DNA of 64,000 nucleotides from Terriglobia bacterium (GCA_965223005.1 CBDCVK010000010.1:1536001-1600000), one strand, 5' to 3'. Shown: positions 1 through 64,000, numbered from the stretch's first letter. Numbers and translations are program-made. Notes: generated by a model from the letters alone, not told the origin.

Positions 1-512
1 ATGTTTTTCTCGCTGCTCTTGGAATTCTCCTGCTCTGCCCCCGGCTCGCCCAGCGCGGCCATGGAGAAAGAAAAGGAAAGCACGGCCACCACCGGAGTGG
101 CCAGCAGAGCCGAAAGCCGCAGCAGGCGGCTGAAGTGCGCCAGCCACTCTCCATTAGTGCGCGTGATCAGCACGTGCGGGACCAGATGAGCGAACACCAC
201 CACGGTCACTACCAGAAGGATGACCGTCTGCAACGCAGTTGCCCAGTTAAGGGTAGCTCGAGCAAAAGCCAGATAGCCGCCCAGCACGGCTAGCGCCAGG
301 ATCATCATCTGGGCCAGCAGAGCGAACGTCAGGCCGGCGCGGACGCGGTCCAACTTCAGCGAGGGTTCGACCTGGCGCTCAAACATCTCGATGTTGTCCT
401 CGACGCCGACCAGGAAGAACTTGCCCATTTCTGTGTAGAGGCGGTCCACGTAGGCGAACAGGGTGAGCAGCGCGACGCTCAGCACAATCAGGATGGCGGC
501 CAGCAGAATCAT
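1..512 (-). CDS. Hemolysin/CNNM (DUF21-type) membrane protein, N-terminal part; runs off the window edge
   Basis: ATG at 512 overlaps the ybeY stop (ATGA); MILLAAILIVLSVALLTLFAYVDRLY... has several hydrophobic helices; phoH-ybeY-hemolysin/CorC is a common gene order. Confidence 0.75.
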   Translation of the reverse strand, partial: MILLAAILIVLSVALLTLFAYVDRLYTEMGKFFLVGVEDNIEMFERQVEPSLKLDRVRAGLTFALLAQMMILALAVLGGYLAFARATLNWATALQTVILLVVTVVVFAHLVPHVLITRTNGEWLAHFSRLLRLSALLATPVVAVLSFSFSMAALGEPGAEQENSKSSEKN

Positions 513-988
513 TGGTGGACCCGTTCCATCAAACCCTGAGGCAAGGCGAGCCGCTTGCGCCAGCGCCGCTCGGCGCGCGCCATCCGCGCGGCATCCCGAG
601 GTGCCTCGTGGTCAAAGCCCAGCAGATGAAGCAGGCCATGCAGCACCAGAATTCGGATTTCGGTCTCCACGGAATGGCCCAGGCGTCGCGCCTGCTGCCG
701 GGCGGTTTCAACCGAAACCAGCAAGTCGCCGGCCCGCCCGTCGGCTCCATCCGGAAACGACAGCACGTCGGTCGGTTGGTTCAGGCCTCGGAAGCGCTTC
801 TGGTACCGCCGCATGACCGCATCCGAAAGCAGACACACGCTGACGGGACTCCCGGCAGCTACCTCCCGCTGCAACCGCCGCAGGAAATCCTGCAGTGGGG
901 GAATGGAAAGCTTCACGCGGCGTTGCCGGTTCAGCAGCGTGGGTCCGTTGTCACTGTCGGAGGGAGTTTCTGGCGCTGGGGCTGTCAT
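509..988 (-). CDS. ybeY: rRNA maturation endoribonuclease YbeY
   Basis: PTDVLSF and HGLLHLLGFDH zinc motif; start chosen at MTAPAP. Confidence 0.92.
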   Translation of the reverse strand: MTAPAPETPSDSDNGPTLLNRQRRVKLSIPPLQDFLRRLQREVAAGSPVSVCLLSDAVMRRYQKRFRGLNQPTDVLSFPDGADGRAGDLLVSVETARQQARRLGHSVETEIRILVLHGLLHLLGFDHEAPRDAARMARAERRWRKRLALPQGLMERVHQ

Positions 989-1010
989 GCTGTTGGCAGT
1001 GGGCTGGTGG

Positions 1011-2063
1011 CTACTCCGAAGTGGACTCGTTGGACACGACTCCCGGGGGTCGATCTCCGTTCGGCCCTTCTGCCGGCGTTCCATCCCGGACCGTGCCGCC
1101 ACCATTGACACCGGCGGCGGTTTGCGTCGCGTAGCTCTCGTACGCCTTGATGATCTGCTGCACCAGCGTGTGGCGCACGACATCCCTTTCGTTGAAGTAG
1201 ACGAAGGCGATCCCCCTGATTCCCGACACCACGTCAATGGCTTCCAGCAGGCCGCTCCGCTTGCCGGGCGGCAGGTCAATTTGTGTGATATCACCCGTGA
1301 TCACCGCCTTGGAATCAAACCCGAGGCGGGTGAGGAACATCTTCATCTGCTCGCTGGTGGTGTTCTGCGCCTCGTCCAGGATCACAAAACTGTGGTTCAG
1401 CGTTCGCCCGCGCATGAAGGCCAGCGGCGCAATCTCGATCGTGCCCCGGTCCAGGTAGCGGTCCACCTTTTCGGTGTCCATCATGTCATAGAGGGCGTCA
1501 TAGAGAGGCCGCAGATAGGGATCCACTTTCTCCTGCACGGTGCCCGGCAGAAAGCCCAGCCGCTCGCCCGCCTCAACCGCCGGGCGGGCCAGGATGATGC
1601 GGTTCACCTTCTTGCTCATCAGCGCGCTGATGGCCATGGCCACCGCCAGATAGGTCTTGCCCGTGCCTCCCGGCCCGATACCAAAGACCATGTCAGTGTC
1701 CTCGATGGCCTCCATGTAGCGCTGCTGGTTCAGGCTCTTGGGTTGAATCGGTTTCTTGCCAAAGTGGCGCTGCCGCCCGCTGTGCACCAAGCCGAGGAGC
1801 GTACTGGAGGGGTCTTCCAGCAACACCCGCAGGTAGTCATACAAGGCTCCATTGTTGAACAGGTGCCCTTCCCGCAACAATCGGTTGTAATCTTGCACAA
1901 TTTGGGTGGCGCGCTCCACGTTGGCCGCTTCGCCTTCGACTTCCAGACAGTCGTCCCGGAGGGCGGTACTGACTTGCAATGCGGTTTCCAACAGGCGGAT
2001 GTTCTCGTCGCGGGTACCGAACAACCATTCGATTCCGCGATCGATTTTGACGCTGGCCTTCAT
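1011..2063 (-). CDS. phoH: PhoH family ATPase
   Basis: [33 protein letters not shown] motifs. Confidence 0.95.
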
Positions 2064-2397
2064 CTAGTCCGACTTCTCTACCTCCCTAAGACAGAAATGC
2101 CCCTTTCGGGGCTAAAGCAGAACCGGTTCTAGCTCACCTCCATAAGAAGGTCATTCACAGGATAGCAAAGCATATGGACTTAGTCAATTGGCACTAACTA
2201 CTTGTATTTAAATTGGTTATCACTAGGCAGATGACCTCTGCTCTGGAAGGCCTTCTGGCGAGCGGGTCGGCCACTGAGCAAAGCACTTCTAAGATGAACA
2301 CCAGCCGTCGGAGATATCAGAGCTCTTCGCTTGGTCATCTCGCTTGGTCGTCCGGCCGATCTCTGTCTCGCCAAGCATAGGCTCGCGGTGGGCCCCC

Positions 2398-3906
2398 TCA
2401 GGGAGCCGAGGCGGGCACCCTGGTGTTCGCGCGGGCGGCACGGCCCCGCGCCCAGTGTCGCAAAGCGTCCACCTCCTCTCGCCGAGTCACAGAGAGCGGC
2501 ATGGTATTGCCCAGTTCGCCAAGCACGATCTCGGTGCTCAATTCTTGCCTGTCCGCGTAAGCGCTGAAGAGGGCGCCTTTCACCGCTTGCTCGATTTCGG
2601 CGCCGCTGAACCCCTCCGAGGCACCCGCCAGTGCCTCCAGATCAAAAGCGGCCGGGTTGCGACCCTTACGCTTCAGGTGCACTCGAAAGATCTGTTGGCG
2701 CTCTTTCGGGCCGGGCAGATCCACGAAGAAGATTTCATCGAATCGCCCTTTGCGGACCAGTTCCGGGGGCAGCGCAGTGATGTCATTCGAGGTGGCAACC
2801 ACAAAGACCGGCGCCTTGCGTTCCTGCAGCCAGGAAAGGAACGATCCCAGAATTCGGTTGGAAACCCCGCCGTCGGTGGCAGCCGCTCCAGACGAGGCGG
2901 CAAAGCCTTTTTCAATCTCGTCGATCCACAAGACGGCCGGGGCCAACTCGCCCGAGATGTCCAGGGCCTGTCGTAGGCGTCTCTCCGATTCCCCAACGTA
3001 CTTGTTATACAGGCTGCCCGCGTCCAGTTTCAGAAGCGGTAGCCGCCATTCCCGCGCCACCGCCTTGGCGCACAGGCTCTTACCGCAGCCCTGGACGCCG
3101 GTGATCAGGATACCGCGTGGCGGGTCCAGGCCAAATTCGGCCGCCTCGCGCGAATACGCCCCATGCCTTTTCTTCAACCAGCTCTTCAAGTTGGCCAACC
3201 CGCCCATGCTCTGGAAGTCATCGCTGGGCTCCACGAATTCCAGCACGCCCTGGTGGGAGATGATCTCCTTCTTCTTGGCCAGAACCGCGTCCAGGCAGCG
3301 CTCATCCAACCCGCCGTGTTCCAGCATGGCCTTGGTCAGGACCCGCTCGGCTTCGTTGAGAGTCAGCCCGCGCAGGCCGGCCGCCAGCCGCTCCAGGCCC
3401 GCTTTATCCAGATCCCTGCGGAGAGTGTAGGACGCCTTCAGACGGCGAAAGGTGAGCTCGGTGAGCCGCTTCAGCTGTGCACTGTCAGGCACATCCAGGC
3501 GGAAGATAACCACATCTTTCTGTAACTCCACTGGCACCTGTAGCACCGGCGCCGAAATCAGTACCGACCGCCGGGTCCGACGGAACTGGTCGCATAGGTC
3601 ACGCAACTTGCGCAGGACCACGTCCTGCTCCAGGTAGGGGTGAAAATCTTTCAGAAGGTAGAGGGCGTCCACCGACACGTTCCCGATGTGATTCAAAGCG
3701 GCCATGGGTTCGCAGGTGCGGAAGATGGCGTTGGGCAGCCCGGCCCGCTGCAAACCAGTGGTCACCGTCCAGAAGAAGAGAGGAATCTGGAGGTCTACCG
3801 CCCGCGCCTCCAGCATCGCTTCCACACGCTCTTCTTCCCAGGTCTCGATGTAGATCAGGGGAGTTTCCGAGTTGATCAGCAGCGTGAGTTCTCTGGCCTT
3901 GTTCAT
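2398..3906 (-). CDS. AAA+ ATPase (Ycf46-like)
   Basis: Walker A GVQGCGKS, Walker B LWIDEIEK, RKGRFDEIFFVDLP; degenerate N-terminal AAA-like domain. Confidence 0.85.
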   Translation of the reverse strand: MNKARELTLLINSETPLIYIETWEEERVEAMLEARAVDLQIPLFFWTVTTGLQRAGLPNAIFRTCEPMAALNHIGNVSVDALYLLKDFHPYLEQDVVLRKLRDLCDQFRRTRRSVLISAPVLQVPVELQKDVVIFRLDVPDSAQLKRLTELTFRRLKASYTLRRDLDKAGLERLAAGLRGLTLNEAERVLTKAMLEHGGLDERCLDAVLAKKKEIISHQGVLEFVEPSDDFQSMGGLANLKSWLKKRHGAYSREAAEFGLDPPRGILITGVQGCGKSLCAKAVAREWRLPLLKLDAGSLYNKYVGESERRLRQALDISGELAPAVLWIDEIEKGFAASSGAAATDGGVSNRILGSFLSWLQERKAPVFVVATSNDITALPPELVRKGRFDEIFFVDLPGPKERQQIFRVHLKRKGRNPAAFDLEALAGASEGFSGAEIEQAVKGALFSAYADRQELSTEIVLGELGNTMPLSVTRREEVDALRHWARGRAARANTRVPASAP

Positions 3907-4049
3907 CCGGTGAAAGACCATTTTATATCGGGCGGGGGAACACTCCAAAGACCCAAAAGGACGAAACCGCTTTGACGGTTGTGACTGCCAAATTGGATGG
4001 GCATAAAATCGATGTTTATGCTAATCTTCATGGAGTAAACAGGAGAATC

Positions 4050-4331
4050 ATGGCCAATCATTTCTCGGCGGTAAAAAGAATGCGCCAGAGCCGGAAGCGA
4101 ACCGAAGCCAACAAGGCCCGTCGCAGCCGCCTTCGTCATGAGCTGCGGGAACTGCGCCGGGCGATTCGCGCCGGAGACCTCCAGAAGGCCCAAACTCTGT
4201 TAGGTCCTGCCGCTTCGGTCATCGACAAGTCCCTGAAGAAAGGGATCATCAAGGAGAGGACGGCCAGCCGCTTTAAATCGCGGCTGATGGCCCGCCTTGC
4301 CGCCCTGAAGAAGAGCGCCGCAGCCGCCTAA
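4050..4331 (+). CDS. rpsT: 30S ribosomal protein S20
   Basis: MANHFSAVKRMRQS...KGIIKERTASRFKSRL; AGGAG RBS. Confidence 0.95.
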   Translation: MANHFSAVKRMRQSRKRTEANKARRSRLRHELRELRRAIRAGDLQKAQTLLGPAASVIDKSLKKGIIKERTASRFKSRLMARLAALKKSAAAA

Positions 4332-4334
4332 AGC

Positions 4335-4388
4335 CCCACAGTTCCAAGCGGACCCAGAGTTTCAAGCAGACCCACAGTTCCAAGCAGG
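4335..4388. repeat. 3 x 18 bp tandem repeat downstream of rpsT
   Basis: CCCACAGTTCCAAGCGGA / CCCAGAGTTTCAAGCAGA / CCCACAGTTCCAAGCAGG. Confidence 0.8.
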
Positions 4389-4430
4389 GAGGAAGCGCTG
4401 GAGGCTCAAGTAAGGGCGCAACAGGCGGCG

Positions 4431-5405
4431 CTACCAATCAAGATTGGCGTCCCAGAGGGGAGCCGGGGGCTTCCTGATCAGGACCCTGTGCAGGAGTTGC
4501 GCAGCTAACTCGAACCCCTCCTCCGGATCAATCAGCGGATCCTCGTGCTCGATGGACAGCACGTCATCATAGCCCACCTGGCGCAGGGTGCTGACGAAGG
4601 CGCGCCAGAACTCTTCCGGGTGTCCATAGCCGACGGTGCGGAAAATCCAACTGCGGTTCTTTGTGTCCTGAAACGTCTTGGCATCGAGGATCCCGTTGAC
4701 GCGCACGTTATGCGGGTCCGGTAGGCTGTCTTTCGCGTGGGCATGGTAGATGACCTCGCCCAGGGTCCGGATCACCTCCAGGATGTCCATGCCCTGCCAG
4801 AACAGGTGGGACGGGTCCAGGTTGCACCCGATGACCGGACCCACCGCATCTCGCAAGCGTAGCAACGCTTCGGGCTTGAACACCATGTCACCCGGGTGCA
4901 TTTCAAAGCACAGCTGGATCCCGTGGTCCGCGGCAATTTTGCCATGCTCCCTCCAATACGGGATCAGCCGCTTCTCCCACTGCCACTCATGCATCTCCAT
5001 CAGCCGCGGCGGAAAGGGAAAGAGAATCCAGTTGGGGACCTTGTCCCCGGGGGCCGCCTCCGGCAGGCCGGACAGCAACGTCAGCCGGGTGACTCTGATT
5101 TTCTCAGCCAGCGCGCAGGTCGCGCGAAAGTCGCGGTCGTAGACTTCCGAAATCTTAGGGTCAGGATGAAGCGGCTCGCCGTGCATCGCAAAGGCACTGA
5201 TCTTCAGCTCGGCGTCGGCCAGAACGGCCTGAAACTCCTCCAGCCCGCGCGAATCGGCCAGCAACTGTGCCGGGTTGCAATGATTTTTCGGGAAGAAACC
5301 CCCGGTGCCGATTTCTATTGCTTGCAATCCCAGCGCGTGCATCTTCTTGGCGGCTTCCGGTAGCGGCTGGTTTACAAAGACGGTGGTAATGGCTCCTAGA
5401 TGCAT
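4431..5405 (-). CDS. Sugar phosphate isomerase/epimerase (xylose isomerase-like TIM barrel)
   Basis: FEMHPG, NLDPSHLFWQG, HAHAKD, SIEHED metal-binding motifs. Confidence 0.88.
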   Translation of the reverse strand: MHLGAITTVFVNQPLPEAAKKMHALGLQAIEIGTGGFFPKNHCNPAQLLADSRGLEEFQAVLADAELKISAFAMHGEPLHPDPKISEVYDRDFRATCALAEKIRVTRLTLLSGLPEAAPGDKVPNWILFPFPPRLMEMHEWQWEKRLIPYWREHGKIAADHGIQLCFEMHPGDMVFKPEALLRLRDAVGPVIGCNLDPSHLFWQGMDILEVIRTLGEVIYHAHAKDSLPDPHNVRVNGILDAKTFQDTKNRSWIFRTVGYGHPEEFWRAFVSTLRQVGYDDVLSIEHEDPLIDPEEGFELAAQLLHRVLIRKPPAPLWDANLDW

Positions 5406-5493
5406 GGCAGTCTCTCCTCTGACCAAACGGCAAACAGAGTTTCCTTTGGTCCTAGCAGCCTGCGGAGGACCCCTTTGTGCGACACCTGCAGGC

Positions 5494-6567
5494 TTACCGT
5501 TTTTGGGCCAGATCCATGACCAGGCGTTCCAGAACGACTCGCTCATCAGGTGGCGAGAAGCGCAGGGCTACATCCGCTTCAAACAGCCTTTCCAACGCCC
5601 CGGTCAATTCTGCCACCGTAAACTTGCGTGCTTGCTCGCGCACTTTGGGATGGACCCACTCCCGGGCTCCCTCCTTGCACTTCAGCAACTTCCGCACGTG
5701 ACCGGCGATCAAGGCAGCCACCAGCAGCGGCGAGGTGTTCCGGCGCAGCATCACCTGCACCAGGCGCAACGCGCCGGCGATATCGCGTTCTCCGATTGCG
5801 TCGGAAATTTCCCACAGCGTAAAACTGCTTTCGGCCGGCACCACAGCCTGCACCTGCGCGGAAGAAATCCGGCCGCTACCGGCGGCGTACAGCATGAGTT
5901 TTTCCAGCTCTAGAACCGCCCGGGCCAGGTCACCGGTGCATGCTTCGGCCAGTTCTCGGGCGGCATCCTGCTGTAAGACAAAGCTGTTGCGCCGAGCTTC
6001 CTCGATCAGGTAGCGGGCGGCTTGCCCAGTGGAAGACCTCTCCAGCCGCAGCGATGGTACCGGGAGCAGCTTCTCGAGCCGCTCGGCCTTGCGCGCAGCG
6101 TCCCGGTCGCTTAGGTCCAGCGAAGTTGCCTCGAACACCACCATGCTGCCCGGCAGGGGTCGCGCGAAATAGTCGGCAACCGCAGCCGCAGAATGCCGGG
6201 CTGCCGTCGCGGGCTCATCGGATGTTTCCTCCTCACTCTCCTCAAGCAGGCCGGCAGCTGGCGCCTCCGGGCGCAGGGGTCTCCGCTGCTGCTTCCGCTT
6301 GGCGAGCAGAGCTTCTGCATTGCCCAACCATAACAGGCGGCGGTTGGCAAATAGGCCTGGCGAGGCGGCGTCCTCAAGAGCATTGCTCACCGGCACTTGG
6401 GCCAGATCGTGTTCCGCCAGCTCCCCACCCGGGTCCTCGAGAAAAAACTTCCTCAGGGCTTCGCGAACCCGGTCGCGAAAGAACAGCTCGTTACCGACCA
6501 GCAGATAGCCGGGGGCAAACTTGCCTCCGGCCGCCCCCTTCAGGAACTCGGCCAGGGACAGGCTCAT
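5494..6567 (-). CDS. holA: DNA polymerase III subunit delta
   Basis: YLLVGNELFF, LFANRRLL, ELEKLMLY; follows lptE. Confidence 0.85.
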   Translation of the reverse strand: MSLSLAEFLKGAAGGKFAPGYLLVGNELFFRDRVREALRKFFLEDPGGELAEHDLAQVPVSNALEDAASPGLFANRRLLWLGNAEALLAKRKQQRRPLRPEAPAAGLLEESEEETSDEPATAARHSAAAVADYFARPLPGSMVVFEATSLDLSDRDAARKAERLEKLLPVPSLRLERSSTGQAARYLIEEARRNSFVLQQDAARELAEACTGDLARAVLELEKLMLYAAGSGRISSAQVQAVVPAESSFTLWEISDAIGERDIAGALRLVQVMLRRNTSPLLVAALIAGHVRKLLKCKEGAREWVHPKVREQARKFTVAELTGALERLFEADVALRFSPPDERVVLERLVMDLAQKR

Positions 6568-7124
6568 CAGAATGCCTCAAGAAGGGAAGACACTAGACTG
6601 GCGGCGAAGGAGCGACCGAGCCGTTCCACGGCCGGGCCGCTTTCTTCAAAGTAGGTGGCCGCGTCGCCGCTGACCTCGTGGGTTTCTGTGAAACGGAAGT
6701 CGGGATCCTGGAATAGCAGTTTGCCGGTGTGCTGGTCGGTTAGCTTCACTCGCATGCGCACGGCCATGCTCACCGCTGTGGTGCGCCTTCCGGAGGAATC
6801 CACCAATATTGGCGTGGTCCAGAACTGGATCACGGTGCCCGTCAGGACCGCGTCGCTGCCGGCCGGTTCCGGCTGGATGCGAAATCGGGTACGGGCCAGT
6901 AATTCGCGCACCACCGCCTGGGTGAGCACTTGCTCGACCTTGTAGCGCGAGGTCTCGTTGCGGAAGGAAGGGACGGCAATGGTTTTGACCTCAGCGGGGA
7001 TTTGCATCCCCTTGCCGGCCACGTGGTAGCCGCAACCGTTGCCCACAAGACCCACTATCAGGACCACCGCGACCAGAGTTGCGCTGCTTGTCCTCAATTC
7101 CGCACCCGGCACTCCCTGCTTCAT
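6567..7124 (-). CDS. lptE: LPS assembly lipoprotein LptE family
   Basis: Lipobox GNGCGYH, IAVPSFRNET; lptE-holA synteny. Confidence 0.8.
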   Translation of the reverse strand: MKQGVPGAELRTSSATLVAVVLIVGLVGNGCGYHVAGKGMQIPAEVKTIAVPSFRNETSRYKVEQVLTQAVVRELLARTRFRIQPEPAGSDAVLTGTVIQFWTTPILVDSSGRRTTAVSMAVRMRVKLTDQHTGKLLFQDPDFRFTETHEVSGDAATYFEESGPAVERLGRSFAASLVSSLLEAF

Positions 7125-8161
7125 TCGACTCGCAGCCTGGGGATTCGCACCCTGGCCAGCTCCTCGGCAATACAGACTGCGTTCAGCGCCGACAGGCGCA
7201 GATTGTCGGCGGCGGCCCACAGCCAGTAGCCGCACGAGCCCGAACGATCCCTGCGGATATCGCCGACCAGGATGTCGTCGGAGGTAGCAGCTCCCACAGC
7301 AGACGGCGCCTCTTCGCTGCTCCGGCGCAGGTCGAACCCGTCTCCCGCCAGGGCCTCCTCGAGGTCAGCGGCATCGCGGGGCTGCTCCAGCTCCAGGTAG
7401 AAAGAAAACGTGTAGCCGTGGAAGGTAGGCGATTGCACCAGCCGCACCGCAGGCCGCAACGCGCGGCCGCCCAGCAAGCGCTCGACGTGGCATCCAACCC
7501 GCTGTTCCACCTCGGCCAGCGAAGGTTGGCTGTCCTCCCCGCAGGCGGCCAGCAGGTTAAAAGCCACCTGGCTGCCAAACACCTGCTGCGGCACCTTTTG
7601 GAAACGGAGCAGGCTCACGGTCTGCTGGTGGAGTTCCGCCACTCCGGCCGCGCCGCGCTCACTGGCCGGCTCAAAGACGTTCACAACAGCGCGAGTCAGC
7701 GAAAAGCTGGCGGCCAGCCGTCGCAGGACGGAACTGATAGCCAGGGCTGCCGGGTGCGCAGCTGCGAACATCTTCCCTTCCCCCAGCGGAAGGTGCTCAG
7801 TAGCCAGCGGGCCGGCTACTGGCACCTCTGGCATCGCCTCCTCCAGCACCCCGCTCAGGTCAATCAACCGGCTACCTTTGTCTTCGGCCAATTTCCAGCA
7901 GTGCCGCATGAAAGGAGCCGAACCTGTGAAAAAGGCAAAATCCACCTGCTCAAAGCTCCTCGCATCTACGGAACGGATAAAGGTTGGCTCGCCCTGAAAC
8001 TCGGCCAGTTGTCCTTGCCGTTCCTCTTCATCCAGCAAGGTCAGGCGGCGGATGGGGAAAGAGCGTCTCTCCAGAACTTCTTTGACTTCCTTGCCCTTGA
8101 GCGAGGACGCTCCCACCAAGGCGATATGAAACCCGGCGTGAGGCATGTGGCCCTCAGGCAC
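7121..8161 (-). CDS. Aspartate-semialdehyde dehydrogenase-like (USG-type) protein lacking the catalytic Cys
   Basis: IALVGASSLKG, QVAFNLL, PTFHG, DNLR motifs; AAAHPAA where NPNC is expected. Confidence 0.8.
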   Translation of the reverse strand: MPEGHMPHAGFHIALVGASSLKGKEVKEVLERRSFPIRRLTLLDEEERQGQLAEFQGEPTFIRSVDARSFEQVDFAFFTGSAPFMRHCWKLAEDKGSRLIDLSGVLEEAMPEVPVAGPLATEHLPLGEGKMFAAAHPAALAISSVLRRLAASFSLTRAVVNVFEPASERGAAGVAELHQQTVSLLRFQKVPQQVFGSQVAFNLLAACGEDSQPSLAEVEQRVGCHVERLLGGRALRPAVRLVQSPTFHGYTFSFYLELEQPRDAADLEEALAGDGFDLRRSSEEAPSAVGAATSDDILVGDIRRDRSGSCGYWLWAAADNLRLSALNAVCIAEELARVRIPRLRVE

Positions 8162-9008
8162 CGGCGGGAAGATCGCCCGGAGGCGGCACGGGGCGAGGGA
8201 AGCGGCGGCGAGAGAGGCCGCCGACGCGGGCCACTATGCCAGAGCCGGCATAGGTCAAGGCCATGGCCAGAAGGACCGGCTCGGAATAAAACCAGATAGC
8301 GGCCACCAGCGCGCCGATTGCAATCACGGGGACGAAGCGGCGGCGGCGGCGCAGGTCCAAGTCCTTGAAGCTGTAATAGCGCCAGCGGCTCACCATTAGC
8401 AGTGAGATAGTCAGCAAAATCGTCAGCCACGCCAACGACCAGCCCCACCAGGCCAGCGGTCTGCCGTTTCCGACGTGCACGATCGCGGCCAGCAGTCCGC
8501 CTGCCGCCGGAATAGGCAGGCCCGCAAAATACTTGCGGCCCGGACGCCCCGGATTGGCCAGCACCGGATCGGACTGGATGTTGAATCGAGCCAGCCTCGA
8601 CACCCCACAGAGCACGAACAGAAAGCTCAAGAACCAGCCCGCGCGATGGAGGTGCTCCATCAACGCGGTACTACTCGGATCAATCCAGCGGATACCCCAA
8701 GTGAACGCCAGCAACGCCGGGGCAACCCCAAAGCTGATGACGTCAGCCAGAGAGTCAAATTCCCGGCCGAACGCGCTGGCCGTGTTGGTCAGCCGGGCCA
8801 GGCGGCCATCCAGAAGGTCGAACAGCACGGCAAACCCGATGGCTTTCGCGGCGGCATCCAGATGCTGCGCGGTCACCTCCGGCGCGAGCACCGCCTCGAG
8901 GATCTGCGTCAGGGCAAGGTAGCCGCAGAACAGATTGGCAACGGTAAACAGGCTGGGCAGCAGGTAGGCGCCTCGGCGAACAGGCCGCAATCGGTTGGTC
9001 GTGGCCAT
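8154..9008 (-). CDS. pssA: CDP-diacylglycerol--serine O-phosphatidyltransferase
   Basis: LPSLFT, DLLDGRLAR, FDSLADVISFG, RLARFN; adjacent to psd. Confidence 0.92.
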   Translation of the reverse strand: MATTNRLRPVRRGAYLLPSLFTVANLFCGYLALTQILEAVLAPEVTAQHLDAAAKAIGFAVLFDLLDGRLARLTNTASAFGREFDSLADVISFGVAPALLAFTWGIRWIDPSSTALMEHLHRAGWFLSFLFVLCGVSRLARFNIQSDPVLANPGRPGRKYFAGLPIPAAGGLLAAIVHVGNGRPLAWWGWSLAWLTILLTISLLMVSRWRYYSFKDLDLRRRRRFVPVIAIGALVAAIWFYSEPVLLAMALTYAGSGIVARVGGLSRRRFPRPVPPPGDLPAGA

Positions 9009-9011
9009 CTC

Positions 9012-9076
9012 AGTTTCTCTGCGCTAGGTTCGCTTAGTTTTTCCGAGCCAGGCCGGCCTAGTTTCTCCGAGCCAGG
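9012..9076. repeat. 3 x 24 bp degenerate tandem repeat of the psd 3' end
   Basis: Minus strand CTGGCTCGGAGAAACTAG..CTGGCTCGGAAAAACTAA..CTAGCGCAGAGAAACTGA with a 24 bp period. Confidence 0.7.
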
Positions 9077-9678
9077 ATCGTCGTGCCCGCGCGGACGCGC
9101 GTCCCCCGCGGCACCAGAATTTCCCAGCTCGAGTCCAGAAAGACATCCACCCGGGACCCGAGCTTGATCAGGCCGACTCGTTCCCCGCGGGCTACGTGAT
9201 CCCCTTGCTTTTTCCAGAAGACGATGCGACGAGCCACCAGGCCGGCAATCTGCTTGAACACGACCACACCTTCCGGCCCTTCTACAGTCACCGAGTTGCT
9301 CTCGTTTTGAACCGAGGCCTCGGGCCGGTTCGCCATCCGGAAACGCCCCGGGCTATATTGGACATCGCGGATCAAGCCGGCGATCGGCGCGCGGTTCACG
9401 TGGACGTCAAAGGGCGAAAGAAAGATGCTGATGCGTCGAACGGGCCGCCCTTGGTGCTCGCCCGCGCGGATGTCCACCACCCGGCCATCGGCCGGGGAAA
9501 CCGCCACCGGCCCCGGGTCGTTGGACACCAGACGCTCAGGATCTCGGAAGAAGTAAAGGAGAAAGAGCGCCGCGGCCAGCGGCGGCAGGGCAAACCACAC
9601 CCCAGCCATCCAGGCCAGGAGCACCGCAGCCAAGCTCAGTGCTGCCCCATAGCGGATTCCGTCGGAGACCACAGCCAC
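9058..9678 (-). CDS. psd: Phosphatidylserine decarboxylase proenzyme
   Basis: FFRDPER, SPADG, FDVHVNRAP, LGSRVD cleavage motif. Confidence 0.92.
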   Translation of the reverse strand: MAVVSDGIRYGAALSLAAVLLAWMAGVWFALPPLAAALFLLYFFRDPERLVSNDPGPVAVSPADGRVVDIRAGEHQGRPVRRISIFLSPFDVHVNRAPIAGLIRDVQYSPGRFRMANRPEASVQNESNSVTVEGPEGVVVFKQIAGLVARRIVFWKKQGDHVARGERVGLIKLGSRVDVFLDSSWEILVPRGTRVRAGTTILARRN

Positions 9679-9781
9679 CCTCCTATTTTACCAGAGCCCC
9701 AAAGCCTAAAGGGGGCGATGAGCCTTTGCGGCGCACCGCCCCTCTGCGTTTCCTGTCTGCCAGTCAATCGGCCACGGACCG

Positions 9782-10021
9782 TCAGGCCACCGAAGGGTGT
9801 TCTTTCTTATGCTCCTGAATGATCCGTTGCATTTCGTCTTTCAGGCGGAGTTTCAGCTTCTTTAGCTTCACCTCCTCCAGCTGCTCCTCGTCATTGAGGT
9901 AGTGCTTGCTGGAGAGCTTTTGCAGTTGTTCGTCGTAGTTATGGTGTTGATCCGCCAGCCTTCGAAATTCCTCATTGGTTGCCACCAGGTACCCTTTGAG
10001 ATCCTGAGGGCGATCCATCAT
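9782..10021 (-). CDS. DUF465/YdcH-like small coiled-coil protein
   Basis: EFRRLADQH...LKKLKLRLKDEM. Confidence 0.8.
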   Translation of the reverse strand: MMDRPQDLKGYLVATNEEFRRLADQHHNYDEQLQKLSSKHYLNDEEQLEEVKLKKLKLRLKDEMQRIIQEHKKEHPSVA

Positions 10022-10097
10022 AAGGTATGCCTCCGGGGAAGAAGTATGGGGTCAAGCTAGCACAGCGCCCGAGCCGGTTCAAGGAACAAAGCGGCGG

Positions 10098-10550
10098 TCA
10101 GCTCCCGGCAGCCTTCTTGGCTGTCACTTTGGCCGCGAACCTGGCCCGGTCCACGATGGCTCGCCCGACCGTGCCCCGGCCGATCAGTTCGCGCTCGTCG
10201 CGCGCTTCCACGCGGAATTCCAGGAAGCGGCCGTCCACCCGGACCAGTTCTGCGCGCACCGTCACCTGCATCCCTTCCGGGGTAGCCGCCAGGTGCTCGA
10301 CGTGGATCGCCGTGCCCAGGGTCAGGGTCCCCGGCGGCAGCGCTGACTCCACCGCCCGGCCTGCGGCCCGTTCCATTGCCAGCACCATCGCCGGAGTGGC
10401 GTAGACCGCCGGCATCGCCGGGTCGTGCGACTGCACGGTGAGCGAGTGTTCCACTCGCTCGCTGAATTCGTAAGAGAGGCCCGGTTGCAGCGCTAGGGGC
10501 TCCGATGAAGATCCACCCGCCGTGCCGCCTGGTATGCCTGGCGTGCTCAT
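10098..10550 (-). CDS. Hotdog-fold thioesterase (FlK-like)
   Basis: [20 protein letters not shown]. Confidence 0.85.
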
Positions 10551-11893
10551 TGTGCTTTGACCTTGCGCTGCGCAGTCACGGCCTCAAAAGCCGTGGCCGC
10601 GGCGCGGACAGTGATTTCGATATCCGCTTCGCTGTGGGCGGCGGAGAGAAACGCCGCCTCAAACTGCGAGGGCGGCAGGTATATGCCTTCTTCCAGCATG
10701 GCGCGGAAAAAGGCGGCGAAGGCCACGGTATCGCTGGTCTTGGCCGTCGCATAGTCTTTCACCGGGCGGTCGGTGAAGAAAAAGGTGAACATAGACCCGC
10801 GGCGGTTGATGGTGAGAGAAACCTCGGCGGTCGCCGCGGCGGCCGCGACGCCGCTGGTCAGCCCTTCTGCCCGCTTGTCGAGTCCGGCATAGAGATCGGG
10901 GTCGCGGCGCAGCACCCGCAATGTCGCGATGCCTGCAGCCACGGCTAGCGGGTTGCCCGAAAGCGTGCCGGCCTGATAGACGGGACCTTCCGGAGCTATC
11001 TGTGCCATGATCTCGGCCCGCCCGCCATAAGCTCCCACCGGCACGCCGCCGCCGATGATCTTGCCCAGGATGGTCAGGTCGGGAACGATTCCTGCCAGCT
11101 GTTGCACGCCGCCAAACGTCAGCCGGAAGCCGGTCATCACCTCGTCGAAGATCAACAGCGCTCCGGCCTGCTCACTCCGTCGGCGCAGCAATTCCAGGTA
11201 GCCAGGCTCGGGTGGCACACAGCCCATGTTGCCCACGATCGGCTCGACGATGACACAGGCGATTTGGCTGCCAGAGCGGTCAAAGGCTGCCTCCAGCGCC
11301 GCGAAGTCGTTAAAGGGCAAAGCGAGGGTCTGACGCGTCACTTCCGGTGGCACGCCGGCGGTGTCGGGTAAGCCGAAGGTGGCTACGCCCGAGCCCGCCT
11401 TCACCAGCAGGGCATCGACATGCCCGTGGTAGCAGCCTTCAAACTTCACCACGAGTGGCCGTCCGGTAAAAGCGCGCGCCACGCGGATGGCGCTCATGGC
11501 GGCCTCGGTGCCTGAGTTCACCAACCGCACTTTCTCTATCGAAGGGAAAGCTTCACAGATGAGCGAGGCCAGTTCCAACTCGCCCTCCGTGGCAGCGCCG
11601 AAACTGGTGCCCCGCCCCACCGCTTCTCGCAGCGCGTCGACCACTTCCGGATAGCAGTGACCCAGGATGAGCGGTCCCCAGGAGCTGACATAATCCAGGT
11701 ACTCATTGCCGTCCACGTCCCAGACCCGGGCGCCTGCGCCGTACCCCACCACGACCGGCTCCGCGCCCACGGCGCGGAACGCGCGCACCGGCGAATTCAC
11801 CCCACCGGGAATCAATTGCCGGGCACGGCGGAAAATTTCTTCTGATTGTTTATGCGGCTTCAAGCTGCTCTCCTTATCCGCATCGGCTATCAA
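10547..11893 (-). CDS. hemL: Glutamate-1-semialdehyde 2,1-aminomutase
   Basis: [44 protein letters not shown]. Confidence 0.96.
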
Positions 11894-12237
11894 TGCTGCG
11901 CGCTGCCGCCAGCTCCCGGCGGCGTGGAGGTGACTCCTTTGGTCTGGTCGCGCTCCACCAGCCAGGTGCGGCTTCCCGTGCGCCTTAGCATGTAGCGCAG
12001 GGAAACGCTCGATCGCGGGTCTTCCCTGCCGTGAAACAACACCGTAGCCTCCGCCTGGTCACCTCGGAAGGTGACCTGTAGCACTTCCATGGACATGGCC
12101 GTGGGCGACAGAATCGGGCGCGTGTTCACGTAGTCCTGGATGGCCTTCTCGACATCGGCTCGATCGTTGACCGGCGCCTGCCGGGAGCAGCCCATGACAG
12201 AGGTCAGCAGCAAGCAAAGCGCCAGCAGTGCACGCAT
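11890..12237 (-). CDS. Putative lipoprotein
   Basis: Signal peptide with lipobox VMGC; stop overlaps the hemL start. Confidence 0.65.
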
Positions 12238-12353
12238 CCGCCCTGAGGCTAGCGCAGAAGCTCGCACGCTTACAAGGAGCATTCCGGTGGCGCCGGCTTC
12301 GGTCTCGCTTCTGCCGGTAAACCGTTGGTCCCGGTCGTGCTACAGTGGTGGCA

Positions 12354-13682
12354 ATGTTGGACTTGAATTTTGTGCGGGACAATCTGGACTTGGTGACCCG
12401 CAAGCTGGCTGAGCGAGGTGACGCCGCTGGCGCAGGACTGGAGCGCTTTCGGAACCTGGATGCCGAGCGTCGCGGGAGCCTGGTAAAAGTGGAAGCGCTG
12501 AAACACCGACGCAACCTGGCCGGAGAGGAAATCGCTGGCCTGAAGCGCAAACAGGACGATCCTGCCGCGCAGCAAAAGGCCTCTGATCTGATCGCCGAGA
12601 TGAAGGTGGTCTCCGACCAGATCAAGGAGATGGACGAGCAAGCGGGAAAGCTGGGCGCCGAACTACGCGAGCTACTTGCGGGCCTGCCGAATGTGGCGCA
12701 CGAAACCGTGCCCGCCGGCCGAACCCCCGCGGACAACGTGGAAGTGCGCCGCTGGGGCACGCCGCCCGAGTTTTCCTTCCCTCCCCGACCACACTGGGAA
12801 CTGGGAGAAGCGCTGGGCGTGCTGGACCTGGAGCGCGCGGCTAAGATCACCGGAGCGCGCTTCGCGGTCTACTGGGATCTGGGCGCGAAGCTGGAACGCG
12901 CCCTGCAGAACTTCATGCTCGACCTGCATACGCGCGAGCACGGCTACCTCGAAGTACTGCCGCCGGCGATGGTAAATTCCGCCAGCCTGTTCGGAACCGG
13001 GCAGTTACCCAAGTTTGCCGACGACCTATTTAAGCTGGAAGGACACGATTTCTGGCTGACACCCACGGCCGAGGTGCAGTTGACGAATTTATTCCGCGAC
13101 GAAGTGCTGGAGGCCGAGCAGCTCCCGATCGAGCTCTGCGCGTTTACCCCGTGCTTCCGCAGCGAGGCGGGCAGCTACGGAAGAGACGTCCGCGGCATTA
13201 TCCGCCAGCACCAGTTCCAGAAGGTGGAACTGGTGAAGTTCACGCATCCGGATCGCTCCCACGAGGAACTGGAAAGGCTGACCCGCAACGCCGAAACCAT
13301 TCTGCAAAAACTGGGGTTGCACTACCGTGTGGTGGCGCTGTGTACCGGTGACCTGGGGTTCGCCTCCGCCAAGACCTACGACATCGAGGTTTGGACACCG
13401 GCTCAGGGCGTCTACCGGGAAATTTCTTCCTGTAGCAATTTTGAAGCCTACCAGGCGCGGCGCGCCAATCTGCGCTTCCGCCCCCGGGCGCGGGGCAAGA
13501 CCGAATTCGTGCACACCCTGAACGGCAGCGCCCTGGCGATCGGGCGTACTTGGCTGGCGATCGTAGAAAATTACCAACAGGAAGATGGCTCGGTTCTCAT
13601 TCCCGAGGTGCTGCGCAGCTACCTGCACGGCGCCGAGCGCATTACCGCCACGGGCAAACTGGTGGGCGCGCGCTCCGCCTGA
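12354..13682 (+). CDS. serS: Serine--tRNA ligase
   Basis: [41 protein letters not shown]. Confidence 0.97.
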
Positions 13683-13749
13683 GCCGGTCGCGTTGCCAAT
13701 CCTGCCGCACTTCTGCTATATTGTTTTGTTATCTTTGCACCGACCGCAT

Positions 13750-13825
<76 letters not shown>

Positions 13826-13834
13826 CCTTTTCAA

Positions 13835-14983
13835 TCAGTTAGCGATTGCCGCCTTCCTCTCCCTTGCTACGTCAAAGGGATTCGCAAAGGAGTCCTTCTC
13901 AAAAGTGCCCTCGGAAATGGCCTCGACGGCGTGCCGCAGAAACGTCTGTCCGATGTGCCCGTAGCGTTTCACCATTCTGGCTGTCGTGGCTGGACTCCAG
14001 CCCATAATCATGGCGACATGGGCAAACGGCACGCCATTCTCCAGCATGCGCGTACAACCAGTATGCCTTAGATCATGGAAGCGACACTTAACGCCAGCGC
14101 GCTTCTTGGCCGCTTCCCAGGCTTCCTTCCATCGGCCAATTGGCCTGGTGGGGTCGGTCTTGTAAGCGCAGGGGATGAAGTCGTCTCCTGCTGCTCCGTA
14201 GCGTTCGGAAGGAAAAACAAAGTGTTCCGGCTGCCGATTGGGAAACTGGCTGGCCCAGAAGCTCAATACACTGAAGGCACGATCACTCAGGGGAATGACG
14301 CGTCCGGTGCCAGTTTGCGTCTTGCTTTTGCCAACCCTGGCGGTCCGCGCCTGGGAGTCGATCTGCTTCCAGAGCAGAAGCTGCAGTTCAGAGTATCGCA
14401 TACAGGTGTGGAGACCTAAAACCACGGCAGGGTAAAGCGAACGGGACCGACTGGCTGAACACGCTTCCAGCAATCGAACCTCTTCATCGGGAGGAAGCGC
14501 CCGACCCACGTCTTCGGATACGGGTAACAGGCTAATATGGGGCTGGATGCGTGCCCAAAGGCCGTTGCGCCGTAGGATAGCTCGCAACGTGCCAACCTCG
14601 AGATTTACGGTTTTCGGTTTAGCTCCCTCGGCCAGCCTCTGCTCTTGGTACTTGCTGACATCTTCTGGTTCGATATCGGAGATTAGGACCCTCCCAAAGA
14701 CCGGAAGGAGGTGGCGCAAGTTTGTTCGTTCGATGACGTAGCTCTTGGGCGCGAGCGTAGGCTTCTTGAGGGCGAGCCAATCCTCAGCAGCGACCGTGAG
14801 GAGCCGAGGCACAGCTCTCTTCTTCAGCCCGTGGTATCCCTCTTCCAGTTCCTGCTTTCGTTTTTGTTGGGCCCTGCCAGCCAGAGTCTTTGAGCGCGAC
14901 CGCGTCGATTCTCGGATCTTTTGCCCCGCGAAGTGAAACTCGTACCACCAAGTTTTCCGCCCTGGATACCTGAACAACGCCAT
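13835..14983 (-). CDS. Tyrosine recombinase/phage integrase
   Basis: TCMRYSE (R), SKT (K), FHDLRH (HxxR), MGW, RY catalytic set; N-terminal arm-binding-like WWYEF...RES; ends 11 bp from tRNA-Asn. Confidence 0.93.
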   Translation of the reverse strand: MALFRYPGRKTWWYEFHFAGQKIRESTRSRSKTLAGRAQQKRKQELEEGYHGLKKRAVPRLLTVAAEDWLALKKPTLAPKSYVIERTNLRHLLPVFGRVLISDIEPEDVSKYQEQRLAEGAKPKTVNLEVGTLRAILRRNGLWARIQPHISLLPVSEDVGRALPPDEEVRLLEACSASRSRSLYPAVVLGLHTCMRYSELQLLLWKQIDSQARTARVGKSKTQTGTGRVIPLSDRAFSVLSFWASQFPNRQPEHFVFPSERYGAAGDDFIPCAYKTDPTRPIGRWKEAWEAAKKRAGVKCRFHDLRHTGCTRMLENGVPFAHVAMIMGWSPATTARMVKRYGHIGQTFLRHAVEAISEGTFEKDSFANPFDVARERKAAIAN

Positions 14984-14988
14984 TTCTG

Positions 14989-15900
14989 TTACCTCCGTTT
15001 CATTTTCTTGCGCCGCTGGGCGGCCATGCGTTTCCCACGAAGCGTTCTCCCTCTGCGCTCCCAGTATTCGCGCTGCCGTTGGAGTCAAGAACAGCGCTCT
15101 TCGCAGAATCTTTGCCCGTATCGCTCGACGGCGAAAAAGGCTCCGCAGTCGGTTAATGCGCAAATCTTGATCCCTTGCCTCCGAAGACAATCCTGACGGA
15201 GCATGAAATACAACACCGGGAGAATCCCCTCTCGTTTATGGGGTGGCAGCTCCACTATCCGCTCCCCGGAAGGAACTAAGACCGGATTGAAGAAGTTGAA
15301 AATCTCACACAGAGCACGGCGCCCGCACTCTCTCACGACAGCACCCGGCATTCTACGCAGGAATGAATCCGTTGGTGTGCCAAGCGTCCAGCCTGCGCTT
15401 TGTGCTATGGACTGGATGTAACACTTATAGCCCCTGCTAAACGAGACAAAACCAGTACCCTTTGTCTCCCACTCGGCGCCGGGTTCTCCTGGCGCTCGTT
15501 CAAATTCACCGAAAGCCTCCGCTATCGCGAGAACATCTGCGTCTGTGCCTCTAGACAGCTCAACCGTCAGATTGACGGCCGTTGCAAACACCCGGCGTTC
15601 GCGCCTGAGGCTAGGGAGGCTTTCCATCACGCGGACACTTTCCGTGTTGCCTCTTTCCTCCTCCCACCCCGGCAGTGTCCCTGCGACAGGCCCGAACCGC
15701 TGAACAAAATCAACCAACTTGTCGTCAGAGTCGGCATTGGCGAACTGAATGTGCGGGGGGAGTCGGCCGCCGCGTTTCTCACCAAGTTTGGGGTGCGCAA
15801 ATTGCGTGTACTGTTGCAGCAGATCCCCTGATTGCGTTCCAGCCTTGATTGGAGATCCAGGAATCGTAGTGCGACTCTTGCTGCCAATTGGCAGCAGATT
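14989..15900 (-). pseudogene. CGNR-type zinc-finger protein with premature TGA
   Basis: Frame open from about 15900 (QFANADSDDKLVDFVQRFGP...), C-terminal CALTDC...RFCEERCS*; the frame continues LQRQREYWERRG...KRR to a TAA just upstream of the integrase start. Confidence 0.55.
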
Positions 15901-16218
15901 CGCAAGTCCCTATCAGAGGGGTGCTCTTCTCTTCCCAGACCTCAACCATGTCCTCTTCGAGGGGGCGAGGAGAGCACGAGCCTGGGCTGGCATGGCAGCC
16001 GACCTTGGCCAAGGTGCAGGGGTGGGCAGGCCGTTCTGGGAAAAAGAAAGGCAAGCAGGTGTGTGTGTGAAAGGGAAATGCACTTAAGGGGTTGTGGATG
16101 TTACAGGCAGCCCCGGCTTTTTTGTACTCGACTCGAGAGCGATTTTTTGGGGGGGGGGCGTGTATATGCTTGCAGTTTTTCAGTAGTGGGGTCCTTAGCT
16201 TGCCCAGGCTGGAATACA

Positions 16219-16245
16219 GGTAGACACTAGCCGTTTATGGGGACC
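16219..16245 (-). repeat. dif-like site F (1 bp short)
   Basis: Minus strand GGTCCCCATAA-ACGGC-TAGTGTCTACC; a second half-site GGACCCCACTA at 16184-16194. Confidence 0.7.
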
Positions 16246-17158
16246 TATCCGACATTGCTGGTGAGAAGAAAGGTGTCTCACCAGCACACTTTCGCGAGGG
16301 CGTTCCCGTTTAGTTGAAAGGTTGAGAGGCGGTTCTCGCCCCGGGTTCAGTAGAAATTCGGGGTGAACTCGGCAGGGTCTTGGTGATGACCGTAGGCGTC
16401 AGCCTCGCCGACTGTGAGGGGGCTCCGCCTGTTGGAAGCGCTGTGTCGAAGGGTGACTCGCTCGATTACAACGCGAACTCTTTGGTCTCACCCTCCTTCA
16501 GATCGTACACTTGATCCCTGATGCCGATCTTGATCGGATGTCTTTCTCCCTTGCAGGCACACACTTGTAGTCTGTCACGAGAAGCTTCTATCTCAAGCAT
16601 ATGTCCTCGATAACGAATGCGCATGCGCAGTCGTGCCAGATCGTCCGGAAGGCATGGATTGAACCAGAGGGCGTCACCGCGCATCTCAATACCGGTATAG
16701 CCGCGTTGAACTAGATCCAAAGTACCGGCCATAGCACCTAAGTGGATGCCCTCAGCCGTGGTTCCGCCCTGAATATCAGCGACATCGCTTTCCAATGCCT
16801 CTACAAACAACTTCCAGGAGCCTCCGCGGTCCGACCGCGCTAAGACCCATGCATGGATGACACGACTCAGTGAGGATCCGTGGGAAGTGCGCTTCCAATA
16901 GTAGTTGATGTTCTTGGGAATCGTCTCGCGATCGAAGTCGTAGCCGAGGCGGCTGAACAACTGAGATAATTCCTCAGCAGAGAACAAATAGAAAAGCATG
17001 AGCACATCGGCTTGTTTGGAGACTTTGTATCGGTTCGTCGTGTCTCCCTCCGCCTCGAGAATCCGGTCAAGTCGATGGATGTTGCCGTACTTGCCCCTAT
17101 AGGCCTCCCAGTCAAACTCTTCGAGCCGCTCATACCCCTCGAACTGGCTGATGATCCC

Positions 17159-17596
17159 ACCGTCGTGAAATACGATACGCATTTTCCGGCTGATATCTTG
17201 CCAGTGCTCGATCTCCTTCTGACCTAGGTCGAGGCGCTCGCAAAGTCCTTGGCGACGGTCCTCGGGCAGTAAAGCAAGCAGTTCCAGCGCGCAGCACAGC
17301 ACCCACACCGCCATTAAGTTGGTGTAAGCATTGTTATTCAGGCCCGGATTATGCACCCCCGGATAGCCGTCGTGGTACCGTCGTGAAATACGATACGCAT
17401 TTTCCGGCTGATATCTTGCCAGTGCTCGATCTCCTTCTGACCTAGGTCGAGGCGCTCGCAAAGTCCTTGGCGACGGTCCTCGGGCAGTAAAGCAAGCAGT
17501 TCCAGCGCGCAGCACAGCACCCACACCGCCATTAAGTTGGTGTAAGCATTGTTATTCAGGCCCGGATTATGCACCCCCGGATAGCCGTCGTGGTAC
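17159..17596. repeat. 218 bp perfect tandem duplication
   Basis: Sequence starting CGTCGTGAAATACG at 17161 recurs at 17379; AC microhomology at the junction. Confidence 0.9.
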
Positions 17597-17944
17597 TCGT
17601 CGGGTCCCATGACACCCAAAATCTCATAGCGGTCAAGTTCGGCATTGTAGGTAGCGATGCTCGCCCAAAAACGAGCAATCTCCAATATCATTTCTGCGCC
17701 GTGGAAAAACAGGAACTCCTGGTCGCGCGTCACTTGATAGTACTGCCAGGCATTGTAGGCAATCGCTGCGTTCACGTGACGTTGCAGTCGGCTATGGTCC
17801 GGCAGCCAGCGTCCCGATTTAGGGTTGAGATGGACGTCCTGGCTTTCCTCCCGCCCATTACTGCCGCTCTGCCACGGATACATCGCACCCCGGTACCCTG
17901 CCTTGCGCGCGGCCACGCGTGCCTCATTCAGGCGCCGATAACGA

Positions 17945-17992
17945 TACATGAGCAGGGCCCGCGTCATCTACATGAGCAGGGCCCGCGTCATC
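17945..17992. repeat. 24 bp tandem duplication creating an in-frame TAG
   Basis: TACATGAGCAGGGCCCGCGTCATC x2; protein reads MTRALLM*MTRALLMY. Confidence 0.9.
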
Positions 17993-19109
17993 TTGGGAAT
18001 ACGAAGGCTAGGGAATTGGAAGATGAATAACTCATCCCAAAAAATGTGGCCTCGATACGCCTCACCATGCCAGCCTCGCGCCGGCGCCCCGACGTCGAGG
18101 TCAATGGTGTGGGGCGAAGTAGTCTGCAGCAGGTGAAACACGTGCAGTCGAAGGATCAACGCCGTGCGTTCACGCTGGTTAGGCCTGTTGAGCTCAATTT
18201 CGATATCGAAGTAGCGCCACAAGTGCTCCCAGGCCAGGGCGTGGCTTTCGAAGAGCTTGGCGAAGGGCGCAGCCTCTGCGACCGCCTCCTGGGCTTGGAG
18301 ACCACACTCGGAGATCCCGTGATCCCGGGATGTGAAGAATGCTATGACCTTCTCAATAGTAACGGTGGTCCCTTCGCTGATATCGACGCCAAACTGCTGA
18401 GCGATGTAACCCGGTTCTTCGATCGTGTGCCTTTCCACCGCGAGAGTTTCCCCGTCTCGAAAGACCTGGGTTCTGGCGGCTTGCGCAATGCGAATCTTGG
18501 ACTGGTTGGTTTGAACCTCCAAGTAAATGGCCTGTTCCCCAATTGCCTTGGTTTCGAGCGGTTCGAGATGGTTGTTATTGAGGTTCTGGTAGCGCTCGAC
18601 ACCGGCATTGACCACGCGACCGTCGAGGGCGAACTTGATTTCCAGTCGCCCCGACCAGTTTTCGGCGGTCAGTCTCGTTTCCAGACCTGCGAGATGGGGG
18701 TTCCCCATATGCACCAGGCGGCGTTCAGTCAGTCTGGTTTGGCGGCCCTGTTTGTCGCGGAATCGGACAGTGCGCAGGAGCACCCCCCGCTTTAGATCGA
18801 GTTCTTGGCGGTAAGACAGGATTTCAACCGTCCTCAAGTTGAACCAAGGGCTATCGCCGAGGTGAAAGGTAAGTGGAAGCCAGTTCGGAAAATTGACCAA
18901 ATCTTCGTTTTCCACGATTCGGCCCGCAACCTCTGTGCGGACTCGGTTGTATCCGCCAGGCAGATAAGTCCCGGGGTAGTGGATCGCGTCTGCCTCCGCT
19001 TCTGGGACCGCACCCCTGGTTGCAAAATAGCCGTTGCCCAGGGTGCACAGGGCCTCGCGCAGTCCTTCCTGAGCAGGATTGAAACCCTCGAATACGAGTG
19101 ACCACGAGC

Positions 19110-19931
19110 TCATAAGGAATCTTTTCCTAAAGAGGACAGCTCCTCCAGCGCTACTCGCGGACTCTTGAATGTGTCGGACACAGCAACCTCTGAGAGATCG
19201 GATACGACCAGATTCGCGCCGTTCTCCCTGAGGGCGGCGCCATGGCCGGTTCTGTCGATTCCGATGACCCAACCGAACTTGCCGCGACTTCCAGCTTGCA
19301 CGCCCGCAATCGCGTCCTCAACGACGACAGCTCGCGCGGGGGTCACGCGGAGCTGACGGGCGGCCTGGAGGAAGATGTCCGGAGAGGGCTTACCTTTCAG
19401 ATTTAGACGAGCCGAGTCTGTGCCGTCAACCTTCGTATCGAACAAGCCTGCGATCCTTGCTGCCTCCAGGACCTCAGCGCAGTTCTTGCTGGAAGAGATA
19501 ATTGCAGTCTTGATCCCTTTTGACCTCAGATTGCGAATCAGGTCGACCGTGGAGCTGAAGACTTCTACACCCAACGTTCGCAACTGTTCAAGAAGGAGCC
19601 GATTCTTCTTGTTCCCGAGGCCGCAGATGGTTTCCTGCTCGGGGGTATCCGCTGGGTTCCCGAAGGGGAGCTTGATCCCGCGGGACTGTAGAAAGCTTTC
19701 CACCCCGTCGTAGCGTGGCTTTCCATCCACATAGCATCGGTAATCGGAGTCAGGGTCGAAAGGACGGAACACCCGGCCACTCCCGGCACGTCTTGCCAGG
19801 TATTCATCGAACAGTTTCTGCCAAGCTGCCGCATGGACCCGTGCGGTTTTTGTGACGACGCCATCGAGGTCAAAGATGACCGCGTCGTGGATGTTTTGAG
19901 AAATGGTGAAGGTAGGCGTGTCTTGGTCCAT
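19110..19931 (-). CDS. Beta-phosphoglucomutase family HAD hydrolase
   Basis: IFDLDGV, SSSKN, KPSPDIF, VVEDAIAG; coupled to the GH65 gene. Confidence 0.88.
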   Translation of the reverse strand: MDQDTPTFTISQNIHDAVIFDLDGVVTKTARVHAAAWQKLFDEYLARRAGSGRVFRPFDPDSDYRCYVDGKPRYDGVESFLQSRGIKLPFGNPADTPEQETICGLGNKKNRLLLEQLRTLGVEVFSSTVDLIRNLRSKGIKTAIISSSKNCAEVLEAARIAGLFDTKVDGTDSARLNLKGKPSPDIFLQAARQLRVTPARAVVVEDAIAGVQAGSRGKFGWVIGIDRTGHGAALRENGANLVVSDLSEVAVSDTFKSPRVALEELSSLGKDSL

Positions 19932-20261
19932 ATGGTTATTCCTGGCTTCAAGCATTGCCGCTTTGGAGAAGCAGAGTCACGGGTACCTCCAGGGTCGCCG
20001 CTACTGGCAGGGATTCCAGATATACGCCTCCCTCAATTCCCGACTGGATAAAGTTGCGGTTAATCCGGTCGCTCAAGCACGGATGAGGAGCGAACAGGTT
20101 AGGACAAGTTCCGCTTTTCATGTTGACGAGGCATGATTGCTTGCGGCTTGACGACCGCGAGCTGAGCGGTCGGGGGTCACTCCATTCGAAGTCAAAACCC
20201 CGCGCATCTCCGGTCCGCTCCACCGAGGAGTTAGGCGTACAGCGATAATCCCAATTGAAGC

Positions 20262-20909
20262 TCACGATCCCCTCGTCGCCACGTAAAGATGTACACTTCC
20301 AAATCCGCCCACTTCCTCATCGATGTAACCAAGTCCTGATTGCTTGAACAGACTCCCCATGTCCCGAATGATGTCTCCTGTACTGGCCCACAGCCGCGTC
20401 AAATTCATTCCCAACCAGTTCTTGTCACTTGGGTAATTGATGTCGATCAGAACCAGCCTGCCACCGTTCTTGAGCACTCGACTGATTTCTGCCATAGCTT
20501 TCTGCCCATCGGGATAGCCGGTGAAAGACATTGTGTTGACCACCGTATCGAAGCTCCCAGACCGATATGGCAGGTATTCGACATCCGCTTGCAGTATCAA
20601 TGCTTGAACGCCCATTTTCTGCAGGTTGTGCTTGGCAGTGCAAGCGAGTTCCCAGTTGTAATCAATGCCGTGGGCTTCATACTTGTCTGCATACTGGGTG
20701 AGCAGATAACCTGTTCCAAATGAAATCTCTAATACTTCTGGGCCGCGAATGTGGGGAAGCGCATGAGAGATCCAGTTTCGCCACACAGGGAACCATTTGA
20801 CTGCCAGGTCATAGATTCTGGCAAAGCGGCTATATACTCGATCGAATTCCTTGGTGAACTGCTCTTTATCGATGGGCTCAGGGGAGTACATGGTTGATCC
20901 TAAAATCAT
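20262..20909 (-). CDS. Class I SAM-dependent methyltransferase
   Basis: VLEISFGTG, SFDTVV, RVLKNGG. Confidence 0.85.
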   Translation of the reverse strand: MILGSTMYSPEPIDKEQFTKEFDRVYSRFARIYDLAVKWFPVWRNWISHALPHIRGPEVLEISFGTGYLLTQYADKYEAHGIDYNWELACTAKHNLQKMGVQALILQADVEYLPYRSGSFDTVVNTMSFTGYPDGQKAMAEISRVLKNGGRLVLIDINYPSDKNWLGMNLTRLWASTGDIIRDMGSLFKQSGLGYIDEEVGGFGSVHLYVATRGS

Positions 20910-20958
20910 CTAATTTGACTCCCTTCTGCCTGGCCTTAAAGCAAGCTTTGTCGTAAAA

Positions 20959-21414
20959 TTAGAGCCGAAACCTCATCTGAACCTCCCCCAGGGATTCCCA
21001 GACGGTATGAAACCCAAACTTGTACAGCACCATGCGTGCAGCCGAGTTGCTGCCGGAAACCAGCACCCAGATGAAGTCCAAGCCTTGGACGCGGGCCTCT
21101 TCGACCGCCGAGTGAGCCAAGGCCGTAGCGATACCCTGTCGGCGGAAATCCCGGTGTACGAACAGAGCCATCTCGGCCGAACGCTTGACCGGCATCAAAG
21201 CCAGGTGACCGACAATTCTCCTTTCCAGGGAGGCCACAAAATTGGAGCCTGTGCGCAAACTGAGAATCCAGCCCTGCCGCTGAATGGGATCGGGTGGCGG
21301 AATTCCCAGCGCATACTCCTCCAGGGTGAGGGTGTCATACATCTGCCCAAGCAACGGTCGGTCTTCCTCACGCAACCGCCGGACTGAAACTTCGCTCGTG
21401 GTCACAGTAGGCAT
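20959..21414 (-). CDS. GNAT family N-acetyltransferase
   Basis: VHRDFRRQGIA acetyl-CoA motif, N..A...Y.KFGF; GGAGG RBS. Confidence 0.85.
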   Translation of the reverse strand: MPTVTTSEVSVRRLREEDRPLLGQMYDTLTLEEYALGIPPPDPIQRQGWILSLRTGSNFVASLERRIVGHLALMPVKRSAEMALFVHRDFRRQGIATALAHSAVEEARVQGLDFIWVLVSGSNSAARMVLYKFGFHTVWESLGEVQMRFRL

Positions 21415-21442
21415 GGTTCGATCCTCCTAATAGGTTTTCAAT

Positions 21443-21661
21443 TTATACGCTCACCCTATCTTTGAGAAACGTCTCGAGCTGTTCCTGCGCCTGAGTGACG
21501 TGAGTGACGTCAAGAATAGCCCCACCGAAAGGCATCTCCACCACGTGCATCAGAGTCAGTTGGGCCTGAGTGCGGCTAGCCAGCGCTTTCGCATACCTAG
21601 CTGCACCCTTGGAGTGGTCTGAAAAATCAACAGGCAACAAGATTTTCTCCAGTGAAAACAT
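21443..21661 (-). pseudogene. Truncated universal stress protein
   Basis: MFSLEKILLPVDFS...LTLMHV ends after 72 aa; contains a 9 bp duplication GAGTGACGT x2. Confidence 0.7.
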
Positions 21662-21744
21662 TTCACCTTCTCCTCTCCGGTCCAACTGCCTGACCTGCAA
21701 GGATGATTCCTTCGCCTCACAGGCCAAGCAGTTCGCGGACCCAA

Positions 21745-22365
21745 TCATTTTCTTCCTGACACTGGCTTGCGCGACCCTGCGGCGTCCCCAACTGGGGTCC
21801 GATCGCGGTCCACAACCAGTTCGGGGTACAGGCGGCGGAACGTTTCGGCGATGTGGCAGTTCCAGCAAACCGGCCGGTGTGTAGTCAGCACCCCGGGAAT
21901 TGTCTCCGGCTGCAGATCCCGCCACTCGACTGTCACGCCCTCAAGGTCCAGCAGCGCGTGTCGTTCCAAGTTGATTTTCCCCAGGGGCTTGCCACAATAG
22001 AGGCAAGTTTTTCCCTGGTACCAGTCGGTAACAATGGTTCGCACCAGATAGTCCCTCGGGGCTGCCTCGATCTGGCTCAGGCACGCCTCACCGCAGTTGC
22101 GGAGTTCTCGTGCCGGAGCCGCCGCCAAAGTTCCGGGCCAATGGGAACAATGCTTCACTCGCAGATCCGGGCCAGAGAAGCTCGTCCAAGCGGCATGACC
22201 GGCCTCCACTTGGACTGCCGCCGGCTTCTTCGTTTCCGGACAAGTGACCACCCGGGTCCCGCGAAACTTCAGCCAGGCACTCCCCGTCGTGCGTAGCACC
22301 AGATAGATGGCACCGACGACTCCAGCGACGGCACAAAAAACGATTACATAAGTCAGCGTATCCAT
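21745..22365 (-). CDS. Membrane-anchored Cys-rich hypothetical protein
   Basis: N-terminal TM helix; TCPET, CSHWP, CGEAC, CLYC, CWNCH. Confidence 0.7.
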   Translation of the reverse strand: MDTLTYVIVFCAVAGVVGAIYLVLRTTGSAWLKFRGTRVVTCPETKKPAAVQVEAGHAAWTSFSGPDLRVKHCSHWPGTLAAAPARELRNCGEACLSQIEAAPRDYLVRTIVTDWYQGKTCLYCGKPLGKINLERHALLDLEGVTVEWRDLQPETIPGVLTTHRPVCWNCHIAETFRRLYPELVVDRDRTPVGDAAGSRKPVSGRK

Positions 22366-22962
22366 GGAATCAGCCCTCCTTTCCGGTACTCCAGGAATCG
22401 CTCCCAGTACCTGGATGGGCAATCCAAGGACCATCGGCAAGTCCCACTAGATCAGTACGAAACGAGCCCAGGTGTGTGAAAAGCCACAGTATTATGGGTC
22501 GGCAGCCGGGTAGTGGGTCAGTTTCCGGAAAGGGTGCTATCCGGCCAAGTGCGCCCCAACGAACGTGAAGGTTGACAATCGCCTAGCCCTCGAATCGAGA
22601 AGGTCAGAAATCCCCGAAGATCGGTATCCGTATACCAGTGAAGAATTCGATCAGCGCCACCAGCCGCGACATGAGGAAGATCAGGATCGAGAAATAGACA
22701 ATATCGCGGGCTGTTCTGAGCCTCTGCAACCACTTTGCTTTGGCTTCTGATGTGATCGCCATTTCCATCACCTCATCAAGCTATATGACCCTACCCATTC
22801 GCTTGCAAGCGTTTAACCAAAGTGTTGTACCTCGACGAACGCTATACTTGCCGCATGGTCTTTGAGTGAATTCCCGCACTAAAGGGTGATTGTCCTCGCC
22901 GCGAGCCAAGCTCCGGGTGGCTGAGTACTGAGCCGCAACCTCCAGAAACCTCAGGGTTCAGG

Positions 22963-23760
22963 TTAAGCAGCTAACCGGAAGGCAAGAATGAGCACGATGG
23001 CGAATACCAGCGAGTGGGCGACTTCACTCCAACCCAGGCGACGGATCGGAAATCTTCGGCCAAGATGAAAAAGAAGCATGTGAGCGCGCAAGGCGCCAGG
23101 TAGAAATGCCAGGATCACTGCCAGGGGTAACAATTCCAGTAGCGCCCAGCAGGCCAAGAACGCCAGGACCATGAGGTGGTAGAGAAGCACCGGCCACGCG
23201 AAAGCAAACCGTTCCCCCAACTCACTAAAATTCCGATGTGCGGCCACACCTCGCACGCGATACTTCACGTAAAGAACTCCGCCGAGGAAAAACAGCAGGT
23301 TCAGCAGCCAGATCTGGACCCCGGTGGCATCCAGGCGGCCCAACGCGGAAATCCATGACGCGGGCGCGGCCAGAGTCAACAGCACAACACCGACCAGTTC
23401 TGCGGCGAGGCTCCGTTTCTCTTTCCACGTCACCTGGGGAGTCCTAAGCAAACACCGCTGAAACAGATACAGCACGACGACCGCGAGCCCGATCCAGACA
23501 AGGGAGTAGCGGCGGTAGAAAACGACTAGGAGCAGTGCCGTGAAAAGTCCGGCAGAACCCAGCAGCAGGTGCGCGGGCTCGAGAAAGCTCTCCCAGCCGC
23601 CGTGCGCTTCCACCGATCCGCGCCACAGGAAGAAGCTCACCGCGCAGATGCCCGCCAGCAGGAGCGGCAGGTTCAATTCCCCGGCCAGCACCGCGGAGCA
23701 GGCAAACGGTACCAGCAGAATTCCCCACGCGCCATGCTCCGCCGGCATTCGCAGCGACAT
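22963..23760 (-). CDS. YwiC-like membrane protein
   Basis: PAEHGAW N-terminal motif, LYVK, LGWSE C-terminal motif, many TM helices. Confidence 0.8.
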   Translation of the reverse strand: MSLRMPAEHGAWGILLVPFACSAVLAGELNLPLLLAGICAVSFFLWRGSVEAHGGWESFLEPAHLLLGSAGLFTALLLVVFYRRYSLVWIGLAVVVLYLFQRCLLRTPQVTWKEKRSLAAELVGVVLLTLAAPASWISALGRLDATGVQIWLLNLLFFLGGVLYVKYRVRGVAAHRNFSELGERFAFAWPVLLYHLMVLAFLACWALLELLPLAVILAFLPGALRAHMLLFHLGRRFPIRRLGWSEVAHSLVFAIVLILAFRLAA

Positions 23761-23907
23761 CTGCTCAGAGCTCCTTGGTTCCCCCCTTACTGCCTTTGAT
23801 GGAAAAAGGGGGCGGTGGGCTTGGGCTTCCCTCCGCCCCTGGTGGGCGGCAAACCTGGGTCCTTGCCGCCCTGGGCTATGAAAGGGGTATCAGCTATGTT
23901 GGGTGAT

Positions 23908-23923
23908 AGCAATTTACGCGCCA
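23908..23923 (-). promoter_or_regulatory. Sigma54 (-24/-12) promoter upstream of the YwiC-like gene
   Basis: Minus strand TGGCGC-GTAAA-TTGCT. Confidence 0.6.
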
Positions 23924-23947
23924 AAGCACGACTCTACAAAAATCGGA

Positions 23948-24838
23948 TCAATTTGAGATGTGAACAGCCAGGACGGGACAGGGTCCCAGTTGAATCACCC
24001 GATGGCTAGTGGAACCAAATAGGGCGAGGTCTACCGCGTGGCGACCTCGCACGCCGAGAATGACCAAATCCGTTTGCGCTTCCAGGGAAAGCTGGATGAT
24101 TTCCTGATGGGGCCTACCCAGGCGTACCTTCGCTTGGATAGCGCACCAATTCCGAGGCTCTGACGGGACAAGCTCTTCGAGTCTTTGCATGGCGTCTCCC
24201 GTCGCAGACGCGAGATCCTCTGAAGCAGGAATATCTTCCAACACGTGCAGAAGGGTTAGCTCGGCGTTGTATTCCTGTGCCAGCGAGAGTGCGTAGTCCA
24301 GGCCGCGCTCAGAATGCTCGGAGAAGTCTGTGGCGAAAAGAATCTTGCGCAGGTTGATCAACGCTTGCGTGTTTTCAGGCGCTACAAATTCGTGAACGGG
24401 CTTCCGCACCACCAAAACTGGGCACTTGGCTTTCCGTAACACTTTTTCCGTCACCGATCCTAGCACCAGATGGTCAAGACCTCGACGACCGTGGGTTCCC
24501 ATGACAATCAGGTTTACATCCTGCTGCTCGGCGAACGTGAGAATATCGTCCGTCGCCGGGCCGTCGGTTACCTTGCACTCAATCTGGATTCCATTGTGTG
24601 TATGACTGTCCACAAACTTCTGGAGCTCTAACTCAGCATGGGCGCGGAGGTCACGGTATATGCCGTGCACAACATCCGTGTACGCAAACGAAGGATAGGC
24701 GAAAAACAAGGGCCGGGGCGAATGGACCAGGAGTAGTCTCGCCTTGTACTGCTGTGCAAGTGACTGCGCGTAGTCATAGGCCCGGGCTGAGAATTCCGAG
24801 AAATCCACGGGGCACAGAATGCTGTCGATTTTCAACAT
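23948..24838 (-). CDS. Tandem-domain universal stress protein
   Basis: ILCPVDFS, MGTHGRRG, GSVTEKV; second domain ILFATDFS...FGST. Confidence 0.92.
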   Translation of the reverse strand: MLKIDSILCPVDFSEFSARAYDYAQSLAQQYKARLLLVHSPRPLFFAYPSFAYTDVVHGIYRDLRAHAELELQKFVDSHTHNGIQIECKVTDGPATDDILTFAEQQDVNLIVMGTHGRRGLDHLVLGSVTEKVLRKAKCPVLVVRKPVHEFVAPENTQALINLRKILFATDFSEHSERGLDYALSLAQEYNAELTLLHVLEDIPASEDLASATGDAMQRLEELVPSEPRNWCAIQAKVRLGRPHQEIIQLSLEAQTDLVILGVRGRHAVDLALFGSTSHRVIQLGPCPVLAVHISN

Positions 24839-25016
24839 TGTTCACGACCTCCTTTCTTGAAACTCGGAGCACGTGCGCCACCAGACTTGCTCGGGCGCTA
24901 TCTGTCCGAAGGCAAAGACGTAGCTGGTTCGGACTTATTGTCGGCCTGCTGCCGTAGCGGCAAGAACCGCATCCCAGAGCGCCATTTCCCCCACGAAAAG
25001 CTGCGAAAAGGCGTGC

Positions 25017-25031
25017 GCTAAAAGAGTGCCT
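25017..25031 (-). promoter_or_regulatory. Possible sigma54 promoter for the USP gene
   Basis: Minus strand AGGCAC-TCTTT-TAGC (GG-N10-GC). Confidence 0.35.
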
Positions 25032-25085
25032 TGCTAACCAATTGGAATTGCAGGCGGATCTCACGAAACCTCATAGAGCTAAGGT

Positions 25086-25101
25086 TGGTTCGCGAATTGC
25101 T
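25086..25101 (+). promoter_or_regulatory. Sigma54 promoter upstream of the 25158 gene
   Basis: TGGTTC-GCGAA-TTGCT (GG-N10-GC). Confidence 0.5.
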
Positions 25102-25157
25102 CTACGTCCCTTGGACGCAGGAAAGCGCCGGTGCTCTGAATGGAAGGGAGAAGGAAG

Positions 25158-25544
25158 ATGGAGTTCGATAAGAGGGACATGATTGACAAGCTTAAACTGG
25201 AAATCTCGATGATCTGCGACGGCGGGTACAATCCCACGGTGAGGGAGCCGCGCAAGGAGCCGCGCATTTTTCGTGATTCTATGACTTGCCTGAAGATGCG
25301 GTTAGAAGAGAAGCAGCTACCTTGCCAACACTGCTTCCTGATCCAGTTCGTCCCACCCGAGCACCGTGACAAACCAGAACCGTGTCAATACATTCCGCTC
25401 AACAGGCGAGGCGACACCATGGCTTCACTGCAACCAGAAGGCGATCGGGACAAACTGGAGACTGCGTTGCTGAGCTGGCTCTCCGCGACTATCGCTAGAT
25501 TGCAAAAGGAGGTGGCGCAGGAGCAACCAACCCTCCAGCCATGA
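25158..25544 (+). CDS. Cys-containing hypothetical protein
   Basis: Purine-rich RBS; GGY, DSMTCL, PCQHC, PC motifs. Confidence 0.7.
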   Translation: MEFDKRDMIDKLKLEISMICDGGYNPTVREPRKEPRIFRDSMTCLKMRLEEKQLPCQHCFLIQFVPPEHRDKPEPCQYIPLNRRGDTMASLQPEGDRDKLETALLSWLSATIARLQKEVAQEQPTLQP

Positions 25545-25562
25545 CTTCTGTGGTCTTCTGCA

Positions 25563-27032
25563 CTAGCCGCCGCCCTCCGCGCTGGCTTCTTGCTCCGGTT
25601 CAGCATGCAGCAGCCCGAATTTTTTCATCTTATACCTGAGGGCATCGCGGCTGATGTCGAGCAGGCGCGCGGCGTGTGTTTGGTTGTCTCCGGACTGGCG
25701 CAGGGCGAGTTCGACCAGCGCCCGTTCCACCTCCTCCAACGAAGTGCCTGCCGCGGGAATCGACAGAGGAGGCAGTTGGCGTCCGTCCGGGAGCGGTTGC
25801 TCCCCGGCGGCCGGCGAGGCAGCATGCTCGAACGCCGTGACGCCTGCGCGCGCCTGGGCCACCGAAAAGGGCAAGTAGGACGGCCGCAAAATCGACTCTT
25901 CTTCCAGGATCATCGCTCGCTCGATGGCATTTTTCAGCTCCCGGACGTTCCCAGGCCAATCGTAATTAAGAAGCAGCCGCTTTGCCTCGTCCGTGATTCC
26001 GCGCGTGGACTTGCGGAATTTGCGGTTGTAGTGATCGACGAAGAAGTCCACGAGCGGCAAGATGTCCTCCTTCCGCTCACGCAGGGGCGGGATAAGAATG
26101 GAGATGATCGCCAGCCGATAGTAGAGGTCCTGGCGGAAGTGCCTCTCACGAATGGCCCGTTCCAGGTCGCGGTTGGAGGCAGCAATTACGCGAGCGTCCA
26201 CCTGAATGTCCCGCAGCCCGCCAACCCGCCGGATCACCTGGTCCTCCAGCACTCGCAGAAGCTTGGCTTGTAGCAACAGGGACAGCTCTCCGATCTCGTC
26301 CAGGAACAGCGTGCCCCCGTGCGCCATCTCGAACAGACCCTTTTTCATGGCCTTAGCATCGGTGAAGGCGCCCTTCTCGTGGCCGAACAACTCGGCCTCC
26401 AGCAGCGTCTCGGGGATGGCAGAGCAGTTGATGGCCACAAAAGACTTGTCCTGGCGTGCACTCTGATAGTGAATTGCCTTGGCGATCAGGTCTTTGCCGG
26501 TGCCGCTCTCTCCCTGGAGGAGGATCGTGGTCGCCTCGCTGGCGGCAACTTTACGCACAAACTTCATCAGCTCGGTCATTTTGGCCGAGGCGCCCACCAC
26601 ATCGTGGTATCCGGTTCGCCGCCGGACCTCACCGCGAAGCGATTCCACCTCGGTGCGCAACCGCGTGGCCTCCAGAGCATTCTGGATGGTGACACCCAGC
26701 TCGTCGAAGTCCAGCGGCTTGCCAATGAAGTCGTAGGCGCCCAGCTTGATGGCCGCTTTCACATCGTCCAGTTGTGGGTCTGCTGTGATCATGATGACCG
26801 CACGGGGAGCTTCGCCCGATTGCTTGAGCTGATCCAGGACCTCTAGGCCGCTCAGGTCGGGCATCCGCACATCCAACAGCACCAGGTCCGGAGTTTCGCC
26901 GCGAACAATACGCAGCGCCTCCGTCCCATTCTCAGCCTCCAAGACCTGGTAGCCTCACTCCTCGCACTTCCGCCGGAGCGACCAGCGGACCAGCTTTTCA
27001 TCGTCCACGATCAGGACTTTTTCGCCAGCCAT
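25563..27032 (-). pseudogene. Sigma54-dependent response regulator (NtrC family) with a nonsense codon
   Basis: REC start MAGEKVLIVDD, in-frame TGA at 26955-26957 (EE*GYQV), GESGTGK, GAFTDA, WPGNVRE, Fis-type HTH. Confidence 0.85.
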
Positions 27033-27045
27033 CACACCTCCTTTA

Positions 27046-28135
27046 CTATGAAACAGCCGCCCCGCCAGCTTTGCCAAACGGCAGCCACACACTGAATTCG
27101 CTGCCCTGACCTGGTGAACTGCCTACCTCGATCCGACCGCCGTGGGCCTCCACGATGTGTCTGGCCATCGACAGTCCCAGGCCGGTCCCCTGGCCTTTGG
27201 TGGTGAAGAATGGACGAAAGACGCGGTCCAAATCCTCGATCGAGATGCCACGGCCGGTGTCAGACACCCTGAGGACGGCAAAGCTGCCTTCCCGCGCCAA
27301 CGTGAGCCGCACCTCGCCAGCGTCTTCGATTGCCTGGAGGCCGTTTAACAAGAGTTTTAGCAGCACCTGTTGGATTTGTGTCTCGTCGTGCTCAACCGGC
27401 GGCAGCGCGTCTCTGCTAACTAGTTGGATGTCAACGGGCCGCGACAGCACTTGGTGGCGAGCGAGGGCCAGAGCGTGCTCAGCTGTGGCGTGAAGATCGG
27501 CCGCATGAAGATCCGGCGGCCTGGGTCGTGCGGTAGTCGAGCAGGTCGGAAATGATTTTCTTCATGTGAACGATTTCCTGCTGAACTTCTTTTAATACTT
27601 CCCGCCCGGGGCTCGACTTTGGCAGCTCCTGCCCGATGATCTCGATCACTCCGGCGATGCCTGCCAGCGGATTCCGGAGTTCGTGAGCCAGGCCAGTGGC
27701 CAGTTCGCCCAGCGTGGCCAGGTGCTCGGCGCGGGACATCTGGCTGTTGTGAAGCTGCTGAATTTGCTCGCGGGTCTGCCGCAATTCCCGCACCATCTCG
27801 TTGAAGTAGCGCCCGAGATCGCCGATTTCATCCTTCCGGTCTGCAAAGCTCACAGCCACTGTCAGGTCCCCGCCACGAAGTTGGGCAATCTTTTCTTGGA
27901 GCTCCCTCAGGGGGTGTTGAATGAGAACAGCGAGGACTACAAGCATCACCGTGCAGATTGCTACCGCGCCTGCCGCCGCCACCAGAATCACCGTTTGCCG
28001 CTCCGGACCTTCAAAGGAAAGCGTCACCCAGACAAAGACGAGCACGCCGCCTAGTAGCACCCCCGCCACGGGGAGCACGGCTTTCAACTGCCAGTTCGCA
28101 CGCCAGTCGCTCAAAGTCAAGCGCACGTGGTTCAT
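27046..28135 (-). pseudogene. HAMP-domain sensor histidine kinase, frameshifted
   Basis: 2 TM + HAMP + LAHELRNPL; one extra base near 27532 (LDY-c-ARPRPP); ATPase motifs DTGRG, FFTTK, GTGLGL in the second frame. Confidence 0.85.
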
Positions 28136-28339
28136 ATTAGCATTTGTATTTACTGGCAGCGGCAGACCTTGCCTCAGATCAACATCTACAAGGTGCGGCA
28201 TTGGCCGCATCTTTGCAGCCAGGTACTGCTCGAGGCGCCGGGGTTGCCTGCTCTTGCGGCCAGTAGCCGGCCGCCTCAGGTACGCAAGATGTCGAAATCA
28301 TCATCAATGGCGTGCCGAGCAGCACCGTCACCACGGCCG

Positions 28340-28591
28340 TGCAGTAGCCCTGCACGCCGCCACCTTCTTTCCGGTGGCGCCCGCTACGAGGTCACTCCCC
28401 TTCTCCAGGTGGAAGCCTACACGGTGGTGGACCTTGCCGGGCCCAGCATCTTTGTGATTCCCATGGCCAGCTACAGCCTGACCCCCAACACCGACATTAC
28501 CGTAGGTGGGCAGATTTTCGCCTCGTCGCTAGGCGCAGAATTCGACCAGGTGCGCAACGTTTTCTATGTGGAGCTGTTGGTCCATTTCTGA
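28340..28591 (+). pseudogene. C-terminal fragment of a probable outer-membrane beta-barrel protein
   Basis: Amphipathic strands ending FYVELLVHF*; no credible start. Confidence 0.45.
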
Positions 28592-29559
28592 CGGCGCTAA
28601 CTGTTCCATGAGACTGTAACGTGGCGCCGCCAGGCGACAGAAAGCGTAACACCTCGAGCGCCGCGTTGGCCGCCCCGTCAATTGGGTCCTGGAGCCGCTT
28701 GAGGCGGTGCATACTTTCCCGGTAGCTGTTGTCTGTAACGATCTTCTCCAGTGCGGCTGCGAGCTTCCGCCGGTTGAGATCCAGCTTCGTCAGCATGATT
28801 CCCGCCCCTTGGCGCGCAACGAGCGAGATGTTTCCGGCCTGCTCACCGTGCATCGGCACCCCGACCAGGGGTGTACCGGAATGGATGGCCGTTTGAACCG
28901 TCCCCGCCCCGCCGTGAGTGATTGCCACATCAGCTAGAGGGTTCACAAGGTGGGCCGGGACATGCGGAACCACCATTACCCGGTCAGAAGTGTTCCGCGC
29001 TCGATCACCCAGGATCGTGGTCGTTACCACCAATGCCTGTAGATCCAGGTCTGAGACAATGTCGATTACGGACTGAAGCACTTCAGGTGAGCCCGACACC
29101 CCCATTGCGCAGTAGCGCTTCGTTCGGGACGTGTTGAAGTGTTGCCGCACCGCCTCGGGAACCTCGCCGGGAAGCTTGGCAAAGCACGGTCCGCCGTAGC
29201 GGTACTTGGGCGGTCGATGGAAAAACTCCGGGCGAAGCGGCGCATAGCACTCGAGCTCCTCTGGGGAGATGCCGAGGATTTCCGGGGCGTCCATCACGAG
29301 CGTGAGGTCCCCTGCCATCATGTCGAAAAGGCTCTTGTACTGGGGCAGCCCGAGTTCCGAGGCCAGTCGGTTAAAGGGCCTGAGCCAAAACCGCGCTCGC
29401 GGCATGAACCAGTTCACGAACCAGCCCATCGGCAAGTGCCGCGTCCAGCCCAGGAGAGAAGGTACGAACACGCCCATCTTGCGGTCGAAGAAGGGGGCGG
29501 TGAACGGGCCCGGTTGCTGGACGATGATGGGAATACCCACAAGCTGGACCGAGAGATAG
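28497..29559 (-). pseudogene. 5'-truncated GT1-type glycosyltransferase
   Basis: ITHGGAGT, PMHGEQ; N-terminal region missing. Confidence 0.7.
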
Positions 29560-31263
29560 GATGCTGATTCCTGGGGCGGCGAGCCCTATAGCACGCTGAG
29601 GCTGGACACGGGCCTGGAGGGCGTCTGGGCACTTGGCGTCCACTATCGGAGCCTGGACCACTTTAGTATGCTGCCCTCGTTTGCCAACCCGCTGCTGGAT
29701 CTAGGCTCCGAGCTGAGCCAGAACGGACGGGACATGAAGCGGCGGTTGTTTGACACGCAACTGGATGTGTTCCCCAACCGGCGGGTCTCGCCGTTCTTTA
29801 ACTATTCCCGCACCGCTGGCAGCGGGCCGGGGCTAACGACGATTATCGGGTCGGGTAACGAGTATCTGGTCAACACGCGCTTCGACGACGCCGTGGACCT
29901 GTTCCGCGGCGGGACGCGCCTGAACTTCTCCCGGCTGAACCTGACGCTGGAGGCCGGTGGCAGCAGATTCCGGGATGACCAGCGCGTCTTTTACGACGAC
30001 GGTCCGAACCCGGGTAACCGGCGCACCCCGTTGCTGGGGCAGACGACACGGCTGGACCAGGGCGAGCAGAACTACCGCGCTGAAGGGAGCAGCTTCTTTA
30101 CCCGCACCGCATTCCAGTTGCAGCCCAGCTCCTGGTTAGATCTTGCCGGGCAGTTCTCTTTCACCCAGCCGTCGCTGGATCTCGCCTTTACCGAAGCGCT
30201 GGCCGGCAATTTTGTGCGCGCACCGTCGCTCGTGGCCTTCACCGATGGACGCACCAGCGCGGTGGGTGAGGCGCTGCGGCCGCACCCCTCGGGCAACCTG
30301 ACGGCGGAGGTGCGCCCTGTCTCCCGTTTGCGCATCGTGCAATCCTGGTTCAAGGACCGCTTCCACATCTCTTCCAGCAGGCTCCTCTTGCAGAATCTTA
30401 CTGGCGTAACGGGGCTGCTGGGCACGGCGCCGCCGGCGGCCCTCGAGTTCAGCGACGAAGCCTTTCGCATCTTGAGCAGCGACTACAACCGCTACCAGAC
30501 CGAAGCGCTCGTGGAGGTTCACTCCCGCGTGACGCTGCGCGGCGGCTACCGGTTGGTGTCTGCCGATGCGCTGGCCCCGGCGCCGATTCTCAGCTCTGGC
30601 GGGACACAGCAGGGCCGGCAACGCCATCACGTGGGTTTGGGTGGGGTGCGGGTCCGAGCGCGCCGGGACCTGGACCTGCACCTCGACTTGGAAGCCTCCT
30701 CCGGGGACTCGGTCTACTTCCGCACCGGGCCGCTCGATTACCGGAAGGTGAAGATTCGCGGCCGCTACAGCCCCCGTTCCTGGCTCTCGGTCAACGGCAT
30801 GTTTTCGCTGTTCAAGAACAATAACGACCAGCCGGACATTGATTTGAGCTTCCGCAGCCACGAGACCTCCTTCAGCGTGTTGTTGACTCCCCGTGAAGGC
30901 CGGCGGATCAGCCTGTCTGTGGACTACATGCATTCGGTGTTGGACTCCGACGTGTTGATCCTGCTGCCACCGTTCTTGGACCGCGACCGCTCGCTCTACT
31001 CGCAGGACGCTCACTATGCCGGCGTGTTCTGCAACCTGGCGATGGTGCGAGGGGCGCGGGTGAACTTCGGGGGTACGTTGCTCGTGAGCGACGGCAATCG
31101 CCCAGCGCGCTTCTACCAACCCCAGGCGGAATTGTTCGTCCCCCTGCGGCCCGGCGTTGACTGGACCACCGAGTGGCGTTGGTACGGTTTCAGCCAGGAG
31201 CTGTATCGCTTCGAGAATTTCACCGCTCACCTGTTTTCGTTCGGCTTTCGCCTCACTTTGTAG
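29560..31263 (+). pseudogene. 5'-truncated large outer-membrane beta-barrel (cytochrome-associated, MtrB/PioB-like)
   Basis: Frame opens at DADSWGGEPY...FANPLL with no signal peptide; amphipathic strands, ends FSFGFRLTL; precedes cytochrome genes. Confidence 0.6.
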
Positions 31264-31288
31264 GCGGCAAGAGTTCGCGGGGTGTTAG

Positions 31289-32467
31289 ATGGGGAAAGGG
31301 ATCTGGCTAGCAGGCGCCGTGGCGCTGGCCGCTCTGCAGGCCTGGCCAGCCGCGGCCCAAGGTCAGCAGGAAACGACAGTACCAGGAGACGCCCGCCGAG
31401 GCGCGCTGTTGTTCCGGGAACAACGCTGCATCGAGTGTCACTCCTTCCAGACGATTGGCGGAATTGGGGCTCCCGACCTTGCCCGCCGCAGCGCCCGTGA
31501 ATACACCCCTAACCGGCTCGCCGCCGTCATGTGGAATCATGCCCCGGCCATGTGGCGAGCCATGGCCCAAAAGGATATCGCGGTGCCGGCGCTCGGCGAG
31601 CGGGAGGCTGCTGATCTCTACGCCTACTTCTACTCGGTACGCTATTTCGACCGGCCAGGCGACGCGGCTCGCGGCAAGGCCTTGTTTGCCTCCAAACGTT
31701 GCGGCCAGTGCCATGCCTTGCGGGTCGGCCAACCCACCCTCGGGCCCGCGGTCGAGAGTTGGCAGGCTGTTTCCGACCCGGTGGCCTGGGCCCAGCAGAT
31801 GTGGAACCACGCCGAAGTCATGCTACGGAAGATGCGGCAGGCGCGGATCTCCTGGCCGGATCTGACGGCGCAGCAATGGGTGGATTTACTGGTGTACCTA
31901 CAAAACCTGCCCGAGACGCGCGGTGCAAGAGCCAACTTTGTACTTGCCAATCCGCAGGAGGGGCGAGAGATCTTTCAACAGAAAGGCTGCGGGGAGTGTC
32001 ATACGCTGGGCACGCGGGAATCGGGTAAGATCAGTTTGCTGAGGGCCAAGCAGCAGCCCGGCAGCCTGAGCGATTTCGCTGTTGCCATGTGGAACCACGC
32101 TCCACAAATGCAGCGCTGGGCACAAGCCGCCGGGAGGTCCATCCCCACCTTCGGCGGCAAGGAAATGAACCAGTTGGTGGGCTACCTGTTCTGGGTGCGC
32201 TTTTTTGAACAACAGGGAAATGCCAAGCGGGGCCGGCGCGTCTTTGTCCGCAAGAACTGTGCTGCCTGCCACGAACAGAAGACCGTTTCCGGGGCGCCAG
32301 AGCTGGCCTCCTTCCAGGGCCAGGTTTCGCCGATTTTCATTACCGCAGCACTGTGGAGACACGGACCCCAGATGGTCGTGGCGATGAAGCAGCAGGGCCA
32401 TTCCTGGCCGCAGTTTAGCGGCACAGAGATGACCGACTTGATCGCTTACCTGAATCGCGCGCCTTAG
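31289..32467 (+). CDS. Periplasmic tetraheme c-type cytochrome with four tandem domains
   Basis: Signal peptide; CIECH, CGQCH, CGECH, CAACH each followed by W(N/R)H..xM. Confidence 0.88.
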   Translation: MGKGIWLAGAVALAALQAWPAAAQGQQETTVPGDARRGALLFREQRCIECHSFQTIGGIGAPDLARRSAREYTPNRLAAVMWNHAPAMWRAMAQKDIAVPALGEREAADLYAYFYSVRYFDRPGDAARGKALFASKRCGQCHALRVGQPTLGPAVESWQAVSDPVAWAQQMWNHAEVMLRKMRQARISWPDLTAQQWVDLLVYLQNLPETRGARANFVLANPQEGREIFQQKGCGECHTLGTRESGKISLLRAKQQPGSLSDFAVAMWNHAPQMQRWAQAAGRSIPTFGGKEMNQLVGYLFWVRFFEQQGNAKRGRRVFVRKNCAACHEQKTVSGAPELASFQGQVSPIFITAALWRHGPQMVVAMKQQGHSWPQFSGTEMTDLIAYLNRAP

Positions 32468-32564
32468 CAGCCGCCGGAGCAGGACATTTTGTGCTTGCGC
32501 GCCGGGGTTTGCGGTATATCTTCCCAAAGGTTTTTGAAAGGACTTCCGTTTGGAGGTGCGACAA

Positions 32565-32897
32565 ATGAGGAGAAGGCTGACTTACGGACTCCTCTTGATC
32601 CTGGTGGCTGCGCCGCCGCTGCTTGCGGGCAAAGGTGATGCCACGGCCGGGAAAACTGTTTACAGGAAACGCTGCTCCGGCTGCCACGGCCAGACGGGCG
32701 AACCCAAGAAGGCCATGGCCAAGATGCTCAAGCTGCAGCTGCGCGCCCTCGGCTCGAAAGAGGTGCAGGCGAAGAGCGATGCCCAGCTGCGCAAGGACAT
32801 TGTTGAAGGCACAGGCAAGATGAAGCCCGTCAAGAAGCTGAGCGCCACGGACGTGGACAACGTGATTGCCTACGTGCGCACCCTGGCCAAGAAGTAG
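32565..32897 (+). CDS. Monoheme cytochrome c
   Basis: Signal peptide, CSGCHG, GKMKP axial Met; GGAGG RBS. Confidence 0.9.
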   Translation: MRRRLTYGLLLILVAAPPLLAGKGDATAGKTVYRKRCSGCHGQTGEPKKAMAKMLKLQLRALGSKEVQAKSDAQLRKDIVEGTGKMKPVKKLSATDVDNVIAYVRTLAKK

Positions 32898-33058
32898 AGC
32901 GGCCCTTCGCTTGGCTAGGTTTCCGCCGGCCCCACGCAGAGCGCGTGGGCCAGCCGCTAGATTCGGCCAGAAGCCCTTTGCCGTCTGCACCTTATAGTTA
33001 TAGTGCGCTAAAAGAATCTCGTGCGAGGCTTTTGGGCGGCATCTCTGAATTCGTGGAA

Positions 33059-33283
33059 CTATTCTTCTTTTGAGCGAAGCTGGGAAGCGATGGTAGCGTT
33101 GAGCGCGCCCAGTAATTCGTCCACGCTGACTTCGCTACGCTGCGCAACCACGGTCACCGAACAATCCCAGCAGGACGGGCGCACACGAAATCGCTCGAAA
33201 ACCCCCTCGGTCTCCGGATACCGGTTACGGATGTCCCGAACAATCATGTCTCGGCGAATCAGATCAGTGAAACGGAAGCTCAC
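33059..33283 (-). CDS. DUF1858-like small redox (CxxC) protein
   Basis: YPETEGVF...CWDC...VDELLGALN; AGGAGG RBS before GTG. Confidence 0.7.
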   Translation of the reverse strand: MSFRFTDLIRRDMIVRDIRNRYPETEGVFERFRVRPSCWDCSVTVVAQRSEVSVDELLGALNATIASQLRSKEE

Positions 33284-33840
33284 GGCTCCTCCTTTCGGTT
33301 GCCCTTGGCTGGTAGACACACGACGGCTCTTCATCGAGGAAATTCCTCGTTACGCCGTAAGCCCGGGCGCCCTGGATACGCGCGCCCCGCTGGTGCTGAT
33401 TGACCAATTTGCATTGCATCACCCCAAGAATGAGCATTTCTATGTCCTTTGGACATCTTGAGGGCGATCAGCTAGATAGAAACAGAACAACCGCACCCAG
33501 GTGCGCGAGAACGCGCAGGCGTTGCGGCTTCTTGCGCAACCAGAACGGGATGTCAACCTCCATGCAGAGGGCTTGGTCTGATATGCACAGCGGGCAGGGA
33601 CGCTGCATTTTCCCAGTGGGTGAGCTGCAGGCGAGCCAGCGAGTAAACCGGTATCGGGCCAGCACGCTATCGTTCTAGCCAGCATACCCAGGGTAGGGTT
33701 CCCGCACCGGAATTCAATGCCGTCCGTATAGACAAAACAGACCTAGCTTCCCCCAAACTTCTTCGATAAGTCACCATCATCGTGCAGCAGTCTGTCCAAG
33801 TCTTTGAGTACAAGGACGCTTGCCTAAGATTCAGTGAGTA

Positions 33841-33868
33841 GGTCCCCATTAGCTTCCGACTGACAGTA
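33841..33868 (+). repeat. dif-like site C
   Basis: GGTCCCCATTA-GCTTCC-GACTGACAGTA; inverted twin of site G. Confidence 0.75.
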
Positions 33869-33926
33869 GCCCACTTGGATGTATAACGCGCTAACCGGAC
33901 AAGTGCCTGGATTCCCTTTGGGGAAG
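33869..33926 (+). repeat. Conserved accessory element next to site C
   Basis: CCCACTTGGATGTATAACGCGCTAACCGGACAAGTGCCTGGATTCCC, near-identical to 40884-40942. Confidence 0.85.
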
Positions 33927-33950
33927 TACGCCTGGCGCAAAAGGCTGGAT

Positions 33951-33978
33951 AGTCCCCAGTAACGGGCTAGTGCTTACC
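33951..33978 (+). repeat. dif-like site E
   Basis: AGTCCCCAGTA-ACGGGC-TAGTGCTTACC. Confidence 0.8.
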
Positions 33979-34095
33979 AAGGAAAACTGGGAATCGGCTA
34001 GTCTGTCTTCTGCGTAGTTGCATACGAAGTGTTGTCGGGGTTCAAACTGTCGGCCCGAAGCGCCACTTCGCGGGGGGAGCCAATTCGCTAGTTAT

Positions 34096-35859
34096 TTACC
34101 TGGGCACCTTAGATTTCAACATCCGGTACTTCTCGTACTGTCGCGAGTTGGCATACATAAACGGCAGCCCCTTCTTCACGCCGAGTTCTTCGCGAGTGTA
34201 AAACACCATGTTGTACACGTATGCGATCCTCGGGTCCTTCTTGCCTTCGAATGCCACCGTTATATTTATGCTGTATTGCAGCGGCTGCCCCCGAAAGTTC
34301 TTCTTGGACACAGCCCAGTCGCGGGCCGTGACGCACGCAGTCACTGGGATGTGCACGTCGTCATACTCGGGCTTGCTCCAGAGCTTCGCTTTTTTGAGAT
34401 AGTTCAAGGCTGCTGCAGCCAGGGCAGCAGGCCTACCCGGACCGGCAAAGGCAGCGTTGTGCCCGGGCCACGTTAACTTTTTGAGCGCTTCTACCCACTC
34501 CGGATAGGTTTCGTCGCGGGCCACCTGGGCTTGAGCGATGAAGTCATCGTAACCACCGTCCGGGTCGAATGCTTTAGCGATCTTGAAGCTGTTGAGAGCC
34601 CGTTCGGTATAATCGAATTTCAGTTCTACCTTGGTAGGATCAGGATTGGTCATTCGCTTCCAGCGCATGTAAGAATAGCGGCCTCGCTTGACGGCCCAGT
34701 CCACATAGGTCTTTTCCTGCTTCGTTACGTCAACGTTTGCGAGAGTGCCGTACGATATGACGAGGTCCAGGGAGACATCCAGTGGTTTCCGGACCCCTTT
34801 GAAGGATTCGAACACGTCGCTGTGGGTCTTCCCGTAGCGTTGCTCAAAAAGGTTCCAGAACGGAAGGAATGCATCTTTCCACTCGCGCCATTCCGCGATA
34901 ACGGTGGCACCTGCTTTGATGAAATAGCCCTCAGAACTCAAGCTATCCCTGAATTTGTCGGCCAGTCGCTCGAGGGTCACCCAATCTTTCGCGGCCTGGT
35001 TTTTGTCGATCACACGCGCCTTCCAGGCCTCCTCCTCAGCCTTCTTGGCAGCCCGTTCAGCCTCCTCGGCTTCCAACGCTGCTTTCCTCGCGGCCTCTTT
35101 CTTCGCTTCCACTTCAGCAACTGCCGCCGCAAACACATCCACTTTGGCCTGGATTTCTTTCTGTCGTGCCAGGGCGCCGGCAATGTCCGGATGATCTATG
35201 GGAATCTGATCGCCGTACATCTTCACGATTTCAGCCATGTATCGGTCGGCACTCCGCAACTCGTATTCCGCCTGTTCTGCACGCCACTTATCGGAAACAT
35301 TGCTTTCCTTGGTCAGCACTGTCTCTGCAGAGTCCAGTCTCTCGTGAAAATCTTTCAGGCGCTTCGTCACACCATGCGGCAATTTGGTAGCGGCAGGCAC
35401 GGCGCGGGATGCGGGCGCGGAAGGTGTCGACGAACTGGCCGCGCGAGCAGCTTGTCTCCTCAGGCGCCTGTCGACATCCCTGCGGTGCCTCGCGTATTTC
35501 TGTTCAAGAAGCTTCACTTTGCTGTTCGCGGGATCGGCTTCCTTAATCTTTCGAATGAGCTTGGCGACTTTATCAAGCAGGGCAGATGCCTCCTGATGCC
35601 TGCTGTTGAACATGTGGTTCTGTGAGATACGCAGATCGTTGTTGGCTTGCTTGATCAGCGCGTCGACATCAGCCGATTTCAAAGACGACCTTCCAACGAG
35701 CTTTTTCAATACGGAGTCCAGTTGTCCCTGAGCTTGTCTGAAGCCTCTATGACCCTGTGCCCAAGCATCCAGGGCTGCGAGGCAGAGGATTCCCGCAACG
35801 AGAACGAGGCAGAGCGACCCACGGGCCCACCCCCAATGAAGACCGGTTGGGCTCGGCAT
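34096..35859 (-). CDS. Secreted helical/coiled-coil hypothetical protein
   Basis: Long ORF, signal peptide (...ALDAWA/Q), Ala/Glu/Lys coiled coil; family not recognised. Confidence 0.75.
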   Translation of the reverse strand: MPSPTGLHWGWARGSLCLVLVAGILCLAALDAWAQGHRGFRQAQGQLDSVLKKLVGRSSLKSADVDALIKQANNDLRISQNHMFNSRHQEASALLDKVAKLIRKIKEADPANSKVKLLEQKYARHRRDVDRRLRRQAARAASSSTPSAPASRAVPAATKLPHGVTKRLKDFHERLDSAETVLTKESNVSDKWRAEQAEYELRSADRYMAEIVKMYGDQIPIDHPDIAGALARQKEIQAKVDVFAAAVAEVEAKKEAARKAALEAEEAERAAKKAEEEAWKARVIDKNQAAKDWVTLERLADKFRDSLSSEGYFIKAGATVIAEWREWKDAFLPFWNLFEQRYGKTHSDVFESFKGVRKPLDVSLDLVISYGTLANVDVTKQEKTYVDWAVKRGRYSYMRWKRMTNPDPTKVELKFDYTERALNSFKIAKAFDPDGGYDDFIAQAQVARDETYPEWVEALKKLTWPGHNAAFAGPGRPAALAAAALNYLKKAKLWSKPEYDDVHIPVTACVTARDWAVSKKNFRGQPLQYSINITVAFEGKKDPRIAYVYNMVFYTREELGVKKGLPFMYANSRQYEKYRMLKSKVPR

Positions 35860-36069
35860 GATTAGCCTTCTCACTGATCGATTCCTCCAGGTGATGTTAG
35901 CTGTAAAGGCAAACCTCCCACAATTTACATACATGCATTATATGCCGCACCGTCAGAGTCAGCGAGCTACAGGTGGGCCTGTCTGGCTGCTCCCCTGGTC
36001 GTGCAGACCTTGTGAGTGTCTATCGCGTAGTCGAGTCGGTTCGGGCGGGTCCTCCAGGCCCTGTCTGGC

Positions 36070-36097
36070 CTCTGTCAGTCGGAAGCTAGTGAGGACC
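36070..36097 (-). repeat. dif-like site G
   Basis: Minus strand GGTCCTCACTA-GCTTCC-GACTGACAGAG. Confidence 0.75.
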
Positions 36098-36133
36098 TAT
36101 CTACTCTCAGCTATTGAAGTGACACTGCCTCCA

Positions 36134-36184
36134 GGTAGGCACTTGTCCGGTAAACCGACTATACGTCCAAGTGAACCCGGGATT
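36134..36184 (-). repeat. Accessory element next to site A
   Basis: Minus strand AATCCCGGGTTCACTTGGACGTATAGTCGGTTTACCGGACAAGTGCCTACC; matches both 52622-52660 and 33871-33908. Confidence 0.8.
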
Positions 36185-36212
36185 GATAAACGCTAGCCCG
36201 TTAGTGGGGATC
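36185..36212 (-). repeat. dif-like site A
   Basis: Minus strand GATCCCCACTA-ACGGGC-TAGCGTTTATC. Confidence 0.85.
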
Positions 36213-36243
36213 TATCTGGCATTGCGGCTGACAAGGAGGTAGG

Positions 36244-36699
36244 TTACTTCTTCGGGTTCTTTGCTGCGTGTTTGGCTCGGATGGTCTTGGCGCGGGCTTC
36301 CATTTTGGCCGCCTCGGCATCCCGATTCGTCTTCCGTAGAAGTACTGCGTAATTCTCCAGGGTCGTTGCCACGTCAGGATGCTCCGGCCCTAGGGCTTTC
36401 TCCAAAATCGCCAGCACCCGTCGGAAGAACGGTTCGGCTTCGGCATACTTGCCCTGGGCACGGTAGAGTTCTGCTAGGTCGTTGAGGCTGTAGATCAGCC
36501 GCCCGTCCAGCTCCCCAAACTTTTCCGCTTCCTTGAGGGCAACCAGCAACAACTTCTCAGCCTCGGCGTACTGGCCGCTCCGGTAGGCTTTCCCACCGGC
36601 CTCGCTGTACTTCGCCCAGGCCGTGTCATCGGCCACGGCAAAGGACGCCAGACACAAGATTCCCAGTAGCAGCCAGCCAGTTTTGGCCTTCGTCATCAT
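36244..36699 (-). CDS. Secreted tetratricopeptide repeat protein
   Basis: Signal peptide; SLNDLAELYRAQGKYAEAEP...ALGPEHPDVATTLEN. Confidence 0.85.
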   Translation of the reverse strand: MMTKAKTGWLLLGILCLASFAVADDTAWAKYSEAGGKAYRSGQYAEAEKLLLVALKEAEKFGELDGRLIYSLNDLAELYRAQGKYAEAEPFFRRVLAILEKALGPEHPDVATTLENYAVLLRKTNRDAEAAKMEARAKTIRAKHAAKNPKK

Positions 36700-36742
36700 C
36701 GAGGACTCCTCCAGCAAACGGTAGGGCAGCCGATTCTCCCAC

Positions 36743-37276
36743 CTACCATGAGACTTCGAACGGCTTGCCTGCCTCCAATTCAATGACACCGCCTTTGCCC
36801 GAAGCTTCGCCTGTCGATAAGACTTTTCGGACTTCGGCGCCTCCAAGAGGATTTTCGGGGTCGGCCATCCGGCCCTCAACCATCTCGATCTTCAGGGGTC
36901 CACCTTCATTACGGATCGTGGCTCGCAATTTCAATCCCTCAATGTACGACGAGGCCAGGTATCTGTTATGGTCATCCTGGACCTTGAGGTCATGGCTCAT
37001 TGTCTGGGTAGCCGGAGGCCGATACCGTGATTTTGGAGTACGAGATGCCACTCGGACTCGAAACTCTGTTCCCACAGGGCCCGACCAGCGGAAACCCAAC
37101 ACCCACGGGTTGTTGGGGTCGTCCTGGCTGGCATTCCCGGGTTGTGCACCACTACCTTGTTGGGCCGAAGCTGCCGGATTCGCCTGCTGGCCCGAGGTGC
37201 TGGTCTCATCGCTTCCGCCGCACCCTACAAGAACCGAGACCAGCAGCAAAGGAAGCACCTTTGATAAGTTCCTCAT
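36743..37276 (-). CDS. Hypothetical lipoprotein
   Basis: Lipobox LVGC, Ser/Gln linker; GAGG RBS. Confidence 0.75.
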   Translation of the reverse strand: MRNLSKVLPLLLVSVLVGCGGSDETSTSGQQANPAASAQQGSGAQPGNASQDDPNNPWVLGFRWSGPVGTEFRVRVASRTPKSRYRPPATQTMSHDLKVQDDHNRYLASSYIEGLKLRATIRNEGGPLKIEMVEGRMADPENPLGGAEVRKVLSTGEASGKGGVIELEAGKPFEVSW

Positions 37277-37383
37277 GTTCCCCTCTTTCATTGACAAGGT
37301 TACCCGGCCTTCGACCCGGCCGGGGACTGACTGAGTCCGTCATCGTTTTTCGCCGACGACAGCCAAATCCCGCCCGACGGCCT

Positions 37384-37794
37384 TCACAAAGCCGCGCGGA
37401 TGCGTCCGCACAGGACCCTCAGGATGCCACGCGTCACCTCCATGTGGTTGGCCATCAACCTGAGGAAGGGCGCGCTAGAGAGCTTGAAAAGCTGGGTCGG
37501 CTCAAGCGCAGTGACCGAGGCTGCGCGTTGCTCGGGGTCCAGAGCGGCCAATTCGCCAAAGATCTCCCTGGGTCCCAGCTCGGCGATGTCGCGGCCGCCC
37601 GAGTGGACCCGAATCCGGCCGTCGATGATAATAAACATGGCCGTTCCCATGCCACCCTCGCGGAGGATCTCTTCGCCGGGCCCAAATTCCATCTCCTCCA
37701 GGATCGAGGCAACCTCGACCAAGGCATCCGCGGGAACTGCGGAGAAGAGGTCAACGGACTTCAGGATCAGCACCCTTTCCAGTGTAATCCGCAT
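37384..37794 (-). CDS. Stand-alone cyclic nucleotide-binding domain protein
   Basis: ERVLILKSVDLF, FGELAAL...RAASV. Confidence 0.88.
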   Translation of the reverse strand: MRITLERVLILKSVDLFSAVPADALVEVASILEEMEFGPGEEILREGGMGTAMFIIIDGRIRVHSGGRDIAELGPREIFGELAALDPEQRAASVTALEPTQLFKLSSAPFLRLMANHMEVTRGILRVLCGRIRAAL

Positions 37795-40594
37795 CAGCTT
37801 CCTCCTTCGAGGTTGTCGGCCGCCCGTTCGGCATTGTCCGTTCGGGCATTGGGGTCCAGGACGGAAACCGCCCAGGCTGCGGTTTCGTGAACCAGGGGAT
37901 TTGGATCGTCGATCACATCGCGAACCGCGTCCAAGAGTCTCGTGTCTCGGGTCTTGCCAACCAGGTAGTTGCGCAGGCCCGTGTCCAGGGCAACAGCAGG
38001 GCGTTGGTCATGACCTCGCGCTGCAAGCGTTCCCTGCTGGGGGATTCTCGGGGCACCCACTCCTTCAACCGTGCGAGCTGCTCTCCCGCCGGGATGTCGT
38101 AAAAAAGGGGAAGGGTCATCGCCTTCATGTCCTGGCTCAGCAGGTTGTCCACCACCTCGAGGCCGGTGGCGCGCATGTCGGCGTGATCGCTGCACAATTT
38201 CTCCTTGGCGTCCAAGATCGCCTGAGAGGGAAACAGAAAGGACAGGAGGGAAAGTATGCGGTCGCGGCCTTGGCGGGCTTCCCATTCGAGCGCGCTGGCC
38301 AGGAGGTCCATTGCCCTTGCGGTACGCCACTGCTCAAGCGCCGTCAGAACCCACACAGTACTCTGCACTTCCTGCCGGATGTTGTCGCGTATCAACGCGA
38401 CAGTGTCACCACGGGCTTGGTAATTTCGCTCCGCCAGCTCGTCGAGCAGGGGATGCCGCACCCTTCGATTTGGGATGGACAGATAACCCAGCAACCGTTG
38501 TGTTGAGGCTTCGCTCCCGATCTCGCCCATCAGCCTGATCAGCAGAACGCGCTCCACGTCGGTGGTTCCCTCTCCATCGAACGCCGCCGCCAGCTCAGGA
38601 AGGGCGGGCTCGCCTAGGCTCACCAACGCCTTGAAGGCGAGTTCGCGCAAAGCGGGTTTTCTGAGACGTTCAATGATCGGCACGGCGAGTTTTGGGTTGC
38701 GGAGCTTGCCGGCGGCGACGATCACCGCTCGCTGCACACCGGTGTTTTCGTCGTCCAGGAGCGACAGGAGCGGATGATAGAAACCCGTGCTCCCGACGTC
38801 ACCGAGAACTTCGGCCGCGAATTGCCGCTCTCGCGGGTCCGACGACTTCAGCAGCTCGACCAGTTTCGATCCCGCCAGCAGCACGCCCTCCAGCCCACCG
38901 TTTCGCAACAGTCCGACCATGGCGCCTCGTTGCACGTGTTTATCGGCCGAATCCAGATGGGGCAAAGCCACGTCTAGCGCCTCGTCAGCATGCAACACAC
39001 AGAAAACTCTCACGGCGTCGCCCCGCACCTCACTGTCGCTTTCCGTCCCCATCAGGCCCAAGACGCGATCGGCAGCGGTGGTGATGTGGTTCGCCTCAAT
39101 CTGCGCGAGCGCGTGCTTGCGGACGTTGCTGTCGGGGTGAGCAAGCGCTTTGAGCAGGAATTCGTCCAGCGACGGGTGCTCGGCCTGTTCCAGCAACTTG
39201 AGACCGGTAATCACCTCAATGGGCATGTCGCTGTTCAGTCTTTCTTCGAGAATCTGCTGGCTCGAAGCGTCATCGAACGACAGGAGCCCTCCGGACAAAC
39301 GCCGCCGGCTGATGGCGCTGGTAAGCGCGATGACGTATTCGCGCCGAACCAGGAAAACACTCAGAACCGTCAAGCCGAGAAACGCCATGAGGACGTATGC
39401 CAGCCCGACGCTGGTGAGTTTCCATACCTCGGTCAGCAGCAAAATCAGGAACCCTGACAGCGCGATGGCGATCGGTTCGATGATCGATTCGCGTACCGCC
39501 TGCGCGCGCAGCCGGTCACCGGGACCAAGGGGCTGATAGAGAATGCGGAAGGTCGGCATTTCCAATGCCGACGTGGCGGCCTCGTGGACCAGCTTGGTGC
39601 CGATCAGGATCCACAGGAACGCGCCGGCCAGCGCAAGGGCGGCGAGTCCCAGTGCCGAGACGAGTCCCACCGTGGCTGCGGCCGGCGCCGCCACAAGGCC
39701 CGCAAGCACGCCAAACCGCGCCAGTAGACGGGCGGTGACCACGCCGCTCGCCACCAGGTTGACGAGGCTGAGGACGGCGAAAAAGATGCCGAAGAACCCG
39801 GCCAGCGCCGCCTCGTTCGTGTAAACCGACTCCACTTGATCGTAAAAAATGTAGTCCAGCAGGAAGAAGGAGACGCACGACAGCAGCGAGAGAATAAAGA
39901 AAGGACCCAGGAACCTGTCACGGCAAAGCTGCAGGAGAGATTTCCGGGTGACCACCTCTTCCTCCACGTCCTTCTGGGCGAAGTGATGCCCCTGCATCTT
40001 TTCCATGACCACCAGCATCACGAAACAGAGGCTGAGACCCACACCGGCGATCGGTATCAGGTGAACCGTTCCCGTCAGATCGACAATCCAGGGCATGCTG
40101 AAGCCACCCAGGATGTTCGCCAGAACATCTCCCGTGGCCACCAGCCCGAAGAGGCGCTTGCCCTGGCGCACGTTGAAGAGGAAGCCCGCGACCGCCCAGA
40201 ACTCGATATGGATGAGGACCCAATACACGCCCTTCCAGACCATCACCGCCATCCAAAGCCATTTGCCCGGCGCCAGCAGTATGAGGAAGTAGAAGCCGGC
40301 CATGACTGCGATCAGGAAGACGAGCACGCCCTTCATCAGCGAAAGCGGCTTGACCCTTTCCTCGCATTTCACATAAACCAGTCCCACCACCACCGAGACG
40401 GCAGCCGTGGCGATGTAGACGTAGGGAAGGAGGCTTACCCCGTATTCGGAAAGGAACTTAGTGTTTGCGGCAGTCTCGAGAAAGAGGACCGACGTACCCG
40501 TGAAGAAGGAAGTGATGAAGAGCAGAGCGAGGGCCTGGCCCTCACCCGACCTGACGTCGAAAGCCGACAAGATGCTGCCCCGCAGATTGATCAT
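37794..40594 (-). pseudogene. Nucleotide-translocase (Npt/TLC)-like MFS domain plus HEAT repeats, frameshifted near the C-terminus
   Basis: About 12 TM helices with FW...FNVRQGKRLFG, then HEAT repeats; one base missing near 37969 (WTRACA-YLVG); the other frame ends DPNPLVHETA... and abuts the cNMP gene (TGATG). Confidence 0.75.
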
Positions 40595-40841
40595 CGACCT
40601 GGTCCCAGGTTTTAACCGGAATTTCCGATTTCAACTTTACCTTTGCGCACAATCATACGCCAGTCGCCCTTTGCGGAAAGCTTACATCGCCATGGCCGTG
40701 ATGGGGGGGAACCGGCCCGTCTTGGCAGTTCGGATGACCTCCTTAGTGTGTTCCGGACCTCCCGCCTGCCGCGCTGCTAATACTCTCTGAGAGTGCAGTA
40801 ATTCTCTGAAACGGCAAGAGTTGGCTCAGACTTGGCAGATA

Positions 40842-40869
40842 GGTCCCCACAAGTCGGTTAGCGTTTACC
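40842..40869 (+). repeat. dif-like site D
   Basis: GGTCCCCACAA-GTCGGT-TAGCGTTTACC. Confidence 0.85.
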
Positions 40870-40883
40870 TATGCTGCCACGCC

Positions 40884-40942
40884 GCCCACTTTGCCGTATA
40901 ACGCGCTAACCGGACAAGTGCCTTGGATTCCCTTCGGGAAAG
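40884..40942 (+). repeat. Accessory element next to site D
   Basis: GCCCACTTTGCCGTATAACGCGCTAACCGGACAAGTGCCTTGGATTCCCTTCGGGAAAG. Confidence 0.85.
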
Positions 40943-41082
40943 CGCAAAGGATGGAAGGGACAGATCTTTGAAATCCTTCCAAATGTGAAATTATTGCCAC
41001 CTGGAGAGGCCAGGACTAAAGCGGCAAGGTCCCGTAAGGATTCTGGCTGTAGGGATTTGAACTCCTTTTGCCTGTTGGCACC

Positions 41083-41310
41083 TCAACCTTTCAGTGCCGC
41101 TTTGGCCCTCGGCGAATCGGCTGGCACTACCGCCTTGCTCCCACAGGTAGGACACCCCTGATAACTGGCCCCGTGCCGCCAGACTGAGTAGATCAGTCCA
41201 GGGACCAGGAAGCAGAGCCAAAGTACGACCTCGACCCCTATTGAGCCCGGCATTACCCGCTTTGGGGAACCAGCCACCTCGCAATCAAGGCAGTACATTT
41301 TCTTAGCCAT
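41083..41310 (-). CDS. Small zinc-ribbon membrane protein
   Basis: CLDC...LWLCFLVPGLIY...CPTC. Confidence 0.7.
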   Translation of the reverse strand: MAKKMYCLDCEVAGSPKRVMPGSIGVEVVLWLCFLVPGLIYSVWRHGASYQGCPTCGSKAVVPADSPRAKAALKG

Positions 41311-41557
41311 GTCTTTAGCCCCTCTATCGGTTTGTATGTGCTGGGAATGCGCTAACAAACCAACTGTCGAACCGCGTCCTACTGCCCGCTGCCTACTCTG
41401 TCTCGGGAGTGGAATTCCGAGCTTGCGCGAAGCCCTGGCCTCGGCCTGGGACATAGTCTTCTGTTCCATTCACCCACAGGGTCCATCAGACAGTTCCGAA
41501 GCTATGTTGCTTATAGTCGATTTGTTGCCAAAAGTCCACAGGGCATGATGACCTTTG

Positions 41558-41773
41558 ATGGCCGAAGATGTTCGTGCCCGCTTCGGGCGAAGACTGCGCA
41601 GGCTCCGCACAGGGAGGGGCTGGACACAGGTGGAGCTAGCGGAAAAGCTGGGTCTGGATCGGAGTTATCTTGCAGACATAGAGCGCGGCAGACGGAACGT
41701 GTCCCTGATGAATCTTGAAATCATTGCCAAAGGTTTTGAGCTGTCATTGTCACAGCTGCTATCCCAGGTTTAG
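41558..41773 (+). CDS. XRE-family HTH regulator (controller/C-protein-like)
   Basis: FGRRLRRLR...WTQVELA...DRSYLADIERGRRNVSLMNLEIIA. Confidence 0.88.
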   Translation: MAEDVRARFGRRLRRLRTGRGWTQVELAEKLGLDRSYLADIERGRRNVSLMNLEIIAKGFELSLSQLLSQV

Positions 41774-41981
41774 GAAGTCCCAGTGATTGCACCGCATAGG
41801 ACGCGGCTTGTGGCTTCCGTGAAAGGAGTCGCGGTCCAAGAAGGCTGAGCCCGCTACGGGGGAAGGAAGAGGACACGAAGGCACTGGAACGGGTTGGCTC
41901 GGCACCGGATTCTTTCAACGGAAACCCCTGTTTGGCTGGACGACCTGACCAACCCACAACCGTTCGTCGCTTCTAATCATC

Positions 41982-43493
41982 TCAGAAAACCATAAACGGT
42001 ACCCGTGGTCTAGCCATCGCGCCCACCAGCGCCCCAGCAGCGGCGTTTGCCAGGTCATCATGCCCGCCTGGGCCGTGGTCCACGGTGTCCCTTCCGATCC
42101 GGGAAGTCCGGCGCTCCAGAGAGCGCAGTTGCGCCAAGAGTCGAATGTTGTCCAGTAGCTCTACCTTGCCGCTGTTGATGGCGGGCAGAAGTTCCAGGTA
42201 AAGCTCGCTTTTGGTCTTGTCCGCCGGTTTGTACTCGATTCCGTGCTTTCGGAATTGCTCCCTGGGCCATTCGCCACCGTACCTGTCACCAGTTACCGTA
42301 CTCAGGCGGTAAGCCTTGAGTACTCCGGCAAACTCAGAGGCAACGGCCTCTGGCGAAAACGGCGGTTTCTGTTCCCTCACCACGTCTAGAACCGCCGTCC
42401 CGTTCTCGCTGTGAGCTATTGCCAAGGTCATACTGTCCTGGCTGCCACCAGAGGGGTCAACAAAGCCGAAGTATCTGACTTTGGAAACACGAGGAAGCTC
42501 ATACCTTCCATCGACTACCACAGCCCCAACCGCCTCCGCAGAAACAAAGCCCTCAATATCACGCCGGAATTGGGCGCCGTATTCTGCCTCTGCTGCTGAT
42601 TCATCCTGCGCATAGGCTTCTGCGATCACCTGTTCGTCAACCGATGGATTCATGCTGCGAGTGTCAGCATGCCAGACCAGCACCGGGTCTCCGTCTTGGC
42701 CGTAGTGCCGCCGGTAGGCTTCCCATAAAGCCCCGCGCCTTGCGTAGGGCGAAGAGATGCACAACAGCAGGGCATCGGGAACCGTCGCCATGCCGGGGCG
42801 TAGCCCGTTCAGGATTTCCGTGTCGGGATTGGCTGAGTCTTCCGAGCGCCAGAAGGCAATTTCATCGCAGATGGCCCCAATCACCGTGTAACCCCGCACG
42901 GCCCGGAAGTTCGCCGTGTGAACTTCGATGGTCACGCAATTGGTAAGGTGGATCGTCTCTCTCGTCCTGGACTCCACCATTTGCACCAGCATGGACACGC
43001 CGTCCAGTAAACCAGCGATGTAGCCAAAGACATGCCGCGCTTGTTTTCTGTCGGCGGCAATCACCATCACAGTTCCTCGCTCGCCCGGGGCCAAGATCTT
43101 TCGGTAATCGCGAAAGCAAGCCAAGAACACCGCTACCAGCGCCGCAATGCGGCTCTTGCCCCCGCGCCTGCCTACCACTAGCCAAGCTTCCCTGGTGGGC
43201 AATTCTGGAGCCGACGTGCGGCGAGTATGCTGCCGGTATATTCTCAGGTCGGCCCTGTGGATCGGCAAGCCAAACAACGTCGACAAGAAACCTTTCCAGA
43301 CGTCCCAGCTTTTACCCTGGAACCACGGGCCGAACAGGGCCTGATCCCGCGTCGCGTCTAGGATTGTCAGACCGCTTTTCACTGCCCGCCACTTCGCAGG
43401 ACCCAAGCTTCTTTTCTGCATCGTGGGGAGCAGTATGCCCTTGGCAATCCACGCCTCACCCGTTTTCTGAGCGCGGCTCCACAGTTCCGACAC
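41982..43493 (-). CDS. Terminase large subunit-like ATPase/nuclease
   Basis: Walker A GRRGGKS, Walker B AICDE, ISSP motif III, RNase H-like FVDPSGG and HDDLANA; start uncertain. Confidence 0.85.
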   Translation of the reverse strand: MSELWSRAQKTGEAWIAKGILLPTMQKRSLGPAKWRAVKSGLTILDATRDQALFGPWFQGKSWDVWKGFLSTLFGLPIHRADLRIYRQHTRRTSAPELPTREAWLVVGRRGGKSRIAALVAVFLACFRDYRKILAPGERGTVMVIAADRKQARHVFGYIAGLLDGVSMLVQMVESRTRETIHLTNCVTIEVHTANFRAVRGYTVIGAICDEIAFWRSEDSANPDTEILNGLRPGMATVPDALLLCISSPYARRGALWEAYRRHYGQDGDPVLVWHADTRSMNPSVDEQVIAEAYAQDESAAEAEYGAQFRRDIEGFVSAEAVGAVVVDGRYELPRVSKVRYFGFVDPSGGSQDSMTLAIAHSENGTAVLDVVREQKPPFSPEAVASEFAGVLKAYRLSTVTGDRYGGEWPREQFRKHGIEYKPADKTKSELYLELLPAINSGKVELLDNIRLLAQLRSLERRTSRIGRDTVDHGPGGHDDLANAAAGALVGAMARPRVPFMVF

Positions 43494-43563
43494 TTCTCCC
43501 CATCTACCCTAGAACGTTTTGGAAAACGTTCTAAGGCCCCTGTCACATGCTCCCCACTGGCTA

Positions 43564-44100
43564 CTACCTTTCTGGAAGCCGGGCGGGCTGCCGGGGGCGA
43601 TAGGAGGATTGACGCCCCCTATCCCCCCTTCGCCCACCCAAGCGTGGATTTCCCTCCGATTTGCTCTCAAGTTCGGGCTTGGCACTCCTCTTCCCCTGAT
43701 AATTCTCCGCGATGTATTGAGCCAGCGCCGGGATCGGCTTCGTCTTTCGCTCTAAACCAAGCTGCCCCAGGATGCGGGCCAGCGAATCAACAAGCTGTTG
43801 GCGCTCTCGCAGCACCGGCAGGACCGACTTGCGCTTCCGGTTCACCAGAGACTCTTGCTCCATAATCCAGGCGTCCAGACTGTCCACATACAGCCGCGTC
43901 CTGACCGTCATGTCCACCAAGGCCATTTGCTGGGCGCTGACATCCTCCTCCCCGCCCAGGTCCGCGAGAAGTTCACGCCGCCAGGCAACAAGGGCCTGAG
44001 CCGCCGCCGTCCGCCGATCAATTGCCTGGAGTCCCCGTACCTTCACCTGGGCCTTCAGGGCGTTCAGACCATGCCTGGAGTAGGGTCTGCGGTCGGTCAT
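43564..44100 (-). CDS. Hypothetical protein, possible terminase small subunit
   Basis: Basic helical ORF with N-terminal SRHG, directly upstream of the TerL-like gene. Confidence 0.55.
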   Translation of the reverse strand: MTDRRPYSRHGLNALKAQVKVRGLQAIDRRTAAAQALVAWRRELLADLGGEEDVSAQQMALVDMTVRTRLYVDSLDAWIMEQESLVNRKRKSVLPVLRERQQLVDSLARILGQLGLERKTKPIPALAQYIAENYQGKRSAKPELESKSEGNPRLGGRRGDRGRQSSYRPRQPARLPER

Positions 44101-44254
44101 GACACATCCCCACCGGTAGAGATTCCTCCGGCGCCGTGGCGTGAGGCCAAGTGGGGTGAGACCAAAAGGTGGGTAAGCTGTTGAACCGCTAGCAGCAGTT
44201 CTTTTGCTTCCGGCCCCGGAGCGAGACAGAAAGTTCGATACGTGTCAACGAAGG

Positions 44255-44329
44255 GGAGCCAATCCTTTCAAGGACTTACATCAGAACTGTCTTAAGGCTC
44301 GTGGTAGACTGTAGCGGAAACTGTAGCGG
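44255..44329 (+). repeat. attR-like remnant plus paired 10 bp direct repeat
   Basis: GGAGCCAATCCTTTCAAGGACTTA vs tRNA-Asn end GGAGCCAACCTTTTCAATCAGTTA (19/24); ACTGTAGCGG at 44308 and 44320. Confidence 0.5.
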
Positions 44330-44785
44330 GTGCGTGCTGCTTCGGTCCCTCCATGGCTGCCAGCCTGCCCCTTCTCAAGCTGCTGCCTAACGCGGCTGGA
44401 TCGTTCATTTTTTCTGCTCACCCATATTATCCACTCGCTCTCCCGGGCGCTTTCCGGGACGATCTAATGCCCCCACGCATGCCCTCTAGCGGAAGCGTGC
44501 GACCCCACCTGGGCCAATTCTGCTCGAAAGACGCCCATTCCTCGTCTCGAACTCGCCGCTTGGCGCTTTTCTTCTCCTTGGGGGAGCAATTCAATGAATC
44601 GCTGATAAACATTGGGATTAGGCCGAGCCACTATTCGTTAGTCGCAAATCAGGAAACACCAGGGAAAGTAACATAGTTTTCGCTTCCATCACAGGGGGTG
44701 GGGGTTGCGCTATCTCACAATTCTTGCCAGCTGGAGGACAAATCCAACTATTTACTGGAGCGCAAGAACTCTTTCCTGAAGGATA

Positions 44786-44813
44786 AGTAAACGCTAAACG
44801 ACTTGTGGGAACC
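44786..44813 (-). repeat. dif-like site H
   Basis: Minus strand GGTTCCCACAA-GTCGTT-TAGCGTTTACT; 25/28 identical to site D, inverted. Confidence 0.85.
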
Positions 44814-45019
44814 TAGCCATTGAATCTGAGGCAAGCGGCTTCTACTCAGAGAGTTGCAGCCCAATCAAGCTAACAGCTCGAACACGGCTGCGGCTGAGAG
44901 TGAAAACCCCACCGAAACCGAACTCTTTTTTCGATTCGTTGCGCTGAAGCAGGAGGTGGAGAGGCCTCGCTACTTTGATTTCCATATGAGCCGCGCTGGT
45001 TCTGCTTTCGCCAAGTAGT

Positions 45020-46270
45020 TTACAGCGCCGCACGAAGTGCCGGCGACTCGCGCAGGTCAAAGTGGGGATTGATCTCGACTGCGCGCTGCAGGTATTCCTT
45101 ACCGCTCTCAGTTTCTCCGGCTTTCTGGAAAATCTTACCTGCGTGGTAGTAGAGGCGGGCGTCCTGGGTGCCTAACCGCAGTGCCTGGCCTATGGCCGCC
45201 GTGGCTTCCTCGATGAGCCCGGCCTTGTAGGCAGCCCAGGCCAGGGTGTCGAAGGCGGCGATGTCGCGGGCGGTGCGCAGGTCCTGGCGCATCCAGTCAA
45301 GCGCCAGGGCGAGGTTTCGGTCGTGGTCCGCGTAGAAAGTAGCCAACTCATGCCGTGCCATGTCACCCTGGTCCAGCAATAACCGCTCGGCGCGGCGGTA
45401 CTCGCGTTCGGCCGCTCGCGCCTGGCCGCGCCGACTGTAGATATCTCCAAGTAGAATGTGCGCGTTGGGGGCGGCCCAGCGGGTCGCACGCCGGACCAGG
45501 CGGATCGCCTCCTGGTCGCGGCCGCGGGCGGCGCTCACCCGCGCGCGCCCCACCAAAGCTAGTTGAGAATCGGACCAGGCGCCGAGCGCCTGGTCGTAGG
45601 CGTGTTGTGCCGCGTCCAAGTCGCCGCCGCGGAAGTACAGGTCTCCCAGTTGAGTTAGGCACCAGGACAGGTTCTCCGGGTCGCGCGGGCTGGCGGCGCG
45701 AACAGCCAGCTTCATGATCTCGATGGCGCCGGGGCGGTCTCCTAGCAGTTCGCGCAGGTGGGCTGCGCGGCTGTAGGAGGCGACGTCGGGACGTAATTCG
45801 ACCATGCGCTGGAAGGCCTCAGCGGCGACATCGTAGTCACCCAGTTCGAGGTAGGCATCGCCCAAGGTGCCATAGTTCCAGGCGTCGTTCGGTTGCATCG
45901 CCTGCGCTTTGCTGGCCCAGGCCAGCGACTCTTGGAAGCGGTGCTGCCCGGCCAGGACCCAGGCCATCATTTTGGTGGCTGCATAATGATTGGGCTCCAC
46001 CGCCAGGGCCCGTTCGGCGGCCTGCTGCGCCTTGCTGTACCACTGCTGGCCGCCGGCGGCGCGCGCCTTCCGCATGTAGGCGCCGGCGAGATCGGAAAGC
46101 AGATCGGTGTCATTGCCTACCTTCGCCAATCTTCGCTTCAAGATGGAGATGCGCTGCTCAATGTCGGGCGGAACAGAGGGCTGGCTGTCGCCGGCGGGGC
46201 GCGTCATCAAGAGGGCGCCCGAAAACAAGCCGAGCAGAAAAACCACGATGTAGAAACGTCTTCCAAACAT
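45020..46270 (-). CDS. Exported tetratricopeptide repeat protein
   Basis: N-terminal hydrophobic segment, multiple TPRs (LGDAYLELGDYDVA), DTLAWA; follows the DUF4331 gene. Confidence 0.85.
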   Translation of the reverse strand: MFGRRFYIVVFLLGLFSGALLMTRPAGDSQPSVPPDIEQRISILKRRLAKVGNDTDLLSDLAGAYMRKARAAGGQQWYSKAQQAAERALAVEPNHYAATKMMAWVLAGQHRFQESLAWASKAQAMQPNDAWNYGTLGDAYLELGDYDVAAEAFQRMVELRPDVASYSRAAHLRELLGDRPGAIEIMKLAVRAASPRDPENLSWCLTQLGDLYFRGGDLDAAQHAYDQALGAWSDSQLALVGRARVSAARGRDQEAIRLVRRATRWAAPNAHILLGDIYSRRGQARAAEREYRRAERLLLDQGDMARHELATFYADHDRNLALALDWMRQDLRTARDIAAFDTLAWAAYKAGLIEEATAAIGQALRLGTQDARLYYHAGKIFQKAGETESGKEYLQRAVEINPHFDLRESPALRAAL

Positions 46271-46272
46271 GG

Positions 46273-47793
46273 TTACAGAGAAGGGTTGGCATGGACCCGG
46301 TCGCGTCCCGAATGCGGGGACGCCTGGTAAGGAAACGTTTCCAGGTACGGCCTGTCATTGGCATTAATCCCGTCGCCCACTGCTGGCGGTGAGAAGCCCT
46401 CGACCAGCACTCCCATCACCGCGCGGAGCACAATGTCGACGACGTCATCGCTGACGCGCCGGCCGTTCGGGTAGCCAGCGCCGTCGGCGGCAAGCCCTCC
46501 CAAGCGCCTGCGGGCGGAGGCGTCGGTAGGCGAAACGGCCACGTTCAGCCTCAGCAGGTCGGCGATGGGCCCCGGCGTGTCACCTGGATACTGAAGCAGC
46601 AAGCTGGCCAGGTCGTTGCGTGGGGGCGGGGGAGCGGGGACGCCGAACACCGCGTCCACCAAGCGGGCCAGCAGCGGGTCCAGGCCGAAGCTGGCATAGC
46701 TGGAATCGTTCTTCGGCTCGTCCTGGCTCCACATGTCCTTGAAGCCTGTGCCAATGACCAGCTCGTTGATCAACGGATTCCCCATGCGCTGCACCTGCTT
46801 GAAGCTGCCGAAGGAAATGGGCTTGCCGAGCGTCGGCCGGACGGTCACCAACGGGCGGGCCGTGGTGCCCCAGGTGCCGATGACCGCCGTAGGATCGCTC
46901 GCCGATGTCGGCGTCATTCCCGAGCTGGTCAGCATGCTGATCGGCGCTTCGATGGCGATCGACTGCACGTTAAACCCGGCGAGCATGTCGATGCCAAAAG
47001 CGTTCGTCGTGTCGTCATCGTCCTGGCCTGCACTCAGCACCGGCGTGGCGCGGAAGTTCAGAGAATCGAATGTCGCGCCGAGGTCAATGTAAAAGCCGTC
47101 GTCGCGCTGCCCGGCGAAAACGCGAACGCCGTCTCCCAGGTCATACATTCCCTGGGCGGCGAGCTGGTCGTAGTCGGGCATGGTGAGCGGGCCCACATTG
47201 GAAGGCACGGCAAAGAGGGCGCCGCCGGCGGCGGGGGTCAGCAAAGTGCGCGTAGCAGTAATGCCAGAGCCGCGCACCAGGGTCACCGAATAACTCTGCC
47301 GCAGGTTCAAACCCTCAGAACCGGGGCCGTCCAACGCGGTGATGGCGGGCGGCACCAGCGGATCACCCGGCGAGAAGGGTGGGGCTGTGCCGGCCGGGGC
47401 AGGAATGCCGTCGCCGGCGCCCACCAGACCCACGACCACATCGGGCGCGCGCACCTCGGTCGTGAACTGAACCTCGAAGGTCACATCCTCGATCGCGTCC
47501 CGGTTGTTGTCCACCTTAAACGAGTACAGCACATCTTCGCCAAAGGTGAAGTAGTTGGGACCCAGGCTGGGATCCTCCAGAGGGACCACGTTCATGATCA
47601 TGGTGACCTTGGTGGGATCGTCATAGCTGACGAAGGCAAACCAGTCCGTAATATCCGCCACCGGGTCCTGAGAGATCAGCGGGGCTTCACGGTGACTGGC
47701 GGCCTGCGCGTCCCGCCTGCTGGTCGGAACCAACGGCCCGAGCACCAGCGTCACCACCAGGATGGCCACGACACATGACAGAAACGTTCGCAT
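46273..47793 (-). CDS. DUF4331 family secreted protein
   Basis: ASHREAP, FAGQRDDGF, RMGNPLINE, GYPNGRR..DD, FPY motifs. Confidence 0.88.
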   Translation of the reverse strand: MRTFLSCVVAILVVTLVLGPLVPTSRRDAQAASHREAPLISQDPVADITDWFAFVSYDDPTKVTMIMNVVPLEDPSLGPNYFTFGEDVLYSFKVDNNRDAIEDVTFEVQFTTEVRAPDVVVGLVGAGDGIPAPAGTAPPFSPGDPLVPPAITALDGPGSEGLNLRQSYSVTLVRGSGITATRTLLTPAAGGALFAVPSNVGPLTMPDYDQLAAQGMYDLGDGVRVFAGQRDDGFYIDLGATFDSLNFRATPVLSAGQDDDDTTNAFGIDMLAGFNVQSIAIEAPISMLTSSGMTPTSASDPTAVIGTWGTTARPLVTVRPTLGKPISFGSFKQVQRMGNPLINELVIGTGFKDMWSQDEPKNDSSYASFGLDPLLARLVDAVFGVPAPPPPRNDLASLLLQYPGDTPGPIADLLRLNVAVSPTDASARRRLGGLAADGAGYPNGRRVSDDVVDIVLRAVMGVLVEGFSPPAVGDGINANDRPYLETFPYQASPHSGRDRVHANPSL

Positions 47794-47842
47794 GTTCAAT
47801 TCTCCTTTTCCTTCTCCACTGGTTTCACTGACCAGCGTGGTT

Positions 47843-49051
47843 TCACTGAATGGTGACTTGCACCGTGTTGCTGACTTGGCCCTCGGAGCTGACCACCAGA
47901 TCCACGGTTCCCCGGCCGGCAAATTCCTCCGGCAGAAGGACGTTGATCTGGTCCAACCCGACAAAGACAGGATGGCTGCCACCGAATTCCACCGGGACTG
48001 GGACTCCGTCCAAGGTGACCTGGAGCGACTCGGCCACGTTCACCAGGGTTCTGCCTTCGGCAAGCGGAATGTCGTTGGTCGGGTCCGTGTTCGGGAGATT
48101 GCGGATGCCGGTGAGGAAGATGGCCAGCCGTGTACGCTTGTCCTCACCCGGGTTTTCCGGAGTGGTGACTGCGAAGGGCCCTCGCTCAAACGTGACCCCG
48201 TTCAAAATGGATCCCAGGCCACTTCCGGAAGCATCCTCGGTGAAGATGGCCGGCGACGCCGCCTGTACCTCAACCGTCCCGGTGGCGACGGCGCCGTTGT
48301 TTCCCGTCACCACGACCTCAGCAGTCCCCGCGGCGATTTCTAACGGCATGAGGAAGTTCACCTGGTTGGCGGAGGCGAAAAAGAGTTGCGCCAGCTGACC
48401 GCCGACCAGGACGGTGACCCCAGCCAGCGCGAGCGGAAGCTGCCCCTCCTCGTCAAACATGCCGGTCGCCGAGGAGCCACTGACGGCGAGGCTGGTGAAG
48501 ATGGTGGCTACGCTGTCTTGGGCGATCGGCCCGCGGTAATCCGGGGCGCGCACCGCGGTGGCCCCACCTGCGGCCGCACCTTGCAAAGCAGCGAGTTGCG
48601 GCGCGGTGAGATTCTCCAGGCCTCCCCGGAGGGCGTCGATCGCCGCGGCCGTCACGTTTCCTGCCGACCCCAGTCTCACCAAGAAGGCTTCTTGCAGTTC
48701 CCCTGTACCGTTCCGCGCCAGCGATTGCGCTGCCGCCGCCAATAGGGCCTGGAGGCCTGCCAGCGCCGGTGCGACCGTGTCGCCACCGGCCTGCTGGATC
48801 TCCTCCTCGAAGGCCAGTCGGCTGGCGGCCACGATGAACTGCAGGTCGTCAATTTCGACGGCGGCATCTGCCATGGTGAGCTTTCCGGTGACCAGATCCA
48901 CCAAAATGGTCTCAATGCGGTCTGCCACATACTGAAACAGAGCGTCGGGGCCCGCCGTGGCTGGCTGCGCTTGGGCGCGGGCCGTACCAGACAAGCTCAG
49001 CACCAGTATCAGCACTGGCACCAGCGCTGCAGCCGCGATTCGCTTGTTCAT
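47843..49051 (-). CDS. Secreted protein with a TIGR03437-like C-terminal domain
   Basis: LPLALAGVTV, FASANQVNF, PAIF, GLDQINV, SNTVQV. Confidence 0.8.
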   Translation of the reverse strand: MNKRIAAAALVPVLILVLSLSGTARAQAQPATAGPDALFQYVADRIETILVDLVTGKLTMADAAVEIDDLQFIVAASRLAFEEEIQQAGGDTVAPALAGLQALLAAAAQSLARNGTGELQEAFLVRLGSAGNVTAAAIDALRGGLENLTAPQLAALQGAAAGGATAVRAPDYRGPIAQDSVATIFTSLAVSGSSATGMFDEEGQLPLALAGVTVLVGGQLAQLFFASANQVNFLMPLEIAAGTAEVVVTGNNGAVATGTVEVQAASPAIFTEDASGSGLGSILNGVTFERGPFAVTTPENPGEDKRTRLAIFLTGIRNLPNTDPTNDIPLAEGRTLVNVAESLQVTLDGVPVPVEFGGSHPVFVGLDQINVLLPEEFAGRGTVDLVVSSEGQVSNTVQVTIQ

Positions 49052-49082
49052 CGTCGTCTTTTCTCCTACCGGGTCTTGTCTC

Positions 49083-49505
49083 CTACCAATTGCGCAGAAG
49101 CTCCTCCCGCAACCGCTTTGCTTCCTCCGGGGTGAGCTGCCCTAGCTTGCTGATGAAATCCACGGCACTCTGAACCTGCCCTGCTACGGGGATCATGGGC
49201 TTGGGCTGATACACCACTTTCGGGCCAGCGCGGTCGCGGCGGTGCAGGATGATTACCTTGCCCCCGCCCAACACGTAGTAGTCCACCGGCCAGCCCTCGA
49301 CCATCCGCCGCACGGCCCGCACCGGCTCCTCGTCTTGCAGTCGCACGGTCAGCTTGAGATCGGAAAAGTCGCCTTGCATCTCCAGGCGGCTGCCCAGCCG
49401 CCCGGCCAGCGCCTTCATGGCTTCCGGGAGCGGCACCGCCGTGGCGACCAGAGACACCTTTCCACCCACCAGCGCCAGCGCCAAGCCCATGGCGGCAATC
49501 CACAT
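49083..49505 (-). CDS. Small exported hypothetical protein
   Basis: Co-oriented in the operon; GAGG RBS before GTG; signal-like N-terminus. Confidence 0.6.
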   Translation of the reverse strand: MWIAAMGLALALVGGKVSLVATAVPLPEAMKALAGRLGSRLEMQGDFSDLKLTVRLQDEEPVRAVRRMVEGWPVDYYVLGGGKVIILHRRDRAGPKVVYQPKPMIPVAGQVQSAVDFISKLGQLTPEEAKRLREELLRNW

Positions 49506-49580
49506 CTCTTGCCTCGGGGATATATACGGGGAAGACAGCAGAATCGGATTGCGGATTTCGGCAGGAAGTGGGCTGTCGTT

Positions 49581-50387
49581 TTATTGGAGGGGCACTGTGA
49601 GGAGGATTTGTCCGGTTGGGGCCGGCACGCCGCCCGGGGGCTCGTCACTGACGGCAATGGCCCGGAGGGAAGCGACCTCGATCGGTTGCTTCCACAGGTG
49701 GAAGGCGTTGCCTTCCGCATCCGGCTCGAAGACGCCGGCGGGAATTGGGGCGGGACGCCCGGCAGCGATCAGCCACAGCTCGTAGACGCGGCCGGGCGGC
49801 GGCGGCGGAAAGTCGGTAGCGAGCAGGACTAACCCGCCAGGCTGCAGGAAGATGCGCCCGGAAGGCTGCTGCGGGCCGAAACGGACCTCGCGTGCCTCGG
49901 GCGCCGTCATCAGACGCATGGCCTCGCGAAAGGCACCCAGACGCTGCAACAACTCTCGCTCGCGCTCCTGCAGAATTCGAGCGCTGGTTTCCGAGGATTG
50001 CAAATCGGCTTCCAGCGAACGGCCTTGCCGAAACAGACCAGCGGCGACGATCAGCAACGCAATGGCCGCAATGGCGCCGGCCGCAAACGCCCACCTCCAG
50101 AACGCCAACTTGCCAGGGGACACCCTCTCCAACTGCGGTCCAGCCTGGCGCAAGCTCGCAGCGGCTTTCAGGATGTCTGCGCGCAACCGAGCTGGCGGCT
50201 CGGCCGGCGGCACGGCTAGGGCCAGATGGGCAGCCAGCTCCCGTGCCTGAGCAACACCTGCTGCGCAGGTGGTACAGCCCTTGGCCAGATGTGCCTCAAT
50301 CTCGGCCCCGACAGTGGCGCGCTCTTCCGGCTCCAGCGTCCCGAAGACGTAGAGTTCGTAGCCGTGCTGGAGTTCTTCGCAGGTCAT
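49581..50387 (-). CDS. Anti-sigma factor (zinc finger + RskA-type)
   Basis: HLAKGCTTC, one TM helix, YELWLI, AVSDEPPGG..PTG. Confidence 0.88.
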   Translation of the reverse strand: MTCEELQHGYELYVFGTLEPEERATVGAEIEAHLAKGCTTCAAGVAQARELAAHLALAVPPAEPPARLRADILKAAASLRQAGPQLERVSPGKLAFWRWAFAAGAIAAIALLIVAAGLFRQGRSLEADLQSSETSARILQERERELLQRLGAFREAMRLMTAPEAREVRFGPQQPSGRIFLQPGGLVLLATDFPPPPPGRVYELWLIAAGRPAPIPAGVFEPDAEGNAFHLWKQPIEVASLRAIAVSDEPPGGVPAPTGQILLTVPLQ

Positions 50388-50968
50388 GGCTTGAGCGTCT
50401 CGCGCAGCGCCTTCAGACCGCTGCGAGTCCAGGTCTTCACCGTTCCCAGCGGCTGGTTCAGCCGCGTTGCAATCTCGCTCTGTGTGAAGCCCTCGTAGTA
50501 GGCCATCTCGATCACTCTGCGCTGCGGCTCGGGCAGCGTGGCCAGCACCCGGCCCACTCGTTCGGCCGTCTCCAGGCTGCAGTGCGTGTGCGGGGAAGCT
50601 GGTGGCGCTTGGTCTTTCAAGGGCACGGATGCCGCGGCATCACGCTGCTGACGAGACCGTAACCGGTCAATGGCCCGATTCCGGGTGAAGGTGAGCAGCC
50701 AGCCGAGCAACTCGCCGCGCGATGGGTCGAAGGAGCCCGCCCGACGCCAGAGCTGGAGGAACACGTCCTGGGTGACTTCCTCGGCAACGCTGGGGTCTCC
50801 GACCACGCGCAAGGCCAGGGCAAACACCAGGCGCCCGTAGCGGTCATAGAGGCGACCCAGGGCCTGCTGATCGCCGCGCGCGGCGGCCGCTACGTCGGCC
50901 TGGTCGGTCTCTCCTTTACGGGCAACCGCCAGCGCCATAACTAAGAATACGGCGGGAGCGGCAGCCAT
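50384..50968 (-). CDS. ECF sigma factor (SigK-like)
   Basis: LYDRY, AEEVTQDVFL, RNRAIDRLR, PLGTVKT; overlaps the anti-sigma start. Confidence 0.92.
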   Translation of the reverse strand: MAAAPAVFLVMALAVARKGETDQADVAAAARGDQQALGRLYDRYGRLVFALALRVVGDPSVAEEVTQDVFLQLWRRAGSFDPSRGELLGWLLTFTRNRAIDRLRSRQQRDAAASVPLKDQAPPASPHTHCSLETAERVGRVLATLPEPQRRVIEMAYYEGFTQSEIATRLNQPLGTVKTWTRSGLKALRETLKP

Positions 50969-51152
50969 GGATGGGCAAGGGTATCATGTCTCGGTGGGCT
51001 CGCGATGAAGCCCGGTTACCCTGATCACGCCATAACGCCTCGCTGCGATCGGAAAGTGGCGGAGCAGCGAAAATTTGCCAGCCGGAGCGCTAGCCGCCGG
51101 TGGAGGGCATCAGTCCCCCAAGCTGCCGTGCTGCTAGACTGTCCACAGGACA

Positions 51153-52397
51153 ATGAAAGTCATCGTAATCGGCCTCGGCAGCGCCGGTGACGTTCACCCC
51201 AACGTGGGCCTTGCTCTGGCTCTACGCCGGCGTGGCCACCAGGTCCTCCTTGTCGCTGCCTCGATCTTCCATTCATTGGCGCAGCGCGCCGGTCTGGAGT
51301 TCGCCGGACTCGGCACCGACGACGAGTACTATGAGGCCATTCGCGATCCGGACATGTGGCATCCTCTCCGGTCCTTTTTTGTGTTGGCTCGACGCTTGAT
51401 CCTGCCTTCGGTGCCCCGGATCTACGACCTCATTGCCAGGCTTAATGAGCCCGGCCAAACCGTCGTTGCCGCCCCGGGCACAGCGCTCGGCGCCCGCATT
51501 GCACAAGAGAAGCTCGGCGTGCCGCTGGCAACCGTGCACCTGCAACCGATCATGCTGCGCAGCACACTCGAGCCTGGTTGCTTTGGCTTTCCGGACATCA
51601 TCGGTCACTTGCCGCGCCCGCTGAGGAGTGCTTACCTACGAGTGGTGGACCGGTTTCTCATTGACCGTCTCCTGGCGCCGGATACAAACGCGTTTCGCGC
51701 CGAACTCGGGCTGCCGCCAGTTCGCCGACTGTTCGATCGCTGGTTTCACTCGCCCCAGCTCATCATCGGACTTTTCCCGGAATGGTTCGCGCCGCCCCCT
51801 CCCGACTGGCCCCCCAATGTTCGTCTCACTGGCTTTCCACTCTGGGACGAAGGAGACCTGCGGCAACGTACTCCCGAGGCGGAAGAGTTCCTCGATGCCG
51901 ACGATGCACCAGTCGTCTTCACCGCGGGCTCGGCTATGGTCCAGGGCAGAGAGTTCTTCCGGATTTCGGCGGAAGTCTGCCGCGCCAGCGGGCGGCGAGG
52001 TTTGTTTCTGACCCAGTATCCTGAGCAACTCCCCGTACGACTCCCCAACGGAGTTCGTCACTTCAACTACATACCGTTCAGTACGGTATTGCCGCGAGCG
52101 GCCGCCTTTGTGCATCACGGCGGCATTGGGACAACCGCGCAAGCACTCGCCGCGGGCGTCCCGCAGATCGTCGTTCCCTCAGCTCACGACCAGCCGGACA
52201 ACGCTGTGCGCATCCGGCATCTTGGGGTCGGAGATTTTCTTCTACCGAGGGATTACAAGCCGGCTGCAGTTCTCAAATATTTGGACCGCCTACTCAGGTC
52301 GCCGGCAGTGAAGGAGAACTGCATACGGCGAGTCGGCGACGTCGCCGACAGCAGATCCCTTGAACAGGCCTGCGATTTGATGGAGCAGCTTCGATAG
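51153..52397 (+). CDS. GT1 family glycosyltransferase (RhlB/sterol GT-like)
   Basis: GSAGDVHP, HHGGIGT, HDQPDNA. Confidence 0.9.
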   Translation: MKVIVIGLGSAGDVHPNVGLALALRRRGHQVLLVAASIFHSLAQRAGLEFAGLGTDDEYYEAIRDPDMWHPLRSFFVLARRLILPSVPRIYDLIARLNEPGQTVVAAPGTALGARIAQEKLGVPLATVHLQPIMLRSTLEPGCFGFPDIIGHLPRPLRSAYLRVVDRFLIDRLLAPDTNAFRAELGLPPVRRLFDRWFHSPQLIIGLFPEWFAPPPPDWPPNVRLTGFPLWDEGDLRQRTPEAEEFLDADDAPVVFTAGSAMVQGREFFRISAEVCRASGRRGLFLTQYPEQLPVRLPNGVRHFNYIPFSTVLPRAAAFVHHGGIGTTAQALAAGVPQIVVPSAHDQPDNAVRIRHLGVGDFLLPRDYKPAAVLKYLDRLLRSPAVKENCIRRVGDVADSRSLEQACDLMEQLR

Positions 52398-52593
52398 CCG
52401 ACAAGTCGGTACGACACCCACTTCCCTATGAATCCACCGGAATTTATCCCAGGCTGAACTCCATCCTCTCGACTAAGGTGGAAGCACTCTTTCCTAAATC
52501 CACCATCGTCCTGGCCAGTTCGGTGGGCGATCCGGGGCTGCGAGCCGTTCAGGTAGAACTTGAGTAACTGCGAAACACCGCCTTCTCTGGATA

Positions 52594-52660
52594 GGTCGTC
52601 ACTAACGGGCTAGTGCTTATCAATCCCGGTTTCAGTTGGGCGAATAGTCGGCAAACCGGT
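52594..52660 (+). repeat. dif-like site B (52594-52621) plus accessory element
   Basis: GGTCGTCACTA-ACGGGC-TAGTGCTTATC then AATCCCGGTTTCAGTTGGGCGAATAGTCGGCAAACCGG, collinear with the site A region. Confidence 0.85.
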
Positions 52661-53179
52661 TGATATCTCTGTGCACCACCTTGGTGTTGAAGCTGGCTTC
52701 CGACAGGCGATGGACAGAACTTCAGGTCACAAGGACGCTAACTCACCTTTTCCTTTACACCGGCCGCGAGGCGATGGTACTCTTGCTCGCTGTTTCGCCA
52801 AGGTAAGGTAAAGTTCGGCCTGTTGGGCTGTGCTCGTTGCAGCCATCTCTATACGGAAAGTAGAGTTAGCGCCTGAGTTGATGACGAAATTGCTCCGCGG
52901 CCAGGATGGGCCGCGCGCCTCCCACCGAGGTTGGCGCAGTTGTTCGCGCCACTTGAATTCCGAGCAGCCCCTGGAAATTCCTCTCCATTGGTGGGTCGGC
53001 GTTGCTGTCGGAGGACGCGATCTGTTGCGGAGAGAAGAGAGTTGCACCATAGCCCCCTCTCGACCCACTCCCTCACCCTCATCCCCTATAGTCTCCGTGA
53101 CACATGCGAATCAAGATGTTCAGTGTTGTCTTTCAACCTCGACTTGCTGAATTACGGCCGGGGCGGTTCATCTTTGTAT

Positions 53180-54547
53180 ATGAAACTAGCCGAAAAGCAG
53201 GGCACTAGCATCCGCACCGCTGTGATGCTGGGCGCCGGCGGTGGACACCGCTTGCGCCAGGTGACGAACGGAAAGCCGAAGTGCCTGGTGAACCTGTTGG
53301 GACTCACCCTGCTCGCGCGCAACCTGCGTGCCTTGAAGGAAGTGGGCATCTTGGATGTCCTCTTGGTGGTGGGCTGTCAGGGCGATGCGATTGAAGAGGC
53401 GGTGGGGCAGCTGGATTGCGACGGCCTCAATGTCCGCTGCCTGCCAACTCCCGACTGGAGGTTGGGCAATGGGGTCTCCTTGATGCGGGCCCAGGCGGCA
53501 GCGAGCGATGAAGCCCGCTTCCTTGTGTTGATGGCTGACCATCTGTTTGAGGTGAACACGCTGCGTGATTTCTTGCTCCGGGTCCCCGACAATGGTCACG
53601 CACATATGCTGGTGGATTTCTCCCCTAACGTCGAAGTGGATAAGGAAGACGCCACCTACGTCCGCGTTTCGGATGACGGTGAGGTTTGCGCCATCGGCAA
53701 GGCGCTGGAAAGAGACCACGGTGTTGATTGCGGCCTGTTTGTCTTCACCCCAGCCATCTTTTCGGCTCTGGAAACGTCTCTTGCTGCGGGAGACAATTCT
53801 CTTACCGGCGGCTGCCGCCGTCTCGCCGAGCAGCACGGCTTAGCCAACGTCCCCTTCAGGGAAGGGTTCTGGCAGGACATCGACACCCCGGCCGACTACC
53901 AGAATGCCAAGAAGAGACTTCTTACGTCTCTGGCCAGCCCCGGCGACGGCCTGGTCGCCCGCCACATTAACCGGAAATTCTCGCGCCCCATCACGGCTTG
54001 GCTCTCACGAACTGCGGTCACGCCAAATCAGGCAACAATTGCGTCTTTCCTCGTGGCGCTGGCGGGAGCTGTGCTGTTTGCAGTCCGAGAACCGCTATGG
54101 GCCGGACTGGCCGTGCAACTGGCGTCGATTGTGGACGGAGTGGACGGCGAACTGGCTCGGCTGAAACTAAGAACGTCGGCCTTTGGCACCCTTTTGGATT
54201 CTTTGCTTGACCGCTACGCTGATGGGCTCATCGTGTTGGCGATGGGCTACTACAGTTACACGCTCTCGCCCGGCTGGGCCCCGCTCTTAGTGACTACGGC
54301 TGCCCTGGTGGGTGTCCCGCTGTCGATGGCGTTCAAGGATCGCTACCGAATCGCCTTCGGTCGCTCCTTTACCAGTCAAGCCGACGACGCATGGTCTCGT
54401 TATCTTCTGCCCAATCGTGATGGCCGCCTGTTCGTGGCGATGTTGGGTGGGGTGAGTGGGTTTGTGCTGCCAGCCCTAGCTTTCACCGCCGTAGTATCAC
54501 ACGTGGTCTTTCTACGGCGACTATTGTTATTGCGAGTTGGAAAGTAG
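53180..54547 (+). CDS. Bifunctional NTP transferase / CDP-alcohol phosphotransferase (IPCT/DIPPS-like)
   Basis: LGAGGGHRL..PKCL, GNGVS, MADH, DIDTP; then DGLVARHINR, TPNQ, DGVDGELAR, DSLLDRYAD. Confidence 0.88.
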   Translation: MKLAEKQGTSIRTAVMLGAGGGHRLRQVTNGKPKCLVNLLGLTLLARNLRALKEVGILDVLLVVGCQGDAIEEAVGQLDCDGLNVRCLPTPDWRLGNGVSLMRAQAAASDEARFLVLMADHLFEVNTLRDFLLRVPDNGHAHMLVDFSPNVEVDKEDATYVRVSDDGEVCAIGKALERDHGVDCGLFVFTPAIFSALETSLAAGDNSLTGGCRRLAEQHGLANVPFREGFWQDIDTPADYQNAKKRLLTSLASPGDGLVARHINRKFSRPITAWLSRTAVTPNQATIASFLVALAGAVLFAVREPLWAGLAVQLASIVDGVDGELARLKLRTSAFGTLLDSLLDRYADGLIVLAMGYYSYTLSPGWAPLLVTTAALVGVPLSMAFKDRYRIAFGRSFTSQADDAWSRYLLPNRDGRLFVAMLGGVSGFVLPALAFTAVVSHVVFLRRLLLLRVGK

Positions 54548-54624
54548 CTACTAGCTTTGCAAATCAACATCGGGCTCAACTGGTTCGTGGAGCTGAAGCG
54601 CCTCGTCCCCACCCGACAAAAGTG

Positions 54625-54970
54625 ATCTGTCGCCTGGCCTCCGACCCGCGCTTCCAGGAACTGATGCGGCGCATGAACTTCCCGCCGTACGCTTGAGACT
54701 CCCTCCCGTGCGGTAACCTCGGTAGACTCGCGCTCGCGTGCAAGACAGGGCACGGCCCTGCCGCTATTGCACGGTGAGGGTGACGGTGTTGCTGGGGACG
54801 CCGTCCTGGGTGATCACCAGCGGGACTGTTCGGGTCGAGATTGCTGCCAAGACGGGGTTTCTTCCCATGATCGGCCACACGGTCGGCCACTACCCCATTC
54901 TGGAGAAGCTGGGTGGCGGCGGCGTGGGCGTCCTCTACAAAGCTGGGGACACGTTGCTGAACCGCAACAG
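54625..54970 (+). pseudogene. Remnants of Ser/Thr protein kinase genes
   Basis: SDPRFQELMRRMNFP (typical C-terminus) and MIGHTVGHYPILEKLGGGGVGVLYKAGDTLLNR (kinase N-terminus at 54868). Confidence 0.6.
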
Positions 54971-55203
54971 TCGCGACAGGGCGGCGGGTGTGTGCTTTCG
55001 GGCGAGGGAAAGCTCAAATCGGAAATTTCGGCTCAAGGCTGCCGGAAGCCCATTGAGCCTCGTGATCGCGCAGTTGCCCGATATAGTATCTTAACGGTGA
55101 CCGAAGAGTCATACTTGATAGGTTCTTGTGATGGCGGTGGGCTCGACGCTGTTTTAGCCCGAGCGCCCGAGAAGTGCAGAAACCAAAATGGAGGGAGTTT
55201 CGT

Positions 55204-55713
55204 ATGCAGCCTTTGTATGATCCGGAAGCAGTGCGACCGATGTGGGAGGAGTTGGCGCAATGTGGCGTCACACCGCTTAAGACCGCTACCGATGTTGATG
55301 AGGCTCTTGGCAAGCCTGGAACCACGCTTATTGTCGTAAACTCCATCTGCGGCTGTGCGGCTGGAGGCGCCCGACCCGGGGTCACCCAGGCGCTGCAGGC
55401 CGCTGTCATCCCGGATCACTTGACCACGGTTTTTGCGGGGGTCGATATGGAGGCGACCCAACGCGCGCGCGAGCGCATGCCGGAGGTTGCGCCATCGTCG
55501 CCGTCCGTCGCCCTGTTCAAGGACGGCGCGTTTGTCTACGCGCTGGAGCGTCGGCACATCGAGCGCATGACGCCTGATGAGATCGCCGGAGAGCTTGAGA
55601 AGGCTTACCGTCAGCATTGCACTCGCAAGGGGCCGTCCGTGCCCGCCGATGTGTACGGGCAGGTAGTGCACGCGCGGCAGTGTGGATCGCAGATCCCGAG
55701 CTTTAGAGGCTGA
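55204..55713 (+). CDS. BrxA/BrxB family bacilliredoxin
   Basis: VNSICGCAAGGARP, TVFAGVD, PSSPSVALFKDG. Confidence 0.9.
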   Translation: MQPLYDPEAVRPMWEELAQCGVTPLKTATDVDEALGKPGTTLIVVNSICGCAAGGARPGVTQALQAAVIPDHLTTVFAGVDMEATQRARERMPEVAPSSPSVALFKDGAFVYALERRHIERMTPDEIAGELEKAYRQHCTRKGPSVPADVYGQVVHARQCGSQIPSFRG

Positions 55714-55939
55714 TACGGGACCATGTCCGGGTTGGTCAAGGAGGTGCCGTGCAAGTTCTCCGGCAAGCTCAGTCGGCCTCGGTGTAGTCACTGAATCGAA
55801 TCCCGAACGCACCACCATAGATTTCGATTTCCACGGCATCAAGAAATTCGTCACCAGTCTCATGGTGGTCGAACTATTGCCCGGAAGAGCTCCCTCCAAG
55901 CCTGCACTTCCAAATCGCCGCACGAACAAATCCCCAGGG

Positions 55940-56151
55940 CAGAAAGCGTAAACCTCCTCCGGGACCATACAGGCGACCTGCGCGGCTTTGGTTTCGTGGA
56001 GATCCAGAACGCCGCGGAAGCCGAACGCGCCGTCAAGGGTCTGAACGGTAATGACTTTCTGGGTCGCGCTTTGGTAGTTGACGAAACCCGCCCCCGTCAA
56101 GGCGGTAGTCGCGGCTGGGGTGGGCGGGGCAGACGCCAACGCAACTGGTAG
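55940..56151 (+). pseudogene. C-terminal half of an RRM RNA-binding protein
   Basis: RGFGFVE (RNP1), LNG..FLGRALVVDE, Gly/Arg tail; RNP2 and start codon missing. Confidence 0.65.
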
Positions 56152-56492
56152 CCCTGTTTCAAAAGAAAAGGCTATGCCCTACTGCGGTAAATAGGCGGAA
56201 TAGGCGTTGGCTACAGGTTCATCGCGCTGAGGCGGTAAGCTTCACCAGTCGGTCGGCCTCTCCTATCTTAACTTGATGATGAGGGGAAATGGGGAGAGAG
56301 TGCTTCACCGCGCCGGAGCCGTTCCCCTTCGAGGTCCAGTAATCCCAAGGGAGCGCTCTCGCGGATTGTGCTGGCGGATGTCGAGGGCTTTCTGCCTCAA
56401 AAGGCCCCATTCACCGGCAGTCAGCGTCATCGAGCAGCAAGAACGGTTTTGGGGCTAACAGGCATGTTATCAGGCAAGTAGCTGAAAGATAT

Positions 56493-56567
<75 letters not shown>

Positions 56568-56598
56568 ACCTCCCGCGAGACGTGACCGACGCGGGCAG

Positions 56599-56619
56599 AA
56601 AAGCCCCCGTGACGGGGGC
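56599..56619 (-). terminator. GC hairpin plus T-run between tRNA-Gly and tRNA-Cys
   Basis: Minus strand GCCCCCGTCACGGGGGC-TTTT. Confidence 0.45.
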
Positions 56620-56632
56620 CGTGGAGAAACCC

Positions 56633-56707
<75 letters not shown>

Positions 56708-56784
56708 GCCAAAAATGATTCTACCGCCCTTGCGGCGCGGGGGTCAATTGTCATCCCGGCTCGCGCAGTTCCTCTGAGGGCCGC

Positions 56785-57795
56785 TCAACCGGCTGGCTCC
56801 AGGGACACCTCGCGCAGGAACTTTGCGGCTTCCTCCGGCGGTGTCGGATTAATGTAGAAGCCGGTACCCCATTCGAAGCCGGCCACCCGGGTCAGCTTGG
56901 GCATCATCTCCAGGTGCCAGTGATAATAGTCGTTGGGCGCTTCCTTCACTGGGGAGGTGTGGAACACCAGGTTGTAGCTGGGCATCTCCAGCACCGTGTC
57001 CACGCGCATCAACAGGTTCTTCAGCGCCCGCGCCAAGTTCTCGTAGAAATGCGTCTGCGAGTTCTCGAAGGCCGACTCGTGCTCCTTAGGCAGGACCCAG
57101 GTCTCGAACGGGAAGCGCGGCGCGTACGGCGCCACGGTCAGGAAGTCTTCGTTCTCGGAGATCACCCGAATGCCGGAATCCCGCTCCTGGCGGATGATAT
57201 CGCAGTAGACGCACCGTTCCTTGTAGGCGTAGTAGCCTTTAGCCCCGTCCACCTCCTCGCGCACTCGCTTGGGCACGATGGGCAGCGCAATCAGTTGGGA
57301 GTGGCTGTGCTCGAGCGTGGCGCCGGCCGGTGCGCCGTGATTCTTGAAAATGAGAATGTAGCGGAAGCGCTTGTCCCGCTGCAGATCGACCATCCGGTCG
57401 CGGAAAGCCCACAGCACATCCTCGACGCGCTTTTCCGGCAGCGTCGCCAGCGTCTGCTCGTGGACCGGCGTCTCGATGATCACCTCGTGGGCGCCGATGC
57501 CGCTCATCTTGTCGAACAGTCCTTCGCCCTGCCGGCTCACGGCTCCCTCGATGCCCAGGGCGGGAAACTTGTTGGGGACTACGCGCACCCACCAGCCGGA
57601 CGAATTCGGCCCGCTCCCATCGCTGCGGTAGGCCAGAATTTCCGGCGGCGTCTTATCTTCGTGGCCGGGGCAAAACGGGCAGAAGCCGCCTCGGATTTCA
57701 GCCGGCTCGACCGAAAAGTCGGTCGGCCGTTTGGCCCGCTCCGTGGAGATAATCACCCAGCGCCCGGTAATTGGGTCTTTCCTCAGCTCAGGCAA
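56785..57795 (-). CDS. galT: Galactose-1-phosphate uridylyltransferase
   Basis: ELRKDP, CPFCPG, NKFPAL, HSHSQ catalytic motif. Confidence 0.93.
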   Translation of the reverse strand: MPELRKDPITGRWVIISTERAKRPTDFSVEPAEIRGGFCPFCPGHEDKTPPEILAYRSDGSGPNSSGWWVRVVPNKFPALGIEGAVSRQGEGLFDKMSGIGAHEVIIETPVHEQTLATLPEKRVEDVLWAFRDRMVDLQRDKRFRYILIFKNHGAPAGATLEHSHSQLIALPIVPKRVREEVDGAKGYYAYKERCVYCDIIRQERDSGIRVISENEDFLTVAPYAPRFPFETWVLPKEHESAFENSQTHFYENLARALKNLLMRVDTVLEMPSYNLVFHTSPVKEAPNDYYHWHLEMMPKLTRVAGFEWGTGFYINPTPPEEAAKFLREVSLEPAG

Positions 57796-57844
57796 CCGCT
57801 TCCTCCTCGGTAAGGCAGCTCGACGGCCATTCCTGCATTGCCGG

Positions 57845-58303
57845 CTATGGCATGCTTCCGTCGGCCTCGCTGAAGGCGTCGCGGAAGTGCTCCACTACGG
57901 GCTCGCCGCTCGCCCGCCGCCCTCGGTTTGGATGCGGATAGACGCTGACGACGTCGAAGCGGTAAGGCACCTCCAGATGGGCGCGACGCCGATAATCACG
58001 CGCCGCCAGCACCAAGTGGCGCCGCTTGTCCCGGTCCACGGCGTCCTCGGCCTGGCGCACTTCCGCCGACTGGCGCGTCTTGACCTCCACAAAAACCAGC
58101 GTCTCGCCATCCCAGCCGATCAGATCCACTTCCCCGCCGACTCCTGCGTGGCGATAGTTGCGCGCCACCAGGGTGAAGCCGCGGTCGCGCAGGTACCAGT
58201 ACGCTAGCTCTTCTCCCTGCGCTCCGAAAGCAGCCTCCGCTCCAACCCAGCCGGCTTGGCGCAAAGAACCGAGCGTGCGGCGGAGCAGGTGCGGCCAAAT
58301 CAC
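57845..58303 (-). CDS. yraN: YraN family (UPF0102) endonuclease-like protein
   Basis: GEELA, RNYR, GEVDLI, FVEVKTR, RFDVV. Confidence 0.88.
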   Translation of the reverse strand: MIWPHLLRRTLGSLRQAGWVGAEAAFGAQGEELAYWYLRDRGFTLVARNYRHAGVGGEVDLIGWDGETLVFVEVKTRQSAEVRQAEDAVDRDKRRHLVLAARDYRRRAHLEVPYRFDVVSVYPHPNRGRRASGEPVVEHFRDAFSEADGSMP

Positions 58304-58405
58304 GGGGCTCCTCCGTTACGGGACCTTATAGGTGGCAACATGCCTCCGCCGTTAACCTCATTTCATTGTACCGTGCTCGCGCTAGGCCCAACCCGTCCAC
58401 GACGC

Positions 58406-58945
58406 CTATTTCAGCACCTCGAATTCGAAAGTGAGCACCTTGCCTCGTACGATGTAGCAGAGGTAATACTCCCAAAATCGCCGAAAGCGGCGGGAGCGGT
58501 TCACCAGGCATTCGAAGCCCAACCAACGCCACAGCGCGAGCAGCCGCACATGCACACGCCTTTCGAGCAGCTTCTGCCGGGTGTAGTAGCCGAACCCTCC
58601 GTGGTCCTCGCCGAAGTGGCGGAAGCTGAAGCTGTTCAGGTGCCAGCGATGCGTAGGATCACAGAAGGAGCTGAAGTCGGTGTAGTGCGGGGTCACCACG
58701 ACGATTCTGCCACCGGGCCGTGCCAGCCGGTGAAACTCCTTCATGGCGGCCAGCACATCGGCGACGTGCTCGATGACGTGTATGGCCCGCACCTCGTCAA
58801 ACTGGCTGTCCGCAAACGGGTAGGGCGGCCGGTCCAGGTTGCAGAGGACGTCGGCCGCCGTGTCCGGATTGTAGTCAATGCCGATGGCGCCGGCATACTT
58901 GTTGCGCCCACAGCCCACGTCCAGGATCAGCGCTTGAGCCGGCAT
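58406..58945 (-). CDS. Class I SAM-dependent methyltransferase
   Basis: LDVGCG, HVIEH, DPTH. Confidence 0.85.
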   Translation of the reverse strand: MPAQALILDVGCGRNKYAGAIGIDYNPDTAADVLCNLDRPPYPFADSQFDEVRAIHVIEHVADVLAAMKEFHRLARPGGRIVVVTPHYTDFSSFCDPTHRWHLNSFSFRHFGEDHGGFGYYTRQKLLERRVHVRLLALWRWLGFECLVNRSRRFRRFWEYYLCYIVRGKVLTFEFEVLK

Positions 58946-59087
58946 CAGCCGATGAGACCAGTTTCACTGCGAGGAACGCGAAGACCGCACCCCCTTCCCA
59001 ATTATACCCTGCACTCAAAGTCCACCCTCGACTGGATACCAGCGGGGCAACTCTCAGGCCCAACCTTCAATTCCCTCAACCTCCAGC

Positions 59088-60350
59088 CTAACCACCGGGG
59101 GACGCCATCAGCCTCCAAAGCCGTAGCGCACCCATATAGGCGAATAGCAGCAGGGTGATGGTCAGAAGCCCGTTGGTGAACCAGCCGCTTCGAAACTGCG
59201 CCCCCACCCAGCGAAGCCGGTTGTTCATAAGCAATAAGGTCAGGGCCAGCAGGGGCATAAATAAGGCGCCCATGATGGCATAGCCAACTTGGATACGCTC
59301 AACGGTGACCCACAGAAGCCCCAGCGGGACCACCGCAATCGCTACCTGGTAGGCACGGTAGGCCCGGGTTTGAGAAAGGTTCTGCGAAAGATCCACACCT
59401 GGCTGGGAGCGGCCGCGCTGCAGGTTCAGAAAGTCGGCAAACAGATACGGCGCGCTTTGCCAGACACCCAGCAGGCTGGAGAACACGGCGCCCCAGAATC
59501 CCAGCAAGAAAACCCATTTGCCCAACGGACCCAGCGTCACCGCCAGCTCCTCGGCAAGCTGAATCGCAAGGCTGACTCCCTGGCCTTCCACCTGGATCCG
59601 CGAGCCGATGATGACCATCGCCATGCCAAACAGCGCCGTTAGCACGTAGGCCACCGCCAGGTCGATGCGGCAGAGCCGCACGCCGCTCTGCCCGGTGCGG
59701 CCTTTCTCGCGAATCCAGTAGCCGTAGGAAAGCAGGGTCACCGTCCCGCCGACGCCCCCAAGAATGCCCAACGTCCAGGGCAGGCCTCCCTCCGGGATGG
59801 TGGGCCTCAGGATGCCGCTTGCCACCGCCCCCCAGTCGGGCCCCACCAGCGCCGCCGTCACCAGGACGCACACAAACATTCCGCCGATGCAGACCGACAT
59901 GACCTTTTCGAACAAGGCGAATCCTCCGACCCACACCAGCGCCAGGCCTGCCAGCGAATGAATGATGCCCCAGACAATCTTGGAGGTGTTCGCATCGCCC
60001 AGCGGCAGCAGCCCGCTCCCGGCCACGCCGCAGGCATTCACCAGAGCGCCGCCGACCATCAACGTCCACACAAAGAAGTAAGTCAGGAAGACCCACTGAA
60101 TCCAGCTTCCCAGCCGGGTCACCCAGCCCTCCAGCAGTGTGGTCTCGGTGGCCATTTGCCAGCGGGCGATGCCCTCGTTTAGAGTCCACTTCAGCAACGC
60201 GCCCACCACGACCGCCCATAGGATCGCCAGCCCGACCTTAGAGCCGGCCAGGCTGGCAGTCAGCAGGTCACCTGCGCCCACGCCGGTGGCCGCCACCAGA
60301 AGGCCCGGCCCAATCACCCCGCGCCACGAAGTTCGCTGCCCCTCGTTCAT
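59088..60350 (-). CDS. Nramp family divalent metal transporter-like protein
   Basis: GPGLLVAATGVGAGD, GGVGGT, about 11 TM helices. Confidence 0.85.
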   Translation of the reverse strand: MNEGQRTSWRGVIGPGLLVAATGVGAGDLLTASLAGSKVGLAILWAVVVGALLKWTLNEGIARWQMATETTLLEGWVTRLGSWIQWVFLTYFFVWTLMVGGALVNACGVAGSGLLPLGDANTSKIVWGIIHSLAGLALVWVGGFALFEKVMSVCIGGMFVCVLVTAALVGPDWGAVASGILRPTIPEGGLPWTLGILGGVGGTVTLLSYGYWIREKGRTGQSGVRLCRIDLAVAYVLTALFGMAMVIIGSRIQVEGQGVSLAIQLAEELAVTLGPLGKWVFLLGFWGAVFSSLLGVWQSAPYLFADFLNLQRGRSQPGVDLSQNLSQTRAYRAYQVAIAVVPLGLLWVTVERIQVGYAIMGALFMPLLALTLLLMNNRLRWVGAQFRSGWFTNGLLTITLLLFAYMGALRLWRLMASPGG

Positions 60351-60452
60351 TGCTCCAATCGTGGAGAAAGCACCCAAGCGGCCTGCCCGGGCCGTTCTTC
60401 ACCCCGGTGTAGCATACAATGGCCGGTATTTGCGGCCCTGCCACGTTATCTA

Positions 60453-60644
60453 TTACCGTCCAGCTCCGGTCTTTCCTTTCGGGACGGAGAGATCCAGTCC
60501 CATCTGGCCGGCAACGAGAAGCTGCATCATTCGGGAAAAGTCACTGGTGGCTTTATCCGTACCTCCAGCACCATTCCCTCCCATCACAAGGTTCGGGACC
60601 TGACGCTTGGCATACGCGTTCGCCCAGAGCTGCTGGGCTTGCAC
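60453..60644 (-). pseudogene. Probable C-terminal fragment of an SPFH/band-7 protein
   Basis: WANAYAKRQVPNLVMGG...QMGLDLSV resembles SPFH-protein tails; no N-terminal domain. Confidence 0.4.
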
Positions 60645-60914
60645 ATGTCGCAGTGAACCTGAAGGTGGCCCATCCGACCGCGGTGCGTACGTATCTGTAC
60701 GCCTTGCAGGAGACCACGCGCTATGCCAACGGGCGAAAATCGGTGGCCGCTTTCCATACCGAAGTGGCCTCCCGGTTCAGCATGGATCCCTGGGATGTCC
60801 TCGACGTGTTCAGCAACACCATCTTTGCTCTGGGAGACTTTGACCCCGCCACCGCCCTAGCGCTGTGGGAGCGCGAAGTGGTCAGCCTGCGCAGGGAATG
60901 ATCCTGCGTCTGGC

Positions 60915-61907
60915 TCACGGGTTTCTGGAGGGCTGCTCGAGCGAGAACAGGGCGCGCGCCAGGCGCCGAAGTTCCGCGGCGTCCTCGACGCGTTCACGCC
61001 ACCCAGTGGGAATCGCCTCCTCGCCCAGATAGGCGCCAGCCAGCGCCCCCGCCATCGAGGCGATGGTGTCGGTATCGCCGCCGAGGCGGATCGCATAAAG
61101 GACCGCACCGGCAAACGAGTCGGGATGCCTCAGGAATGCGTACAGGGCCGTGGGCACGGAGCGGAAGGCCTCGATCCCGTTGCCGAGTCTCAACGCCGCC
61201 TCGGGCGGAGGCAGGTCGGCGGGGAGAGATTCCATCGATTCCAGGATTTCGCGGAAAAGCTTCGTCTGAACACGCCGTGCCAACTCACGAAGCAGCGAGG
61301 GAGGGTGCAGCGGTTGCCCCGGCTCGGCCTCGAGCAGCAGAGCAATCGCGCAAGCCTGCAATACCGCACCGTCCACACCGCGCTCGTGAGTGTGCGTGAG
61401 CACAGCGGACTGCTGCGCCAGTCGCGCCACCCGGTCCAAATCTCGAAAGGCAAATAGGGCCACTGGCGCCACTCGCATGGCTGCCCCATTCCCGTAGGAA
61501 CCGGTGCCGCCAAACAGGCTTCCTGCCGCCTGGTCCCACGGCACACCCTGGCGCATCAAGCCGAACACGTGCGGCGGCCCACCCCCGTAGCCGCGCCACG
61601 GCTCTTGTTCAAAGTTTCGGGCGAATCCCTCGGCGGTATGCGCGGCGTCGAAGCCCTGCTTTTCAATCAGCGACCACGCCAGCCCCAGGGTCATGTGCGT
61701 GTCGTCGGTGTAGCGAAGCAGGTCCGGATCACTGGCGAACTTTGCCAGTTCATCCGGGTCCACCGATCCGACGCCTTCGAACCGCGCCCCCAGCGCATCG
61801 CCGACCGCGACACCCAGCATCGCCCCGCAAAACCGGCCCTCCGTCAGCGTCTCAAGCCTCCAGCCTCCGGCCAATCTTGGGCCTCGCGTTGAGCTTCTTC
61901 CAGGCAC
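60915..61907 (-). CDS. ADP-ribosylglycohydrolase family protein
   Basis: GDALG, YTDDT, SYGNGAAMR, GGDTDT; start uncertain. Confidence 0.9.
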   Translation of the reverse strand: MPGRSSTRGPRLAGGWRLETLTEGRFCGAMLGVAVGDALGARFEGVGSVDPDELAKFASDPDLLRYTDDTHMTLGLAWSLIEKQGFDAAHTAEGFARNFEQEPWRGYGGGPPHVFGLMRQGVPWDQAAGSLFGGTGSYGNGAAMRVAPVALFAFRDLDRVARLAQQSAVLTHTHERGVDGAVLQACAIALLLEAEPGQPLHPPSLLRELARRVQTKLFREILESMESLPADLPPPEAALRLGNGIEAFRSVPTALYAFLRHPDSFAGAVLYAIRLGGDTDTIASMAGALAGAYLGEEAIPTGWRERVEDAAELRRLARALFSLEQPSRNP

Positions 61908-62011
61908 TTGCTCGGGACCTTCACCGCGAGGTCCGCCTGGGCTCGGGAAGGGCAGGGCCTAGTCGCAGCCAAACAAGTTGGGGCGGGCCAAGGCAGGAGT
62001 TGCAGGCCGTG

Positions 62012-63553
<1,542 letters not shown>

Positions 63554-63636
63554 GTAGATAGCGATGTTAGCACACCCGGCTGGCTGGCTCGAACGCCGGG
63601 GCGCTCAGCCGGCCCGCTGCGCCGTGAACGGGGTGC

Positions 63637-64000
63637 TCAGCCGGGTCGCTGCGCCGTGAAATAGCTGGCCCACAAGACGAAGTTGCCAGCGGCATACTTC
63701 CATCCGGAGGGCTTCAGCATTGCACGCAAAGGCAACTGGAACTGGCGGCGAGTGCGATGGGCGTGTGTCACGTGGAACTGCCGGTTCAGCAGTCTCGCGG
63801 CGGCCTCATGGGTCCAATGGTGTGGATGCAGCCGATCTGGCCAAAGCAACGGCAACACGCACGCCGGAAAGCTGTGCACCATTGCCAGCAGCGTTCCGTG
63901 CGGGCGCAGGACGCGGTGGACCTCGGCCAGGGCCGCCTGCGGATCGCGCATGTGGTCAAATGCGTTGAAGCAGATGCACACATCTACGCCTGCAGCAGCC
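63637..64000 (-). CDS. Methyltransferase, C-terminal part; 5' end lies outside the window
   Basis: NAFDHMRDP..AL.EVHRVLRPHG. Confidence 0.7.
   Translation of the reverse strand, partial: AAAGVDVCICFNAFDHMRDPQAALAEVHRVLRPHGTLLAMVHSFPACVLPLLWPDRLHPHHWTHEAAARLLNRQFHVTHAHRTRRQFQLPLRAMLKPSGWKYAAGNFVLWASYFTAQRPG

Follow-up and report, generated by a model that had tools for sequence, protein, structure and literature searches.

The short sites that recur between 16 and 53 kb of the window (the whole 64,000-nt stretch of DNA analysed here) are very likely the subterminal part of long terminal inverted repeats belonging to non-autonomous DNA transposons, both MITEs and mobile insertion cassettes (MICs). 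We read the array they form as a cluster of transposase-less cassettes, which are dispersed across the acidobacterial genus of this genome, and not as a novel system of Xer-type shuffling. This reading draws on direct observations of the end structure, of 8-bp target-site duplications, of one insertion with its empty site, of cargo diversity and of taxonomic spread.

Sites and units of the window

An initial annotation of this DNA listed eight sites, A to H. All eight strings were located in the window at the coordinates and strands claimed for them, and their orientation by cluster (- + - + - +) was checked and is right. We refer to these 28-nt sites as S, with subtypes S1 and S2. From the inside out, a complete end is built of an inner flank, S, an M hairpin (stem CACTTG/CAAGTG or CAGTT/AACTG) and a tip, ...CGGAAACTGACCCACTACC. 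The following units were delimited in the window.

16182..16293, - strand: unit F; S1-type site at 16219-16246 with a core one base short, inner flank with a hairpin, and a tail ending in the tip-like AGTAGTGGGG at 16182
22207..22252, + strand: right-end module without S; M hairpin and a tip variant; absent from the initial list
22509..22556, - strand: left-end module without S; canonical tip GGTAGTGGGTCAGTTTCCG at 22509-22527 (0 mismatches), then M hairpin
33795..33871, + strand: unit C; S2-type inner flank and left arm of the site (33841-33851) joined to GCTTCCGACTGACAG, a hybrid half-site
33872..33908, + strand: M2 module; hairpin CACTTG..CAAGTG, in canonical copies the terminal ~45 bp of the inverted repeat
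33941..33985, + strand: unit E; S1-type site at 33951-33978
36067..36099, - strand: unit G; hybrid half-site, like C
36134..36243, - strand: unit A; tip variant at 36134, M1 hairpin 36137-36173, S1 site 36185-36216, inner flank
40748..40923, + strand: unit D; conserved inner flank, S2 site 40842-40869, M2 module 40884-40923
44780..44856, - strand: unit H; S2-type site 44786-44813 and inner flank, with a tail of another type, TTACTTATCCTTCAGG
52586..52659, + strand: unit B; S1 site 52594-52621 and M1 hairpin, stopping short of the tip, with a loose end at 52652

The two modules at 22207-22252 and 22509-22556 are further ends of the same element family, in which the S site is missing. Copies related to unit F lie at C9:108453-108594 and C5:240081-240172 of this genome, and the composite of unit E, M2 and the hairpin GGATTCCCTTTGGGGAA is found at 8 further places in it. 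Other copies of unit B, in metagenome contigs, run on into the tip CGGAAACTGACCCACTACC, and the inner flank of unit A extends to the stop codon of a TPR gene (36244-36879). The 16-53 kb zone adjoins a tRNA-Asn gene and an integrase gene.

The view that the eight sites make up one family stands for F, E, A, D, H and B, all recovered by an nhmmer profile with E-values of 4e-13 to 1.5e-3, and fails for C and G, which share the left arm only. Four of the former (E, A, D and B) also match the pattern GGTCCCCACTANNNGGNTAGYGTTTAYC at up to 3 mismatches, vs 0 matches in 100 shuffles. Because site C gave no match to the nhmmer profile and G was matched as a left-arm fragment only (E 0.32), we regard both as hybrids, in which the family left arm is fused to the other repeated module seen in unit C. 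The GAT or GATA said to precede the sites is present at seven of the eight, with GTA in its place at C. The 6-bp core had been described as variable; its variation is not free but takes two subfamily forms, ACGGGC and GTCGGT, in which GG is invariant or nearly so across 55 aligned copies. S is imperfectly palindromic (pairing in 78.8% of cells, vs 28-40% with the partner columns slid) and has partial dyad symmetry, GGT..ACC on the outside and CTA..TAG within. Its strong sequence conservation fits what would be expected of a protein-binding site.

That no sites occur in the housekeeping flanks is correct inside the window, but genome-wide the motif is a dispersed repeat. The genome scan with a profile that the initial annotation had proposed returned 60 matches in 3.24 Mb, on 7 of 10 contigs and grouped in about a dozen hot spots. 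None of the 60 falls within crude coding calls, which cover ~80% of the DNA; all are intergenic. Orientation relative to genes is unbiased, the upstream gene being co-oriented at 30/60 copies and the downstream gene at 26/60. Such a genome-wide, strictly intergenic and orientation-unbiased distribution comes close to the dispersed, randomly oriented pattern that the annotation itself had named as speaking against its proposal.

The same data bear on the idea that the units are primarily structured RNAs (small RNAs, mRNA-end stabilisers or terminators) and that their dispersal is secondary. At several loci, paralogous TPR genes are followed by S1 ~25-30 nt past their stop codon, the C-E composite includes a hairpin of the C(UUCG)G type, and the TAGCG/TAGTG variation would amount to G.U pairs on the complementary strand. 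The lack of orientation bias argues against an RNA function, as does the weak covariation of the S hairpin (score 0.166 vs 0.136 shuffled; 6 double-change pairs vs 5.5 expected), which also counts against the transposon reading. No Rfam match was obtained at the gathering threshold anywhere in the window, nor in 33000-45500 when E-values up to 5 were admitted, and tips and target duplications would be left unexplained. We consider it very unlikely that RNA is the primary function.

Terminal inverted repeats and 8-bp target-site duplications

The terminal inverted repeats are ~110-140 bp long, with S as their best-conserved, subterminal part. The two ends of one element are unlike, one of S1/M1 type and the other of S2/M2 type, and both face outwards; a row of such elements, with outward-facing left and right ends, therefore produces the alternation of site orientation. 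Paired ends resemble each other in their outward tips and M modules, and in this genus the repeats extend through S. For 22/60 copies of S in this genome, the distance between the start of the S profile and the conserved terminus given above for the left-end module at 22509 is 81-99 nt (144 nt in one case). At the other 38/60 the canonical tip is not recognisable, and these copies have F-type or H-type tails or form part of composites, which indicates that S also moves in other contexts.

Outward tip pairs bracket segments of 0.24-5 kb flanked by 8-bp target-site duplications, the smallest element measuring 242 bp. Flanking octamers are identical at 7 or more of 8 positions for 2/7 tip pairs in this genome (G000), for 10/15 pairs at loci of the congeners G001 and G003, and for 46/71 non-redundant pairs among the matches listed from other Acidobacteriota and metagenome contigs, 27 of which are perfect. 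Overall, 58/93 pairs reach this level (71 of the 93 being among the matches listed). Control octamers taken one step further out never agree at more than 5/8 positions, and 0/93 reach 6/8. Intact duplications surround the S-bearing elements at loci L052, L041, L050 and L048 and at C10:899896-901951 of G000. Within the window, a comparison of flanks by eye found no matching 8-bp duplication for the candidate pairs 16182/22252, 22509/33908 and 36134/40923. Short units in which S1(+) faces S2(-), and tip-8 bp-tip palindromes with similar spacers, were also seen; a simple two-ended model does not account for either.

The combination of 8-bp duplications and long inverted repeats is the signature of a transposase and not of site-specific recombination, which is not known to make a target-site duplication. 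HUH transposition is not known to create one either, and this bears on a second possibility raised in the initial annotation, namely that the sites are REP- or REPIN-like palindromes moved in the form of ssDNA hairpins by an enzyme of the RAYT (Y1/HUH) type. There are likenesses: the copies share with BIMEs an intergenic position, a palindromic sequence, dispersal and a mosaic structure, the tip-8 bp-tip palindromes look like REP doublets, and genus specificity and tens of copies are likewise features of REP, BIME and REPIN sequences (PMC3733652, PMC3116915). The tip also contains GTAG, and GTAG-tagged REPs are described in the former (PMC3733652). The enzyme, however, is missing from two of the four genomes of the genus. 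PF01797 has 0 matches in this genome (96% complete) and 0 in G003 (97% complete), vs 2 in G001 and 1 in G002. With target duplications around the elements and with kilobases of cargo, which REPINs do not carry, we give the hairpin alternative hardly any credence.

Insertion, cargo and recombination

One clean insertion with an empty site was found. The insert at locus L052 of G001 measures 3.1 kb, and Pkinase+TPR is its sole gene; its left end is S1, its right end S2, and both tips point outwards. The insert is flanked by CAACCCAA and CAACCCGA, and the uninterrupted target is present in G000 at C10:558484-558489. This case weighs on the suggestion that S units are immobile relics, serving only as recombination hot spots and landing pads for other insertion sequences (ISs), with no transposition of S-elements in the genus. 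In keeping with such decay, the copies have diverged (66% mean column identity over 55), the window pairs have no duplications, other ISs lie in or beside the ends, and many synteny breaks fall inside the repeats. The empty site of L052 and the intact duplications on the five S-elements of the genus named above stand against it, and we judge complete immobility improbable.

The initial annotation held that the sites mark the edges of exchangeable gene modules, and the recurrence of blocks in congeners bears this out. Window 33868-36216 is found again in a congener at 92% identity, in a block that starts just past C and ends at the outer edge of A, and the glycosyltransferase block beside B occurs in another context in another congener. 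Cargo can also differ inside one end pair. The elements at C10:899896-901951 of G000 and at L048 2687-4092 of G001 agree in their flanks and in their duplication (CTCGCTTT, which reads AAAGCGAG on the opposite strand), but their interiors are unrelated. Examples of cargo by Pfam are a kinase, an alpha/beta hydrolase, a GNAT protein and a TPR protein; FHA and RRM proteins and a methyltransferase-like ORF were recognised from translations.

The mechanism first proposed for this exchange treats S as a non-canonical 11-6-11 site that binds two tyrosine-recombinase monomers and moves or inverts modules by exchange within the 6-bp core. The partial dyad symmetry of S, the alternating orientation in the window, the S-bounded modules that recur in other contexts and the differing cargo inside the same end pair are all compatible with it, as are 12 PF00589 recombinase matches in the genome, ~5 of which lie within 10 kb of an S copy (coordinates read by eye). 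The breakpoints themselves point elsewhere. Modules were expected to break exactly at the cores, but of 26 homology breakpoints near S, none falls in the core (profile positions 19-26) and 4 coincide with a transposon tip. Several breakpoints between congeners lie inside the repeat at offsets 7 to 73, away from the tip, and these count against the transposon reading. The sites are embedded in long inverted repeats of elements with tips and 8-bp duplications, the core has two fixed variants with a conserved GG rather than a free spacer, and 60 copies are spread over the genome rather than over one replicon or island. For the cargo swaps, homologous recombination between repeats of 110-140 bp that are 70-90% alike offers an explanation. 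A crossover by Xer proteins or the island integrase thus appears highly improbable.

The pdif modules of Acinetobacter plasmids, which are Xer-dependent, share with this array short alternating sites that bound small modules recurring in other contexts. They differ in that the sites here sit subterminally in the ends of transposons that have 8-bp duplications, are chromosomal and genome-wide, and have breakpoints outside the core. Integron attC cassettes, which share one orientation beside an intI gene and have R''/R' boxes (GTTRRRY), were considered separately and do not fit; the sites here alternate, and GTT is not conserved at the corresponding place (GGCTAGCG or GGTTAGCG).

For transposase-less cassettes, we envisage a DDE-type transposase that would be supplied in trans, bind the ends and insert the element by staggered cuts 8 bp apart. 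S may offer this transposase, or a DNA-bending protein of the host, an additional place to bind. With many similar ends in a genome, homologous recombination could then swap cargo within a fixed end pair and break synteny, and the 16-53 kb zone would be a plasticity zone in which several such elements and fragments accumulated.

Distribution, transposase and comparable systems

All four genomes of the genus contain pattern matches (29, 47, 7 and 28, respectively). Among 37 genomes searched outside it, one relative has a single match and the other 36 have 0; the reversed pattern, used as a control, gave 0 matches. Tip and M form an old part of the ends that is widespread in Acidobacteriota; the S module, present in this genus, has been added to it. 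The wider family looks large and counts at least 109 stretches in species-representative genomes and at least 120 in metagenome contigs and, among the matches listed, consists mostly of ~1-kb cassettes in many Acidobacteriota MAGs.

Among the matches listed, the surroundings of 300 tips in 235 loci revealed no cognate transposase. In the same set, the largest cluster of related ORFs up to 3 kb inwards of the tips spans 3 loci and is not a transposase, and a 7-kb window with open-ended ORFs yielded generic families only (regulators, kinases, permeases, ABC ATPases). An autonomous IS with the same ends was likewise not found in this genome, in 12 pairs from G001 and G003, or in the GTDB and metagenome samples among the matches listed. 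We infer from these searches that the elements are mobilised in trans. Transposases that do occur within elements are passengers with their own inverted repeats, namely an IS256-family and an IS30-family IS.

The resident IS256-family IS of this genome makes 8-bp duplications, and its terminus GAGAGTGTCTCA matches the tip GGTAGTGGGTCA at 8/12 positions. IS256 (Mutator-type) ISs make duplications of 8-9 bp, a length that the elements described here have, and their long ends and gene cargo recall the Pack-MULEs of eukaryotes. The likeness of the ends is restricted to the first 12 bases, and among the matches listed these tips did not bound any transposase of the Mutator family; IS256 is a candidate affiliation at most.

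One known case of mobile insertion cassettes is the IS231/MIC231 system in Bacillus cereus. In Xanthomonas, the MICs related to TnXax1, as described in PMC4337579, have passenger genes between IS-type inverted repeats and duplications with no transposase inside, occur as units and solo ends clustered in plasticity regions with integrases, phage-related genes and other transposases, and have neighbouring ends that can combine in alternative ways. The present elements resemble them in passengers bounded by inverted repeats and duplications without a transposase, in clustered units and solo ends, and possibly in alternative end pairings. They differ in a duplication of 8 bp vs 5 bp in Tn3-family MICs, in having no cognate autonomous element for the 300 ends among the matches listed, in asymmetric ends that in this genus are extended by a 45-nt palindromic module, and in their occurrence, mostly as those ~1-kb cassettes, across so many Acidobacteriota MAGs. 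MITEs, TIMEs and TIME-COMPs (PMC4133298, PMC13367494) are similarly short, non-autonomous and mosaic, with inverted repeats and duplications, and their end pairs can bracket genes. The difference is that every resolved cassette here pairs a left-type with a right-type end and has just one duplication, and is therefore one element and not two MITEs flanking a piece of DNA.

A bolder extension, which we find doubtful, is that Acidobacteriota share a phylum-wide, integron-like pool of mostly single-gene cassettes (median ~1 kb). These would transpose with terminal inverted repeats and 8-bp duplications through a transposase they never carry, possibly a domesticated chromosomal enzyme, and S would serve this genus as an exchange or synapsis site for swapping cargo in situ.

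A chromosomal, pdif-like Xer reading of this locus is replaced by a testable one, in which transposase-less cassettes and MITEs explain alternation, module boundaries and synteny breaks. The cassette family raises the missing transposase as a concrete question, and, for annotation, its repeats explain the breaks that assemblies of these organisms show at such positions. Since the cargo is ordinary accessory content (kinases, TPR proteins, hydrolases, acetyltransferases, transporters), the family may be one source of the expanded gene families and the gene flux that are typical of Acidobacteriota in soil.

Composition and distribution of the repeat family

The eight sites recorded in the initial annotation (F, G, A and H on the minus strand; C, E, D and B on the plus strand) are all present in the window as written, and their orientation indeed alternates cluster by cluster. 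A degenerate site pattern (up to three mismatches) matches E, A, D and B, with 0 matches in 100 shuffles, and a profile built from genomic copies recovers F, E, A, D, H and B (E 4e-13 to 1.5e-3). G is recovered by the profile as a left arm only and C is not recovered; these two sites are hybrids of the family left arm and another repeated module. Alignment of 55 copies shows at least 90% conservation at most positions of the 28-nt site (S). Its central 6 bp, previously described as variable, read only ACGGGC or GTCGGT and share a conserved GG.

Copies of the unit stretch well past 28 nt and fall into two subfamilies, S1 with ..CCTTGTCACCAGCAATGCCG before the site and AATCCCGGTTTCA after it, and S2 with ~45 conserved bases before the site and CTATGCTGCCACGC after it. 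S is an imperfect palindrome, in which 78.8% of cells pair as compared to 28-40% in slid controls; covariation within it is weak. Downstream of S lies a hairpin module (M) with a 5-6-bp stem and a ~22-nt loop. The stem occurs as CACTTG/CAAGTG or CAGTT/AACTG, versions that compensate each other, and the module terminates in a conserved tip, ..CGGAAACTGACCCACTACC or ..CGGACAAGTGCCTACC. Measured from where the S profile begins, this tip ends at a distance of 81-99 nt (once 144 nt) in 22 of the 60 copies, the remaining 38 having other tails or degenerate ends. At unit F, a run of nine Gs (window 16150-16158) stands directly outside the tip-like end.

The window corresponds to C10:1536001-1600000 of a 3.24-Mb genome in 10 contigs, and a profile search of this genome returned 64 matches at E <=1, of which 60 have E <=0.05. 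The copies lie on seven contigs in about a dozen hot spots, and the motif is not confined to the island. Six profile matches in 36 kb of the window, compared with a genome-wide average of one per 54 kb, show that the local cluster is real, yet it is one hot spot among several. None of the 60 copies falls within ORFs of a crude GC3-based gene set covering ~80% of the DNA, and S orientation relative to neighbouring genes is unbiased. This lack of bias speaks against an RNA role for the units, as do the Rfam searches: the whole window yields three tRNAs only at the gathering threshold, and 33000-45500 yields only two chance-level matches at E <=5. An RNA role is not supported and has a low probability.

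In the four genomes of the genus the site pattern has 29, 47, 7 and 28 matches. The S module is otherwise seen in a single match, in one relative outside the genus (G017); the other 36 relatives searched, among them members of three further genera in the family (72, 94 and 71% complete), gave 0 matches, as did a reversed-pattern control. Among 401 genomes sampled across the phylum, 6, including this one, carry the 19-mer tip with up to one mismatch. Exact tip matches number at least 109 stretches in species-representative genomes and at least 120 in metagenome contigs, and most of the tip-bearing records among the matches listed are MAGs of Acidobacteriota or Terriglobia, while a few come from other phyla. 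Plasmids gave no tip match and viral contigs one matching stretch. Ends outside the genus have ~45 bp in common and are asymmetric as well, pairing a ..GCGCGTTTATC.. end with a ..GCCGACTAATC.. end, the counterparts of the M2 and M1 modules here.

Tips as probable transposon termini

Comparison of 29 motif-bearing regions of the congener G001 against this genome gave one clean insertion case (L052), a 3.1-kb insert whose left end is S1 and whose right end is S2, both tips pointing outward. The insert is flanked by CAACCCAA and CAACCCGA, and the uninterrupted target in this genome reads CAACCCGA; its sole sizeable gene encodes a protein kinase with TPR repeats. Target duplications were counted by taking all nearest outward-facing tip pairs and comparing their flanking octamers.

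Tip pairs whose flanking octamers match at 7 or more of 8 positions
This genome: 2/7, perfect in 1
Loci of the congeners G001 and G003: 10/15, perfect in 5
Other genomes and metagenome contigs (non-redundant, among the matches listed): 46/71, perfect in 27

Control octamers one step outward match at no more than 5 of 8 positions in all 93 pairs, and no strong consensus emerges among the duplicated octamers. The tips are very likely the termini of transposons. Elements with good duplications span up to 5 kb within the genus and 242-4386 bp (median ~1 kb) outside it, among the matches listed.

These 8-bp duplications bear on both mechanisms put forward in the initial annotation. A Xer/pdif-type module system, in which Xer proteins or the island integrase would cross over in the 6-bp core, fails on the duplications, on the genome-wide spread of the sites and on breakpoints that do not lie in the core. 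Homology between G001 and this genome ends near S in 26 instances, with four at the tip (offsets 96-108), none in the core, and the others scattered across the repeat or 105-146 nt inside. Given the likeness among all ends, such positions are mostly the points at which similarity runs out. The breakpoints fit homologous recombination between ends; a core crossover is unsupported. The second proposal, mobilisation of the sites as REP hairpins by a RAYT (HUH-type) enzyme, is contradicted by the same duplications and by the absence of a Y1 transposase gene from two of the four genomes of the genus.

Contigs assembled from four public sequencing runs show depth peaks and contig ends at the repeat units when compared with the window. 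Their S-to-S joints have short sides (20-53 letters) and are compatible with other repeat copies, so neither the inverted nor the excised junctions sought in connection with module shuffling are shown in these assembled contigs. Cargo replacement between transposon ends is seen at C10:899896-901951 of this genome and its G001 counterpart (L048, 2687-4092), where common flanks and the same 8-bp duplication enclose unrelated interiors. Cargo can therefore change between fixed ends.

Three further arrangements of the ends recur.

Short head-to-head units, S1(+) and S2(-) facing each other across ~30-45 bp, without M or tip
C10:177999-178098, this genome
C10:180164-180275, this genome
C2:519252-519357, this genome
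Several G001 loci

S1 units ~25-30 nt past the stop codon of paralogous TPR-protein genes with a common C-terminal coding end
Window 36216-36260
At least four other loci of this genome (C10:249991, C3:129774, C10:94637, C2:519252)

Two tips face to face across exactly 8 (once 9) bp, within-genus spacers alike (CCCGCCAG-like)
C2:144622-144632, this genome
C10:109402-109411, this genome
Loci L044, L045, L051, L070; L136

The head-to-head units are a foldback, MITE-like form outside what the two-ended model explains. The TPR gene and its S1 end have evidently spread together. Facing tips could have arisen by insertion beside ends already in place or by copying of a circle or dimer junction; at L070 a 5-kb element lies inside the spacer, which is duplicated at 7/8 bases.

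The window as a row of elements

A row of two-ended elements must alternate left-facing (-) and right-facing (+) ends, which explains the alternating pattern of sites in the window.

Candidate units in the window
A (S1, -) to D (S2, +): looks like a unit of 4.8 kb, judged by end type
H (S2-like, -) to B (S1, +): looks like a unit of 7.9 kb, judged by end type
F (-), S-less end 22207-22252 (+), S-less end 22509-22556 (-), C/E (+): suggest two more units

A matching 8-bp duplication was found at none of the window's own candidate pairs, and B ends before reaching its tip. With C and G being hybrids, these features mark the region as an old, rearranged accumulation. The region begins at a tRNA-Asn and an integrase gene at 13835-15190, and the window contains no tRNA-Asn-derived direct repeat of 14 nt or more that would bound an island. 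Most of 13.8-51 kb is without a close counterpart in the congeners.

Where counterparts exist, they agree with the original placement of sites at module boundaries. A G003 segment shares 92% identity with window 33868-36216, which holds a 612-aa ORF matching no family; homology sets in just past site C and stops precisely at the GATAG edge of A, where unrelated DNA takes over. The glycosyltransferase block at 51052-52477 recurs in G001 at 98% identity, there without B but with an S unit on the other side.

Several other features of the region were recorded. Padloc and NCBIfam searches of unannotated ORFs gave nothing useful but weak terminase-like matches. These fall to a 503-aa protein encoded between D and H (41982-44100), which has a Walker A motif (GRRGGKS) and weak terminase-large-subunit matches (NF033889, E 7e-4; PF03354, E 3e-3), with a 178-aa basic protein encoded upstream. 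Homologues occur in G001 and G003 at 75-85% DNA identity, one of them adjoining S units; the segment has the appearance of a phage-type packaging remnant. Elsewhere in the window, a glycoside hydrolase family 65 gene appears as two ORFs (16466-17524 and 17968-19272) and carries a perfect 218-bp tandem duplication at 17159-17594 (two copies, 100% identical); as 218 is not divisible by 3, either the duplication is recent and shifts the frame or the assembly is at fault. A histidine kinase at 27046-28210 is likewise split into adjacent ORFs (HAMP and HisKA at 27479-28210, HATPase_c at 27046-27450) and could be a pseudogene or the product of a sequencing error. Beside B, 53 bp at 52657-52709 are 100% identical to C10:1300164-1300216 and lie in opposite orientation in the orthologous G001 intergenic region. 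An opposite-strand joint at 52657/52738, seen in assembled contigs of all four public runs, is most simply derived from the paralogous copy.

Cargo, candidate transposases and related elements

The cargo includes, by Pfam, a kinase, an alpha/beta hydrolase, a GNAT protein and a TPR protein, and from translations alone FHA, RRM and methyltransferase-like ORFs. Clustering of ORFs up to 3 kb inward of 300 tips at 235 loci (among the matches listed) gave a largest cluster of three loci and no transposase family, and 7-kb windows including open-ended ORFs at tips (again among the matches listed) gave generic families only. Sixteen multi-copy repeats in this genome have ends unlike the tip.

A transposase hunt in this genome covering the families PF00872 and PF01610 (ISL3) found no PF01610 match. 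The 10 PF00872 matches all belong to one IS256-family insertion sequence of ~1.44 kb with its own ends (e.g. C2:60603-62051), whose copies are 99.7-99.9% identical here and lie between clear 8-bp duplications. Over its first 12 bases this insertion sequence agrees with the tip at 8 positions, the sole transposase lead. Other insertion sequences of this genome are ~99% identical to G001 or G003 loci, which suggests recent activity or transfer.

Transposases that do lie within elements belong to separate insertion sequences with their own ends. A Mutator-family (IS256-type) ORF in L067 was rejected on this ground as an autonomous copy, as was an IS30-family ORF in L083 as the cognate transposase; further such genes are IS1380-like and IS21-like. 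The L083 insertion sequence (3358-4943; HTH_38 and rve domains, 27-bp inverted repeats) is inserted 28 bp inside the tip. At L107 and L167, in two other genomes, the ends hold a close likeness of the IS30 repeat at the same distance from the tip, and this shared position suggests that the IS30-family element targets these ends.

A literature search at title and abstract level found no description of such elements in Acidobacteria. The closest described kind is the mobile insertion cassette, with passenger genes between IS-type inverted repeats, target duplications and mobilisation in trans; in Xanthomonas such cassettes are clustered, with solo ends, in plasticity regions (PMC4337579). This family departs from that kind in four respects: the duplication here is 8 bp, the ends are long, asymmetric and extended in the genus, the cassettes are abundant and mostly single-gene, and an autonomous partner was not found in the material examined. 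Taken together, the S-bearing repeats are very likely the ends of non-autonomous transposons, a real and well-defined family of an ordinary kind.
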